In this document: positions 1-36,862 of the stretch, in pieces
How the letters are laid out: every line of letters starts with the position of its first letter
How positions within the stretch are numbered: the stretch's first letter is position 1
Assembly (NCBI GenBank): GCA_026413805.1
Contig: JAOAKE010000004.1
Coordinates: 1-36,862, forward strand
Length of the DNA: 36,862 bases
DNA from: Candidatus Micrarchaeota archaeon
Lineage (GTDB): Archaea > Micrarchaeota > Micrarchaeia > Anstonellales > Anstonellaceae
Direction of reading: 5' to 3'
Made by a program: the position numbers and the translations under genes
Notes under the pieces: generated by a model
The model's input: the letters and a program-made list of their open reading frames with translations, nothing else
What the model was told of the DNA's origin: nothing
The model's database searches: none

Positions 1-2
1 AG

Positions 3-488
3 CTTACCCTGTGGGATGAGGCTGGCGAGCAGGGGCTTGGCGGCAACGTCACCTTCAAGGTAAAGGTCAAAGTGACCACTGACGTAATGGACATGGGGGT
101 TGAGCCTTCTTTTCTGTCAGTTGGAGCTGGTCAGCCAGCGCGCTATACTATAACCGTGGTGAACAAGGGCATAGGAGCAGACACTTTCACAGTTGGCTCG
201 AGAGGAGTGCGAAATTGGCTTTTCCAACGCAGCCTCTACATCCCTGCAGGCACTTCTAAGTCCATAAGCTATGAAGTTGTGGGTGAAGAGGAATCAGAAT
301 ATTCCCTGAAGCTCTGGGCGCGCTCCTCCTCTTCTGAGCAGATTTATGCAGAAAGGGAGGTTTCTCTTAGGGTGCGCACAGACTTGTTCTCAGACTATCG
401 CGCAGTAAATCACGGCGTGCTCTTGTTTCCAATAACCCAAGCCCCACTATATTTTGTAGTCGGGCTTTTGTCCAACCTGCTTCCCTGA
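3..488 (+). CDS. 5'-truncated hypothetical surface protein (Ig/CARDB-like beta-rich domain with hydrophobic C-terminus)
   Basis: Frame is open from position 3 (LTLWDEAGEQGLGGNVTFKVKVKV) into ORF 72..488. Alternating beta-strand pattern (YTITVVNKG..DTFTV) and hydrophobic C-terminal segment. Confidence 0.6.
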   Translation, partial: LTLWDEAGEQGLGGNVTFKVKVKVTTDVMDMGVEPSFLSVGAGQPARYTITVVNKGIGADTFTVGSRGVRNWLFQRSLYIPAGTSKSISYEVVGEEESEYSLKLWARSSSSEQIYAEREVSLRVRTDLFSDYRAVNHGVLLFPITQAPLYFVVGLLSNLLP

Positions 489-497
489 GTGGTATTG

Positions 498-2156
498 ATG
501 CGCAAAGAAAGTTATTCTGCAAGCAGCGGCTATGCTGCAGCAGCTATCCAGCGGCTTATTGGGAAAATCCCACCATTCAAGCCAAGAAAAGATAAAGAAG
601 GAGAGGCAGGGCAGCGAATTTCTGCTGCAAAAGAAGCTGCTGCGCTGTTGGTTGAAAAAAAATTTCCGCTCTCGCAGGTGAAAAAATCAATCTCAGAAAA
701 ATACAAAATCCCATACCTTAAAAATTCCGAAATCCTCCGCTTCGTACCTCGCTCGCAAACCGCCCTTCGCTCTTTGCTTTTGAAGTCACCCTCCCGCACG
801 CTTTCAGGGGTTTCGCCAATTGCCATAATGCCACCTCCTGCTTCTTGCGGGGGCAACTGCATCTACTGCCCAAGAGGCGAGAACGCCCCGCAGTCATACA
901 CAGGGTTTGAGCCAACGACAATGCGGGCAATCCAAAATGATTATTCTGCCAGCAGGCAGGTGCTGGCACGCATTCGCCAATACAATCAGCAGGGCCACCC
1001 GACCGACAAGTGCCACCTTATAATAATGGGCGGAACCTTCCTATGCGTTGGGAAGAGAAAGCGGCATCTATTCATGAAAGAGGCATTTGAGGCCCTGAAT
1101 GGGAAAAAGGCGCATTCGCTTCGCCAAGCAATAGATGAGAACGAGCATGCCCCTCACAGGGCAGTGGGGGTGACATTTGAAACCCGCCCAGACTTTGCCT
1201 TTGAGCCGCATGCAGACGAGATGCTGCAAATGGGCGGGACACAGGTGGAATTGGGAGTGCAGTCGCTCTCTGACATTGTATATCGCAAAGTGAATAGGGG
1301 GCACACCATCGGAGATGTTGTGCGCGCCACCGCAGTGCTAAAGGACAGCGGATTCAAGGTGCTCTATCACATGATGCCTGGGCTTTTTTCCACCCCCAAG
1401 CAAGACATATCCTATTTTCGCAGGCTTTTTAGCTCTCCTGACTTTCGCCCAGACATGCTCAAGATATACCCCGCGCTTGTTGTTGCAGGCACTGGGCTTT
1501 ACCAACTTTGGAAGGCTGGAAAATTCTGCCCCTATGGCACAGAAGAGGCAGCAGAGGTTATAGCAAAGGCTACGGAATACATCCCTCCCTATGTGCGAAT
1601 AATGCGGGTTCAGCGCGACATCCCCTCCCCTCTTGTCTGCGCAGGAGTGAAAAATTCCAACCTGCAACAAATTGTTGAAAAAAAGCTCTCCGAAAGAGGC
1701 AAAAGGTGCCGCTGCATAAGGTGCCGCGAAATCGGAAGCACTGCAAGAAAAGGTGCGCCAGTAAGGCAGCTTAACCTAAGCCTGCAGAGGATAGATTACC
1801 AGGCAAGCAAGGGCAAGGAGGTATTCCTCTCGTTTGAGGATGTGGAAAAAGGCCTGCTTGCTGCCTTTCTCCGCCTGAGAATCCCGCATAAAAGCCACCG
1901 CAAGGAAATAAGAGGCATTTCTTCAATAGTCCGCGAGCTGCACGTCTATGGGCAGGAGGCTGAAATAGGGCAGCGAAGCGAGGCCAAATTCCAGCACAAG
2001 GGATTGGGGAGGCGCCTGATGGAAGAGGCGGAAAAAATCACAAAAGAGGAGTTTGGCTTGGAAAAAATATGCGTGATTTCAGGGCCAGGGGCGCGAGGCT
2101 ATTACCGAAAGCTTGGCTACTCATTAAACGGGCCCTATATGGCAAAAAGAATATGA
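498..2156 (+). CDS. elp3: Elp3 tRNA uridine(34) carboxymethyl/acetyltransferase (radical SAM + GNAT)
   Basis: SRTLSGVSPIAIM, CxxxCxxC cluster (CGGNCIYCP), PQSYTGFEP, ETRPD, VRELHVYG, FQHKGLGRRL, GARGYYRKLGY. ATG at 498 chosen as start. Confidence 0.96.
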   Translation: MRKESYSASSGYAAAAIQRLIGKIPPFKPRKDKEGEAGQRISAAKEAAALLVEKKFPLSQVKKSISEKYKIPYLKNSEILRFVPRSQTALRSLLLKSPSRTLSGVSPIAIMPPPASCGGNCIYCPRGENAPQSYTGFEPTTMRAIQNDYSASRQVLARIRQYNQQGHPTDKCHLIIMGGTFLCVGKRKRHLFMKEAFEALNGKKAHSLRQAIDENEHAPHRAVGVTFETRPDFAFEPHADEMLQMGGTQVELGVQSLSDIVYRKVNRGHTIGDVVRATAVLKDSGFKVLYHMMPGLFSTPKQDISYFRRLFSSPDFRPDMLKIYPALVVAGTGLYQLWKAGKFCPYGTEEAAEVIAKATEYIPPYVRIMRVQRDIPSPLVCAGVKNSNLQQIVEKKLSERGKRCRCIRCREIGSTARKGAPVRQLNLSLQRIDYQASKGKEVFLSFEDVEKGLLAAFLRLRIPHKSHRKEIRGISSIVRELHVYGQEAEIGQRSEAKFQHKGLGRRLMEEAEKITKEEFGLEKICVISGPGARGYYRKLGYSLNGPYMAKRI

Positions 2157-2182
2157 CTCTCGCTCCTTAAAACAAGCAAGCA

Positions 2183-2626
2183 ATGTTGTGGGAGTCCTTG
2201 CTCACAAACAACTATGATTGTGACAACTCCTCATTTTTGGTGGCAGATGTTGCTTCAAGGCTGGGCATGCCAACATGGTTTCTTATTTTTCCTAACCATC
2301 TTGCCATAAGGACAGAAGATTTCTTTTTTGAAACCACTTGCGGACGATATTTCAGCTTGCCTTCTGCTGCAGGTAGTTTGCCTTTAAGCTGCAAAGAAAT
2401 TTCTGCATCAGATACCTCAATTGCTGCTTTCATATCCTACTCAAACAGAGGAGTTGCAAAATTCAGTCTGGGAGATTACATCGGTGCAATTGAAGATTTC
2501 ACAAAAGCGATAGAACTCAACCCAAACTATGCAGAAGCCTACTACAACAGAGGGCTTGCAAAAGTCAAACTGAAAGATTACGACAGCGCATTTATAGATA
2601 TCTTAAAAGCAAAAAGACTTATTTGA
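2183..2626 (+). CDS. Short transglutaminase-like core plus TPR repeats; possibly an N-terminally truncated remnant
   Basis: DCD...NHL...FETT pattern (candidate Cys-His-acid triad) followed by TPR motifs YSNRGVAKFSLGDYIGAIEDFTKAIELNP and AYYNRGLAK. In-frame TAA just upstream at 2168. Confidence 0.65.
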   Translation: MLWESLLTNNYDCDNSSFLVADVASRLGMPTWFLIFPNHLAIRTEDFFFETTCGRYFSLPSAAGSLPLSCKEISASDTSIAAFISYSNRGVAKFSLGDYIGAIEDFTKAIELNPNYAEAYYNRGLAKVKLKDYDSAFIDILKAKRLI

Positions 2627-2631
2627 ACAAA

Positions 2632-2762
2632 TGCGGCTGCCGGGATTTTCAGCTTTTAGAAGCAAAAAAGCATTTGAACCCGGGTCGCAAGCTTTCTCCA
2701 AACCTTTTTCGTTTTTTCAGGTTGTGGGAAGCTCGAATCCTACCAGGCTGGACTACAGCCGC
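2632..2762 (-). tRNA. tRNA-Gly(CCC) with two introns (37/38: 2694-2724, 31 nt; 59/60: 2646-2672, 27 nt)
   Basis: Minus strand: acceptor GCGGCTG/CAGCCGC, D-arm GTCC..GGAT, anticodon stem CGAGC/GCTTG with loop TT-CCC-A^A, T-arm CCGGG-TTCAAA^T-CCCGG. BHB-type helices TTCC/GGAG and TTCA/TGAA. Confidence 0.93.
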
Positions 2763-2782
2763 ACAGTATTCGTGTTCCAACC

Positions 2783-2812
2783 AGCTTGGTAATATAAAGC
2801 TTGGTAATATAA
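2783..2812. repeat. Perfect 15-bp tandem duplication AGCTTGGTAATATAA x2 in a divergent promoter region
   Basis: Identical copies at 2783-2797 and 2798-2812, each containing a TATA-like element. Confidence 0.9.
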
Positions 2813-2829
2813 ATATTGCTTGCAAAACA

Positions 2830-3075
2830 ATGCCATCAAGGCGCAAAGGCGCCTAGGCCGGAGACAACAAACCAATTATTGCAGCAATCCTAAGCTTCGT
2901 AATATCGGGCTTGGGGCACGTCTACCTTGGCAAGATAAAGAAAGGAATAGTATTCTTCATTGCAACAATCATCGGCACTTTCTTCTTTGTAATACCCGGA
3001 TTGATAGTCTGGGCAATAAATGTCTATGATGCATACATGGAAGCGCAGGGAAAGCCTGTTTGGAAGTTCGATTGA
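2830..3075 (+). pseudogene. TM2-domain small membrane protein interrupted by an in-frame TAG at codon 9 (pseudogene, error or readthrough)
   Basis: MPSRRKGA*AGDNKPIIAAILSFVISGLGHVYLGKIKKGIVFFIATIIGTFFFVIPGLIVWAINVYDAYMEAQGKPVWKFD. TAG at 2854-2856. TM2-like motif AAILS..GLGHxYLG..KG. Not in the ORF track. Confidence 0.75.
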
Positions 3076-3113
3076 GGGAGACAAATTAAATTATTTTTGG
3101 GCGGAAGCTTTCT

Positions 3114-4112
3114 ATGAAGCTTCCGCGCCAGGCTATTTTTGCATTCAATGCCAACATAGACCATCTTAAAAGCGCGGGGGAAGAGGATATCCTAAAGATA
3201 GAACAGGAGTTTCCTGAGATTGCCTCCGCGATGTCTGAGTCTTTTTCATGGGGAGTCCAGCGGGAAATGGCAATTGAAGAGCGAGCCTGCAAATTTTTTC
3301 TTTCAAACTTTGAGTTTGAGATGAAAATAGTAGGAGGGCAGGCAGGAAATGCTGCCGAGCAAGCCTCTGCACTTGGGGTGGAGTGCTACCTGCACACCAA
3401 TTTTGCAAACAGCGACCTTGTCTCCCTCTTTTCGCATCCTGAAAAAATTTTCCTTGCATCTGAGAATGGCTTTGTGCGAGCAAATGAGTTGTCAGCTTTG
3501 CAGCCTTCTGCCCACCACTTTGTCTTTGAAAACAAAGAAAGCCGAACGCGCTTCATTGCTTCTTATGACCCATTCCCGCTGCACCCTGATTCCAACTTTT
3601 GCAGGAATATCCAAGGGGTGCTGCCACAAATTGACAAGGCATTCGTTGGCGGCTTGCACCTTGCCAAGTCCCCTGCACAACTGCAAAGGTTCTTGGATGA
3701 AATGAAAAAGTGGAAGGAAGCCAACCCCTCACTTTTGATTTTTTTTGAGATGGGCGAGTTTCTCTCGCGTGAAGTCCTCAAGGCAGCCGAAAGCGAGATA
3801 TTCTCAATCGCCGACATTGTTGGGCTGAACGAGGTAGAGCTTGCTTCACTTGGCTTTGAGCTGCACGACATTTCTAAAAATATAAAAACAGCGCTTTTTC
3901 ATACCCCTGAAGAGCAGCAGGTCTTTCCCCACGAGAAGACCAATGCGGCTGCCCTTGAATTTGCCCGCAGGTGTGCAAGCTTTTTTGCGCAGACCGGTAG
4001 GCGGGCAGGCCTTGAAGACATAGTTGGCTACAAGCCGCAATTTATTGGCTCGCCGAAGCGCACAGTAGGGCTAGGGGACACCTTCTCCTGCGCCTATTTT
4101 CTTGCAGTCTGA
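3114..4112 (+). CDS. ADP-dependent glucokinase/phosphofructokinase family (ribokinase superfamily)
   Basis: AFNANID, GGQAG, GLNEVEL and C-terminal TVGLGDTFS anion-hole motif. Confidence 0.88.
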   Translation: MKLPRQAIFAFNANIDHLKSAGEEDILKIEQEFPEIASAMSESFSWGVQREMAIEERACKFFLSNFEFEMKIVGGQAGNAAEQASALGVECYLHTNFANSDLVSLFSHPEKIFLASENGFVRANELSALQPSAHHFVFENKESRTRFIASYDPFPLHPDSNFCRNIQGVLPQIDKAFVGGLHLAKSPAQLQRFLDEMKKWKEANPSLLIFFEMGEFLSREVLKAAESEIFSIADIVGLNEVELASLGFELHDISKNIKTALFHTPEEQQVFPHEKTNAAALEFARRCASFFAQTGRRAGLEDIVGYKPQFIGSPKRTVGLGDTFSCAYFLAV

Positions 4113-4127
4113 GCAGGAAGCAAAAGG

Positions 4128-4252
4128 TGCGACCGCCGGGATTTCCACCCCTGCTTCGGATTTGAACCCGGCTCGCGAGATTTTTGCGGACGATTCTGCA
4201 AAAACCATTGCCCTGGCAATCTCGAATCCTAACCAGGCTAGACTACGGTCGC
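4128..4252 (-). tRNA. tRNA-Gly(GCC) with two introns (37/38: 4182-4213, 32 nt; 59/60: 4142-4160, 19 nt)
   Basis: Minus strand: acceptor GCGACCG/CGGTCGC, anticodon stem CGAGA/TCTCG with loop TT-GCC-A^A, T-arm CCGGG-TTCAAA^T-CCCGG. BHB helices TTGC/GCAA and TTCA/TGGA. Confidence 0.93.
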
Positions 4253-4348
4253 ACCGCAGAGTGGGATTTGCAAATTCCCATTTAAAACAATTGCGCTTTT
4301 TTTGGCTTCGCCGAATGTTTTTTATAATGTGTCTGAGCTTTTAGGTGC

Positions 4349-4978
4349 ATGAAGCGGTGCGGGTTCATCTTCTCACTGGACGCCTTTGTCGCATTCACAA
4401 TAATTACAATCACAGTCAGCCTCCTTATATTCATAATCGGGGTGCCAAAGGGCTACTATTCCATGCTGGAGCAAGCCCACCTTCTCTCATTTGACTGCCT
4501 GCAGGTCCTTTCTACCTCTTCTTTTTCAGGCTTTTCGCCGCCCACCTACCTGGACATAATTCTTTCAAATTCGCCGGGCCACCCCCTTTCAAGTGAGATA
4601 ATGAGAAACATTGTTGGAGGCAGCACAAATGTCTCGCGCAGGCCAATAATTCCAAAGGGATATGGGTTTGTTTTGGAAGACTTTGACTTCTCCACTGACA
4701 GCTGGAGGGTCCTTTACAATTCATCAGCAGACCCGCTTTCAGACCGTTTTGGAAAAGCCTATTCCAAGCTGCAAGCGTCATCAACAATCTTTGTCTCATC
4801 TTACAGCGTGCCTCCCTCTCCTGGAGAGTCCATGTATTGCTATATTTCTTGCAAGGGATACCAGCCAGACGGGTCTTATCGCTCCACTTGTGATGTTACC
4901 CCGTGCAGCAGGCCACTTGATAACTTCGGTGTAGGCGCAAACTCCCTTCACCTAGTCAAGCTCACAGTATTTGCGTGA
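4349..4978 (+). CDS. Class III signal peptide (pilin-like) protein
   Basis: N-terminus MKRCG|FIFSLDAFVAFTIITITV followed by a hydrophobic helix. Cys-rich C-terminal region. Confidence 0.65.
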   Translation: MKRCGFIFSLDAFVAFTIITITVSLLIFIIGVPKGYYSMLEQAHLLSFDCLQVLSTSSFSGFSPPTYLDIILSNSPGHPLSSEIMRNIVGGSTNVSRRPIIPKGYGFVLEDFDFSTDSWRVLYNSSADPLSDRFGKAYSKLQASSTIFVSSYSVPPSPGESMYCYISCKGYQPDGSYRSTCDVTPCSRPLDNFGVGANSLHLVKLTVFA

Positions 4979-4982
4979 TATT

Positions 4983-6641
4983 ATGAAGAATTCAAGCAGC
5001 AGGAAAGGATTTTTATTTACTCTTCTTGCGCTCTCCATCCTGGGCTTTATCCTCATGGTCATGCCTATTTGGATTGCCACCTTTGAAAAGGCAGACCAGC
5101 GGGCAGCAGCCAGATTCAAAGGGGAGGCAATGCGCTCCCTCTTTCATGCAATTTCCGATGAAACCTTTTCTGATTTTGCAAACGCCTCCTCATTTTTTGC
5201 CCTGCGAAAGCTTACCTTGTATGCCTCCAATGTCTCCACCCCGCTTCCGTGGAAGGATTCAGCTGCAACAGACCCGCGCAATCCCCACACCGATGCAGTT
5301 GCGGAAAGCATCCTCTCATTGGTTTTGGAAGGGAATGCCACCCCCACATCTGTTCCGTTGGTTTATTCTGATGAGGAAAAGAACGCCTACACCTTTAAGG
5401 CTTGGAAGGACAGGGTTGCCAAAGCAGTAAACATGATGGGTTTCAACATCTCCTTTTCAGACCTTAAGAACTTCTCCTTCCGCCAAAGAGATGAATGGAC
5501 TGTTGAAGCCTATTTTGAAATGGAGATGAACATAAGCGATTTTGAAAAAACCATGCGCCAGTCCAAGAGGCTTCGCGCAAACGTCTCCTTTCCAATAAAC
5601 GGTTTTCGCGATGCCATGGTTTCAAGGATGGACGCTGTCCAGAGGTGCAATTCAGGGAGTTTGTGCACTAACTTTGTAGAACGACAGATATTCCGCAATG
5701 ACCAATATCCCTCGCCTGCGAGCTTGCAGCCAGTCTTGCTTAGCAGGCCGCCGCGCGCTGTTGGGGGAGGGGCAGGCTGGTTCTATGGCCCTATTACAAG
5801 CCTTTACCCATATGAAATGGAAATAGACCAGCTTGCCAACATCTCAAGCTACATCCTTGTAAGAAGCTGGGATGAAAACCTCACCAATTATGCCAACCTA
5901 TACGGAGGAATAATCATTACCAACCTGCCATCGGAAATTACTTACAATGTCACAGAAGGGAGCTGCGAGTACAACATTACTGAGCAAACACGCTGCATCA
6001 ACTGCATAAGGCGCTACACCTCAAACATGCCGGGCTGTGCTGCCAGGGTTGAGCTTGTTCCTGCCACCATAATAAACAGGCCTTTCTTGGAAATAGGCGG
6101 CTCAGATTGGATAAACGAAATAAGGGCGGTGCGCCGGGCAGGCCTTCCTGACGAGCGGTATGTCCTTATAGAAAACCAATATTCCCTGCCTGAGCAAAAG
6201 CTTGAGGGACACCACAGGCTGTGGGACTTAAGCAGCATTAGGGATGTTTTAATGTGCGGCTTTTATGTGAAAGGCAAAGGCCCCTCTTTCTTCCAGAGAA
6301 TGCTAGCAGATGCACAAAACATCAACAACCCTGCCCTTGGTATTGAAAGCTTTGTAGTAGGGACATGGGCGGGCGGGAGCGAAGACAGCAGCTACTCCAG
6401 CCCGCCACAGGATGCTTCCCATGAAACCTTCTCTCGGCTGGACTGGGAATTTTACAGGCGGTGGTCAGGCGAAAAGATAAAGGGCATGCCTGGCTGCAAG
6501 AGCCGCGAGATGTGCGGAAGCCCGGACAACAATGCCACCAAGCTCGGAGTGGGAAGGTTCACCCTTACAACCGATTCTATCGCAAGATATGGGCTGGGAG
6601 AGCTCTCATGCACAAAATATCCCCAAGCAGGATGCAGCTGA
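4983..6641 (+). CDS. Large class III signal peptide protein (candidate minor pilin/adhesin)
   Basis: SSRKG|FLFTLLALSILGFILMV, many paired Cys and N-x-S/T sequons, GPSFFQRM motif. Confidence 0.65.
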   Translation: MKNSSSRKGFLFTLLALSILGFILMVMPIWIATFEKADQRAAARFKGEAMRSLFHAISDETFSDFANASSFFALRKLTLYASNVSTPLPWKDSAATDPRNPHTDAVAESILSLVLEGNATPTSVPLVYSDEEKNAYTFKAWKDRVAKAVNMMGFNISFSDLKNFSFRQRDEWTVEAYFEMEMNISDFEKTMRQSKRLRANVSFPINGFRDAMVSRMDAVQRCNSGSLCTNFVERQIFRNDQYPSPASLQPVLLSRPPRAVGGGAGWFYGPITSLYPYEMEIDQLANISSYILVRSWDENLTNYANLYGGIIITNLPSEITYNVTEGSCEYNITEQTRCINCIRRYTSNMPGCAARVELVPATIINRPFLEIGGSDWINEIRAVRRAGLPDERYVLIENQYSLPEQKLEGHHRLWDLSSIRDVLMCGFYVKGKGPSFFQRMLADAQNINNPALGIESFVVGTWAGGSEDSSYSSPPQDASHETFSRLDWEFYRRWSGEKIKGMPGCKSREMCGSPDNNATKLGVGRFTLTTDSIARYGLGELSCTKYPQAGCS

Positions 6642-6651
6642 AAGTGAGAAG

Positions 6652-7113
6652 ATGCAAGCAGAGAAAGAAAAGATGCAAACCTGCGCAATGCGCGCGCAAG
6701 CAGCAACAGAGGTGCTTGTCCTTGTGGGCTTTGCGCTTGCCTTTATTTTGCCCTTTGCATTCCTTTTTCTGTCTACCACCTGGGGCGAGATAGGAAAGTC
6801 CTCCACACTCCAGGCAAAGATTGCTGTGCGAACCATTGCTGATGAGGCAGGCGAAGTCTATCTTCAAGGGCCAGGCTCAAAAAAAGTGATTTATGTCTAT
6901 TTTCCATCGGGAGTGGTTGATGGAGGGTTAAACGAAGGAATAGTGAGGCTGACTGTGGAAAGAGAAGGGCTAAGGCAGGACATTGTAAGCTATACATTTG
7001 CCAACATCTCGGGCTCTCTTTCAGGAAAAAGAATAGCAGGGATTCAAAGAATAAGGCTACAATATGTTTTTCCAGGAGATTATGTAAACATAAGCTATGT
7101 TGATTCCGGATGA
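6652..7113 (+). CDS. Class III signal peptide pilin (Q+1, E+5 type)
   Basis: MRA|QAATEVLVLVGFALAFILPF and IADEAGEVYLQGPGSKKVIYVYFP. Start is 6652 or 6688; the listed 6532 start overlaps the upstream gene. Confidence 0.8.
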   Translation: MQAEKEKMQTCAMRAQAATEVLVLVGFALAFILPFAFLFLSTTWGEIGKSSTLQAKIAVRTIADEAGEVYLQGPGSKKVIYVYFPSGVVDGGLNEGIVRLTVEREGLRQDIVSYTFANISGSLSGKRIAGIQRIRLQYVFPGDYVNISYVDSG

Positions 7114-7117
7114 GTTT

Positions 7118-7621
7118 ATGGAAGTTGCAGTTGGCAAGCTTGGGCAGGCAGCAGTGGAGTTCTTTGCCTATGCATCGTTTTTCTTGTTCGTTGTCCTAGT
7201 GGCAACAGCTGTTTTCTTACAGATTCAACAGCAGGAGCTTTCAAAGGCAGAAACTGCCTTTGCCCAAGAAACTGCCTATGAGTTTGCAGACCAAATTCAC
7301 ACAACATTCATTGCTGGGTCTGGCTTTAGGCAGTCAGTCTCTCTGCCCCAATCAATTCTTGGAAGGCCCTACCAGATCAAGATAAGCCGAAGCGGAAGCC
7401 CAAATGTGAGAGAAACAGGGATGGTGTATGTGGAGTGGAAAGGGGCAGGAGGGCAGCTTAGCTTTTCAGCGCCAACAGTGACAACCGCCTATGATGCAAC
7501 TACACATGCAGGCTTCATTAATGTGTCAGGGGATTTTATAATAATAAATCCGGCGAGCTACCCCGGAGTAAAGCTAAATATTTCAAATGAGAATGGAAGG
7601 ATACGGTTCAGCAGGGGTTAA
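7118..7621 (+). CDS. Class III signal peptide pilin (Q+1, E+5 type)
   Basis: GKLG|QAAVEFFAYASFFLFVVLV and AGSGFRQSVSLPQSILGRPYQI. Confidence 0.8.
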   Translation: MEVAVGKLGQAAVEFFAYASFFLFVVLVATAVFLQIQQQELSKAETAFAQETAYEFADQIHTTFIAGSGFRQSVSLPQSILGRPYQIKISRSGSPNVRETGMVYVEWKGAGGQLSFSAPTVTTAYDATTHAGFINVSGDFIIINPASYPGVKLNISNENGRIRFSRG

Positions 7622-7622
7622 G

Positions 7623-8186
7623 ATGGGCTTGAAAAAGGGGCAATATTTTTCCTTTGATGCAATTGTGGCAGCAGTAATAGGGATAATTGCACTTTCCACA
7701 CTGATAGCTTATTGGAGTGGCGCGCAGTCTGCGGTGGACAGCCGGGCCTTGCCTTTGCATTCCGAGGCAGCGCGCATGTCAGCAGCACTTCTTTCGCCAG
7801 GCGAGCCTGCCAACTGGACCAATTTCCTTCCACCCAGCGGTGGAATAGGCGGAAACATCAGGCAGGTTGGGATAGCCAGCCAATCCGGGGTATTAAATCG
7901 CACAAAGGTGAACGCCTTAATAGACAGGATAGGAGTCATTGGCGGGCCTTCCAGCCCAAAATATCCTGCTTATTTAGAGCTTGGCAGAATATTGCACACC
8001 CCTTCAAACTACTATATCCTTCTTGAAGCATCAGATTCAATTTATTCAAATATCTGCAGCACCTCTTCAGTCTGCCTCATCGGATGGCCTCCTCCTGCAA
8101 ATGCAACCGAAGTAGCCATCTTTCACCGCGGGGCAGTAAGTGAAGAGGGCATTCCTGTCCGCGTTCGCGTATTTCTTTGGCGCTAA
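7623..8186 (+). CDS. Class III signal peptide pilin-like protein
   Basis: LKKG|QYFSFDAIVAAVIGIIAL and LLSPGEPANW motif. Confidence 0.75.
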   Translation: MGLKKGQYFSFDAIVAAVIGIIALSTLIAYWSGAQSAVDSRALPLHSEAARMSAALLSPGEPANWTNFLPPSGGIGGNIRQVGIASQSGVLNRTKVNALIDRIGVIGGPSSPKYPAYLELGRILHTPSNYYILLEASDSIYSNICSTSSVCLIGWPPPANATEVAIFHRGAVSEEGIPVRVRVFLWR

Positions 8187-8207
8187 CTGAAAAAAACCGA
8201 AAAGAAG

Positions 8208-9962
8208 CTATTCTACTGTCACCGACTTTGCAAGGTTCCTTGGCTTGTCAGGGTCGCGCCCAAGCTCCACTGCCATATAATAGGCAAGCATTTGCAATGG
8301 GATTGAGTATAAAATAGGGGAGGCAAGCTGGCTGCACGGCGGCATCCTGAATGACAATGCTGACTTTGAAAGCAGTTCTTCTGAATCTGACAACACCAAG
8401 AGAGTGGCATTCCTTGCTTTGCATTCCTGTATGTTTGAGGCTGTTTTTGGAAGTGATTCGTCAGATGGCGCAAGCGCCACAACCACGACCTCTTTGTCCA
8501 AAAGCGAAAGCGGTCCGTGCTTGAGTTCTCCTGCAGCGTATGCCTCTGCGTGCAGGTAAGTTATTTCTTTTAGCTTAAGTGCCCCTTCAAGGGCAACCGG
8601 GTAAGAGTAAGACCTCCCGATAAAGAAGAAATCCCTCCTTTTTGCAAGGGCAGAGGCAATCTTTTTTATTTCATTTGACCTAGAGGCAAGCCGCTCTATT
8701 TCCCAAGAAAGCGCGGCAAGCTCTCCTGCCAGTGCGCTTTTGCCTGCAAGGGAAATGGCGATTTTTGTAAGGACGGCAAGCTGGCAGGTGAATGACTTGG
8801 TGGCCACCACCGAAAGCTCAGGCCCAGCCCCAATGACTACTCTGGCGTCTGCTTCTCGGTAAAGGGAGCTTCCCACTACATTTGTTATCGCGATTATCTT
8901 CGCCTTGTCCTTCTTTGCAAGCCTTACAGCTGCAAGGGTGTCGGCAGTTTCCCCAGACTGGCTGATTGCCACAACCACTTTCTCTTTTCCTGTGCGCAGG
9001 TACGGGTATTCTGAGGCATAGGCCACTTCGCATGAGGCCCCAAGGAGCCTGTGCATGGCAAGTTTGAAAACCAAGCCTGCATGGTATGAGCTGCCAGAAG
9101 CAACAACTGCGATGCTGCTTTGGTTTTTCAGCAGCCCAACAGCTTCGCTGACATCAGCAGCCAACGCCTCCCTCACCTTTGACTGCTGCTCATTGATTTC
9201 CTTAATCATAAAGTGCGGGTAGCCGTCCTTTTGGGCCATCTGCGCAGTCCAATTTATGGCATGCACCTTTCTTGCCACCTTTTTTCCGTCTTTCCCAAAG
9301 ACTACAAACCCATCCTTGTGCATCTCGGCACGGTCGCCATCTTCCAAAAAAATAGCTTGGTTTGTGTATTCAAGCAGGGCGGCAACATCAGAGGCGCAAA
9401 TCATTTCTCCCTTCCCAACCCCCATCACCAGAGGCGGCCCATTGCGGGAAAGGTAAATTGCCTGTTCCCCCTCTGCCATCACTACTAAAGACCACGAGCC
9501 TGTCAGCCTCCCCACTGCCTTTTCAAACGCCTTCCCAAAATCCTTCTCTTTTTTTCGCGCATCCTCTATCAGGTGCGCCACAAGCTCGGTGTCTGTCTCA
9601 GAAGTGAAGCGGTGCCCAGCGGATAAAAGCTCCTCCTTCAGCTTTTCAAAATTTTCAATAACACCGTTGTGTATCACGAATATTTTTCCGCTGCAGTCTG
9701 AGTGCGGGTGGGCATTCTGTGGGGTGACGCCGCCGTGGGTTGCCCATCGCGTGTGCCCAATACCCATGTTGCCTTCAAGCTGCAGGAAATTCTTTTTTTT
9801 GTGGATTTCATCTATTTTTCCCACGTCTTTTATCACCCTTATTTTTCCATCCAGGGTGGCAATTCCTGCCGAATCATAGCCTCGGTATTCCAGCCGGCGC
9901 AGCCCTGCCAGTATTACTTCTGAGGCCTTTCGGTGTCCTATGTAGCCGATTATTCCGCACAT
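8208..9962 (-). CDS. glmS: Glutamine-fructose-6-phosphate aminotransferase (isomerizing)
   Basis: MCGIIGY, RLEYRGYDSAG, GHTRWATHG, SQSGETADT, ELKHGP, PRNLAKSVTVE. Confidence 0.98.
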   Translation of the reverse strand: MCGIIGYIGHRKASEVILAGLRRLEYRGYDSAGIATLDGKIRVIKDVGKIDEIHKKKNFLQLEGNMGIGHTRWATHGGVTPQNAHPHSDCSGKIFVIHNGVIENFEKLKEELLSAGHRFTSETDTELVAHLIEDARKKEKDFGKAFEKAVGRLTGSWSLVVMAEGEQAIYLSRNGPPLVMGVGKGEMICASDVAALLEYTNQAIFLEDGDRAEMHKDGFVVFGKDGKKVARKVHAINWTAQMAQKDGYPHFMIKEINEQQSKVREALAADVSEAVGLLKNQSSIAVVASGSSYHAGLVFKLAMHRLLGASCEVAYASEYPYLRTGKEKVVVAISQSGETADTLAAVRLAKKDKAKIIAITNVVGSSLYREADARVVIGAGPELSVVATKSFTCQLAVLTKIAISLAGKSALAGELAALSWEIERLASRSNEIKKIASALAKRRDFFFIGRSYSYPVALEGALKLKEITYLHAEAYAAGELKHGPLSLLDKEVVVVALAPSDESLPKTASNIQECKARNATLLVLSDSEELLSKSALSFRMPPCSQLASPILYSIPLQMLAYYMAVELGRDPDKPRNLAKSVTVE

Positions 9963-9978
9963 GAGAAAAGCACCAAAA

Positions 9979-10173
9979 TCAGACCTTTTCCCCTACTGCG
10001 AAAGTCCTTTTTACAGCCGTGATTTTTATTTTTACTTTTTCGCCCACCTCTGCATTTGGCACAAATATAACAAAGCCTTCAATGTGGGCGATGCCATCTC
10101 CCTTTGCGCCCTTGGCATCAATTATAACTTCGTATTCCTTGCCTTCCTCAACAGGGCGACCGATTCCATCCAT
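9979..10173 (-). CDS. Single TRAM-domain RNA-binding protein
   Basis: PVEEGKEYEVIIDAKGAKGDGIAHIEGFVIFVPNAEVGEKVKIKI. GGAGG upstream of ATG 10173. Confidence 0.9.
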   Translation of the reverse strand: MDGIGRPVEEGKEYEVIIDAKGAKGDGIAHIEGFVIFVPNAEVGEKVKIKITAVKRTFAVGEKV

Positions 10174-10252
10174 AACACACACCCTCCACATAGAGCTTGG
10201 AAGGAGTGGTTAATAATATTTTGGCTTTTTGGAAGCAGCATTGCCTGCTTGG

Positions 10253-11338
10253 TTACCTAAAGGGGCGGGCATTCCTGCGAAGGCGCATTAGGGCAGGGCT
10301 CCGTCCCAGCCTGCTAAAAAGCGAGCCATATGCCTGCTCAAATTGGCGCCCATCTAATGCCGCGCGAAGGTCGGCTTCAATAAGCACAGGGGGATAGGCA
10401 TAGGATTTGTGGAGGCAAGAAAGCGAATGGACAAAGGAGGCTATTTCATCAAATCCCCTCTGCCCAGAAAGGAACTCCACCCGCAACGGCCGGTCATCCT
10501 TTACTGGCTTGAGGTAAAAGGCAAGTATTCTTTCGCCCCATTGCCCGAGCTCTTTGATTATCTGGTGCCTCTGTGGTTCCGCCGCATAGGAAAAGGCGCA
10601 AGTCCTCTCACCCTCATTCAGCATAAAAAACAGGAAATTAGTGTCGTTTGTGTTGGCAAACCCATTGCCCTGGGTGTGCTTGCTGACTATCTCTATGAAT
10701 CGCCTGCTTCTGCTGTCCTTTATCACTCCCAGCAAAGTGCAGTTTTTTTCCCAGGCAGCTTGGTAAAGCTTGCGGTATTCTTCTACTGTCTCGTTGTAAA
10801 GTGGCCTAATTTCCGACTCTTCTGGCGGCCTGTCTGACAGGAGGGGGGCTATTGAGCCATCCAGCAGCAGATAATCTGGAGAATGCTGTGCAATGAGCTT
10901 GCTTGCACAGGAAAGCTCGCTTTTAAGCCTGAACAATGACTTGTGCCATATAACCTCATAGCTGTCAAGCCCGCTTCGCACGTCATATTGCGTGTTTGGG
11001 ATTGCAGACGGGAAGTAGGTGTGCGAAATCACCTTGGAAGCGCGATATTCAAATATCACGCCCGCTGCCCTCAAGAGGAGAAAGTCAAAGCCGTGCAGCT
11101 CCTCCCCTATAATGCCGCTGTCCACGGCAGCGACCTTGCAGCTTATGGAAACCTTGCCCACAGGGTAAAAAAGGCTTTTTTCAAGGGTTTCAGGGTATTC
11201 TATCTTCCCTGAATTGAAGCGCAGCCTTTTTGCAAGCTCCCTTTTTTCATTTTCCGACTCCGAAATCTTTTTTGCAATTTCTTCCAAGCCAGAGTCAAGC
11301 ATAAGTAATATAACGCTGGGTTTGCTTTTTATCTGCAT
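10253..11338 (-). CDS. nurA: NurA DNA double-strand break repair nuclease
   Basis: VAAVDSG, LLLDGSI, GVIKDSRS, YAYPPVLIEADLRA motifs. Confidence 0.88.
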   Translation of the reverse strand: MQIKSKPSVILLMLDSGLEEIAKKISESENEKRELAKRLRFNSGKIEYPETLEKSLFYPVGKVSISCKVAAVDSGIIGEELHGFDFLLLRAAGVIFEYRASKVISHTYFPSAIPNTQYDVRSGLDSYEVIWHKSLFRLKSELSCASKLIAQHSPDYLLLDGSIAPLLSDRPPEESEIRPLYNETVEEYRKLYQAAWEKNCTLLGVIKDSRSRRFIEIVSKHTQGNGFANTNDTNFLFFMLNEGERTCAFSYAAEPQRHQIIKELGQWGERILAFYLKPVKDDRPLRVEFLSGQRGFDEIASFVHSLSCLHKSYAYPPVLIEADLRAALDGRQFEQAYGSLFSRLGRSPALMRLRRNARPFR

Positions 11339-11391
11339 ATGCCGCGGAAATCCGATTTCCGCTACTAAAAAATTTCCGGAGGAAATTTTTC

Positions 11392-11742
11392 ATGGCACTC
11401 AAGCAAGTGATTGTAATCCGCAGCGACTTGGGAATGGGCAAGGGCAAAATCGCTGCGCAGGTTTCCCACGCCTCCCTTTCTGCTTTTCGCCAGGCAGAGC
11501 TGCGCGACAAATTCACTGCGCGGAAATGGGAGGCAGAGGGGCAGAAAAAAATTGTCTTGAAGGTCGCAAGCGAGCAGGAGCTTCTTGCCCTCTATGAGAA
11601 GGTAAGGCGCGAGCTTCCATGCGCCTTGGTTCGCGACGCAGGAAGCACCCAGCTTGAGCCAGGCACAATCACTTGCTTTGCCGCAGGGCCTGCTGAGGAG
11701 GAAAAGATAGACAAGTTCACAAAAGAGCTCAAGCTTCTCTAA
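11392..11742 (+). CDS. pth2: Peptidyl-tRNA hydrolase Pth2
   Basis: KQVIVIRSDLGMGKGKIAAQVSHA, GQKKIVLKV, DAGSTQL, GP, LKLL. Confidence 0.96.
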   Translation: MALKQVIVIRSDLGMGKGKIAAQVSHASLSAFRQAELRDKFTARKWEAEGQKKIVLKVASEQELLALYEKVRRELPCALVRDAGSTQLEPGTITCFAAGPAEEEKIDKFTKELKLL

Positions 11743-11776
11743 CCAGCGCCAAGCCCGCCTGCCAAAATGCAAAGGC

Positions 11777-13750
11777 CTAAGCCCGTGCCTTCTCTCCGGC
11801 TGCCAGCTGCTTTTTTTCTGCCACCTCGCCTGCGCTCTTTTTCACCTTGGTGTAAATCCTGAGGATTTCTGCAACAGACCACGCCTGTGAAATTGCCCCC
11901 CTCGGTTCCATCGTGGCAGGCTCATACAGCTCTGGCAGGGAGCCTATGCACCCCTTTCTTATTGCATCTGCAAATGGGCGAAGGGAAGCGAGAACCTGCG
12001 CTTCGCTTCCAGGATAGACGCTCAGCTGCGCGTCATAAAATGCCCCCAAAAGCCAAGGCCAAACCATCCCCTGGTGGTATGCAACATCCCGCTCTTGCTG
12101 GCTGCCTGCATAGTGCTCCTTGTAGCGCGGGTCTGCGGGGGAAAGGGTGCGAAGCCCAAGCGGGGTATAAAGCCTGGAGCGGACAACATGCAATACATAC
12201 TTTCTTTGCAGGGGGTTTAGTGGCGAGTGCGGAAGAGAGGCCGCAAATATCTGGTTTGGCCGGACTGATGCATCATTAGGCTCAATGACGTCAAACAGCC
12301 CCCCATCATCAGCGCAGAACTTTTGGAACGAAGATTCCACGCCCTCCAAAATCTTTGCAATTGCTTCCTCCCGCTTGCCGTCGTCAAAGCGTTTTGCAAG
12401 CTCGCGGAGAAAGCACAAGTTGGAATACCACAGGGCGTTTATTTCAACTGGCTTGCCATTCCTGGGAGTCACTGCCACGCCATTGACTTTTGCATCCATC
12501 CAAGTGGCAGCAGGCTCCTTTACAGAAAGCAGGCAATCTGCGTCCATATAGGCAAGCCTGTTGCCATGCATATAGGAGGAAACAAAGCTGCAGAGGTGCT
12601 TCCATAAGCCATTTTCCACAGTCCAATAGTCGTTAGTGTATTCAACATACTCTCTTACAGAATTGACAAACCACAGCGAGGCGTCAGCGCAGTTGTAGTG
12701 CGCTTGGCCGCTTTCATCTATGAAGTTTGGAACCAGCCCCTCTCGCATGAGCGAGGCATATCTTAAAAGAACCTCTGCCGCAAGCCCATGCCTGCCTGTG
12801 CAAAGAAGAAGCCCAGGCAAGGCAATCATCGCGTCCCTTCCCCACTCCGAAAACCAATGATAGCCTGCCAAGATGCCGTGCCCCTTTCCTCTTTTCGCAA
12901 TGAAGGTGTCGGCCGCATGCAAAAGAACCTCTAAAAAGTCTGTCCGCTCCAGCTTGTTCTGCTGGCAGTATTGCTCTGCAAAATGGTGTGAGCGGAGGGC
13001 TTGCCTGTCAAGAAGTTCCAGGGCATCAGAGGGCAAAAGCATCTCCAAGGAAATCGAAATGTGCAGTTCATCTCCCTTGCAAAGCTTTGCCAAAAAAAGC
13101 CCAGGCGAACAGAGCGTTTCAATGTAGGGATACCCCCTCTCTTTTTCAGCGCGGTATTCCATATTGCGGTATACTTCCCTTGCCTGCACAAACCTTCCGC
13201 CAGAGGCGCAGACGCGCATCTCTGAAGGCTTTCTTATCAAAAAGCCTGCACGGTCGCATTCAAATTCCAACGCAGGCTCAATGGCAGAGGGGTCGCTGTG
13301 AATCTGCCTTGGGGCAAGAAGTGGGCGGGCCGAAAGCTCAACTTCTTTTCCAGCCAGCACCCTATAGGAAACAAGGGCAGTGTTTTTGCCATGCACCATC
13401 CTGACCGATTTTTCAAGCCGCACGTCGCCAAGCGAATAGAGAAAGGTTGGATGGTGGTAGAAGGAAAAGCCTATTTGGTGGCGGAATCCCTCTGGGTAAA
13501 CTACCCCTGGGTAGCAGTTTGTTGAAAGGGGATATTCGCTCCCACCCACCTTGGCAAACTCCTCAAATTTTGAAAGCATTACATGCCTAGAGTGCGCTTC
13601 GCCAATAGGCGCAACTAGCAACCCATGGTATTTGCGCGTGTTCATCCCGATTACAGTAGAAGAGGAATACCCTCCCAGCCCGTTTGCAACCAGCCATTCC
13701 TTTCCTTTAGCCTGCGAAGGAGTCAAGTCAAAGGCAGAAAGCGATATCAT
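11777..13750 (-). CDS. Glycogen debranching enzyme / amylo-alpha-1,6-glucosidase, archaeal type
   Basis: EWLVANGLGGYSS, TRKYHGLL, AGYHWFSEWGRD, TWMDAK, GKPVEINALWY, RPNQ, YHQGMVWPWL, QAWSVAE. Confidence 0.93.
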   Translation of the reverse strand: MISLSAFDLTPSQAKGKEWLVANGLGGYSSSTVIGMNTRKYHGLLVAPIGEAHSRHVMLSKFEEFAKVGGSEYPLSTNCYPGVVYPEGFRHQIGFSFYHHPTFLYSLGDVRLEKSVRMVHGKNTALVSYRVLAGKEVELSARPLLAPRQIHSDPSAIEPALEFECDRAGFLIRKPSEMRVCASGGRFVQAREVYRNMEYRAEKERGYPYIETLCSPGLFLAKLCKGDELHISISLEMLLPSDALELLDRQALRSHHFAEQYCQQNKLERTDFLEVLLHAADTFIAKRGKGHGILAGYHWFSEWGRDAMIALPGLLLCTGRHGLAAEVLLRYASLMREGLVPNFIDESGQAHYNCADASLWFVNSVREYVEYTNDYWTVENGLWKHLCSFVSSYMHGNRLAYMDADCLLSVKEPAATWMDAKVNGVAVTPRNGKPVEINALWYSNLCFLRELAKRFDDGKREEAIAKILEGVESSFQKFCADDGGLFDVIEPNDASVRPNQIFAASLPHSPLNPLQRKYVLHVVRSRLYTPLGLRTLSPADPRYKEHYAGSQQERDVAYHQGMVWPWLLGAFYDAQLSVYPGSEAQVLASLRPFADAIRKGCIGSLPELYEPATMEPRGAISQAWSVAEILRIYTKVKKSAGEVAEKKQLAAGEKARA

Positions 13751-13930
13751 GCCCACCTATCGCTTCTTTAAAATAAAAAGTTTGCGCTGCTAGGCGCGTG
13801 GCTTGGCTAATTGCTGTGCAGCGCGCTGCTAGGATTAGCTTAATTTGCCGTAGGTTCGCCAAACTTAATCTGCTTGCTTTAAAAATATTGCCAAATTTAC
13901 AAATGCCAGCATCAGCTTAGAGGTGGGAGG

Positions 13931-15133
13931 ATGTCTGAAAAACCATCTGCAATTGAAAGAGGGGAATATATAATCGGAATCGCAATAATCCTAGCGGCGC
14001 TTTTTGTCTCTGCCACAATATACATTTCAATGGCAGATGTAAAGACCGCCATTTATTCTGCAAAAATCCAGCAGGGGCAGCTTCCAGGCGCCCAAGTGCA
14101 GCAAAACAATTCCTCTACTGCCGAGCTTAAAGTGATAGTCATAAATGACAAAAGATGCACCGACTGCCAAGACCGAGCCGAATTTCTAATTGCACAAATT
14201 CGCTCTTTGTTCCCTGATGCAAAACTGGAAAAATACGATTACTCCGATGCCGAAGGAAAAAAAATCTACTCTGAAATTGGCGGCAAGGAGAAAATCCCCC
14301 TCGTTCTTTTTACCCCTGCAGTAAAAGACAGCGATTCCTACTCAAACGTAGCTGCCTACCTTGTCAAGAAGGGGAACTATTTCATGCTCCGAGTTGGCTC
14401 AGAGTTTGACCCAACAGCAGAGATTTGCGGAAACGGGATTGATGACGACTCCAACGGCGCTGCTGACTGCAACGACCCTGCTTGCTCTACCCACATAAGC
14501 TGCATGCCAAAGCTTGACAAGCCAGTAGTTGAGCTTTTTGTGATGAGCCACTGCCCATACGGCACGCAGATGGAAAAGGGGATGCTGCCAGTCATTGACT
14601 TGCTTGGCAACAAAGTGGACTGGAACATCCGGTTTGTGTCTTATGCAATGCATGGGGAAACCGAGGTGCGCGAGCAGCAGCTCCAATACTGCATCCAAAA
14701 ATATAGTAAAAGCAAGTACTTTGAGTACCTCCGCTGCTTCCTCAACTCCAGCAAGACAGAGGAGTGCCTTGCAGCAACCGGGCTTTCACGCTCTCAATTC
14801 CAAAAATGCTATGACGAGGCAGACAAGAAGTTCAACATAACTGCCATCCTCAATGACCGATCCTCTTGGCTGAACGGGGTGTACCCTAAATTTAACATAG
14901 ATGCAGAGCTAAATGAGAAATACGGAGTGGGAGGCTCGCCAACCTTTGTAATAAACGGCATTGTCAATGAGGGGCAAGGAAGGGACCCGGCAAGCATCCT
15001 GCAGACTGTTTGCTTGGGCTTCAAGGTCAAGCCACCCGAGTGCGACCGGCAGCTTTCAACACAATCATATACACCTGGCTTTGGGTTTGAGTTTCAGTCA
15101 ACAGGGGCAATAGCAGCAGGAAGCTGCGGCTAG
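13931..15133 (+). CDS. Membrane-anchored two-domain thioredoxin/DsbA-like protein with a Cys/Asp-rich insert
   Basis: N-terminal TM helix, CTDC, EICGNGIDDDSNGAADCNDPAC, FVMSHCPYG, GVGGSPTFVING, C-terminal GSCG. GAGGTG/GGAGG RBS upstream. Confidence 0.8.
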   Translation: MSEKPSAIERGEYIIGIAIILAALFVSATIYISMADVKTAIYSAKIQQGQLPGAQVQQNNSSTAELKVIVINDKRCTDCQDRAEFLIAQIRSLFPDAKLEKYDYSDAEGKKIYSEIGGKEKIPLVLFTPAVKDSDSYSNVAAYLVKKGNYFMLRVGSEFDPTAEICGNGIDDDSNGAADCNDPACSTHISCMPKLDKPVVELFVMSHCPYGTQMEKGMLPVIDLLGNKVDWNIRFVSYAMHGETEVREQQLQYCIQKYSKSKYFEYLRCFLNSSKTEECLAATGLSRSQFQKCYDEADKKFNITAILNDRSSWLNGVYPKFNIDAELNEKYGVGGSPTFVINGIVNEGQGRDPASILQTVCLGFKVKPPECDRQLSTQSYTPGFGFEFQSTGAIAAGSCG

Positions 15134-15136
15134 CTG

Positions 15137-15664
15137 GTGTGCCGATTGAATGGGCTTTCAGGAAAGGCAGTCTATCTTGCCATTGCAGCGTTAGTCCTTG
15201 TGGCGCTGCTTGTCCTTGCTGTTTATTGGGCAGCAGGCAGCAGCCCAGAGGAAAAAGAGCCGATCAGCATCAACCAGCCAAGCCCTGGGGAGGGCGGCGG
15301 AAAGGAAAGCGCAAAGCAGCCTGCCTCAAAGCAACAAGGCGAGCCAGAGGTGGTGCTTGAATTTCTCTACGCTGACTGGTGCCCCCACTGCCAGAAAATG
15401 AAGCCCATAGTCCAAAAGATTGCAGGCGAGATGCCATCAGAGAGGCTTAAGATAGTCTATTGGAGAGATGAAGATGTGCAAAAAGACCGCGCCACTTACG
15501 ACCGGTTTTCCTACTACCGCCAAAAGGGCATTTTTGTTGGCTTTCCGACATTTGTAATAAACAATGGCGAAGACTACCTTGCAGGAGAAGTGAGCGAGCC
15601 TTATTTTCGCGACTGGCTCTGCAGACATTTCTCCAGCCCAAAGCCAGAAAAATGCAATTCATAA
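15137..15664 (+). CDS. Membrane-anchored thioredoxin-family protein
   Basis: N-terminal TM helix, YADWCPHCQKM, GFPTFVIN. Start is GTG 15137 or TTG 15146. Confidence 0.85.
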   Translation: MCRLNGLSGKAVYLAIAALVLVALLVLAVYWAAGSSPEEKEPISINQPSPGEGGGKESAKQPASKQQGEPEVVLEFLYADWCPHCQKMKPIVQKIAGEMPSERLKIVYWRDEDVQKDRATYDRFSYYRQKGIFVGFPTFVINNGEDYLAGEVSEPYFRDWLCRHFSSPKPEKCNS

Positions 15665-15722
15665 GGCAGCCACTTTAAAGTAGTGTTTTTTATTCTTTAT
15701 TTCCGCTTTACTTCTTGGTTTT

Positions 15723-16613
15723 ATGCCAAAAAAGAGAAAAAAGAGGCAAACAGCGCAACCAGTAGGGCAAAAAGCAAAGCCGCCTATTCAAGCTAAAAAC
15801 GCGCCCCCTCCGCGTGCATTCTTTTTCTTTCTTGCAGCATTTGCCATCATTGCCTTGGCACTTTTTGCAGCTTGGATGATGGTGGGCAAGCCACCTGAAA
15901 AAAGCGACGCGCCCAATGGCACAAAGGCCAAAGATGAGCCGCCAACCCTCTCAACTGCGCCGCATTACCAGCTTTCTGCTTCTTCCTTTGACTCTGCTTA
16001 TGCGCGGGGAAGCCCGAACGCAGAAATAATCCTTGTTGAATACTGCGATTTTGAGTGCCGATTCTGCCAAGCCGCTTCTTCTACCCTCTCCTCTCTCCAA
16101 AAAAGCAACCCCAATGTGAAGGTCGTCTATAGGCACTATCCTGTAAAGGGCCATTCATTCTCCCAAAAGGCCGCAGAGGCAGCAGAATGCTCTGGAGAGC
16201 AGGGGAAATTCTGGGAGATGCACGACCTGCTGTTTGAAAACCAAAATGACCTTGCCCCCTCCTCCCTCAAAAAATATGCAGAAAAAATAGGATTGGACCT
16301 AGCGAGATTCAATTCTTGCCTTGAATCAGGAAAATACCAAGAGCTTGTTTCTTCGCAGGCAGCAGAAGGGAGGAAGGTTGGGATTTCGGCAACCCCTGCA
16401 TTCATTGTATTTTCCAAAGGCACAAAAGACCCTGCGCTGGAGGCAAGGCTGCTGGAAAAGGCACAGGAGGTCTCCTCCCAATATCCCACCTATGAATTGG
16501 GCATGCAGCTAGTCTCAATCAATGGCGCAAGGGGGGCCTTGCTGTTCTTTGGGGCGCTGCCCCAGTCAGACTTTGAAAAGATAATGGAAGCATTTCAAAA
16601 AAGGGCAAGCTAG
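15723..16613 (+). CDS. DsbA/BdbD-family oxidoreductase
   Basis: TM helix, RGSPNA, EYCDFECRFC, YRHYP, AAEAAEC..QGKFWEMHDLLF, GISATPAF. Confidence 0.9.
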   Translation: MPKKRKKRQTAQPVGQKAKPPIQAKNAPPPRAFFFFLAAFAIIALALFAAWMMVGKPPEKSDAPNGTKAKDEPPTLSTAPHYQLSASSFDSAYARGSPNAEIILVEYCDFECRFCQAASSTLSSLQKSNPNVKVVYRHYPVKGHSFSQKAAEAAECSGEQGKFWEMHDLLFENQNDLAPSSLKKYAEKIGLDLARFNSCLESGKYQELVSSQAAEGRKVGISATPAFIVFSKGTKDPALEARLLEKAQEVSSQYPTYELGMQLVSINGARGALLFFGALPQSDFEKIMEAFQKRAS

Positions 16614-16637
16614 CCTAAGGGTGTTTTTTTGCCTTCT

Positions 16638-17411
16638 ATGAAACTCTTCATTGAATCTTGCCTTCGCGACTCTGCCCGGCTGATTGAAAAAATGAGGGCA
16701 AGGGGGCTGAAAATAACAGCCAAAAAGCGAAACGACATGGTAACCTCGGCAGACTTCGCATCGCAGGCGCTTATAGAGGCAAGGATTAGAAAGGAATTTC
16801 CAGGCGCACACATCCTGTCCGAAGAGGGCGACTTTAAGGCGGATCTTCTTGCAGACTCGCTGTTTGTGATAGACCCGATTGACGGCACGCACAATTTCAT
16901 ACAGGGAATACCGATTTACGGAGTTTCGCTTGCCCATTTTTCAGGCGGCAAGCCAACTGCCGGGGGGACAATCATCCCGCGCCAAAACATGCTTTTTTAT
17001 GCAGAGAAAGGGAAGCCTGCGCTGCTGAATGGAAAAAAGATTTCAGTTTCCAAGACTGCCAAGTTGGAAGACTTCTTTTTTTTGTGCGACAGCCGACTGC
17101 ACACCATCAAAGACCAAGGTTTTTTGAAGGCAGTAGTGGAGCTGGAGCGCCTCAGCCAGCACACTCGCTTTACAGGCTGTTCTGTGTTTGAGCTTGGCGC
17201 AGTTGCATGTGGCATGGTAGATGCGGGGCTGTACTTTAAGCTCAAGCCCTATGATTTTGCTGCAGGGGCGCTCATAGTGGAGCAGGCAGGCGGCAAAGTG
17301 ACAGATTTTGATGGAAAGCGCTGGAGCCTTTCCACAAAGCAGTTTGTTTTTTCAAACGGCAGGCAGCACCGCCAAATCGTTGAGTTCCTCCAATCAAACA
17401 AGGAAAGTTAG
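16638..17411 (+). CDS. suhB: Inositol monophosphatase family protein (SuhB-like)
   Basis: DMVTSAD, ILSEE, IDPIDGTHNF, KPYDFAAGALIVEQAGGKVTD. Confidence 0.9.
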   Translation: MKLFIESCLRDSARLIEKMRARGLKITAKKRNDMVTSADFASQALIEARIRKEFPGAHILSEEGDFKADLLADSLFVIDPIDGTHNFIQGIPIYGVSLAHFSGGKPTAGGTIIPRQNMLFYAEKGKPALLNGKKISVSKTAKLEDFFFLCDSRLHTIKDQGFLKAVVELERLSQHTRFTGCSVFELGAVACGMVDAGLYFKLKPYDFAAGALIVEQAGGKVTDFDGKRWSLSTKQFVFSNGRQHRQIVEFLQSNKES

Positions 17412-18065
17412 CTATTTATCTGCAGGCTCCTCCTTTGCCCAAAACCTGCTTTCAGCCAAAGAGGCAACTGCAAGGAAGAAGACCGAGGCAAATAGCAAGG
17501 CAGATGCAAATGCAATGGCAAAAACCGCCAGCTGGACTGCGCCGATGCCTTTTTTCAGCGCCCCCCTTGCCTCTTCAAGAGCCGCCTTGGCCTCTGATGC
17601 CTTGCTGGCGCTTTTCATTATAGCTTCTGAAGTTTTCCCAAAAGAAGAGGCTGATTGGTTTAGCGAGAGGCTTGCTGCTGAAAAAGAAGAGGAAGCGTTC
17701 TTGAGGCTGCCTGCTGCTTCTTGGATTCGCTTGTCCAGTGAAAAGGGCGGAACTGCAGAAATGCTCTCCAAGACCGAAGCAAGGGCACTGCTTGATTTTG
17801 AAAATTGCGCAAGGGCTATTGAGGCATTTTTAGTCCCTTCCTCAAGCCTTGCACTCCCGCTGCCTGCATCTGCGCTTGCCTTTTCAAGAAAAGCGGCTGT
17901 GCCAACTGCAGAGTCTAATTGCCGCTCAATTGCTGCAGAGGCATTTGAAAGCATAAAAAAAATCGCTGCTGCTGCCACTATTGACAAGACAAAGCCAGCG
18001 CAAGAGAGCAAGGCAGAAAGTGCAAACAAGGAAGCCCGCGCTTTCTTGATTAAATCCTCATCCAT
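17412..18065 (-). CDS. Hypothetical membrane protein (two TM helices flanking an Ala/Ser-rich coiled coil)
   Basis: Hydrophobic segments at both ends and a heptad-like middle. Co-oriented with and directly downstream of the NHL gene. Confidence 0.7.
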   Translation of the reverse strand: MDEDLIKKARASLFALSALLSCAGFVLSIVAAAAIFFMLSNASAAIERQLDSAVGTAAFLEKASADAGSGSARLEEGTKNASIALAQFSKSSSALASVLESISAVPPFSLDKRIQEAAGSLKNASSSFSAASLSLNQSASSFGKTSEAIMKSASKASEAKAALEEARGALKKGIGAVQLAVFAIAFASALLFASVFFLAVASLAESRFWAKEEPADK

Positions 18066-18076
18066 CTGCTTTCCCC

Positions 18077-20116
18077 CTAATCATCCTTCCATATTTTGAC
18101 TTGCCCTTCTTCGCCGCTGCCTTCATCTTCTTCAGTGGCTCCCCTGTTTTTTCTCCTCTTGCGTGCGTAGAGGTGCAGCGCAAAGGCAGCGGCAATGATT
18201 CCTGTAAGGCCAACCATGACCAATATGGCTGAGACTGCAACTGACAATGACTGCGCCTCAGCCATCTTTATCCGGGCTGATGAAATTGCCTCGAGGGCCA
18301 TCTTGGATGCAGCCTCTGGCTCAGAATATGCAAGCTCCTCCGCATCGCCCATTTTTTTCTTTTCTTTTGAAAAGTCAGGCCGAATAAGGGGCGACTTTGA
18401 GGAGTAGTTGGCCAGCTCTTGCTTGAAGGCAGATATGTTTTTCAAAGCCTCTTCTATCGCAGGCACTATCTCCTCAAGTCTTTTTTCATAAGAGGAGATT
18501 TCAAGCTCTGCAATTCCAAGCGAGCGGTTTGCCCCCGCGTAATCTCCGCCTGCCATTGAAGAGTTTGCTGCCAAAAGGGCTTCCATCGCAGAGCTGAGGT
18601 TTATCCTCTGGCGGAACATGGCAGCCTTTCCTTCTAACTCGCCTGCACGCTTGTTAAGGAGCTCCATCCTTTGCTCTATCCATGAAGAAACCAGCGCAGT
18701 GTCAGTTGCGTTTTTGGCAGCCTGCTCTTTCTGTGCAGCCGAAATGTATTTTTCTGCCATGCTTGAAAGGGAAGGCAAAAGGCCTATTGCTTCGCTGTAA
18801 TACTTGCTTTCAGCCTTGTTTTTGATTTCTGCAGCCAGCCTGTCAAATTCTGGCAGCTGCCCCAAAAGGCCCGCAGAAAGGTTTTTTCGGCGGTAAGGCT
18901 CTACTTTTTCCTGCTCCGCCTTTACCATCTGCTTTATTTTTACCTCTATCTTCTGGGAAAGGTTAAGCTTTGCCTCGTTTGCAGATTCAATTGCCTTGCT
19001 TGCAAGCCTTTCGGCAGCAGAAAAGGCAAATCGCGAATACTCTTCTTTAGCTGCAACCACATGTGCTGCAAGGTAGCTGTAGTCCTCCACAGTCATGTTG
19101 AGCTTCAAAGCCAGCTGCTGCATGCTATAAAGCTTTTTTACCGAATCATTTGCTTGCGAAATCAGGGCCAATACCTCTTTTTTTCCCTCAACCTCTTTGA
19201 TTTGGTAAACCAGCACCTTTTTTGCTTGAGGGTCTGCCAAGTAGAGCTTTCCATCATATATTGAAAGGTCCTCTGGCTCAGAGAGGTTGCCGCCAGAAAC
19301 GTTTGAATCAAGCACATCTGCCAAATAGCCCTCCAAAGTGAAAACAAGCACCTTTTTAGCGTAAGCATCTGCCACATAAATAAAATCATTGTATATTGCC
19401 ATCCCCCGAGGAGACGACAGCCCTCCTTCCCCTCCCCCAATTGAGTAAAGGAAGGTGAAATTCCTGCTGTAGGCATATATTGCTTTTTTGCCCCGGTCTA
19501 GCACAAACACCTTGTCCTTGTAAATCTCAACGTCTGCTGGCATGTTCAGAAAGCCATCTGAAGGCCCTCTTTCGACCGCAATCCTTTCAAAGGTGCGAGT
19601 CTCTTTTGAATAAACATACAGCCGCCCATTTTCCATGTCAGTAATGTAGGCGTGTTCATTGTCAAAAGCAATTGCAGAGGGCCGTTTTAGGTTGGAAGAC
19701 TCCTTGCGGTTCCACAGCTCTATGGCCCGCCCCTCCCCGGGGTAAAAGCGTATGATGGTGCTGACGCCGTCTGCGATATAAACGCTCCCATTGTAGTAAG
19801 TCATTTTATGGGGGCTTTCAAGCTGGACATATTCTGCGCTGTTTTTCAAGAACAATTTGCGCGGGCTGGCATTTTCACTTTCGTTGTAGTAGCCGCTTGA
19901 GTTGAAGATGTAAAACGCATTGGTGAGGTCGTCTGCTACATATAATTTGCCTCCAGCCGCAAGAACGCTGCTTGGGTGCCTAAACAAATACGTCTCGTCA
20001 GTGTCTTCAAAATTCGTCCCATTGAAATACCCAAGGTAGCTAAATCCTGCGAATATGCTGCTTGAAAAAACAAGAAGCAATGCCAGTAGCCTGCAATATC
20101 GCACTTGCTTCACCAA
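18077..20116 (-). CDS. Secreted NHL-repeat beta-propeller protein with long helical stalk and C-terminal TM anchor
   Basis: Signal peptide. About six repeats such as FRHPSSV..KLYVAD, LKRPSAIAF, LNMPADV, LSSPRGMAI, LSEPEDL. Coiled coil, TM helix, KRRKNR tail. Confidence 0.85.
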   Translation of the reverse strand: MVKQVRYCRLLALLLVFSSSIFAGFSYLGYFNGTNFEDTDETYLFRHPSSVLAAGGKLYVADDLTNAFYIFNSSGYYNESENASPRKLFLKNSAEYVQLESPHKMTYYNGSVYIADGVSTIIRFYPGEGRAIELWNRKESSNLKRPSAIAFDNEHAYITDMENGRLYVYSKETRTFERIAVERGPSDGFLNMPADVEIYKDKVFVLDRGKKAIYAYSRNFTFLYSIGGGEGGLSSPRGMAIYNDFIYVADAYAKKVLVFTLEGYLADVLDSNVSGGNLSEPEDLSIYDGKLYLADPQAKKVLVYQIKEVEGKKEVLALISQANDSVKKLYSMQQLALKLNMTVEDYSYLAAHVVAAKEEYSRFAFSAAERLASKAIESANEAKLNLSQKIEVKIKQMVKAEQEKVEPYRRKNLSAGLLGQLPEFDRLAAEIKNKAESKYYSEAIGLLPSLSSMAEKYISAAQKEQAAKNATDTALVSSWIEQRMELLNKRAGELEGKAAMFRQRINLSSAMEALLAANSSMAGGDYAGANRSLGIAELEISSYEKRLEEIVPAIEEALKNISAFKQELANYSSKSPLIRPDFSKEKKKMGDAEELAYSEPEAASKMALEAISSARIKMAEAQSLSVAVSAILVMVGLTGIIAAAFALHLYARKRRKNRGATEEDEGSGEEGQVKIWKDD

Positions 20117-20189
20117 AAGGCTTTGGAGCAGTTAATTAAAAAGAGTTCTGATTTTGCAAGCCCTGTCTTGTGCCTCAAGCCAGCTACAC

Positions 20190-20295
20190 AATGTAATTTT
20201 TAGTTATTAAATAGTTAAAATATTGCGAATTTAGTATTTATAAAACAAAAAAATGCTTTTTTCAGCCAAAAAATTACGAATTATTTATAAACCCT
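20190..20295. promoter_or_regulatory. Strongly AT-rich divergent intergenic region with TATTTATAAA occurring twice
   Basis: Nearly GC-free tract in a GC-balanced window. TATA-like boxes upstream of 20324. Confidence 0.5.
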
Positions 20296-20323
20296 TCGCA
20301 CAACAGCCATAGCGGTGAGATAA

Positions 20324-20695
20324 ATGCATGCACAAAATAAATTCCCGAATAGGGCAAACCCACAGCCTGCAAACCAGGCAACCCAAAGGAGCACAAGGGC
20401 TTTCGAAGGAAGAAGCATTCATGAGGTATTTGGCGGCATTGTAGGGAAGGGCAACCCAAATAGCAACAGCATCAGCTTAAACCAACTTGCACATGTTTTA
20501 AATGAAAGGCAAAATATGCTGAATAATAACAGGAATAATAATGACTGGAACATTGCATACGAAATAGCGGGGCAACTTAAGAACCCACCTAATGGCCCGT
20601 TCCAAGATCTAGTTTTTCGCGTAATCCAAATAGCAGTGGAAAAAGGCATCCTGCCCAAAAACCCAAACCCGAATGACTTTGGAGGGCCAATCTAG
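20324..20695 (+). CDS. Asn-rich hypothetical protein
   Basis: 123-aa ORF filling the gap behind a TATA-like box. AT-rich codons; no family recognised. Confidence 0.55.
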   Translation: MHAQNKFPNRANPQPANQATQRSTRAFEGRSIHEVFGGIVGKGNPNSNSISLNQLAHVLNERQNMLNNNRNNNDWNIAYEIAGQLKNPPNGPFQDLVFRVIQIAVEKGILPKNPNPNDFGGPI

Positions 20696-20709
20696 CCAAG
20701 CCTTGCCTT

Positions 20710-21135
20710 TCACTTCCATTTTTTCATTATTATGCTTGTCTTTGTTTTTCTTATTTCCTCAAGGGCGCGCAGTTCATCCACTCGCCTGTTGAGAGATTCC
20801 ATGTCAGCGGCAGAAAGAAGGATGGCGAAGTCCATCTCCCCTGAAACCTCCCAGATGCCCATTACTCCTTCTTCCTTTTCAAGTGCCTTTGCCACCTTCT
20901 CCGAAGAGGCATGCGGCGAAGTAGATAGAAAGACAAGGGCATTCACAGTGTCTTTTTCATCAACTTCAATGGTAAAGCGCCTTATTATCCCGCGCGCGAC
21001 TAAGTTGGAAACGCGCCTCCTTGCGGCAGGCTCAGAAAGCCCAACCTTTTTGCCCAGCTTTTGGTTGGGGATGTCTGCGTTTTCGCGCAGGATTTGAAGT
21101 ATTTTTTTATCAATTTCGTCAATTTTCCACGCCAT
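20710..21135 (-). CDS. Lrp/AsnC family transcriptional regulator
   Basis: IDEIDKKILQILRENA, GLSEPAARRRVSNL..GIIRRFTI HTH, RAM domain VSGEMDF. Confidence 0.93.
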   Translation of the reverse strand: MAWKIDEIDKKILQILRENADIPNQKLGKKVGLSEPAARRRVSNLVARGIIRRFTIEVDEKDTVNALVFLSTSPHASSEKVAKALEKEEGVMGIWEVSGEMDFAILLSAADMESLNRRVDELRALEEIRKTKTSIIMKKWK

Positions 21136-21156
21136 GTTGCTCTTCTGCCTCTGCAA

Positions 21157-21165
21157 TTAATATAA
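21157..21165. promoter_or_regulatory. Candidate bidirectional TATA element shared by the Lrp gene and tRNA-Gly(TCC)
   Basis: TTAATATAA lies about 22-35 nt from both the Lrp ATG (21135) and the tRNA 5' end (21192). Confidence 0.5.
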
Positions 21166-21191
21166 GGCTATCTCAAAGTAAATTAATCAAA

Positions 21192-21434
21192 GCGGACGTA
21201 GTATAACCTGGCTAGTATCTTGGCCTTCCATAGGGAAACCCCCCGGCAATCCCTTGGTGGTTTCCTCTACCTTCCCCACAGGTTGCAAGAAGGTAGGATA
21301 AAGGGAAACCCCCCGGCAATTTGGGGCGGTTTTCCGCAAGCAGAAGAAAGTCAAAGGTCCGGGTTCAAAAACCAGCCATTCCTGCAATTTTGCAAGCAGG
21401 CTTGGAATTGGCCCTGAAAATCCCGGCGTCCGCA
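21192..21434 (+). tRNA. tRNA-Gly(TCC) with two introns (37/38: 21231-21348, 118 nt; 59/60: 21370-21420, 51 nt)
   Basis: Acceptor GCGGACG/CGTCCGC, D-arm GTAT..GTAT, anticodon stem TTGGC/GTCAA with loop CT-TCC-A^A, T-arm CCGGG-TTCAAA^T-CCCGG. Junction helices CTTC/GAAG and TTCA/TGAA, each followed by an AA^N bulge. Confidence 0.9.
21232..21320 (+). repeat. 19-bp direct repeat AGGGAAACCCCCCGGCAAT inside the tRNA-Gly(TCC) intron
   Basis: Identical copies at 21232-21250 and 21302-21320. Confidence 0.93.
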
Positions 21435-21444
21435 TTTCTTTTTC
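21435..21444 (+). terminator. Oligo-T archaeal-type terminator after tRNA-Gly(TCC)
   Basis: TTTCTTTTTC immediately after the discriminator base. Confidence 0.5.
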
Positions 21445-21599
21445 ATGCGCCTGGCGTTTGAAGTGGAGCCCCTGCATTCTTTCTTGTTCATTCTCCCCGA
21501 GAAAGCGCACTAATTTTAAACTATAGCCGCGTTTTAGTGGTGGTCGGGAGGCAGGATTTTTCCAATTTAGCCTAAGGGCTTTGGGCAAAAGGTGGTAAG

Positions 21600-22919
21600 A
21601 TGGCAGTTTCGCCTTTGGAAGGCAGATACAAAACAGAAATGAACGAGCTTTTTGATGAAGAGGCAAAGCTTGCCTCTCGGCTTGAGGTAGAAGTAGCGCT
21701 GGCATATGCGCACGCCGAGCTTAAAAACATCCCTGTGGAAGCTGCCGAAGAAATAGCCTCTGCGGCAAAAAAGGTGAGCTTAAAGCGGGTAGATGAAATT
21801 GAGGCTGAAATCCACCACGACCTAATGGCGATGGTGAAGGCTCTTTCAGAGAACTGCAAAAAATACGGCGGCTATGTCCATTATGGGGCAACATCATACG
21901 ACATTGAGGATACTGCGACTGCCCTGCTTTTAAAGCGGGCCCTCGGGCTGGTAAGAAAGCGCCTGTTGGAGACACAAGGCATACTCAAAAGGCATGCGCA
22001 GCAGCACAAGGAGACAGTCTGCATAGCGCGGACACACGGCCAGCACGCAGTCCCTACAACCTACGGAATGAAGTTTGCCCTGTGGTTTGCAGAAATCGGC
22101 CGCCACCTTGAGCGGCTTGAGCAGGCAGAAAAAACAATTTCAGTCGGCAAGATGTCAGGCGCAGCAGGCACCATGGCAACCTTCCAAGGCAAAGGCACGA
22201 AAATCCAAGGCCTTGTCATGAAGAGGCTTGGGCTTGAGCCAGCGCCAATCACCAACCAAGTAATACAGCGCGACAGGCACGCGCAGGTTCTTTTTGCCCT
22301 AGCCCTGATAGCCTCCACCCTTGAAAAGATAGCAAAAGAAATCCGCAATTTGCAGCGCACAGAGATAATGGAAGTGGCAGAGCCATTTGCCTCAAAGCAG
22401 GTCGGCTCCTCTACCATGCCGCAGAAGCGCAACCCTCACAAGTCCGAAAGGGTATGCTCCCTTGCGCGCCTTGTAAGGGCAAACGTAGCAGTTGCACTTG
22501 AAAACATAGCGCTTGAGCACGAGCGGGACCTGACCAATTCAGCAAACGAGCGGTTTATCTTTGCCCAGAGCTTCATCCTGACAGATTACATGCTGAAAGA
22601 GACAAACAAAATACTCTCGGGATTGGAATTTTTCCCCGAAAACATCGCGCGCAACTTGGAGCTGACAGGCGGCGCAGTCATGGCTGAAAAGATAATGATT
22701 GAGCTTACCGAGCGCGGGATGGGGAGGCAGGAGGCCCACGAGCTTATGCGAAGGTGCAGCCTGGAGGCCTTCAAAAACAAGAAAAAGCTCATTGAAGTGC
22801 TAAAAGAGCAAGAAGAGGTCCGGAAATTCATCCCAGTTGGCGAGCTTGAAAAGATGTTTAACCCGCGAAACTACATAGGCGAGGCAGTGCAGATAGTGGA
22901 GCGGGTTGTCGGAAAGTAA
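21600..22919 (+). CDS. purB: Adenylosuccinate lyase
   Basis: SPLEGRY, HHDLMA, HYGATSYD, ARTHGQHA, GSSTMPQKRNP, HERDLTNS. Confidence 0.96.
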   Translation: MAVSPLEGRYKTEMNELFDEEAKLASRLEVEVALAYAHAELKNIPVEAAEEIASAAKKVSLKRVDEIEAEIHHDLMAMVKALSENCKKYGGYVHYGATSYDIEDTATALLLKRALGLVRKRLLETQGILKRHAQQHKETVCIARTHGQHAVPTTYGMKFALWFAEIGRHLERLEQAEKTISVGKMSGAAGTMATFQGKGTKIQGLVMKRLGLEPAPITNQVIQRDRHAQVLFALALIASTLEKIAKEIRNLQRTEIMEVAEPFASKQVGSSTMPQKRNPHKSERVCSLARLVRANVAVALENIALEHERDLTNSANERFIFAQSFILTDYMLKETNKILSGLEFFPENIARNLELTGGAVMAEKIMIELTERGMGRQEAHELMRRCSLEAFKNKKKLIEVLKEQEEVRKFIPVGELEKMFNPRNYIGEAVQIVERVVGK

Positions 22920-22941
22920 AAAGGCAAAGGAGGAATAATGT

Positions 22942-24186
22942 ATGAACAGGCTAAACTCAACTGACCCGGACATTTACCACTTCATAAAAATGGAGCTTCA
23001 GCGCCAGAGGGATGGGCTGGAGCTGATTCCATCTGAGAATTTCTGCTCGCTTGCCGTGATGGAGGCGCAGGGGAGCGTGCTTACAAACAAATACTCTGAA
23101 GGCTACCCAGGCAAGCGCTACTATGGAGGCAACCAGTTTGTTGATGAGTGCGAGCGGCTTGCCATTGAGCGCGCAAAGCAGCTTTTTCACGCCGACCATG
23201 CCAATGTCCAGCCGCATGCAGGCTCTCAGGCAAACATGGCAGTCTATTTTGCCCTTCTCCAGCCAGGGGACAAGATAATGGGGCTGAACCTTTCCCATGG
23301 CGGGCACCTGACCCATGGCTCGCCTGTCAATTTCTCAGGGAAGGTCTACAAGATAATCCCATACAACGTCCATCCACAGACCCACCTTCTTGATTACGAC
23401 GCAATTGAAAAGCAGGCAAAAGAAGAGAAGCCGCAGCTTATTGTAGCTGGCTTCACCGCCTACCCGCGCCAGGTCGATTTCAAGAGATTTGCAGAAATTG
23501 CAGAAGCCTCAGACTCCTATTTGATGGTGGATATGGCGCACATCGCAGGCCTTATTGCAGGAGGCCAGCACCCCCACCCATTCCCTCATGCAGATGTAGT
23601 TACAACTACCACCCACAAGACACTTCGCGGGCCGCGGGGTGCGATGATTCTTTGCAAAGAGGAATATGCACAGCTTATTGACAAGGCAGTGTTTCCTGGG
23701 CTTCAGGGCGGGCCATTTGACCATGCAATTGCCGCCAAGGCAGTCTGCCTCAAAGAGGCAATGCAGCCTGAATTTTCAGATTATGCCCGCCGGATAGTTG
23801 AAAATGCCCGTGCCCTTGCAGATTCCCTCATTGAAGAGGGAATGACGCTGATTTCAGGAGGGACAGACACCCACCTTTTGCTTGTTGACTTGAGGAACAT
23901 GGGAATAACTGGGAAAGAGGCGCAGCTTGCACTGGAAGAGGCGAACATAACTGTGAATAAGAACACCATCCCATATGACCCCCAATCGCCATTTGTAACA
24001 AGCGGTATTCGCCTTGGCACTCCAGCCCTCACCACCCGCGGGATGGGGAAAAGCGAGATGCAGCAAATCGGAAAGATGATAAAGAAAGTGTGTGCCGCAC
24101 CTTCTGATGCTTCACTGAAGGCAAGGGTGCGAGAAGAAGTGCTGGAACTTACCAAGAGGTTCCCGCTTTATCCGGAGCTTGGTTAG
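22942..24186 (+). CDS. glyA: Serine hydroxymethyltransferase (bacterial-like, THF-type)
   Basis: [61 protein letters not shown]. Confidence 0.98.
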
Positions 24187-24260
24187 ATGGGGCCTACAAA
24201 CAAGCCAGAGCCAAGATGGGCAAAATGGACGCCAAAATAAAAAGGCAAAAAGGTGTTCTA

Positions 24261-25100
24261 ATGCCGCACGTAGTCAATGGCAATTCACTTGCCGATTCCA
24301 TACTGGAAAAGGCCAAGGGGCAAATTGCCTCATTTTCCCGCCCGCCATGCCTTGCAATAGTGATGGTGGGCAACAACCCTGCCTCGCAAGTCTATGTCCG
24401 CAGGAAAGAAGAGGCCTGCAAGAAGGTTGGGATAAAGACAAAAAACATCCACCTGCCTTCCTCTGCAACAGAGGGCGAGGTAATGGAGCAAATCCTTGCG
24501 CTCAACTCGGATTCATCAGTTGATGCCATACTTGTTCAGCTTCCCCTCCCGCCCCATATTGACGAAGAAAGGGTGCTTTGCCAAATATCCCCAAAAAAGG
24601 ATGTTGATGGCTTCCACCCAGAGAATTTTGGAAGGGCAGCCCTCGGCACAGGCCAGCTGCTTCCTTGCACGCCAAAAGGAGTCCTCCATATCCTAAAAGA
24701 AAGCAAGATAGGGTTGGCTGGAAAGCACGCAGTGATAGTGGGAAGAAGCCGAATAGTTGGAAAGCCGCTTGCCTTCCTTTTGCTAAATGAAGACTGCACA
24801 GTTACCATTTGCCACAGCAAGACCAAGAACCTAAAAGAAGTGGCGCGGCAGGCAGACATACTCTGCGTTGCTGTCGGCAAGCCGAGAACCATAACAGCAG
24901 AGATGGTAAAAGAAGGCGCAGCAGTCATTGACATCGGGATAAACCGGGAGGGCGAAAAGCTCGTAGGCGATGTAGATTTTGAAGGAGTAAAGGGCAAGGC
25001 ATCCATTATCACTCCTGTCCCAGGCGGGGTAGGGCCAATGACTGTTGCCATGCTGATTGAAAACACCCTATTGTGCTACAAGCTTCAAGGCGGAAAGTGA
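24261..25100 (+). CDS. folD: Methylene-THF dehydrogenase/cyclohydrolase
   Basis: ASQVYVRRK, ILVQLPLP, KDVDGFHP, PCTPKG, GRSRIVGKP, TPVPGGVGPMTVAML. AGGTG before ATG 24261. Confidence 0.97.
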   Translation: MPHVVNGNSLADSILEKAKGQIASFSRPPCLAIVMVGNNPASQVYVRRKEEACKKVGIKTKNIHLPSSATEGEVMEQILALNSDSSVDAILVQLPLPPHIDEERVLCQISPKKDVDGFHPENFGRAALGTGQLLPCTPKGVLHILKESKIGLAGKHAVIVGRSRIVGKPLAFLLLNEDCTVTICHSKTKNLKEVARQADILCVAVGKPRTITAEMVKEGAAVIDIGINREGEKLVGDVDFEGVKGKASIITPVPGGVGPMTVAMLIENTLLCYKLQGGK

Positions 25101-25106
25101 GGCACA

Positions 25107-26375
25107 ATGTCTTCTTATCAAAAGGCGCTAAAAGGTCTCTATTCCCTTGACAAGTTTGGAAGCCAGCTGGGGTTGGAAAGAATAAGGCACCTGCTTGAAG
25201 CCCTCGGCCATCCTGAGCGGAAATACAAATGCGTTGTTGTTGGCGGAAGCAACGGGAAGGGCTCAACTGTAGAGATGCTGGGAAGCATCCTTCAGCAAGC
25301 TGGTTTTAAGGTAGGGACGTATTTTTCCCCGCAAATTGAGGAGTTCCCAGAAAGGATAAGGGTGAATGGAAAGAATGCTTCAAATGAGGAAATCGCCGAG
25401 GCATACTACAAGGTTGCAGATGTTTGCGCAAAAAGGTCAATCCAGGCAACCTTCTTTGAAGTTGCCACTGCCATGGCACTGTGCGTGTTTGAAAAGCAAG
25501 GGGTTGATTTTGCAGTGCTTGAGGTAGGGCTTGGCGGCAGGCTGGATGCCACCAATGCAGTTGAGCCTTCAGTTTCTTGCATAGCCTCAATCTCGCTTGA
25601 GCACACGCACATACTGGGCGACACTGAGGAGAAAATAGCGCTTGAAAAATGTGGGATAGCGCGAAAGGGGAAGCCCCTTGTAGTCGGGCAGGTAAATGGC
25701 ATTGTGAAAAAAACCATTGAGTCTCGCTGTGCAGAAATTCTGGCAAAGCCGATATTTGTCTCCGAATCTGCGGAGGTTTCTTCAATTAAAAAGTCAGGAT
25801 TTAACTACTCATTCAAGGTGAAGACCAAAAAAGAAAGCTACTCTGTTTTCCTTGGGGCTCCCGGCAGGTTCCAGATAAACAATGCATTGGTTGCCTTGCT
25901 GGCAGCAGAGGCGCTGGGAGTGAAAAAAGCCGCGATTGAAAAAGGGCTTGCCCTTGCAGTGCCAAAATACCGCTTTGAGCTAATCTCCCGCTCCCCCAAG
26001 GTCTTTGCAGACTGCTGCCACAACCCTGGGGCTGCCTTTGCCCTTGTTTCAGAATTGAGGCAGCTTAGAGGTAAAAAGGTTCTTCTTTTTTCTGCCATGG
26101 CTGACAAAGACTATGCTCGGGTGCTGGACATACTCGGCCCATTTTTTGGCAAGGTTGTGCTCACTCAGACTTCCCTGCCGAGGGCCGCCAGGCTTGGAGA
26201 CTTGAAGGCAGCGGCTTCCCACCACAGCCTGCCTTTTGTCGCAGTGAAGAAGCCTTCGCTTGCGCTAAAAGAGGCAAAAAGGCTTGCAGGCAAAAATGGA
26301 ACGGTAGTAATTGCCGGCTCTATTTACCTGTTGGGTGAGCTTTTCGGCAAAGATAAAATAAGGATTGCACAATAA
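25107..26375 (+). CDS. folC: Folylpolyglutamate synthase / dihydrofolate synthase
   Basis: GSNGKGST, TFFEVAT, EVGLGGRLDATN, HTHILGDT, DCCHN, AGSIYL. Confidence 0.94.
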   Translation: MSSYQKALKGLYSLDKFGSQLGLERIRHLLEALGHPERKYKCVVVGGSNGKGSTVEMLGSILQQAGFKVGTYFSPQIEEFPERIRVNGKNASNEEIAEAYYKVADVCAKRSIQATFFEVATAMALCVFEKQGVDFAVLEVGLGGRLDATNAVEPSVSCIASISLEHTHILGDTEEKIALEKCGIARKGKPLVVGQVNGIVKKTIESRCAEILAKPIFVSESAEVSSIKKSGFNYSFKVKTKKESYSVFLGAPGRFQINNALVALLAAEALGVKKAAIEKGLALAVPKYRFELISRSPKVFADCCHNPGAAFALVSELRQLRGKKVLLFSAMADKDYARVLDILGPFFGKVVLTQTSLPRAARLGDLKAAASHHSLPFVAVKKPSLALKEAKRLAGKNGTVVIAGSIYLLGELFGKDKIRIAQ

Positions 26376-26390
26376 AAAAAGAGTGAGGAC

Positions 26391-27587
26391 ATGAAGTCGC
26401 AGATACGAAGAGAAATGATGCAGAAGCGCGATGCCCACCATTCCTCAGGCGGGCACATTCACTGCCTCAATATAATGGAGCGCTTTGTCCAGCTGCCAGA
26501 ATTTGAAAAGGCAAGCTGCATGCTGCTTTATGCCTCAAAGGGAAGCGAAGTGCACAGCGATTTTATAATCCGCTCCGCCCTTTCTCTTGGAAAATGCGTT
26601 GTCTTGCCCCGCACCATAAAGGAGGAAAAAAGGCTGGAGCTCTACCGCATAGAATCCATAGAAGAGCTTTCGCCAGGGGCATTCGGGATATTGGAGCCGC
26701 CCCCCCTGCCTGAAAGAAAGGTAAGCCCTGACGAGGTGGACTTGGCAGTAGTCCCCGGCGTGTGCTTTGACAGGAGAGGCCATAGGCTCGGCTACGGAAT
26801 GGGGTATTACGACTCCCTTCTTGGGAAGCTACGCTGCAAAAAAATAGGGCTTGCCTATGACATGCAGCTTGTGGAAAAAATACCTGAAGAGCCTCACGAC
26901 ATTGCAGTAGACATGATTGTTACAGAGAGGGAAGTTATCCACTGCTCCAGCACAGCAGGAGGCAAAAGGAAATTTCGCATAGTGGTCCTTGCCTCTGGGC
27001 GCGGAAGCGATTTCCAGTCAATAATAGATGCCAACAAAAGGGGGGAAATAGACGTGGAGATCGCAGGCTTGATTACTGACAACCCCCAGGCAAAGGCAAT
27101 TGAGCGGGCAAAGGAAAACAACATTCCTGCCTTTGCAATTGAATGGGCGACCCGCGAAGAGCTGGACAGGAAGATAAAGGAAAAACTTGACGAGCTTTCG
27201 CCTGATTTGGTGGTGCTTGCAGGCTACATGAAAATAATCAAAAGCAAGGAGCTGCTTTCTGCTTACCAAGGCAAAATAATCAACATACATCCCTCCCTTC
27301 TTCCAAAATACCCAGGCGCACATGCGCAAAGGGATGCATTTGAGGCAGGCGAGAAGGTTTCAGGCTATACCATTCACTTTGTAGATGAGTCCCTTGATGG
27401 CGGCCCGATAATCTACCAAGAGGAAGTGGACATATCTGATTGCAAGACATGGGAGGAGGCAGCAGCCAAAATACTTTCGCGCGAGCATGTCGGGTTGCCA
27501 AAGGTAGTCGGGATGGCTTCGCGAGGCGAATTCTGGCTGGAAGGAAAAAAAGTGGTCTTTAAGCCTAACAAGGCATCTTCTTTATAA
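26391..27587 (+). CDS. purN: Fusion of 5-formyltetrahydrofolate cyclo-ligase (N-terminal) and phosphoribosylglycinamide formyltransferase PurN (C-terminal)
   Basis: N-terminal half: GILEP, VPGVCFDRRGHRLGYGMGYYD, EPHD. C-terminal half: IVVLASGRGS, LAGYMKI, INIHPSLLP, LDGGPII, EH. Confidence 0.93.
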   Translation: MKSQIRREMMQKRDAHHSSGGHIHCLNIMERFVQLPEFEKASCMLLYASKGSEVHSDFIIRSALSLGKCVVLPRTIKEEKRLELYRIESIEELSPGAFGILEPPPLPERKVSPDEVDLAVVPGVCFDRRGHRLGYGMGYYDSLLGKLRCKKIGLAYDMQLVEKIPEEPHDIAVDMIVTEREVIHCSSTAGGKRKFRIVVLASGRGSDFQSIIDANKRGEIDVEIAGLITDNPQAKAIERAKENNIPAFAIEWATREELDRKIKEKLDELSPDLVVLAGYMKIIKSKELLSAYQGKIINIHPSLLPKYPGAHAQRDAFEAGEKVSGYTIHFVDESLDGGPIIYQEEVDISDCKTWEEAAAKILSREHVGLPKVVGMASRGEFWLEGKKVVFKPNKASSL

Positions 27588-27627
27588 TTTTTTATCAGCT
27601 AAACGCCTCTGATACGCAAGTGGTAAT

Positions 27628-28248
27628 ATGCTGGATAAAATAGTAGGTTGGCTAAAAAGGCTTTTTATGAGGAAAAAGAGTGTTTCCCTCGGGATATACG
27701 GCTCGCCCAATGTCGGAAAGACCACCCTTGCAAACAGGATATGCGTGGATTTAGTCGGGGAGCCAATGGGCGCCATAAGCCCAATCCCCCATGAGACAAG
27801 GGTGGTGCAAAAAAAGGACAAGGTTTCACTAAAGCTGCACGGCTATACCCTCACCATGAGCCTCCTTGACATGCCAGGCATAGCTGTAAAGGTAGATTAC
27901 CGCGACTTTTTAGGCTATGGGCTTTCCAAGGAAGAGGCACAGAAGAGAGCGCGCGAGGCAACCCGCGGCGTTGTAGAGGCAGTCCGGCACATGGATAAGG
28001 TAGACGCCGCACTGTTCATAATAGATGCTACGCAGGACCCATACACCCAGGCAAACATAACCATTCTTGGAAACATGGAAGCGAGGGGCATTCCAGTGAT
28101 AATAGTCGCCAACAAAATAGACCTGCCTGAAGCAAATGTCTCGCGGGTAAAAGAGGCATTCCCTGGCTACAACTTTGTTGAAGTCTCTGCAATGACTGGC
28201 GAAAACATTGACAAGCTATACAGCGAAATCGTCCAAAAACTCACCTGA
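27628..28248 (+). CDS. oapA: Era-like archaeal GTPase OapA
   Basis: GIYGSPNVGKTTLANRI, IPHETR, DMPG, RAREATRGVVEA, DPYTQAN, NKID, SA motifs. Confidence 0.88.
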   Translation: MLDKIVGWLKRLFMRKKSVSLGIYGSPNVGKTTLANRICVDLVGEPMGAISPIPHETRVVQKKDKVSLKLHGYTLTMSLLDMPGIAVKVDYRDFLGYGLSKEEAQKRAREATRGVVEAVRHMDKVDAALFIIDATQDPYTQANITILGNMEARGIPVIIVANKIDLPEANVSRVKEAFPGYNFVEVSAMTGENIDKLYSEIVQKLT

Positions 28249-28264
28249 TTCTGCGGTGTTGGAA

Positions 28265-28741
28265 ATGCACAAGTGCGCAAGGTGTGGCAAAACCGTTAAC
28301 TCACTTGAAGAGGTAAGCAATGGCTGTTCTTGCGGCTCAAAAATATTTGTGTTTGACAAGGAGGCAATCAGCGCCCAAAAAGAGCTTGAATGGAGAGAGG
28401 TATCTCCTCCATGGGCGGGGCTTCCGCCAGAATATGCAAAAAATGAAGGCAGCAGCGGGAAAAGCCAGCAGGCTGAGGCCGACGTCTCAAAGGCAGAGGG
28501 CGACGGCCGGCCGCCCCCCTCCTACTTTGCGCGGGCAACCTTCACTTCCGAGGATGTTGAAAACATAAAAATACTTGGGGAGGGAGTTTTCCTGCTGGAC
28601 ATAAAGGCAATCTCAAACGAGCCGCTGGTAATAAAAGACGAGGAAGAAGTCTATTATATCCGCCTTCCTTTTGAAAACAATTTGAGGATAGTCAGCCCCC
28701 AATCAAAAGACGAGGGGCAAAAAGCAAAACCAGGCCAATAG
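28265..28741 (+). CDS. oapC: OapC-like Zn-ribbon protein (DUF2072)
   Basis: MHKCARCG...GCSCGSKIFVF and C-terminal ENIKILGEGVFLLDI...YYIRL. Directly follows oapA. Confidence 0.8.
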   Translation: MHKCARCGKTVNSLEEVSNGCSCGSKIFVFDKEAISAQKELEWREVSPPWAGLPPEYAKNEGSSGKSQQAEADVSKAEGDGRPPPSYFARATFTSEDVENIKILGEGVFLLDIKAISNEPLVIKDEEEVYYIRLPFENNLRIVSPQSKDEGQKAKPGQ

Positions 28742-29942
28742 CAATCAGTATCAATGCCCCAATGGCATGCCCCCATGAAGCTATCTTGTCCCCAAGCGCC
28801 CCGCCAGCTGCAAAGAAGGCAAGCAAGAATACTGCTATGTCGTCAATCATGTAAAGGAAGCAATAAACCAACACATAGCCATAGGTCTGCCACCATGGAA
28901 GGTTCTGCAAGGCAAGGACTTGGGTAAATACCACTGGAATCGCAGAAGAGCACACAAATTCTATTGAATTGACTGTGAATGCCAGAAGGACTATGCCTGC
29001 AAAGGTTGCCAAGGTAAGCGGCTGGTGCAGGATGCCTTTTGCTTCCTTCTTTATCTTTGACTTCTGGGCAATGTCACCAACTTGGCAGGCAATCTGCCCC
29101 CTGTTTTTTACAAACTCCCGCAGTGACAGCACACCCCACCATATTGCAATCGCGCCGACTATCACCATCACTATTCTTGCATATCCGACGAACATGAATG
29201 CATTTAGCCAAGCAGTCATAATCAGGAAATAAAGCGCGCCTTCTGCAAACAGGAAAGTCCCAACCACCAACAAAAAGCGCTTTCTATCGTGCAATGTCAG
29301 GGCTATTGATATCAAGTAAACAAGTATCCACATGGCGCATGGGTTGAAGCCGTCAATAAACCCAAGTATGATTGCAAGGGAAAGCAAAGAGTGCTGCCTT
29401 AAGTCAAACTCCCCGATAAATGGCAGGTTTATTACTCCCGTTCTCGGCTGCGCTGGTTTTCTTTCCCCGTCACTTTCTGTCCTGTTCCCTCCGAGCCCTT
29501 CCTCTATTGCCTTTCTTATCATTTCAGGGGTGGTCTTTGAGTCAAACCCAACAATTATTGTGTCGTTTATTATTGTGGTCGGAGTGCCTGTCGGCTTTGC
29601 GCCTCTCTCCTTTAGCATCTGTTCCATCAAGCGGGCTTCCTTTTCATGTGTAATGTCGTGGTAAACCCAGCGTGCCTTTGGGTATTCCTCTGCAATTTTT
29701 TGGTTGTAATCCACTTGCTCTTTGCAGTGCGGGCAGGCAGGGTGGTAAAAAAAATGGACCTCGATTGCCGCCTCGCCAGCACCAAATTGTTGCGGTGAAA
29801 TTGGGCCTGCCACAGGCCCAAAAACGAAAGAATAAAGCGCAAGAATGACAGCAAGCAGTGTTATGAACCTGTTGAACGGCTCTGCAAGGAATTCGCCTGC
29901 CTTTTTTGCCAATTCTGAAAAAACTCTGCTGCCAAAATTCAT
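28692..29942 (-). CDS. Glutaredoxin/thioredoxin domain fused to a CcdA/DsbD-like transmembrane domain
   Basis: FYHPACPHC, GTPT, DGFNPCAMW and EFVCSSAIP intramembrane Cys pair, about six TM helices. Confidence 0.85.
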   Translation of the reverse strand: MNFGSRVFSELAKKAGEFLAEPFNRFITLLAVILALYSFVFGPVAGPISPQQFGAGEAAIEVHFFYHPACPHCKEQVDYNQKIAEEYPKARWVYHDITHEKEARLMEQMLKERGAKPTGTPTTIINDTIIVGFDSKTTPEMIRKAIEEGLGGNRTESDGERKPAQPRTGVINLPFIGEFDLRQHSLLSLAIILGFIDGFNPCAMWILVYLISIALTLHDRKRFLLVVGTFLFAEGALYFLIMTAWLNAFMFVGYARIVMVIVGAIAIWWGVLSLREFVKNRGQIACQVGDIAQKSKIKKEAKGILHQPLTLATFAGIVLLAFTVNSIEFVCSSAIPVVFTQVLALQNLPWWQTYGYVLVYCFLYMIDDIAVFLLAFFAAGGALGDKIASWGHAIGALILIAIGLVLLFAPRLLIGG

Positions 29943-29952
29943 CTAAAGCGCC

Positions 29953-30348
29953 TTAAACATCCAATATAATCCTTATTGTCCAGCCATCCTTGTCTTCCTT
30001 TACCATCAACTCATGGTAAGTCACTGCCTTGACAGAGTCCCGAGGCCTTTTCTTCTCCCCCCAAGCCTCAAGCTCAACTGAGCATTTTTCCCCGTCAAAC
30101 TTTCTTACCTTCATTCGTGAGAAGACAACCTCATGCGTGTCAGCATAAGCCAAAAGGTCAGCAAGTGCCTGCACTGTCAGCTCTTCAAGGCTGTGCGCAG
30201 AGACAGACAAAACAACGCGCTCCTTTTCTTTTGCGCTTCCAATAACGCTGAACATCGCCTTCGCAGCATTTTCGAGCGCCTCAGGGTAGCTTTTGCCATA
30301 AGCCTCAAACATTATGTCTGCCGTGTGTTCCAAGAAGCGATACTCCAT
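29953..30348 (-). CDS. Archease (RtcB RNA ligase cofactor)
   Basis: YRFLEHTAD, VKAVTYH, ILDV. Confidence 0.95.
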   Translation of the reverse strand: MEYRFLEHTADIMFEAYGKSYPEALENAAKAMFSVIGSAKEKERVVLSVSAHSLEELTVQALADLLAYADTHEVVFSRMKVRKFDGEKCSVELEAWGEKKRPRDSVKAVTYHELMVKEDKDGWTIRIILDV

Positions 30349-30354
30349 CAAAGC

Positions 30355-30618
30355 TCACTTCTCCTGTATCTCGATCTCTGTCCCGAGCGCCTGCCCTGGC
30401 AGCCCCTTGTCAAACTTTACCAAAACCGCCCCAGAGTTGCCATGTGCCTTGCTAACCTTCCCAACAATTTCCTTTCCAGTTGCAGTTTTCCAAACCACCC
30501 TGCTCCCTACGATGCCGCTTGCAGCGCTTCTGTCCTTTACCCCTTCCACCTGCACCACATATTGGTTGGTGTATTCAGTGTGCACTCCGCGGCGATAGCT
30601 AACCAGCCTTCCTTTCAT
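30355..30618 (-). CDS. rpl35ae: 50S ribosomal protein L35Ae
   Basis: MKGRLVSYRRG, GKVSKAHGNSGAVLVKF, LPGQALG. Confidence 0.95.
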   Translation of the reverse strand: MKGRLVSYRRGVHTEYTNQYVVQVEGVKDRSAASGIVGSRVVWKTATGKEIVGKVSKAHGNSGAVLVKFDKGLPGQALGTEIEIQEK

Positions 30619-30693
30619 CAGAACGACCTCCGCTTTCTTCTGGCAGAGGTTTGTTAAGTGAAACTTATTTATATGTATTCTCAAAGTTGGAGC

Positions 30694-31500
30694 ATGGCGC
30701 GCATTCGCGAAAAGGTTCGGCTATTTTACGAGAGGCATCCCTACCCTTCCCAAAAAGTAAATTCAAGAGAAGACCTGTTGCATTCGCTTCACTCAAAGGT
30801 GATGGAAAAAATTCTTGCAGCCGCAGGCCTTTCTCTAAAATCGCTGGAAGGCATGCGTGTGCTTGATGCAGGCTGCGGGACAGGGGAAAAGGCAGTCTTT
30901 TGCTCTTTGCTTGGCGCCAAGGCAGATGCCTTTGACATCTCTTGCACTTCAATAAGCGAGGCAAGGAAGCTTGCCGCCAAGCTCTCTGCACCCGTGCATT
31001 TCCAGGTAGCTTCATTTGAGGGAGTGCGCCTGAAGCAAGAATATGACCTTATCTTGTGCATAGGCTCGCTCCATCACACTGAAAACCCAAAAAAGAACTT
31101 CATGAAGGTTGCGGGTTTTCTCAAGCCAGGAGGCTTCATAGTATTGGGGCTTTACAACTTATACGGCAGGCTTGCCTTCAGGCTTTACCGCAGCCTCTTG
31201 TGGCTCGGGGAAAAAGACCCAGAGAGCATAATCAAAAAAACAGGCATCTTCAAAGAAAAAGACAGGCACAGGTACAGCATTCTTGCTGACCGCCTTGCTT
31301 CCCCACATGAGACCTACCACTCGGTAGAAGAGGTTCTTGGCTGGTTTTCAGAGGCAGGCATTTTGCCAATTGCATCTGAGCCGCCAGTCAGGCTCACTTC
31401 CAAGCCTCACATCCTATTTTCTCAGCTTTGCTGGCTTGCAAAAAGGAGGGGATTCTTTTTTATCGGCGGCAGAAAGCAGCTGCCAAACCCGCCAAAATAA
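30694..31500 (+). CDS. Class I SAM-dependent methyltransferase
   Basis: FYERHPYP, VLDAGCGTGE, DLILCIGSLHHT, LKPGG, PHET. Confidence 0.88.
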   Translation: MARIREKVRLFYERHPYPSQKVNSREDLLHSLHSKVMEKILAAAGLSLKSLEGMRVLDAGCGTGEKAVFCSLLGAKADAFDISCTSISEARKLAAKLSAPVHFQVASFEGVRLKQEYDLILCIGSLHHTENPKKNFMKVAGFLKPGGFIVLGLYNLYGRLAFRLYRSLLWLGEKDPESIIKKTGIFKEKDRHRYSILADRLASPHETYHSVEEVLGWFSEAGILPIASEPPVRLTSKPHILFSQLCWLAKRRGFFFIGGRKQLPNPPK

Positions 31501-32905
31501 GCATTGCAGAGGCGCAAGCAGGCGGTATCCAGTCCTCTCTTCGCACTGGTTGTGCCGTGTTGCCAGCCTCCCTGCTTTCGTTTTGCCCCCTTTCCTCCAG
31601 CTTAAGGCTTATCTCTTCGTTTAGCTTGCTCCTTATCTTGACAGCTTCATTCTCCATCTCAGAAATCTCTTCAAGGGAGGGCACAGCTGCTGCACCTGCC
31701 TCTAAAAGGGCAATTTCTTGCCTGTAGGCTTCTGCACTCTCATTTCCAATTAGCCATTCTGCGCCATCCACCTTTCTTTTGAGGGCGCCTATGCTCTTGT
31801 TCAGGCCAATTAGCCTATCTTTGCCAGAAGTCATCCTCGCCGATAGCCTGTCCCTGAGCGCCTCAAACTCCTTTCCTGCTGCAAGCGCCTTGCGGTATTC
31901 CCCTGCATCCGCATGCCGCTCTATTTTGGAGGACAGGTTGGAAAGGTTGGCCAGCTCCTCTTCTGCAATAGGGTCTTCCACAAGCAAAGAGAATGCCCCG
32001 AAGCTTCGGTTAAGGCTTCGCAAGTCAGACCACATCCTCATCTTTAATTCAGCGTATTCCCTCCCCCGCCTTGACAGGTAATCCTCATTTTCCAAGGTGT
32101 TTTTTACAATCGCCTGCGCGCGCGCAGCCTGTTTTGCTATCTCTTCGTTTGCCACGCGCAGCGCTTGCATTTCTTCAATTGCCCTTTCAATCCTCTTTGT
32201 GGAATAGTCTATTTTTGGGCAGTATTCATAGCACTTTTTTGCATCCTTTCCGCTGCACCCCTCATCAGTCCTGTTAAGAAAAAGTTGGTTCTTGCTCATA
32301 TTTATTGAGAGCTCGTGCAGCTCCTCAAGCAATTGCAGCTTGGATGAGGCTGCCTCATTGCTTTCAGCTATGCTATCAATATTTTCTGAATACTGCGACA
32401 CAAGAGAGCCAAACTTCTGCCTGTTTTCATTCCATTCCATAAACGCCTCTAAAAAGCCATCAGCATAAATTACGCCGCTGCACAGTGGCACAGAGAAGCA
32501 GCTTAATATGCAGCTTTCCTTGTCGCTGCAGGGCATCCTGTCTAGCCCAAGGAAAAGCATGCATTTTTTTTCATTCTCTTCTTTCGCTTTCAGGATTTCG
32601 CTGCCCAGCCCTGCAAGGGAGGAGGCCAGCTTCTCAAAGCCCTTCCTGTTTTTGGCATCTTCTTGCAGTATTTCTGTTGCAAGGGAAGTATTGTTAATGG
32701 CAGGCCCTCCGCTTCCACTTACGATATATGTCTCCACAGAGTCGGCAATTACAAGGTAGTAGTCCCCTTTGGAAAGCAGCTTCTGGTAGGAAACATTCTG
32801 GTCCGGCTCAAACGAATAATCAACAAATTTTTCAAGCGGGGTTTTTGCTGCCCATGCTAAGGAAAGCATGGCGAAGAAGCAGAAAAGCAAGAGTTTTCTT
32901 AGCAT
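31460..32905 (-). CDS. Secreted Cys-rich helical hypothetical protein with Cys-TM-RR C-terminal tail
   Basis: Signal peptide, Cys clusters (C..PC...CILSC..PLC; CYEYCP), coiled coil, tail PPACASAMLILAGLAAAFCRR. Confidence 0.75.
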   Translation of the reverse strand: MLRKLLLFCFFAMLSLAWAAKTPLEKFVDYSFEPDQNVSYQKLLSKGDYYLVIADSVETYIVSGSGGPAINNTSLATEILQEDAKNRKGFEKLASSLAGLGSEILKAKEENEKKCMLFLGLDRMPCSDKESCILSCFSVPLCSGVIYADGFLEAFMEWNENRQKFGSLVSQYSENIDSIAESNEAASSKLQLLEELHELSINMSKNQLFLNRTDEGCSGKDAKKCYEYCPKIDYSTKRIERAIEEMQALRVANEEIAKQAARAQAIVKNTLENEDYLSRRGREYAELKMRMWSDLRSLNRSFGAFSLLVEDPIAEEELANLSNLSSKIERHADAGEYRKALAAGKEFEALRDRLSARMTSGKDRLIGLNKSIGALKRKVDGAEWLIGNESAEAYRQEIALLEAGAAAVPSLEEISEMENEAVKIRSKLNEEISLKLEERGQNESREAGNTAQPVRREDWIPPACASAMLILAGLAAAFCRR

Positions 32906-32990
32906 TTTGCATCTCCTACCGCCCTATTGGATTGGTTAATCTTTTAATTAGTGGCAGTCAAATCCCCATAAAGGCGCCAGAGGCTCTTGC

Positions 32991-33521
32991 ATGCTGTTCT
33001 CAAAAAAATACACCATTGAGCGAAGGCTGCAGATAGCAATCGCATTCATACTGCTGAGCTTTCTTTTGGTCTTCGCAGGCGCGGACAGGATAGTTTCGCT
33101 GCACTTGGTGAATTTGGGCGTATTTGGCGCTATCATAGCAGGCGCTTTCTACACATTTGGGATAACCACGCCATTTTCAATGGTAGTCATACTTGAGCTT
33201 ATGAAGCTTGAAGGCTCTTACATCTTGGCCATTCCCGCCTGCCTTTCAGCCACCGCAGTGGATTGCTACTTTTTTTACCTTGTTCGCCAAAGCCTTGAGG
33301 CAAATTCCAAAAAGCTTGTCCACTACCTTCGCTCAAAATTCAGCAGGTTTTCCCCCCTTTTTCCTTTTGCAGGCTTTTTTGTATTCGGGCTGCCCCTGCC
33401 AGACGAGCTTGGGCTTGCCCTCATGGAGATGACGGACATCAAGCTTTCCAAGCTGGCGGCTGTGATATTCCTGGCAAAGCTCCTTACCCTCCTTATTTTC
33501 TGGCAAGCGCTTGGCGTGTAA
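32991..33521 (+). CDS. Hypothetical multi-pass membrane protein
   Basis: Four to five hydrophobic helices; GAFYTFGITTP and PLPDELG motifs. Confidence 0.75.
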   Translation: MLFSKKYTIERRLQIAIAFILLSFLLVFAGADRIVSLHLVNLGVFGAIIAGAFYTFGITTPFSMVVILELMKLEGSYILAIPACLSATAVDCYFFYLVRQSLEANSKKLVHYLRSKFSRFSPLFPFAGFFVFGLPLPDELGLALMEMTDIKLSKLAAVIFLAKLLTLLIFWQALGV

Positions 33522-33575
33522 GAGCGTCGCATGCCTTTAATTTGTTTGCACACCCAATCAAATAGCAGCCGATTA

Positions 33576-33684
33576 GGGGTCGTGGCGTAACCTGGTAGCG
33601 CGGCAGGCTCCAGATCACGCTTGTGCCCGCTGCACAAGCACCAGAATACACCTGCATGTTAGGGTTCAAATCCCTACGATCCCA
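33576..33684 (+). tRNA. tRNA-Trp(CCA) with a 36-nt anticodon-loop intron (about 33614-33649)
   Basis: Acceptor GGGGTCG/CGATCCC, D-arm GCGT/GCGC, anticodon stem GCAGG/CCTGC with CT-CCA-G^A, T-arm TAGGG-TTCAAAT-CCCTA. Confidence 0.88.
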
Positions 33685-34183
33685 ATTTTCGCGCCAGTGC
33701 AAAGGCAGGGGGAAAAAGAAGCACAATAATTGCAAATGGGCAGATGTTAAGCCCGCCTCCGGGCAAAAGCTCATACATCACCCTCTGCCCTATTTTTACA
33801 AGCTCTTCTTCGCTTGCCCCGTCCTTCCTTACGCTTATCTGGTAATAGCTTCCGTCAGCATACGTTTCAAAGCCACACACAGAGTTAGCTTCCCAAAAGA
33901 CGCAGTAGTAGTAAAACTCAAGCCCCTTGCCGGTTATCCCTTTCCCATCCACTTTTTCATGCTCAGCGGCAATGTCCTTCCAATCTTCGCTGCTTATCGG
34001 CTCTGCCTGGATGGACACCTCAGTCATGTTGTCGCTGCTTAAATAAACAGCACTGCCATTTCCAAGAACTCCTTCCACGCTTTCATTTGCAAGATAAAGC
34101 CCAGCCCTTTCGAGCTTTTCAGGGAAAGGAGCTGCTGAAAAAGAAAGGCCAAGCAAGACAAGGAAAAATGCCGCTTCTCTCAT
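33674..34183 (-). CDS. Secreted hypothetical protein with Cys-TM-basic C-terminal tail
   Basis: Signal peptide MREAAFFLVLLGLSFSA; tail GGGLNICPFAIIVLLFPPAFALARK. Confidence 0.7.
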   Translation of the reverse strand: MREAAFFLVLLGLSFSAAPFPEKLERAGLYLANESVEGVLGNGSAVYLSSDNMTEVSIQAEPISSEDWKDIAAEHEKVDGKGITGKGLEFYYYCVFWEANSVCGFETYADGSYYQISVRKDGASEEELVKIGQRVMYELLPGGGLNICPFAIIVLLFPPAFALARKLGS

Positions 34184-34245
34184 GCAGTCCTTTTTCATCG
34201 GCAATTTAAAACTTTTTCGCAAAAGCTTTGCTTGGAGTTTTTTGC

Positions 34246-34764
34246 ATGGAGGCTTCTCCCGCAATTGTAAATTCATGCCGCTTTTGCACAGCCCGCTGCT
34301 GCAAGGGATTGGCAGTTGTCCTTACCCTGCCTGAAGCAAAGCGCCTGGCCCAAGCAACAGGCCTTGCCCCAGAGAAGATATTTGAATTTACAACCAGTGT
34401 GGACTCAAGGGGAACCCCGCATTACCCATTTCTTGTCAGGCACAGCCAGGGGGTTGCCGAATACTTCCTAATACTAAAAAGGCGGCGCAAGAAGGAGTGC
34501 ATATTCTTGGAAAAGGACCACAGGTGCAGCATCTACCCTCATCGCCCGCACGTCTGCAGGCTTTACCCATTTGAGCTTGATGGCAAGAAAGTGAAGAAAA
34601 ATGCGCTCTGCCCTGTGAAATTCCCAAAAGATGCAGAAATTGAAGAGGCGGCAAGGCAGCTTCAGGCCGACTTGGTAGAGCATGGAAAAATGGCACGGCG
34701 CTGGCATGCCAAATTCGGCAAAAATGCGCCAGACATTGAGAGGTTCTCCGAATACTTCCCTTAA
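34246..34764 (+). CDS. YkgJ/CxxCxxCC family Zn- or Fe-S-binding protein
   Basis: CRFCTARCC, CIFL, CSIYPHRPHVCRLYPF, CP. Confidence 0.9.
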   Translation: MEASPAIVNSCRFCTARCCKGLAVVLTLPEAKRLAQATGLAPEKIFEFTTSVDSRGTPHYPFLVRHSQGVAEYFLILKRRRKKECIFLEKDHRCSIYPHRPHVCRLYPFELDGKKVKKNALCPVKFPKDAEIEEAARQLQADLVEHGKMARRWHAKFGKNAPDIERFSEYFP

Positions 34765-35366
34765 AGCCTAACAAGAAGTGTAGTGCGGTAAAGCCGCCTG
34801 CCTTCTCTTTGGCCTGCAAGCTTCTCTGTCCGCACGAACCCCAGCCCAAATGAATTGAGGGCAGCTATGGCCTCGCTTCGGCTTCCGCAATAAATGTCTA
34901 TTCCCTCCTTTAGCCTCTCTATTTTTGGGACAAACGACTTCCTTTCAATCCTCGCAGCCAGCAAGCCTGCCATTTTTTGTGCCTTGCGCCCATTCCCGCG
35001 AAGCTGTATTATTGCCTCAAAATACTGCGAGGCTGCGCGCGAGCACACATTGCACGCTGCCTCTGACAAAGAAACCTTTACAGGCAAGCGTATTTTTTCC
35101 CCAGCAAGCTCATATTCTACCTCGCCTTTTTCCTCATCAAATGATGCACCCTTTCTTTGCAGTTTTAAAAGCCGCAATACCTCCTCGCCAAGCGACGCCT
35201 CCTTTCTTTTTCGTGCCTTGTCAACAAGAAAGCCGCATCTTTTGCACCTTGTTATCTTAAGCTGCGGAAAAGGCGGGATGCGGCTTTTTGCACAGTCCAG
35301 GCAGAGCTCCCCGAGAAATCTTTTTTTCCCCTCGGGCTCTCCGCAAAGCGGGCAGTAGCGGGCCAT
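34761..35366 (-). CDS. nmd3: NMD3 family ribosome biogenesis protein
   Basis: CPLCG..LCLDC, CKRCG, CNVCSR, YFEAIIQLRG, KLAGQREGRRLYRTTLLVRL. Confidence 0.9.
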   Translation of the reverse strand: MARYCPLCGEPEGKKRFLGELCLDCAKSRIPPFPQLKITRCKRCGFLVDKARKRKEASLGEEVLRLLKLQRKGASFDEEKGEVEYELAGEKIRLPVKVSLSEAACNVCSRAASQYFEAIIQLRGNGRKAQKMAGLLAARIERKSFVPKIERLKEGIDIYCGSRSEAIAALNSFGLGFVRTEKLAGQREGRRLYRTTLLVRL

Positions 35367-35419
35367 AACCAATTGATGCTAAGATACATATTTATAGGCG
35401 CATCTGCCTTTATTCTACC

Positions 35420-35635
35420 ATGGAAGAGGAAAGAGAAAGCGAGTCTGCTGCAAACTCAGAGATAAGGTTTATCACCCTTGAGCTGATGAAGCTCGCCCAG
35501 CGCTCAGGCAAAACCTTTGACGAGGTCGCCGCAGAGTACATGCGAAATGCCGAAAAGCTTCAGCTCATGCTGAGGCAGGAAGACTGGCCTGCAAGAAGAA
35601 GCGGCAGGGGCGCCATTTCAAAGAACAACAGGTGA
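35420..35635 (+). CDS. Small hypothetical protein
   Basis: 71-aa helical ORF behind a TATA-like TTTATA at about 35391, divergent from nmd3. Confidence 0.6.
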   Translation: MEEERESESAANSEIRFITLELMKLAQRSGKTFDEVAAEYMRNAEKLQLMLRQEDWPARRSGRGAISKNNR

Positions 35636-35664
35636 AATCCGCATCTTGCGAATGGGTTTTGTTT

Positions 35665-36862
35665 ATGCAAAAGGCAAAAAAAGAAGCCCTTATGCTGACA
35701 AAATACTTCGTCTGCCTTCCGCACCCTGCAAAAACCTCCCTGTTCATACTCGCAGTCTCCTTCATTTTCGGGATTATGTTCAGCATTGCCCGAAAGCAGC
35801 CTCTTGGCCCATTTGAATTGTTTGCCGCAGGGGTTGATGGCATCTTTGTGCTTGCCATTCCCTCAATGCTTTCTGCGCTCTGCCTGTTTTTTATGCGGCG
35901 AAAGGCAACCTTTAGGCGCAGCGCATTCATGGGGCTTATCTCTGTATTCATCTACGGGCCGTTTTACCTTGCAGCTTCTGCCCTTGCCCCAGTGGGCGAG
36001 TGGGCTTCAAACCTGGTTTTTTTGGGATTTGCCTTTTCCTTTGGGATATGGTTTTTTACCCTCTTTTTGGTCTTTGACTTTCGCAGGAGCGCCTTTCTTT
36101 TTGCTGCAATTCAGGCGATTTTCTTCGCACTATTCTTCCTAATACAGGGCGGCTTTCCTGCTGAGGCAAATTTCCAAGAGCTTCTTTTGAAAATATACTT
36201 TGCCTCTTTCGTGCTGCTTGCCCTTTTCTACTCACTCTTCTATTTTGTCTCCTTGCCCCTGAAAAAGAACCTTGGAATCTCCTCTTTTGACGCCCTTTCC
36301 ATGTTTGCTTCCCAGTGGCTTTATGGAGACACTTCGCTTGAAGAGGCATTTGAGGAAATAGGGGAAGAGGCAGAAACGCTTGTCTGGGTGGGCAAGTTCC
36401 AAGGCAGGAAAAACAGCGCCATTTTCGTAGTGCCCCATATCCACTTTGGCCCTTTTGGAAACCTTGGCGGCAGCGAATTTACTTACCGCATTTCCCAGCT
36501 TCTATCTTCTCCTGGCCCAAAAAAAAGCGAAGTCTTCGTCTTTCACGGCACAGCCACCCATGACCTCAACCCCGTTTCTTCAAGCGAGATAAGCAAGGTG
36601 ATTGCAGCCTGCAGGCTCGCCCTTTCAAGGCTGAAGCTCCAAGAGGCCAAAATGGCGCACTCCTGGTGCAAGGTAGGCTCGGTGAGGGCGCAGGCATTCT
36701 ACTTGAATGACTCTGCTTTCCTCTCATTTTCTCGCGCTCCTCAGACAACTGAAGATGTTAGCCTGGGGCTTGGGCTGGCAGTGATGGAGAGGGCAAAGCG
36801 CATCTGCTCCACTGTCGCAGTGGTGGATGAGCACAACTCAGAAACAGGTGACATCTCTTCTG
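35665..36862 (+). CDS. DUF2070 family membrane protein (3'-truncated by the window end)
   Basis: Open frame from ATG 35665 to the window end. Multiple TM helices, then VPHIHFGPFGNLGGS, FHGTATHDLNP, TED, VVDEHNS. Not in the ORF track. Confidence 0.88.
   Translation, partial: MQKAKKEALMLTKYFVCLPHPAKTSLFILAVSFIFGIMFSIARKQPLGPFELFAAGVDGIFVLAIPSMLSALCLFFMRRKATFRRSAFMGLISVFIYGPFYLAASALAPVGEWASNLVFLGFAFSFGIWFFTLFLVFDFRRSAFLFAAIQAIFFALFFLIQGGFPAEANFQELLLKIYFASFVLLALFYSLFYFVSLPLKKNLGISSFDALSMFASQWLYGDTSLEEAFEEIGEEAETLVWVGKFQGRKNSAIFVVPHIHFGPFGNLGGSEFTYRISQLLSSPGPKKSEVFVFHGTATHDLNPVSSSEISKVIAACRLALSRLKLQEAKMAHSWCKVGSVRAQAFYLNDSAFLSFSRAPQTTEDVSLGLGLAVMERAKRICSTVAVVDEHNSETGDISS

Follow-up and report, generated by a model that had tools for sequence, protein, structure and literature searches.

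Two-intron tRNA-Gly genes of a Micrarchaeota archaeon and a probable unstable disruption site in the T loop

In the 36,862-nucleotide stretch of Micrarchaeota DNA analyzed here (the window), the genes for tRNA-Gly(CCC), tRNA-Gly(GCC) and tRNA-Gly(TCC) are each interrupted twice, once in the anticodon loop at position 37/38 and once in the T loop at position 59/60. Very probably, these are three genuine, separately transcribed Micrarchaeota genes, each with two protein-spliced bulge-helix-bulge (BHB) introns, and position 59/60 is an unstable site of disruption. Disruptions of this kind are already known in Micrarchaeota; the genes themselves are new.

Three tRNA-Gly genes with two introns each

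The coordinates, anticodons and intron lengths agree throughout with the original prediction, which left strand unstated; the minus strand carries CCC and GCC, the plus strand TCC. The tRNA-Trp gene has the same T loop, TTCAAAT, indeed with no intron there, as had been claimed, but it does carry one in its anticodon loop. The features are as follows.

2632..2762, minus strand: tRNA-Gly(CCC) gene, exons 2725-2762, 2673-2693 and 2632-2645
2694-2724, minus strand: anticodon-loop intron of tRNA-Gly(CCC), 31 nt, position 37/38
2646-2672, minus strand: T-loop intron of tRNA-Gly(CCC), 27 nt, position 59/60
2791..2813, minus strand: TATA-like boxes at -36 and -51 upstream of Gly(CCC), from sequence
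3114..4112, plus strand: ADP-dependent kinase-like protein gene (Pfam ADP_PFK_GK), between Gly(CCC) and Gly(GCC)
4128..4252, minus strand: tRNA-Gly(GCC) gene, exons 4214-4252, 4161-4181 and 4128-4141
4182-4213, minus strand: anticodon-loop intron of tRNA-Gly(GCC), 32 nt, position 37/38
4142-4160, minus strand: T-loop intron of tRNA-Gly(GCC), 19 nt, position 59/60
4280..4286, minus strand: TATA-like box at -34 upstream of Gly(GCC), from sequence
21159..21165, plus strand: TATA-like box at -33 upstream of Gly(TCC), from sequence
21192..21434, plus strand: tRNA-Gly(TCC) gene, exons 21192-21230, 21349-21369 and 21421-21434
21231-21348, plus strand: anticodon-loop intron of tRNA-Gly(TCC), 118 nt, position 37/38
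21370-21420, plus strand: T-loop intron of tRNA-Gly(TCC), 51 nt, position 59/60
29953..30351, minus strand: archease gene (Pfam Archease, E=1.5e-33; NCBIfam also run)
33576..33684, plus strand: tRNA-Trp(CCA), used as comparator, with one 36-nt anticodon-loop intron and a very relaxed motif

Once the T-loop insert is removed in silico, ARAGORN -i folds a cloverleaf at all three Gly loci, and at the GCC locus ARAGORN then calls Gly(gcc). Each gene forms the full set of 21 stem pairs, and the register set by the splice motifs yields the anticodons CCC, GCC and TCC in a 7-nt loop after splicing. The identity elements of tRNA-Gly are C2:G71, G3:C70 and the discriminator A73; in all three genes the 5' GCG pairs with the 3' CGC and the discriminator base is A. 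ARAGORN's own intron placement, by which two of the genes would have the anticodons AGA and TCA, was rejected, as it disregards the BHB motif and disagrees with the orthologues. As a control for chance, BHB-like segments were excised from 10 dinucleotide shuffles of the window and the products passed to ARAGORN, which made a single junction-spanning call in two shuffles and none in the other eight, against the three Gly loci plus Trp in the real window. Window proteins match those of Micrarchaeota (identity up to 66%), and homologues of the kinase-like protein are labelled Micrarchaeota, Micrarchaeia or Anstonellaceae.

The concern that standard annotation may miss these genes proved justified. 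ARAGORN reported none of the three, with or without the -i option, and the Rfam tRNA model found one, Gly(GCC), at 34.6 bits with two insertions; a local search at E<=10 did not raise that count. Disrupted tRNA genes of this sort are mostly overlooked by ordinary tRNA finders.

Splice motifs and predicted maturation

In an archaeal BHB motif (hBHBh'), a 4-bp helix stands between two 3-nt bulges that hold the splice sites; relaxed forms are recognized as well. All six window introns have this geometry: a stem of the tRNA itself supplies the 5-bp outer helix, the central helix is 4/4 and the 3' bulge has the form AA^N. The contiguous inner helix measures 6 bp in the CCC T-loop intron and 2 bp in three others (the GCC T-loop intron and the anticodon introns of CCC and GCC); it measures 0 bp in both TCC introns, whose motif is therefore relaxed despite the 4/4 central helix. 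This is the division into full motifs (CCC, GCC) and a relaxed one (TCC) that the original prediction had made, and the partner it gave for T54-A57 within the T-loop intron also holds (TGAA in CCC and TCC, TGGA in GCC). Because a clean inner helix is absent from both TCC introns and from the CCC anticodon intron, a tolerant enzyme would be needed for these introns. From sequence alone the boundaries of the T-loop introns are ambiguous by at least 1 nt (an intron-initial T, or an A run), and the BHB motif supports the 59/60 register. In some cases, such as the CCC T-loop intron, the A/U-rich central helix is missed by MFE folding. The intron interiors are unrelated, as had been noted: no pair among the six matches at blastn-short E<=1e-2, and similar introns in different tRNA genes, the mark of mobile introns, were not found among them.

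We propose that nucleotides 32-35 of the precursor form pairs with four intron bases that end two bases short of the 3' splice site, and that T54-A57 pair likewise with the TGAA or TGGA close to where the T-loop intron ends. Through this pairing, every splice site would come to lie in a bulge of 3 nt adjoining the anticodon stem or the T stem. Both motifs would be cut by a broad-specificity splicing endonuclease, presumably of the epsilon-2 type as in the micrarchaeon ARMAN-2, and the three exons would then be joined by an RtcB-type ligase. Archease is a cofactor of the RtcB tRNA-splicing ligase, and its gene lies within the window; genes for EndA or RtcB were not found in these 36.9 kb (41 ORFs compared with Pfam at E<=1e-5, 13 unexplained ORFs at E<=1, and an NCBIfam search). 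The addition of CCA would come after exon joining, because CCA is not encoded in the genes. Genomes this small usually have single-copy tRNA sets, which makes it plausible that all Gly decoding depends on double splicing.

The original prediction took multi-intron tRNAs, introns at noncanonical sites and a broad-specificity endonuclease as established for Thermoproteales and ARMAN/Micrarchaeota, and all of these are published for ARMAN-2 (PMC3239211). [quoted passage not shown] 2011, PMC3239211), and its epsilon-2 endonuclease cleaved a 59/60 intron in vitro (PMC3239211). The window shares with ARMAN-2 the phylum, the 59/60 T-loop site, the presence of more than one intron per gene and the mixture of strict and relaxed BHB motifs (PMC3239211). 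Unlike the published Cys and Pro cases, the window genes decode Gly; the Gly genes of ARMAN-2 may or may not be alike. The window also differs from those published cases in combining 37/38 with 59/60 introns in every one of the three isoacceptors for a single amino acid.

T-loop disruption in related loci and its origin

With the kinase-like gene as synteny anchor, 26 related loci were fetched, all of them Micrarchaeota or closely matching archaeal MAG records; their 44 Gly genes and the three of the window form a catalogue of 47. By detection methods that need a TTCRA T loop and a fairly strict motif, the T loop is disrupted in 30 of the 47, comprising 25 introns at 59/60, three genes permuted at 59/60 (L020 CCC, L020 TCC and L021 TCC, where the 3' piece precedes the 5' piece) and two introns at 56/57 (L019 CCC and GCC). 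Stem pairing holds in 981/987 cells, a figure in part imposed by the parser's own criteria.

The proposed register gives a 4/4 central helix in 19 of the 25 introns at 59/60 and in 17 of 26 anticodon introns; if the 3' partner is shifted by 1-3 nt, at most one intron retains it. The anticodon-intron bases facing 32-35 covary with the anticodon, being GGAG, GGAA or GGGA in 9/10 CCC genes, GCAN in 11/13 GCC genes, GAAG in the window TCC gene and GAGG facing CCTC in L026. At 59/60, the final six intron bases hardly vary (T 23, G 25, A 23, A 21, A 25, A 22; n=25), whereas the interiors are unrelated, and constraint on these introns appears to be limited to this TGAAAA end. The T-loop introns of the window match no other intron in the catalogue; they seem to have diverged or to have been acquired separately, and are unlikely to be recent copies of each other.

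Other archaea break tRNA genes at related sites. The tri-split tRNA of Caldivirga maquilingensis, going back to work by Fujishima in 2009, reportedly concerns Gly. In this species separate transcripts are joined in trans, with pieces exchangeable among synonymous tRNAs (PMC4033280); synonymous tRNA genes are broken there at intron-like sites as in the window, but at other positions, and the window genes are contiguous. In Thermofilum pendens and Cyanidioschyzon merolae, circularly permuted tRNA genes are joined at 59/60 (Chan et al. 2011, PMC3218864). The junction position and a BHB motif across the termini are common to those genes and the permuted Gly genes of L020 and L021; unlike all of these, the three window genes have their exons in colinear order. 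The archaeal permuted cases described in that source are crenarchaeal iMet and Tyr genes with CCA encoded (PMC3218864), whereas the pieces in L020 and L021 do not encode it.

Where do the T-loop introns come from? We infer that position 59/60 of tRNA-Gly is an old but unstable disruption site across Micrarchaeota, and that Gly introns have been gained, lost and swapped between isoacceptor genes at the DNA level, sometimes with permuted genes as a result. Isoacceptors of one genome have intron sequence in common in L017 (97.6% over 83 nt) and L004 (100% over 39 nt). A 44-nt intron is identical at 42/44 positions (95%) between L010 CCC and L018 CCC, where the neighboring protein is only 37% identical, and the near-identical set in L009, L010 and L018 occupies CCC in two genomes and GCC in the third. 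These shared sequences are absent from the non-Gly tRNAs of the sample.

We tentatively hypothesize that in Micrarchaeota a family of mobile BHB introns homes to the T loop of tRNA-Gly at 59/60 and moves between isoacceptor genes and between distant genomes. Its cargo may be little beyond the TGAAAA 3' end and sometimes a conserved hairpin, and duplication or deletion may at times permute the host gene. Were this true, the three window genes would represent a fully colonized end state in which all Gly decoding needs two splicings per tRNA. A precedent exists in the Thermoproteales, whose tRNAs have up to three introns at noncanonical sites (Sugahara 2008, Fujishima 2010), with similar introns in different tRNA genes that are read as the spread of introns at the DNA level (PMC4033280, PMC4090602). 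More than one intron per tRNA and a noncanonical site also characterize our genes, and shared introns occur in relatives of the window. The Thermoproteales, however, belong to another phylum (TACK) and have an (alpha-beta)2 endonuclease, and introns are shared across isotypes there (PMC4033280, PMC4090602), whereas in our sample sharing was seen only among Gly isoacceptors and does not involve the window introns.

It is also possible, if doubtful, that 59/60 is a general hot spot for insertions tolerated by the endonuclease in Micrarchaeota tRNAs, with nothing specific to Gly and with independent gains in each Gly gene; the occurrence in all three isoacceptors would then reflect a high intron density and a Gly-centered sample. 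The position is not specific to Gly in the phylum, given the 59/60 introns in tRNA-Cys and tRNA-Pro of ARMAN-2, where disruptions affect 56% of the tRNA genes (PMC3239211). A TTCRA T loop, able to pair with an intron ending in TGAA, is present in almost all tRNAs, and the lack of common sequence among the three window T-loop introns, like the numerous state changes on the tree, fits such gains. Against this, T-loop disruption affects 30/47 Gly genes but 0/9 non-Gly tRNAs (Fisher p=4e-4, with nonindependent data points; only nine non-Gly tRNAs were sampled because the loci were picked by synteny with Gly genes), and the near-identical introns of L004, L017 and the L009/L010/L018 set lie in different Gly isoacceptors and in no sampled non-Gly tRNA. 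The original prediction had spoken of an ancestral or isoacceptor-targeted intron, which is only partly supported; the concentration in Gly is in keeping with it, and the unrelated sequences of the three window T-loop introns and the patchy occurrence among relatives weaken it.

The ancestral half of that suggestion leads to the view that the last ancestor common to all Micrarchaeota in the sample already had a T-loop intron in tRNA-Gly, followed by vertical descent, drift of the interior and precise losses, all without mobility, which we regard as unlikely. T-loop disruption does occur in each of the tree's three deep clades and in every Gly isoacceptor, GCC is affected in 14/19 genomes, and the GCC anticodon intron behaves in just this way, with recognizable orthology and only two state changes. 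However, the T-loop disruption is patchy, requiring at least seven changes in CCC (n=21 genomes) and at least five in GCC (n=19), counts that are rough, as the tree comes from a single protein and a quick method and leaves 8 of its 24 inner branches unresolved. One ancestral intron, simply inherited, does not by itself explain this pattern. Nor does it account for near-identical introns in different isoacceptors of one genome (L004, L017), for the 44-nt intron shared across distant genomes and between CCC and GCC, or for the 56/57 position of both L019 introns.

Exon conservation and functional status

Spliced in silico, the window CCC gene is 100% identical to spliced L003 CCC, which naturally has no anticodon intron, and 95% identical to the naturally intron-less CCC genes of L005 and L007; spliced GCC is 100% identical to spliced GCC of L002, L003 and L005. 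These exon identities of 95-100%, which cover CCC and GCC, as TCC has no orthologue of the same length, contrast with only 54-65% for the neighboring protein. ARAGORN calls Gly(ccc) or Gly(gcc) for the relatives' syntenic genes beside the same kinase-like gene, and the window GCC anticodon intron resembles those of L003 and L014 GCC. Judged by their sequences, the three loci are probably real and functional two-intron tRNA-Gly genes.

That they are instead decaying pseudogenes or relics, with functional intron-less tRNA-Gly genes elsewhere in the genome, is very improbable: the window covers only 36.9 kb of that genome, ARAGORN and Rfam mostly fail on the loci and the TCC motifs are relaxed, but the exons are conserved while the introns are free to vary, every stem pairs in all three genes, the register of the motif has been kept, the genes have TATA-like boxes and T-runs, in 23/26 related loci the same syntenic positions are occupied by the sole Gly(CCC) and Gly(GCC) genes detected, and duplicate Gly genes are not expected because ARMAN-2 has a total of only 43 tRNA genes (PMC3239211).

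The TATA-like boxes lie at -33 to -36 in all three genes, and the T-runs follow directly downstream. Those of Gly(CCC) fall within a tandem 15-nt duplication (2783-2812) and, going by general knowledge of archaeal promoters, may have a promoter role. An exact 19-nt direct repeat lies inside the 118-nt anticodon-loop intron of tRNA-Gly(TCC).

Two introns in each tRNA-Gly gene of the window

The window contains three tRNA-Gly genes, each with an intron in the anticodon loop (site 37/38) and a second one in the T-loop (site 59/60).

tRNA-Gly genes of the window
2632-2762, minus strand: tRNA-Gly(CCC), introns of 31 nt (anticodon) and 27 nt (T-loop)
4128-4252, minus strand: tRNA-Gly(GCC), introns of 32 nt (anticodon) and 19 nt (T-loop)
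21192-21434, plus strand: tRNA-Gly(TCC), introns of 118 nt (anticodon) and 51 nt (T-loop)

Reading the sequence, we find in all three an acceptor stem GCG...CGC with discriminator A, the anticodon loops CCC, GCC and TCC, and a T-arm split by an insert (CCGGG TTCAAA ... T CCCGG). The two-intron architecture and the intron lengths had been predicted as such, and the exon and intron coordinates that we obtained match them. The original prediction also held that standard annotation may miss these genes, and this is what happened. ARAGORN in default mode reported no tRNA in the raw window, and with introns allowed (-i) it reported tRNA-Trp at 33576-33684 alone and none of the three Gly genes. The Rfam tRNA model matched tRNA-Trp and one of the three Gly genes, GCC (34.6 bits, with two insertions). 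It missed CCC and TCC even when each locus was searched alone at E<=10, the only matches in these local searches being chance, sub-threshold ones to unrelated families. Removing the T-loop insert in silico gave an ARAGORN -i cloverleaf at all three Gly loci. For two of the genes ARAGORN then placed the remaining intron so as to yield Ser(aga) and SeC(tca); we rejected this placement because it ignores the splicing motif and contradicts the orthologues. [quoted passage not shown] The real window returned the three Gly genes, tRNA-Trp and nothing further; of 10 dinucleotide shuffles, 2 gave one call each and 8 gave none. The observation holds, and it lies far outside what chance would give.

In the canonical archaeal BHB motif, the first intron base and the two exon bases before it form the 5' bulge, and the last two intron bases with the first base of the next exon form the 3' bulge; in the central helix, the four exon bases before the 5' bulge pair with the four intron bases preceding the last two. 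All six window introns have a complete central helix (4/4 pairs), a 5-bp outer helix supplied by the anticodon or T stem of the tRNA itself, and a 3' bulge that reads AA^A or AA^T. The T-loop intron of CCC has an inner helix of 6 bp, three other introns have one of 2 bp and both introns of TCC have none, lengths that bear out the expectation of a strict motif in CCC and GCC and a relaxed one in TCC. The sequence alone would permit the T-loop intron boundaries to slide by one base, and the motif sets them at 59/60.

The 118-nt anticodon intron of Gly(TCC) contains an exact 19-nt direct repeat (21232-21250 and 21302-21320, plus strand) and resembles two similar hairpins flanking a third; the folding z-score reaches only -1.82, and Rfam gives no match. 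A 172-aa open reading frame (21187-21705, minus strand) runs antisense across the entire Gly(TCC) gene; it is probably spurious, and a gene caller blind to Gly(TCC) could annotate it. In the tRNA-Trp(CCA) gene (33576-33684, plus strand), the 36-nt intron lacks a Watson-Crick central helix at 37/38, where 2/4 positions pair; its fold is an 11x11 internal loop separating the anticodon stem from an 8-bp helix. Here too, a motif so relaxed implies that the endonuclease is tolerant.

Disrupted Gly genes across related Micrarchaeota

Archaeal proteins encoded in the window include Elp3, NurA, archease, OapC, NMD3 and DUF2070. Between Gly(CCC) and Gly(GCC) lies an ADP-dependent kinase-like gene (3114..4112, plus strand) with 109 homologues, of which the named ones are from Micrarchaeota, Micrarchaeia or Anstonellaceae (best non-self match, 66% identity). 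A genome scan with an alignment of 37 kinase-like homologues yielded 26 loci from Micrarchaeota MAGs (L001 to L026; 418,822 nt in total), and in most of them Gly(CCC) lies upstream and Gly(GCC) downstream of this gene, as in the window. The Gly genes were catalogued with a structural parser and hand-checked patterns (regular expressions), which found 47 genes in the window and 23 of the 26 loci and none in L012, L016 and L024; the GCC gene of L001 and the CCC gene of L022, both cut by contig ends, were left out. A plain pattern scan for 59/60 gave 184 matches, mostly due to chance, which were kept only if validated as tRNA. A spliced-alignment dynamic program with cheap introns over-fitted, producing many spurious multi-intron "genes", and was abandoned.

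Introns in the catalogued tRNA-Gly genes
CCC: 21 genes; 10 with an anticodon intron, 11 with a disrupted T-loop, 5 with both, 5 with no intron
GCC: 19 genes; 13 with an anticodon intron, 14 with a disrupted T-loop, 9 with both, 1 with no intron
TCC: 7 genes; 3 with an anticodon intron, 5 with a disrupted T-loop, 1 with both, 0 with no intron
All isoacceptors: 47 genes; 26 with an anticodon intron, 30 with a disrupted T-loop, 15 with both, 6 with no intron

The 30 T-loop disruptions comprise 25 contiguous introns at 59/60 (18-204 nt), three permuted genes at 59/60 and two introns at 56/57. Within this sample the window alone has both introns in all three isoacceptors; TCC was found in just 7 genomes, and we do not claim uniqueness.

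The central helix is complete in 19 of the 25 introns at 59/60, with 3/4 pairs in 5 and 2/4 in 1, and sliding the 3' partner by 1-3 bases gives 4/4 pairs in at most 1 of the 25. The last six bases of these introns are a near-invariant TGAAAA, and the remainder is unalignable. In the 26 anticodon introns, 4/4 pairs form in 17, 3/4 in 8 and 2/4 in 1 (at most 1/26 in shifted registers), and the pairing bases track the anticodon: GGAG, GGAA or GGGA in 9 of 10 CCC genes, GCAN in 11 of 13 GCC genes, GAAG in the window TCC gene and GAGG opposite the CCTC loop in L026. This conservation of register and bases across the catalogue provides evidence, at the level of sequence, for selection on the BHB motif.

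The exons are conserved as well. Once spliced, the window CCC tRNA has 100% identity to its L003 counterpart, where the anticodon intron is naturally absent, and 95% identity to the natural intron-less genes of L005 and L007, and the spliced window GCC tRNA is 100% identical to those of L002, L003 and L005; in those same loci the product of the kinase-like gene is just 54-65% identical. Compensatory changes occur at 12 of 21 stem pairs across the catalogue, and 981 of 987 cells are paired, a count partly forced by the parser's own criteria. In the window, a TATA-like box lies at -33 to -36 of each Gly gene and a T-run follows straight after the discriminator; we infer these to be promoter and terminator. 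CCA is not encoded. Upstream of Gly(CCC), a tandem 15-nt duplication (2783-2812) doubles the TATA-like box. The best reading of the three loci is that they are functional tRNA-Gly genes with two introns each, belonging to a Micrarchaeota archaeon.

Is the T-loop disruption specific to Gly? It affects 30 of 47 Gly genes versus none of the 9 non-Gly tRNAs in the sample (three Trp, Val, Pro, Arg, two Phe and one unnamed gene of L026; Fisher p=4e-4), a weak comparison, since Gly genes guided the choice of loci and the genomes are relatives of one another. Our BHB-excision and ARAGORN procedure, applied to all loci (253,925 candidates), made only two calls outside known tRNA genes: a tRNA-Phe with a 38-nt D-region intron (L022, 2425-2537, minus strand) and a spurious one within the kinase-like coding sequence of L002. 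When the introns were searched for elsewhere in all loci, beyond the catalogued genes, only 10 short matches appeared, none of them in another tRNA isotype. For Candidatus Micrarchaeum acidiphilum ARMAN-2, of the same phylum, Fujishima et al. 2011 (PMC3239211) report that 56% of the tRNA genes are disrupted and describe 59/60 introns in tRNA-Cys and tRNA-Pro. Hence 59/60 is a known site in Micrarchaeota, reported there in Cys and Pro, whereas our loci have it in Gly; what we add is the persistence of Gly gene disruption at 59/60 in this phylum.

Several genes depart from the common pattern. In L019, Gly(CCC) (9791-9901, minus strand) and Gly(GCC) (11566-11674, minus strand) have T-loop introns of 38 and 36 nt at 56/57 instead of 59/60, the end of the intron pairing with the T-stem, and the 59/60 intron of Gly(TCC) is 41 nt long and forms only 2/4 central pairs. 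D-loop or D-region introns are present in Gly(CCC) of L023 (4625-4898, minus strand; 104 nt) and L020 (9441-9730, minus strand; 141 nt), and the D-loop and T-loop introns of the former have an identical 17-nt stretch in common. At the syntenic position, L006 (297-367, minus strand) and L008 (9870-9940, minus strand) carry an identical, intron-less 71-nt Gly(CCC); its sequence is of another type, the D-loop being short and the T-arm GGGGTTCGATTCCCC, and it may be a gene replacement.

Turnover, sharing and permutation at the T-loop site

A single-protein tree made by a quick method (24 inner branches, of which 5 are starred and 8 unresolved) requires at least 7 changes of state in T-loop disruption for CCC (n=21) and at least 5 for GCC (n=19), and just two for the GCC anticodon intron. 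The CCC gene of L001, the window's nearest relative, is intron-less. An all-against-all comparison covered 61 sequences of introns or flanks. The GCC anticodon introns, including the window's, form one orthologous family, and the window's three T-loop introns had no match in this comparison. Within single genomes, the CCC and GCC T-loop introns are 97.6% identical over 83 nt in L017 and 100% identical over 39 nt in L004. Across genomes, a 44-45-nt T-loop intron, with two hairpins of which one is closed by a CTTCGG loop, recurs in GCC of L009 (11074-11221, plus strand) and in CCC of L010 (8351-8595, minus strand) and L018 (9786-9902, minus strand). These copies are 95-98% identical (L010 versus L018, 42/44), and the intron is conserved at least as well as the exons (L010 versus L018, 67/73); the neighbouring kinase-like protein of L018 is 36-37% identical to those of L009 and L010.

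Such sharing fits DNA-level exchange among Gly genes, which are near-identical around the site, and it likewise fits a mobile or constrained intron; as judged from these identities, pure vertical descent does not explain it. Intron transposition has been proposed for Thermoproteales, with a mechanism described as still unknown (PMC4090602, PMC4033280). The predicted ancestral or Gly-targeted intron survives in part: the Gly T-loop site is an old, recurrent target in the phylum, but no window intron is a copy of another, the site is used outside Gly as well, and its turnover is high.

Long T-loop introns contain a recurrent two-hairpin element, a G5/C5 hairpin followed by one that starts with TCACCCC. 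It is tandemly duplicated in CCC of L017, looser variants occur in L006, L014 and L026, and a MAFFT alignment of it was too gappy for a structure call.

Two-hairpin element in T-loop introns
L002, 11141-11236, minus strand
L011, 9746-9897, minus strand
L017, 9662-9880 and 11012-11201, minus strand
L018, 11156-11267, minus strand

In L001 (8453-9608, minus strand), two tRNA-related pieces flank a 343-aa open reading frame (8512-9543) that encodes LAGLIDADG homing-endonuclease domains. One (9584-9608) is a fragment of 25 nt that matches the 5' end of the window Gly(CCC) exactly; the other (8453-8526) is a complete intron-less Gly(CCC) whose acceptor, D and T parts resemble the window Gly(TCC) (61/74 positions identical). 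The arrangement suggests insertion of a mobile element, or recombination, at the Gly(CCC) gene. Reading the insertion as a BHB intron at 24/25 was rejected after a check by hand, the central-helix positions being unpaired. Extra pieces resembling the tRNA-Gly 3' end, which could be leftovers of recombination or integration, also lie beside Gly genes, often as a hairpin followed by the last 6-14 nt of the tRNA and a T-run.

Extra 3'-end-like pieces
L018, 10940-10953, minus strand
L025, 2441-2567, minus strand
L019, downstream of 9791 and of 11566, minus strand
L001, 11590-11707, plus strand

Three Gly genes of L020 and L021 look circularly permuted at 59/60.

Candidate permuted tRNA-Gly genes
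L021, 11155-11278, minus strand: Gly(TCC), 3' piece 51 nt upstream of the 5' piece
L020, 11292-11375, minus strand: Gly(TCC), 3' piece upstream, 11-nt linker
L020, 9441-9730, minus strand: Gly(CCC), 3' piece upstream, 75-nt linker

Each 3' piece (nt 60-73) is preceded by an intron-like TGAAAA, ARAGORN called the rejoined pieces Gly in all three cases, and the flanks of the L021 gene can form a 9-bp inner helix (duplex, -24 kcal/mol). The 11-nt linker of the L020 Gly(TCC) is T-rich, and this gene may therefore be split into two transcripts instead. As apparent permutations, the genes share their junction with those reported at exactly 59/60 for Thermofilum pendens and a red alga (PMC3218864). 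No description of permuted tRNAs from Micrarchaeota or DPANN came up in a limited literature search, which is not proof of absence.

Across a phylum, the comparative set shows repeated disruption, exchange and even permutation at a single site of a single tRNA family. It offers a compact natural system for studying the gain, loss and movement of protein-spliced introns at the DNA level, for which the mechanism is described as still unknown (PMC4090602).

Decoding and the splicing machinery

If the window genes are the sole Gly genes, every GGN codon in the cell needs six correct endonuclease-ligase events. Standard tRNA calling would lose all three Gly tRNAs and give a false impression of an incomplete genome or an odd decoding scheme; incomplete tRNA sets have already been noted in DPANN genomes (PMC5829648). 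Neither EndA nor RtcB was found in the window with Pfam and NCBIfam, at relaxed thresholds too, and we therefore infer the type of endonuclease from the phylum. The three-unit epsilon-2 endonuclease of ARMAN-2 is reported to cleave the 59/60 intron of tRNA-Cys in vitro (Fujishima et al. 2011, PMC3239211). The 416-aa open reading frame adjoining the archease gene proved thioredoxin/glutaredoxin-like (relaxed Pfam, NCBIfam). Genes for tRNA-related proteins in the window are the following.

489-2156, plus strand: Elp3, an enzyme of tRNA U34 modification, encoded two genes upstream of Gly(CCC)
29953-30351, minus strand: archease

Follow-up and report, generated by a model that had tools for sequence, protein, structure and literature searches.

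A hairpin repeat shared by tRNA introns, stable-RNA trailers and operon spacers probably built the long intron of a micrarchaeal tRNA-Gly gene

Introduction

Why should a tRNA-Gly gene carry a 118-nt intron folded into three hairpins, two of which repeat part of their sequence? The question is raised by a locus of a Candidatus Micrarchaeota archaeon (Anstonellaceae; GenBank assembly GCA_026413805.1, contig JAOAKE010000004.1), whose 0.88 Mb genome is available in 63 contigs and is 93.5% complete. The window, that is the whole stretch of DNA analysed, covers 36,862 nucleotides of this contig. A sequence-only reading of the window had suggested that the intron may be either a functional, possibly circular, RNA with two binding sites or a conformational control on tRNA-Gly maturation. 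The origin of archaeal tRNA introns is an open question, and the repeat family described here bears on how such introns grow and perhaps on how they originate. One structured repeat is found within one genus in four settings, namely tRNA introns (four isotypes, two positions), tandem arrays, the regions behind stable RNA genes, and operon spacers. As orthologous sites exist in both filled and empty states, the growth of introns, and possibly their gain, by a spreading hairpin repeat becomes directly testable.

The tRNA-Gly(UCC) gene and its two introns

Sequence reading together with comparison with relatives identifies positions 21192-21434 of the + strand as a tRNA-Gly(UCC) gene that is interrupted twice (Table 1). 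Intron 1 breaks the gene one nucleotide 3' of the anticodon, between A37 (21230) and A38 (21349, followed by GTCAA at 21350-21354). Its removal restores a canonical tRNA with the exon junction of the intronless orthologues, which define the intron's boundaries and confirm the extent first read from the sequence. When both introns are taken out, a 74-nt tRNA results, with the same layout as the intronless orthologues. The gene is flanked by an AsnC/Lrp regulator gene on the minus strand and, downstream, by genes for adenylosuccinate lyase and serine hydroxymethyltransferase (SHMT).

Three features had been overlooked in the sequence-only reading: the second intron, of 51 nt, in the T-loop; the occurrence of the repeat outside the locus; and the failure of both ARAGORN and the Rfam tRNA model to detect the gene. 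Intron 2 is a long imperfect hairpin and stands outside the repeat family described below. With introns allowed, ARAGORN called only 17 tRNA genes genome-wide, several of them mislabelled, and we attribute the failure of standard tRNA finders on this genome to its repeat-built introns.

Table 1. Positions of the features of the tRNA-Gly(UCC) locus within the window.
Feature	Position	Strand	Basis or remark
TATA-like box, A/T-rich, ~26-37 nt upstream of the tRNA start	21155-21166	+	putative promoter, from sequence reading
Exon 1, tRNA positions 1-37, anticodon TCC at 21227-21229	21192-21230	+	common to 21 same-genus orthologues
Intron 1, canonical position 37/38, 118 nt	21231-21348	+	boundaries set by intronless orthologues
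Module copy 1, H1 and CUUCC tail	21231-21278	+	model R1, 50.9 bits, E 3.5e-12
H1	21234-21240 / 21259-21265	+	T21258 bulged; pair probability ~0.92
H2, module tail (21267-21274) paired with downstream complement (21289-21296)	21267-21296	+	pair probability 0.91-0.93; equivalent hairpin in other module-bearing introns
Module copy 2 (H3)	21301-21349	+	model R1, 36.3 bits, E 1.2e-7
H3	21303-21315 / 21322-21335	+	C21327 bulged; pair probability ~0.92
3' half of bulge-helix-bulge motif	21343-21349	+	GAAG pairs with C32-C35 (21225-21228); bulge A21347 A21348 / A38
Exon 2, tRNA positions 38-59	21349-21369	+	comparison with orthologues, folding
Intron 2, T-loop, 51 nt	~21370-21420	+	position ~59/60; exact cut ambiguous within a run of A
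Exon 3, tRNA positions 60-73	21421-21434	+	comparison with orthologues, folding
T-rich stretch directly 3' of the gene	21435-21444	+	putative terminator, from sequence reading

Splice motif and processing enzymes

Three elements of a canonical splice geometry can be drawn around intron 1: the anticodon stem (h), a 4-bp CUUC/GAAG helix, and two 3-nt bulges, C36 A37/U and A A/A38, where the slash marks the exon-intron border. The two ends of the intron do not pair into an outer helix h', whose place is occupied by H1; the motif is thus a relaxed one. Enforcing the acceptor stem, the anticodon stem and the splice helix together costs 2.0 kcal/mol relative to the minimum free energy (MFE) structure. 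In the unconstrained ensemble of the naked RNA the anticodon stem and splice helix reach a probability of only ~0.03; low values of this sort are a common weakness of in-silico tRNA folding. The intron ending GAAGAA/A is common to several tRNA-Gly orthologues.

The splicing endonuclease EndA is encoded as a single 445-aa ORF with two tRNA_int_endo matches and two catalytic-type domains, and its residues 54-445 give a full-length match to chain 4fz2_A (E 1.3e-132). Structure 4FZ2 is cited in the paper on the crystal structure of the epsilon2 EndA of ARMAN-2, which the available text presents as a broad-specificity enzyme (PMC3488258). According to the available text of two papers, the ARMAN-2 enzyme cuts both strict and relaxed bulge-helix-bulge motifs at positions 37/38 and 59/60 (PMC3488258, PMC3239211). 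RNase Z is also encoded in the genome, with a match above its cut-off.

A hairpin module in tRNA introns and behind stable RNA genes

The partition function of the whole 243-nt precursor contains the three hairpins where the sequence-only reading had placed them, each with a pair probability of about 0.92, and all three are also present in the MFE and centroid structures. Folded alone, intron 1 has a z-score of only -1.82 against 200 shuffles. The identical 19-mer that had been noticed in H1 and H3 is an exact duplication (21232-21250 equals 21302-21320). For an 18-mer with up to three mismatches, 0.03 chance matches are expected, and two or more matches were obtained in none of 100 shuffles.

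Both H1 and H3 belong to a module of about 50 nt, which came to light when the H1-H2 region matched a second place in the source genome with 80% identity. Its lower stem has the conserved core GAAACC/GGUUUC and extends by two to three pairs past a bulged base. The 3' side carries a one-base interruption, the bulge, followed by a variable, covarying upper stem and loop. The tail is a single-stranded pyrimidine run (ACUUCC or CUUCCUCC; in DNA, ACTTCC or CTTCCTCC). Copy 1 is 80% identical over 52 nt to a repeat in the trailer of tRNA-His on contig C55, the likeness extending beyond the hairpin. Copy 2 equals copy 1 in its 5' half and diverges from it in its 3' half; where the tail would be, it has the strand of the 3' splice site. 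The unit of the Gly intron has a period of 70 nt and is closest to the unit of the His and Val trailers (period 64 nt). As assembled, intron 1 is a tandem array of 1.3 units. A full unit or units plus a partial one is the usual form of such arrays, as seen in the Pro(CGG) intron, in the His trailer and in the arrays of genomes G013 and G027; outside the Gly intron, arrays consist of a partial half-hairpin and n full units.

A profile HMM search retrieved 17 sense copies of the module from the source genome (E <=1.6e-4), 16 of which were recovered by covariance model R1 (E <=5.7e-5). Eleven copies lie in introns of eight tRNA genes (Gly, three Thr, two Pro and two Ser). The 37/38 introns of Gly(UCC), Thr(UGU) and Thr(CGU) hold two copies each and those of Thr(GGU) and Pro(CGG) one each, and a single copy is found in each of the T-loop introns of Pro(UGG), Ser(UGA) and Ser(CGA). 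Behind stable RNA genes, whose identity was confirmed with Rfam, two tandem copies start 3 nt behind tRNA-His, one copy abuts tRNA-Val and one lies 2 nt behind 5S rRNA. The remaining two copies are at contig starts. In every module-bearing intron the first module begins 0-3 nt past the 5' splice site; likewise, a known RNA cut site lies 0-3 nt from the module's 5' foot in all the RNA-gene contexts seen. The idea that the trailer copies substitute for RNase Z was rejected because the genome encodes this enzyme.

The structure of the module is supported by compensatory change. In a MAFFT alignment (A1), 93% of cells are paired and five of the 12 pairs change on both sides; its covariation score was reached by none of 500 shuffles, and slid controls were 35-52% paired. 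Among 44 matches from several genomes, in a model-fitted alignment that includes three antisense echoes, seven of the 12 pairs show changes in both partners. Of the 14 module-bearing introns folded, at least nine form an H2-like hairpin between the tail and a complement further downstream, the core CUUCC being kept and the outer pairs compensated; H2 is therefore a standard part of the family architecture.

Identity between modules crosses isotypes, with 44 of 50 positions (88%) shared by the T-loop modules of Ser(UGA) and Pro(UGG) and 39 of 51 (76%) by the 37/38 modules of Thr(UGU) and Pro(CGG). An identity of at least 80% between at least two tRNA types of one genome, the mark of a cross-isotype intron family, is found for the 50-nt module and not for whole introns. 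The three Thr introns could descend from a single ancestral Thr gene instead of having been transposed. Searches of the 93.5%-complete source genome for mobilising enzymes gave no matches to Y1_Tnp, TnpB, DDE_Tnp_1 or RVT_1, and no RAYT/TnpA. At four pairs of filled and empty sites no clear target-site duplication was seen; the arrays are bounded by a repeated half-hairpin, and no terminal inverted repeats are shown.

Filled and empty sites in relatives

Comparison with 21 tRNA-Gly genes of the same genus, the source genome being G000, brought out how variable intron 1 is. Six genes have none; three have an intron of 20-23 nt, with the ending GAAGAA/A in common; one has a 36-nt hairpin, seven have members of a different conserved family and two have other long introns. 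The last two, in G013 and G001, have module-type introns with H1 and H2 and without H3, which is found in none of the 21. In these two species H1 and H2 are kept with compensatory changes. In the comparison of orthologous introns called for by the sequence-only reading, 19 of the 21 genes have no module-type intron (six no intron, 13 short or unrelated ones). The T-loop intron is missing in six of the 21 genes and varies among the remaining 15. The closest adenylosuccinate lyase loci, which are titled Candidatus Micrarchaeota or Candidatus Anstonellaceae archaeon, are 71-78% identical, and the orthologous tRNA-Gly adjoins the adenylosuccinate lyase gene (purB) in at least seven loci (L190, L191, L193, L194, L197, L198 and L199). 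Among paralogues and across species at this distance, the lower stem and tail of the module are nearly invariant.

At E <=1e-3 the module was found in nine of 22 other genomes of the genus, in neither of two genomes from the family's other genera and in one of 16 from other families. At E <=1e-4 it was found in ten of 150 other genomes of the order. The copy number ranges from 0 to 17, the source genome having by far the highest. In relatives, as in the source genome, the module lies at the start of 37/38 and T-loop introns, and in the Thr(CGU) intron it occupies the same tRNA and position in G000, G013 and G014. It also abuts the RNase P RNA gene in G001 and G007.

In relatives the module also occurs in spacers beside protein genes, where it runs antisense to transcription. 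At five of seven such loci a long ORF on the opposite strand has its start codon 0-1 nt from the module's 5' foot; the ORFs at the antisense loci include the NiFe hydrogenase large subunit, RNA polymerase B' and a nucleotidyl transferase. Read along the mRNA, the order at these spacer copies is a GGAGG-like box, the hairpin and the start codon; the 16S rRNA of the source genome ends ...CACCUCCA. Four of these sites hold one to three units in G013, G027 and G016. In the source genome the same sites are free of the module, with spacers of 2 nt (hydrogenase genes) and 5 nt (rpoB) and an ordinary upstream region at the two others. Orientation is consistent throughout: all copies seen with RNA genes are sense, and those in protein-operon spacers are antisense.

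How the intron may have been built

The hairpins of intron 1 are copies of an element that recurs in many tRNA introns, RNA-gene tails and spacers, which points to a spreading repeat and not to a glycine-specific switch. We consider that the region 21231-21348 is probably an ordinary EndA-spliced tRNA-Gly intron that was built from an expanding hairpin repeat. The following account starts from what is established, namely the gene structure, the family membership, covariation and distribution of the module, the states of the orthologues, and the genome's epsilon2 EndA homologue and RNase Z.

For excision, exon C32-C35 would pair with the intron's GAAG (21343-21346), and the two 3-nt bulges would hold the cut sites. 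A three-unit epsilon2-type EndA would be expected to tolerate the relaxed motif of the T-loop intron 2 as well. The body of intron 1 would be a short tandem array, assembled as one full and one partial unit though perhaps longer in the actual genome. Each unit would comprise a GAAACC/GGUUUC stem with a 3'-side bulge, a covarying upper stem with its loop, and a CUUCC(UCC) tail, and within introns this tail would pair with a downstream complement. H1 and H3 would then represent a tandem duplication typical of the family, and H2 the family's tail hairpin. That the tail resembles the Gly anticodon loop is a coincidence.

At the DNA level the repeat would spread and form tandem arrays, and selection would presumably then act on position and orientation. 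In so compact a genome, units would persist only at sites that can bear them, and in a harmless orientation. Such sites would include spliceable tRNA introns at 37/38 and in the T-loop, where EndA would remove the units, and the interval between the 3' end of a stable RNA and its terminator. In relatives they would also include operon spacers of 2-5 nt, in which inverted units may leave the ribosome-binding box spatially close to the start codon. The tight abutment of modules to functional boundaries would follow from the tiny size of the tolerated windows. As for the hairpin itself, we infer that it contributes at most a helix flanking the 5' cut site and compact folding, and that it has no regulatory role.

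Several observations count against pure filler: the conservation of stem and tail, the strict orientation, and the absence of a match to a moving enzyme in the source genome and of target duplications at the sites compared. Stem and tail are more conserved than neutral filler would be expected to be, which suggests some constraint on the hairpin, whether from a protein that binds it, from a role as a processing signal or from the machinery that copies it. The strict orientation requires selection or some further mechanism.

It is possible, and we put this forward tentatively, that the module acts as a mobile cassette from which new tRNA introns are made, that it is tolerated behind stable RNAs and that, inverted, it acts as a ribosome-binding box plus hairpin before start codons. 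The stable stem would supply the helix beside the 5' cut site, and the 3' part would supply, or quickly evolve, a short strand that pairs with the tRNA loop. In the T-loop such a strand (TGAA or TGAAC) would fit the near-universal T-loop sequence. With stem and loop-pairing strand provided together, insertion into an anticodon loop or T-loop would give a precursor that epsilon2 EndA could splice at once. If true, the cassette would be a concrete route by which introns arrive in Archaea.

Alternative readings

The conservation that speaks against filler could also mean that the module is a functional RNA element, either a protein-binding site or a processing signal, of which the Gly intron delivers two units. 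A cut just 5' of the module, by EndA or, behind a stable RNA, by RNase Z, would free a defined small RNA or RNP; such a product might be likened to the box C/D RNAs that lie in tRNA introns or are co-transcribed with tRNAs. The conserved sequence of stem and tail, the covarying stem flanks and upper stem and the constant bulge would all agree with this, as would the short distance of the 5' foot from a cut site in RNA-gene contexts and the persistence of the module at the same tRNA and position across species, Thr(CGU) being an example. However, most genomes of the genus and of the order are without the module, and their orthologous tRNAs manage without it. Its copy number falls to zero, the same element occurs antisense in mRNA spacers, and the tail is mostly buried in H2. 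Intron 1 has neither the C box (RUGAUGA) and D box (CUGA) near its ends nor the K-turn that mark box C/D RNAs, and C' and D' boxes are missing as well; as previously noted from the sequence, there is no C box anywhere in 21192-21434, where the sole CTGA, at 21414, lies inside intron 2. H/ACA boxes are likewise missing. Rfam, searched at gathering and at permissive thresholds, gave no family match for the intron, riboswitches and box C/D RNAs included; the best permissive matches had E >=0.67, far under the gathering scores, none of them was a riboswitch, and no snoRNA-type match came near threshold. By eye, readings of the hairpin as a K-turn, an H/ACA RNA or a hammerhead were rejected, as it has no facing G-A pairs, too small a stem and none of the core motifs. 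What stands of the earlier proposal of a functional RNA with two sites is that the intron is structured and that H1 and H2 show compensatory changes in G013 and G001; its specificity to tRNA-Gly does not. We regard a functional RNA element as less probable than the repeat-built filler, yet as a serious rival to it. Far less probable still is a switch on tRNA-Gly maturation, in which CCUUCC and GAAG of H2 would vie with the splice helix for partners, perhaps in response to glycine or folate status, with glyA nearby. The coincidences behind this proposal are real, since CCTTCC occurs in the exon (21224-21229) and, as had been reported, again in H2 (21270-21275), and GAAG at both 21289-21292 and 21343-21346; the SHMT and adenylosuccinate lyase genes do lie downstream, and a strand swap between H1 and H3 has a probability of 0.07. 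In the ensemble of the full precursor, however, the two competing pairings reach only 0.003 and <0.001 because H2 (0.92) occupies both partners. Moreover, the motifs are traits of the whole family and not of Gly, the tail motif recurring in Thr, Pro and Ser introns and after tRNA-His, tRNA-Val, 5S rRNA and RNase P RNA, and most orthologues have no such intron, even though at least seven of them keep the tRNA-Gly/purB neighbourhood. In the absence of a riboswitch match in Rfam, the link to glycine or folate finds no support.

That the duplicated hairpin is an artefact of assembly is a concern because module repeats do break the assembly elsewhere, contigs C17, C45, C49 and C60 ending in repeats of this family. 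Independent Logan contigs from DNA run X1, possibly the source sample, nonetheless tile the same path across the locus without differences. Their depth is 33.4 on the piece 21232-21320 and 8.3-9.0 on the pieces beside it. In front of 21232 there is a loose end of 11 letters, identical to those preceding the second 19-mer. The depth pattern suggests that too few copies were assembled, not too many, and there is thus a hint of a longer tandem array of the 70-nt unit than the assembly shows. As the layout of a full plus a partial unit also recurs in arrays of other genomes, an artefact is extremely improbable. Among the runs searched, only X1 contains the stretch (share 0.93); four metatranscriptome runs contain about two of 53 sampled words, and metatranscriptome X19 holds a relative's tRNA-Gly gene with other letters at the intron places. 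Runs X9 and X10 gave no matching contig, and the intron was found in none of the RNA runs. A contig of X1 that skips 21230-21347 was considered as a spliced product and rejected, as it is a DNA contig and represents the intronless allele of another organism in the sample.

Comparison with known systems

The repeat-built intron that we favour has its closest counterpart in the Thermoproteales, for which intron families common to different tRNA genes and 'intron transposition' have been described (Sugahara 2008, Fujishima 2010, as cited in the available text of preprint 10.64898/2026.10.13.758758). As far as that text goes, the two cases are alike in having related introns in different isotypes of one genome, at 37/38 and at non-canonical sites, together with a broad-specificity EndA. 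They differ in lineage and enzyme, here Micrarchaeota with an epsilon2 EndA. They also differ, on the same reading of that text, in the unit, which here is a hairpin of about 50 nt that forms tandem arrays and that also follows tRNA, 5S and RNase P RNA genes or lies inverted in mRNA spacers.

Within the same phylum, 56% of the tRNA genes of ARMAN-2 are disrupted, with introns at 37/38 and 59/60, according to the available text of PMC3239211. ARMAN-2 (Ca. Micrarchaeum) thus resembles the source genome, on the evidence of that text, in its 37/38 and 59/60 introns, up to two per gene, and in its epsilon2 EndA homologue. The substrates tested, however, had introns of 13 and 25 nt, and long repeat-built introns are not mentioned in the available text of the two papers (PMC3239211, PMC3488258).

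Two further systems offer partial parallels. In Haloferax and other Euryarchaeota a box C/D guide RNA sits inside the tRNA-Trp intron. The Gly intron is similarly long, structured and conserved and could yield a separate RNA; in contrast, it is without C, C' and D' boxes, the sole CTGA of the gene being that in intron 2. Bacterial extragenic hairpin repeats and small non-autonomous elements include REP/BIME, Correia, ERIC and the IS200/IS605-derived PATEs. With these elements the module shares its form, a short imperfect palindrome with a bulged base, as well as its many copies, their clustering in tandem, a patchy occurrence among close relatives, and intergenic as well as operon-internal sites. 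Unlike them, it is accompanied in the source genome by no RAYT/TnpA or TnpB match, and no terminal inverted repeats or target duplications are shown. To our knowledge, bacteria offer no spliced tRNA introns in which hairpin repeats could be housed. For Micrarchaeota or DPANN, a full-text search of the available papers found no report of a hairpin repeat common to tRNA introns, the trailers of RNA genes and mRNA spacers.

A loose pattern scan of 185,579 genomes returned mostly chance bacterial matches. About 300 such matches are expected by our own estimate, which makes the scan unusable for describing the distribution. Three identical matches on viral contigs to the 18-nt 3' half of the stem were rejected as chance, since the 5' half is missing and the score is 14 bits. 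Three Micrarchaeota contigs among the matches of the pattern scan were later confirmed by the model.

The module outside tRNA genes

The module, a hairpin of ~50 nt with a GAAACC/GGUUUC stem and a CUUCC tail that is present as one full and one partial copy in intron 1 of tRNA-Gly(UCC), is also found behind stable RNA genes, including those for RNase P RNA and 5S rRNA (see the table). In the opposite orientation, arrays of the module occupy spacers upstream of protein genes in three related genomes (G013, G016 and G027), where they abut the start codon. Read as mRNA, these inverted arrays present a GGAGG-like box followed by the hairpin and then ATG or GTG, and they may constitute a split ribosome-binding site with the hairpin acting as a bridge. 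Two of the sites that hold arrays in the relatives have short spacers in the genome under study: 2 nt at the hydrogenase site and 5 nt at the rpoB site.

Locations of module copies, inverted arrays and tRNA features
Feature	Location	Genome	Remarks
Module copy	L171:705-1009	G001 (relative)	directly abuts RNase P RNA 3' end
Module copy	L163:1245-1551	G007 (relative)	directly abuts RNase P RNA 3' end
Module copy, diverged	C27:1292-1454	own genome	2 nt behind 5S rRNA
Inverted arrays	L179:1501-1730; L177:1441-1547; L183:1200-1548	G013	
Inverted array	L161:804-890	G027	
Inverted array	L169:1501-1550	G016	
tRNA-Trp(CCA)	window 33576-33684	own genome	intron ~36-40 nt at or near 37/38
tRNA-Gly intron 2, T-loop	window 21370-21420	own genome	51 nt; long imperfect hairpin
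Apparent tRNA-Glu(CUC) 37/38 intron	C45:~210-285	own genome	

Assembly and copy number

Repeat copies lie at the ends of four contigs of the own genome (the end of C17 and the starts of C45, C49 and C60). As contigs end inside copies, the assembly is interrupted by the repeat family, and the true copy numbers may be higher than those counted. In Logan contigs of X1, a DNA sequencing run that may be the source sample, the depth of window positions 21232-21320 is 33.4 versus 8.3-9.0 for the flanks. The run also contains an intronless tRNA-Gly allele of another organism.

tRNA gene detection

Within the window, tRNA-Trp(CCA) is the only tRNA detected by Rfam and by ARAGORN with introns allowed. 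Across the own genome, ARAGORN with the same setting returns just 17 tRNA genes, several of them clearly wrong, including one 'tRNA-Stop'; the calls 'Phe(aaa)' and 'Ser(tga)' correspond to Thr genes whose introns contain the module. On C60, the tRNA-Val gene seems to be interrupted by an intron in the D-loop.

Other intron families

In seven relatives (same-genus orthologues L006, L008, L009, L010, L017, L022 and L024), the intron at position 37/38 of tRNA-Gly belongs to a second conserved family, CCCTTT... AAAGCGTTC.CGGAAA. In the own genome, a sequence that resembles this family on comparison by eye appears to make up the 37/38 intron of tRNA-Glu(CUC).

The T-loop intron of tRNA-Gly ends in CTGAAAA, an ending shared with the T-loop introns of many orthologues. 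A further hairpin family, with G/C runs, makes up the T-loop introns of orthologues L012, L013, L018, L019 and L020; in L019, from the relative G010, two tandem copies of ~100 nt each are present and the tRNA gene measures 299 nt.
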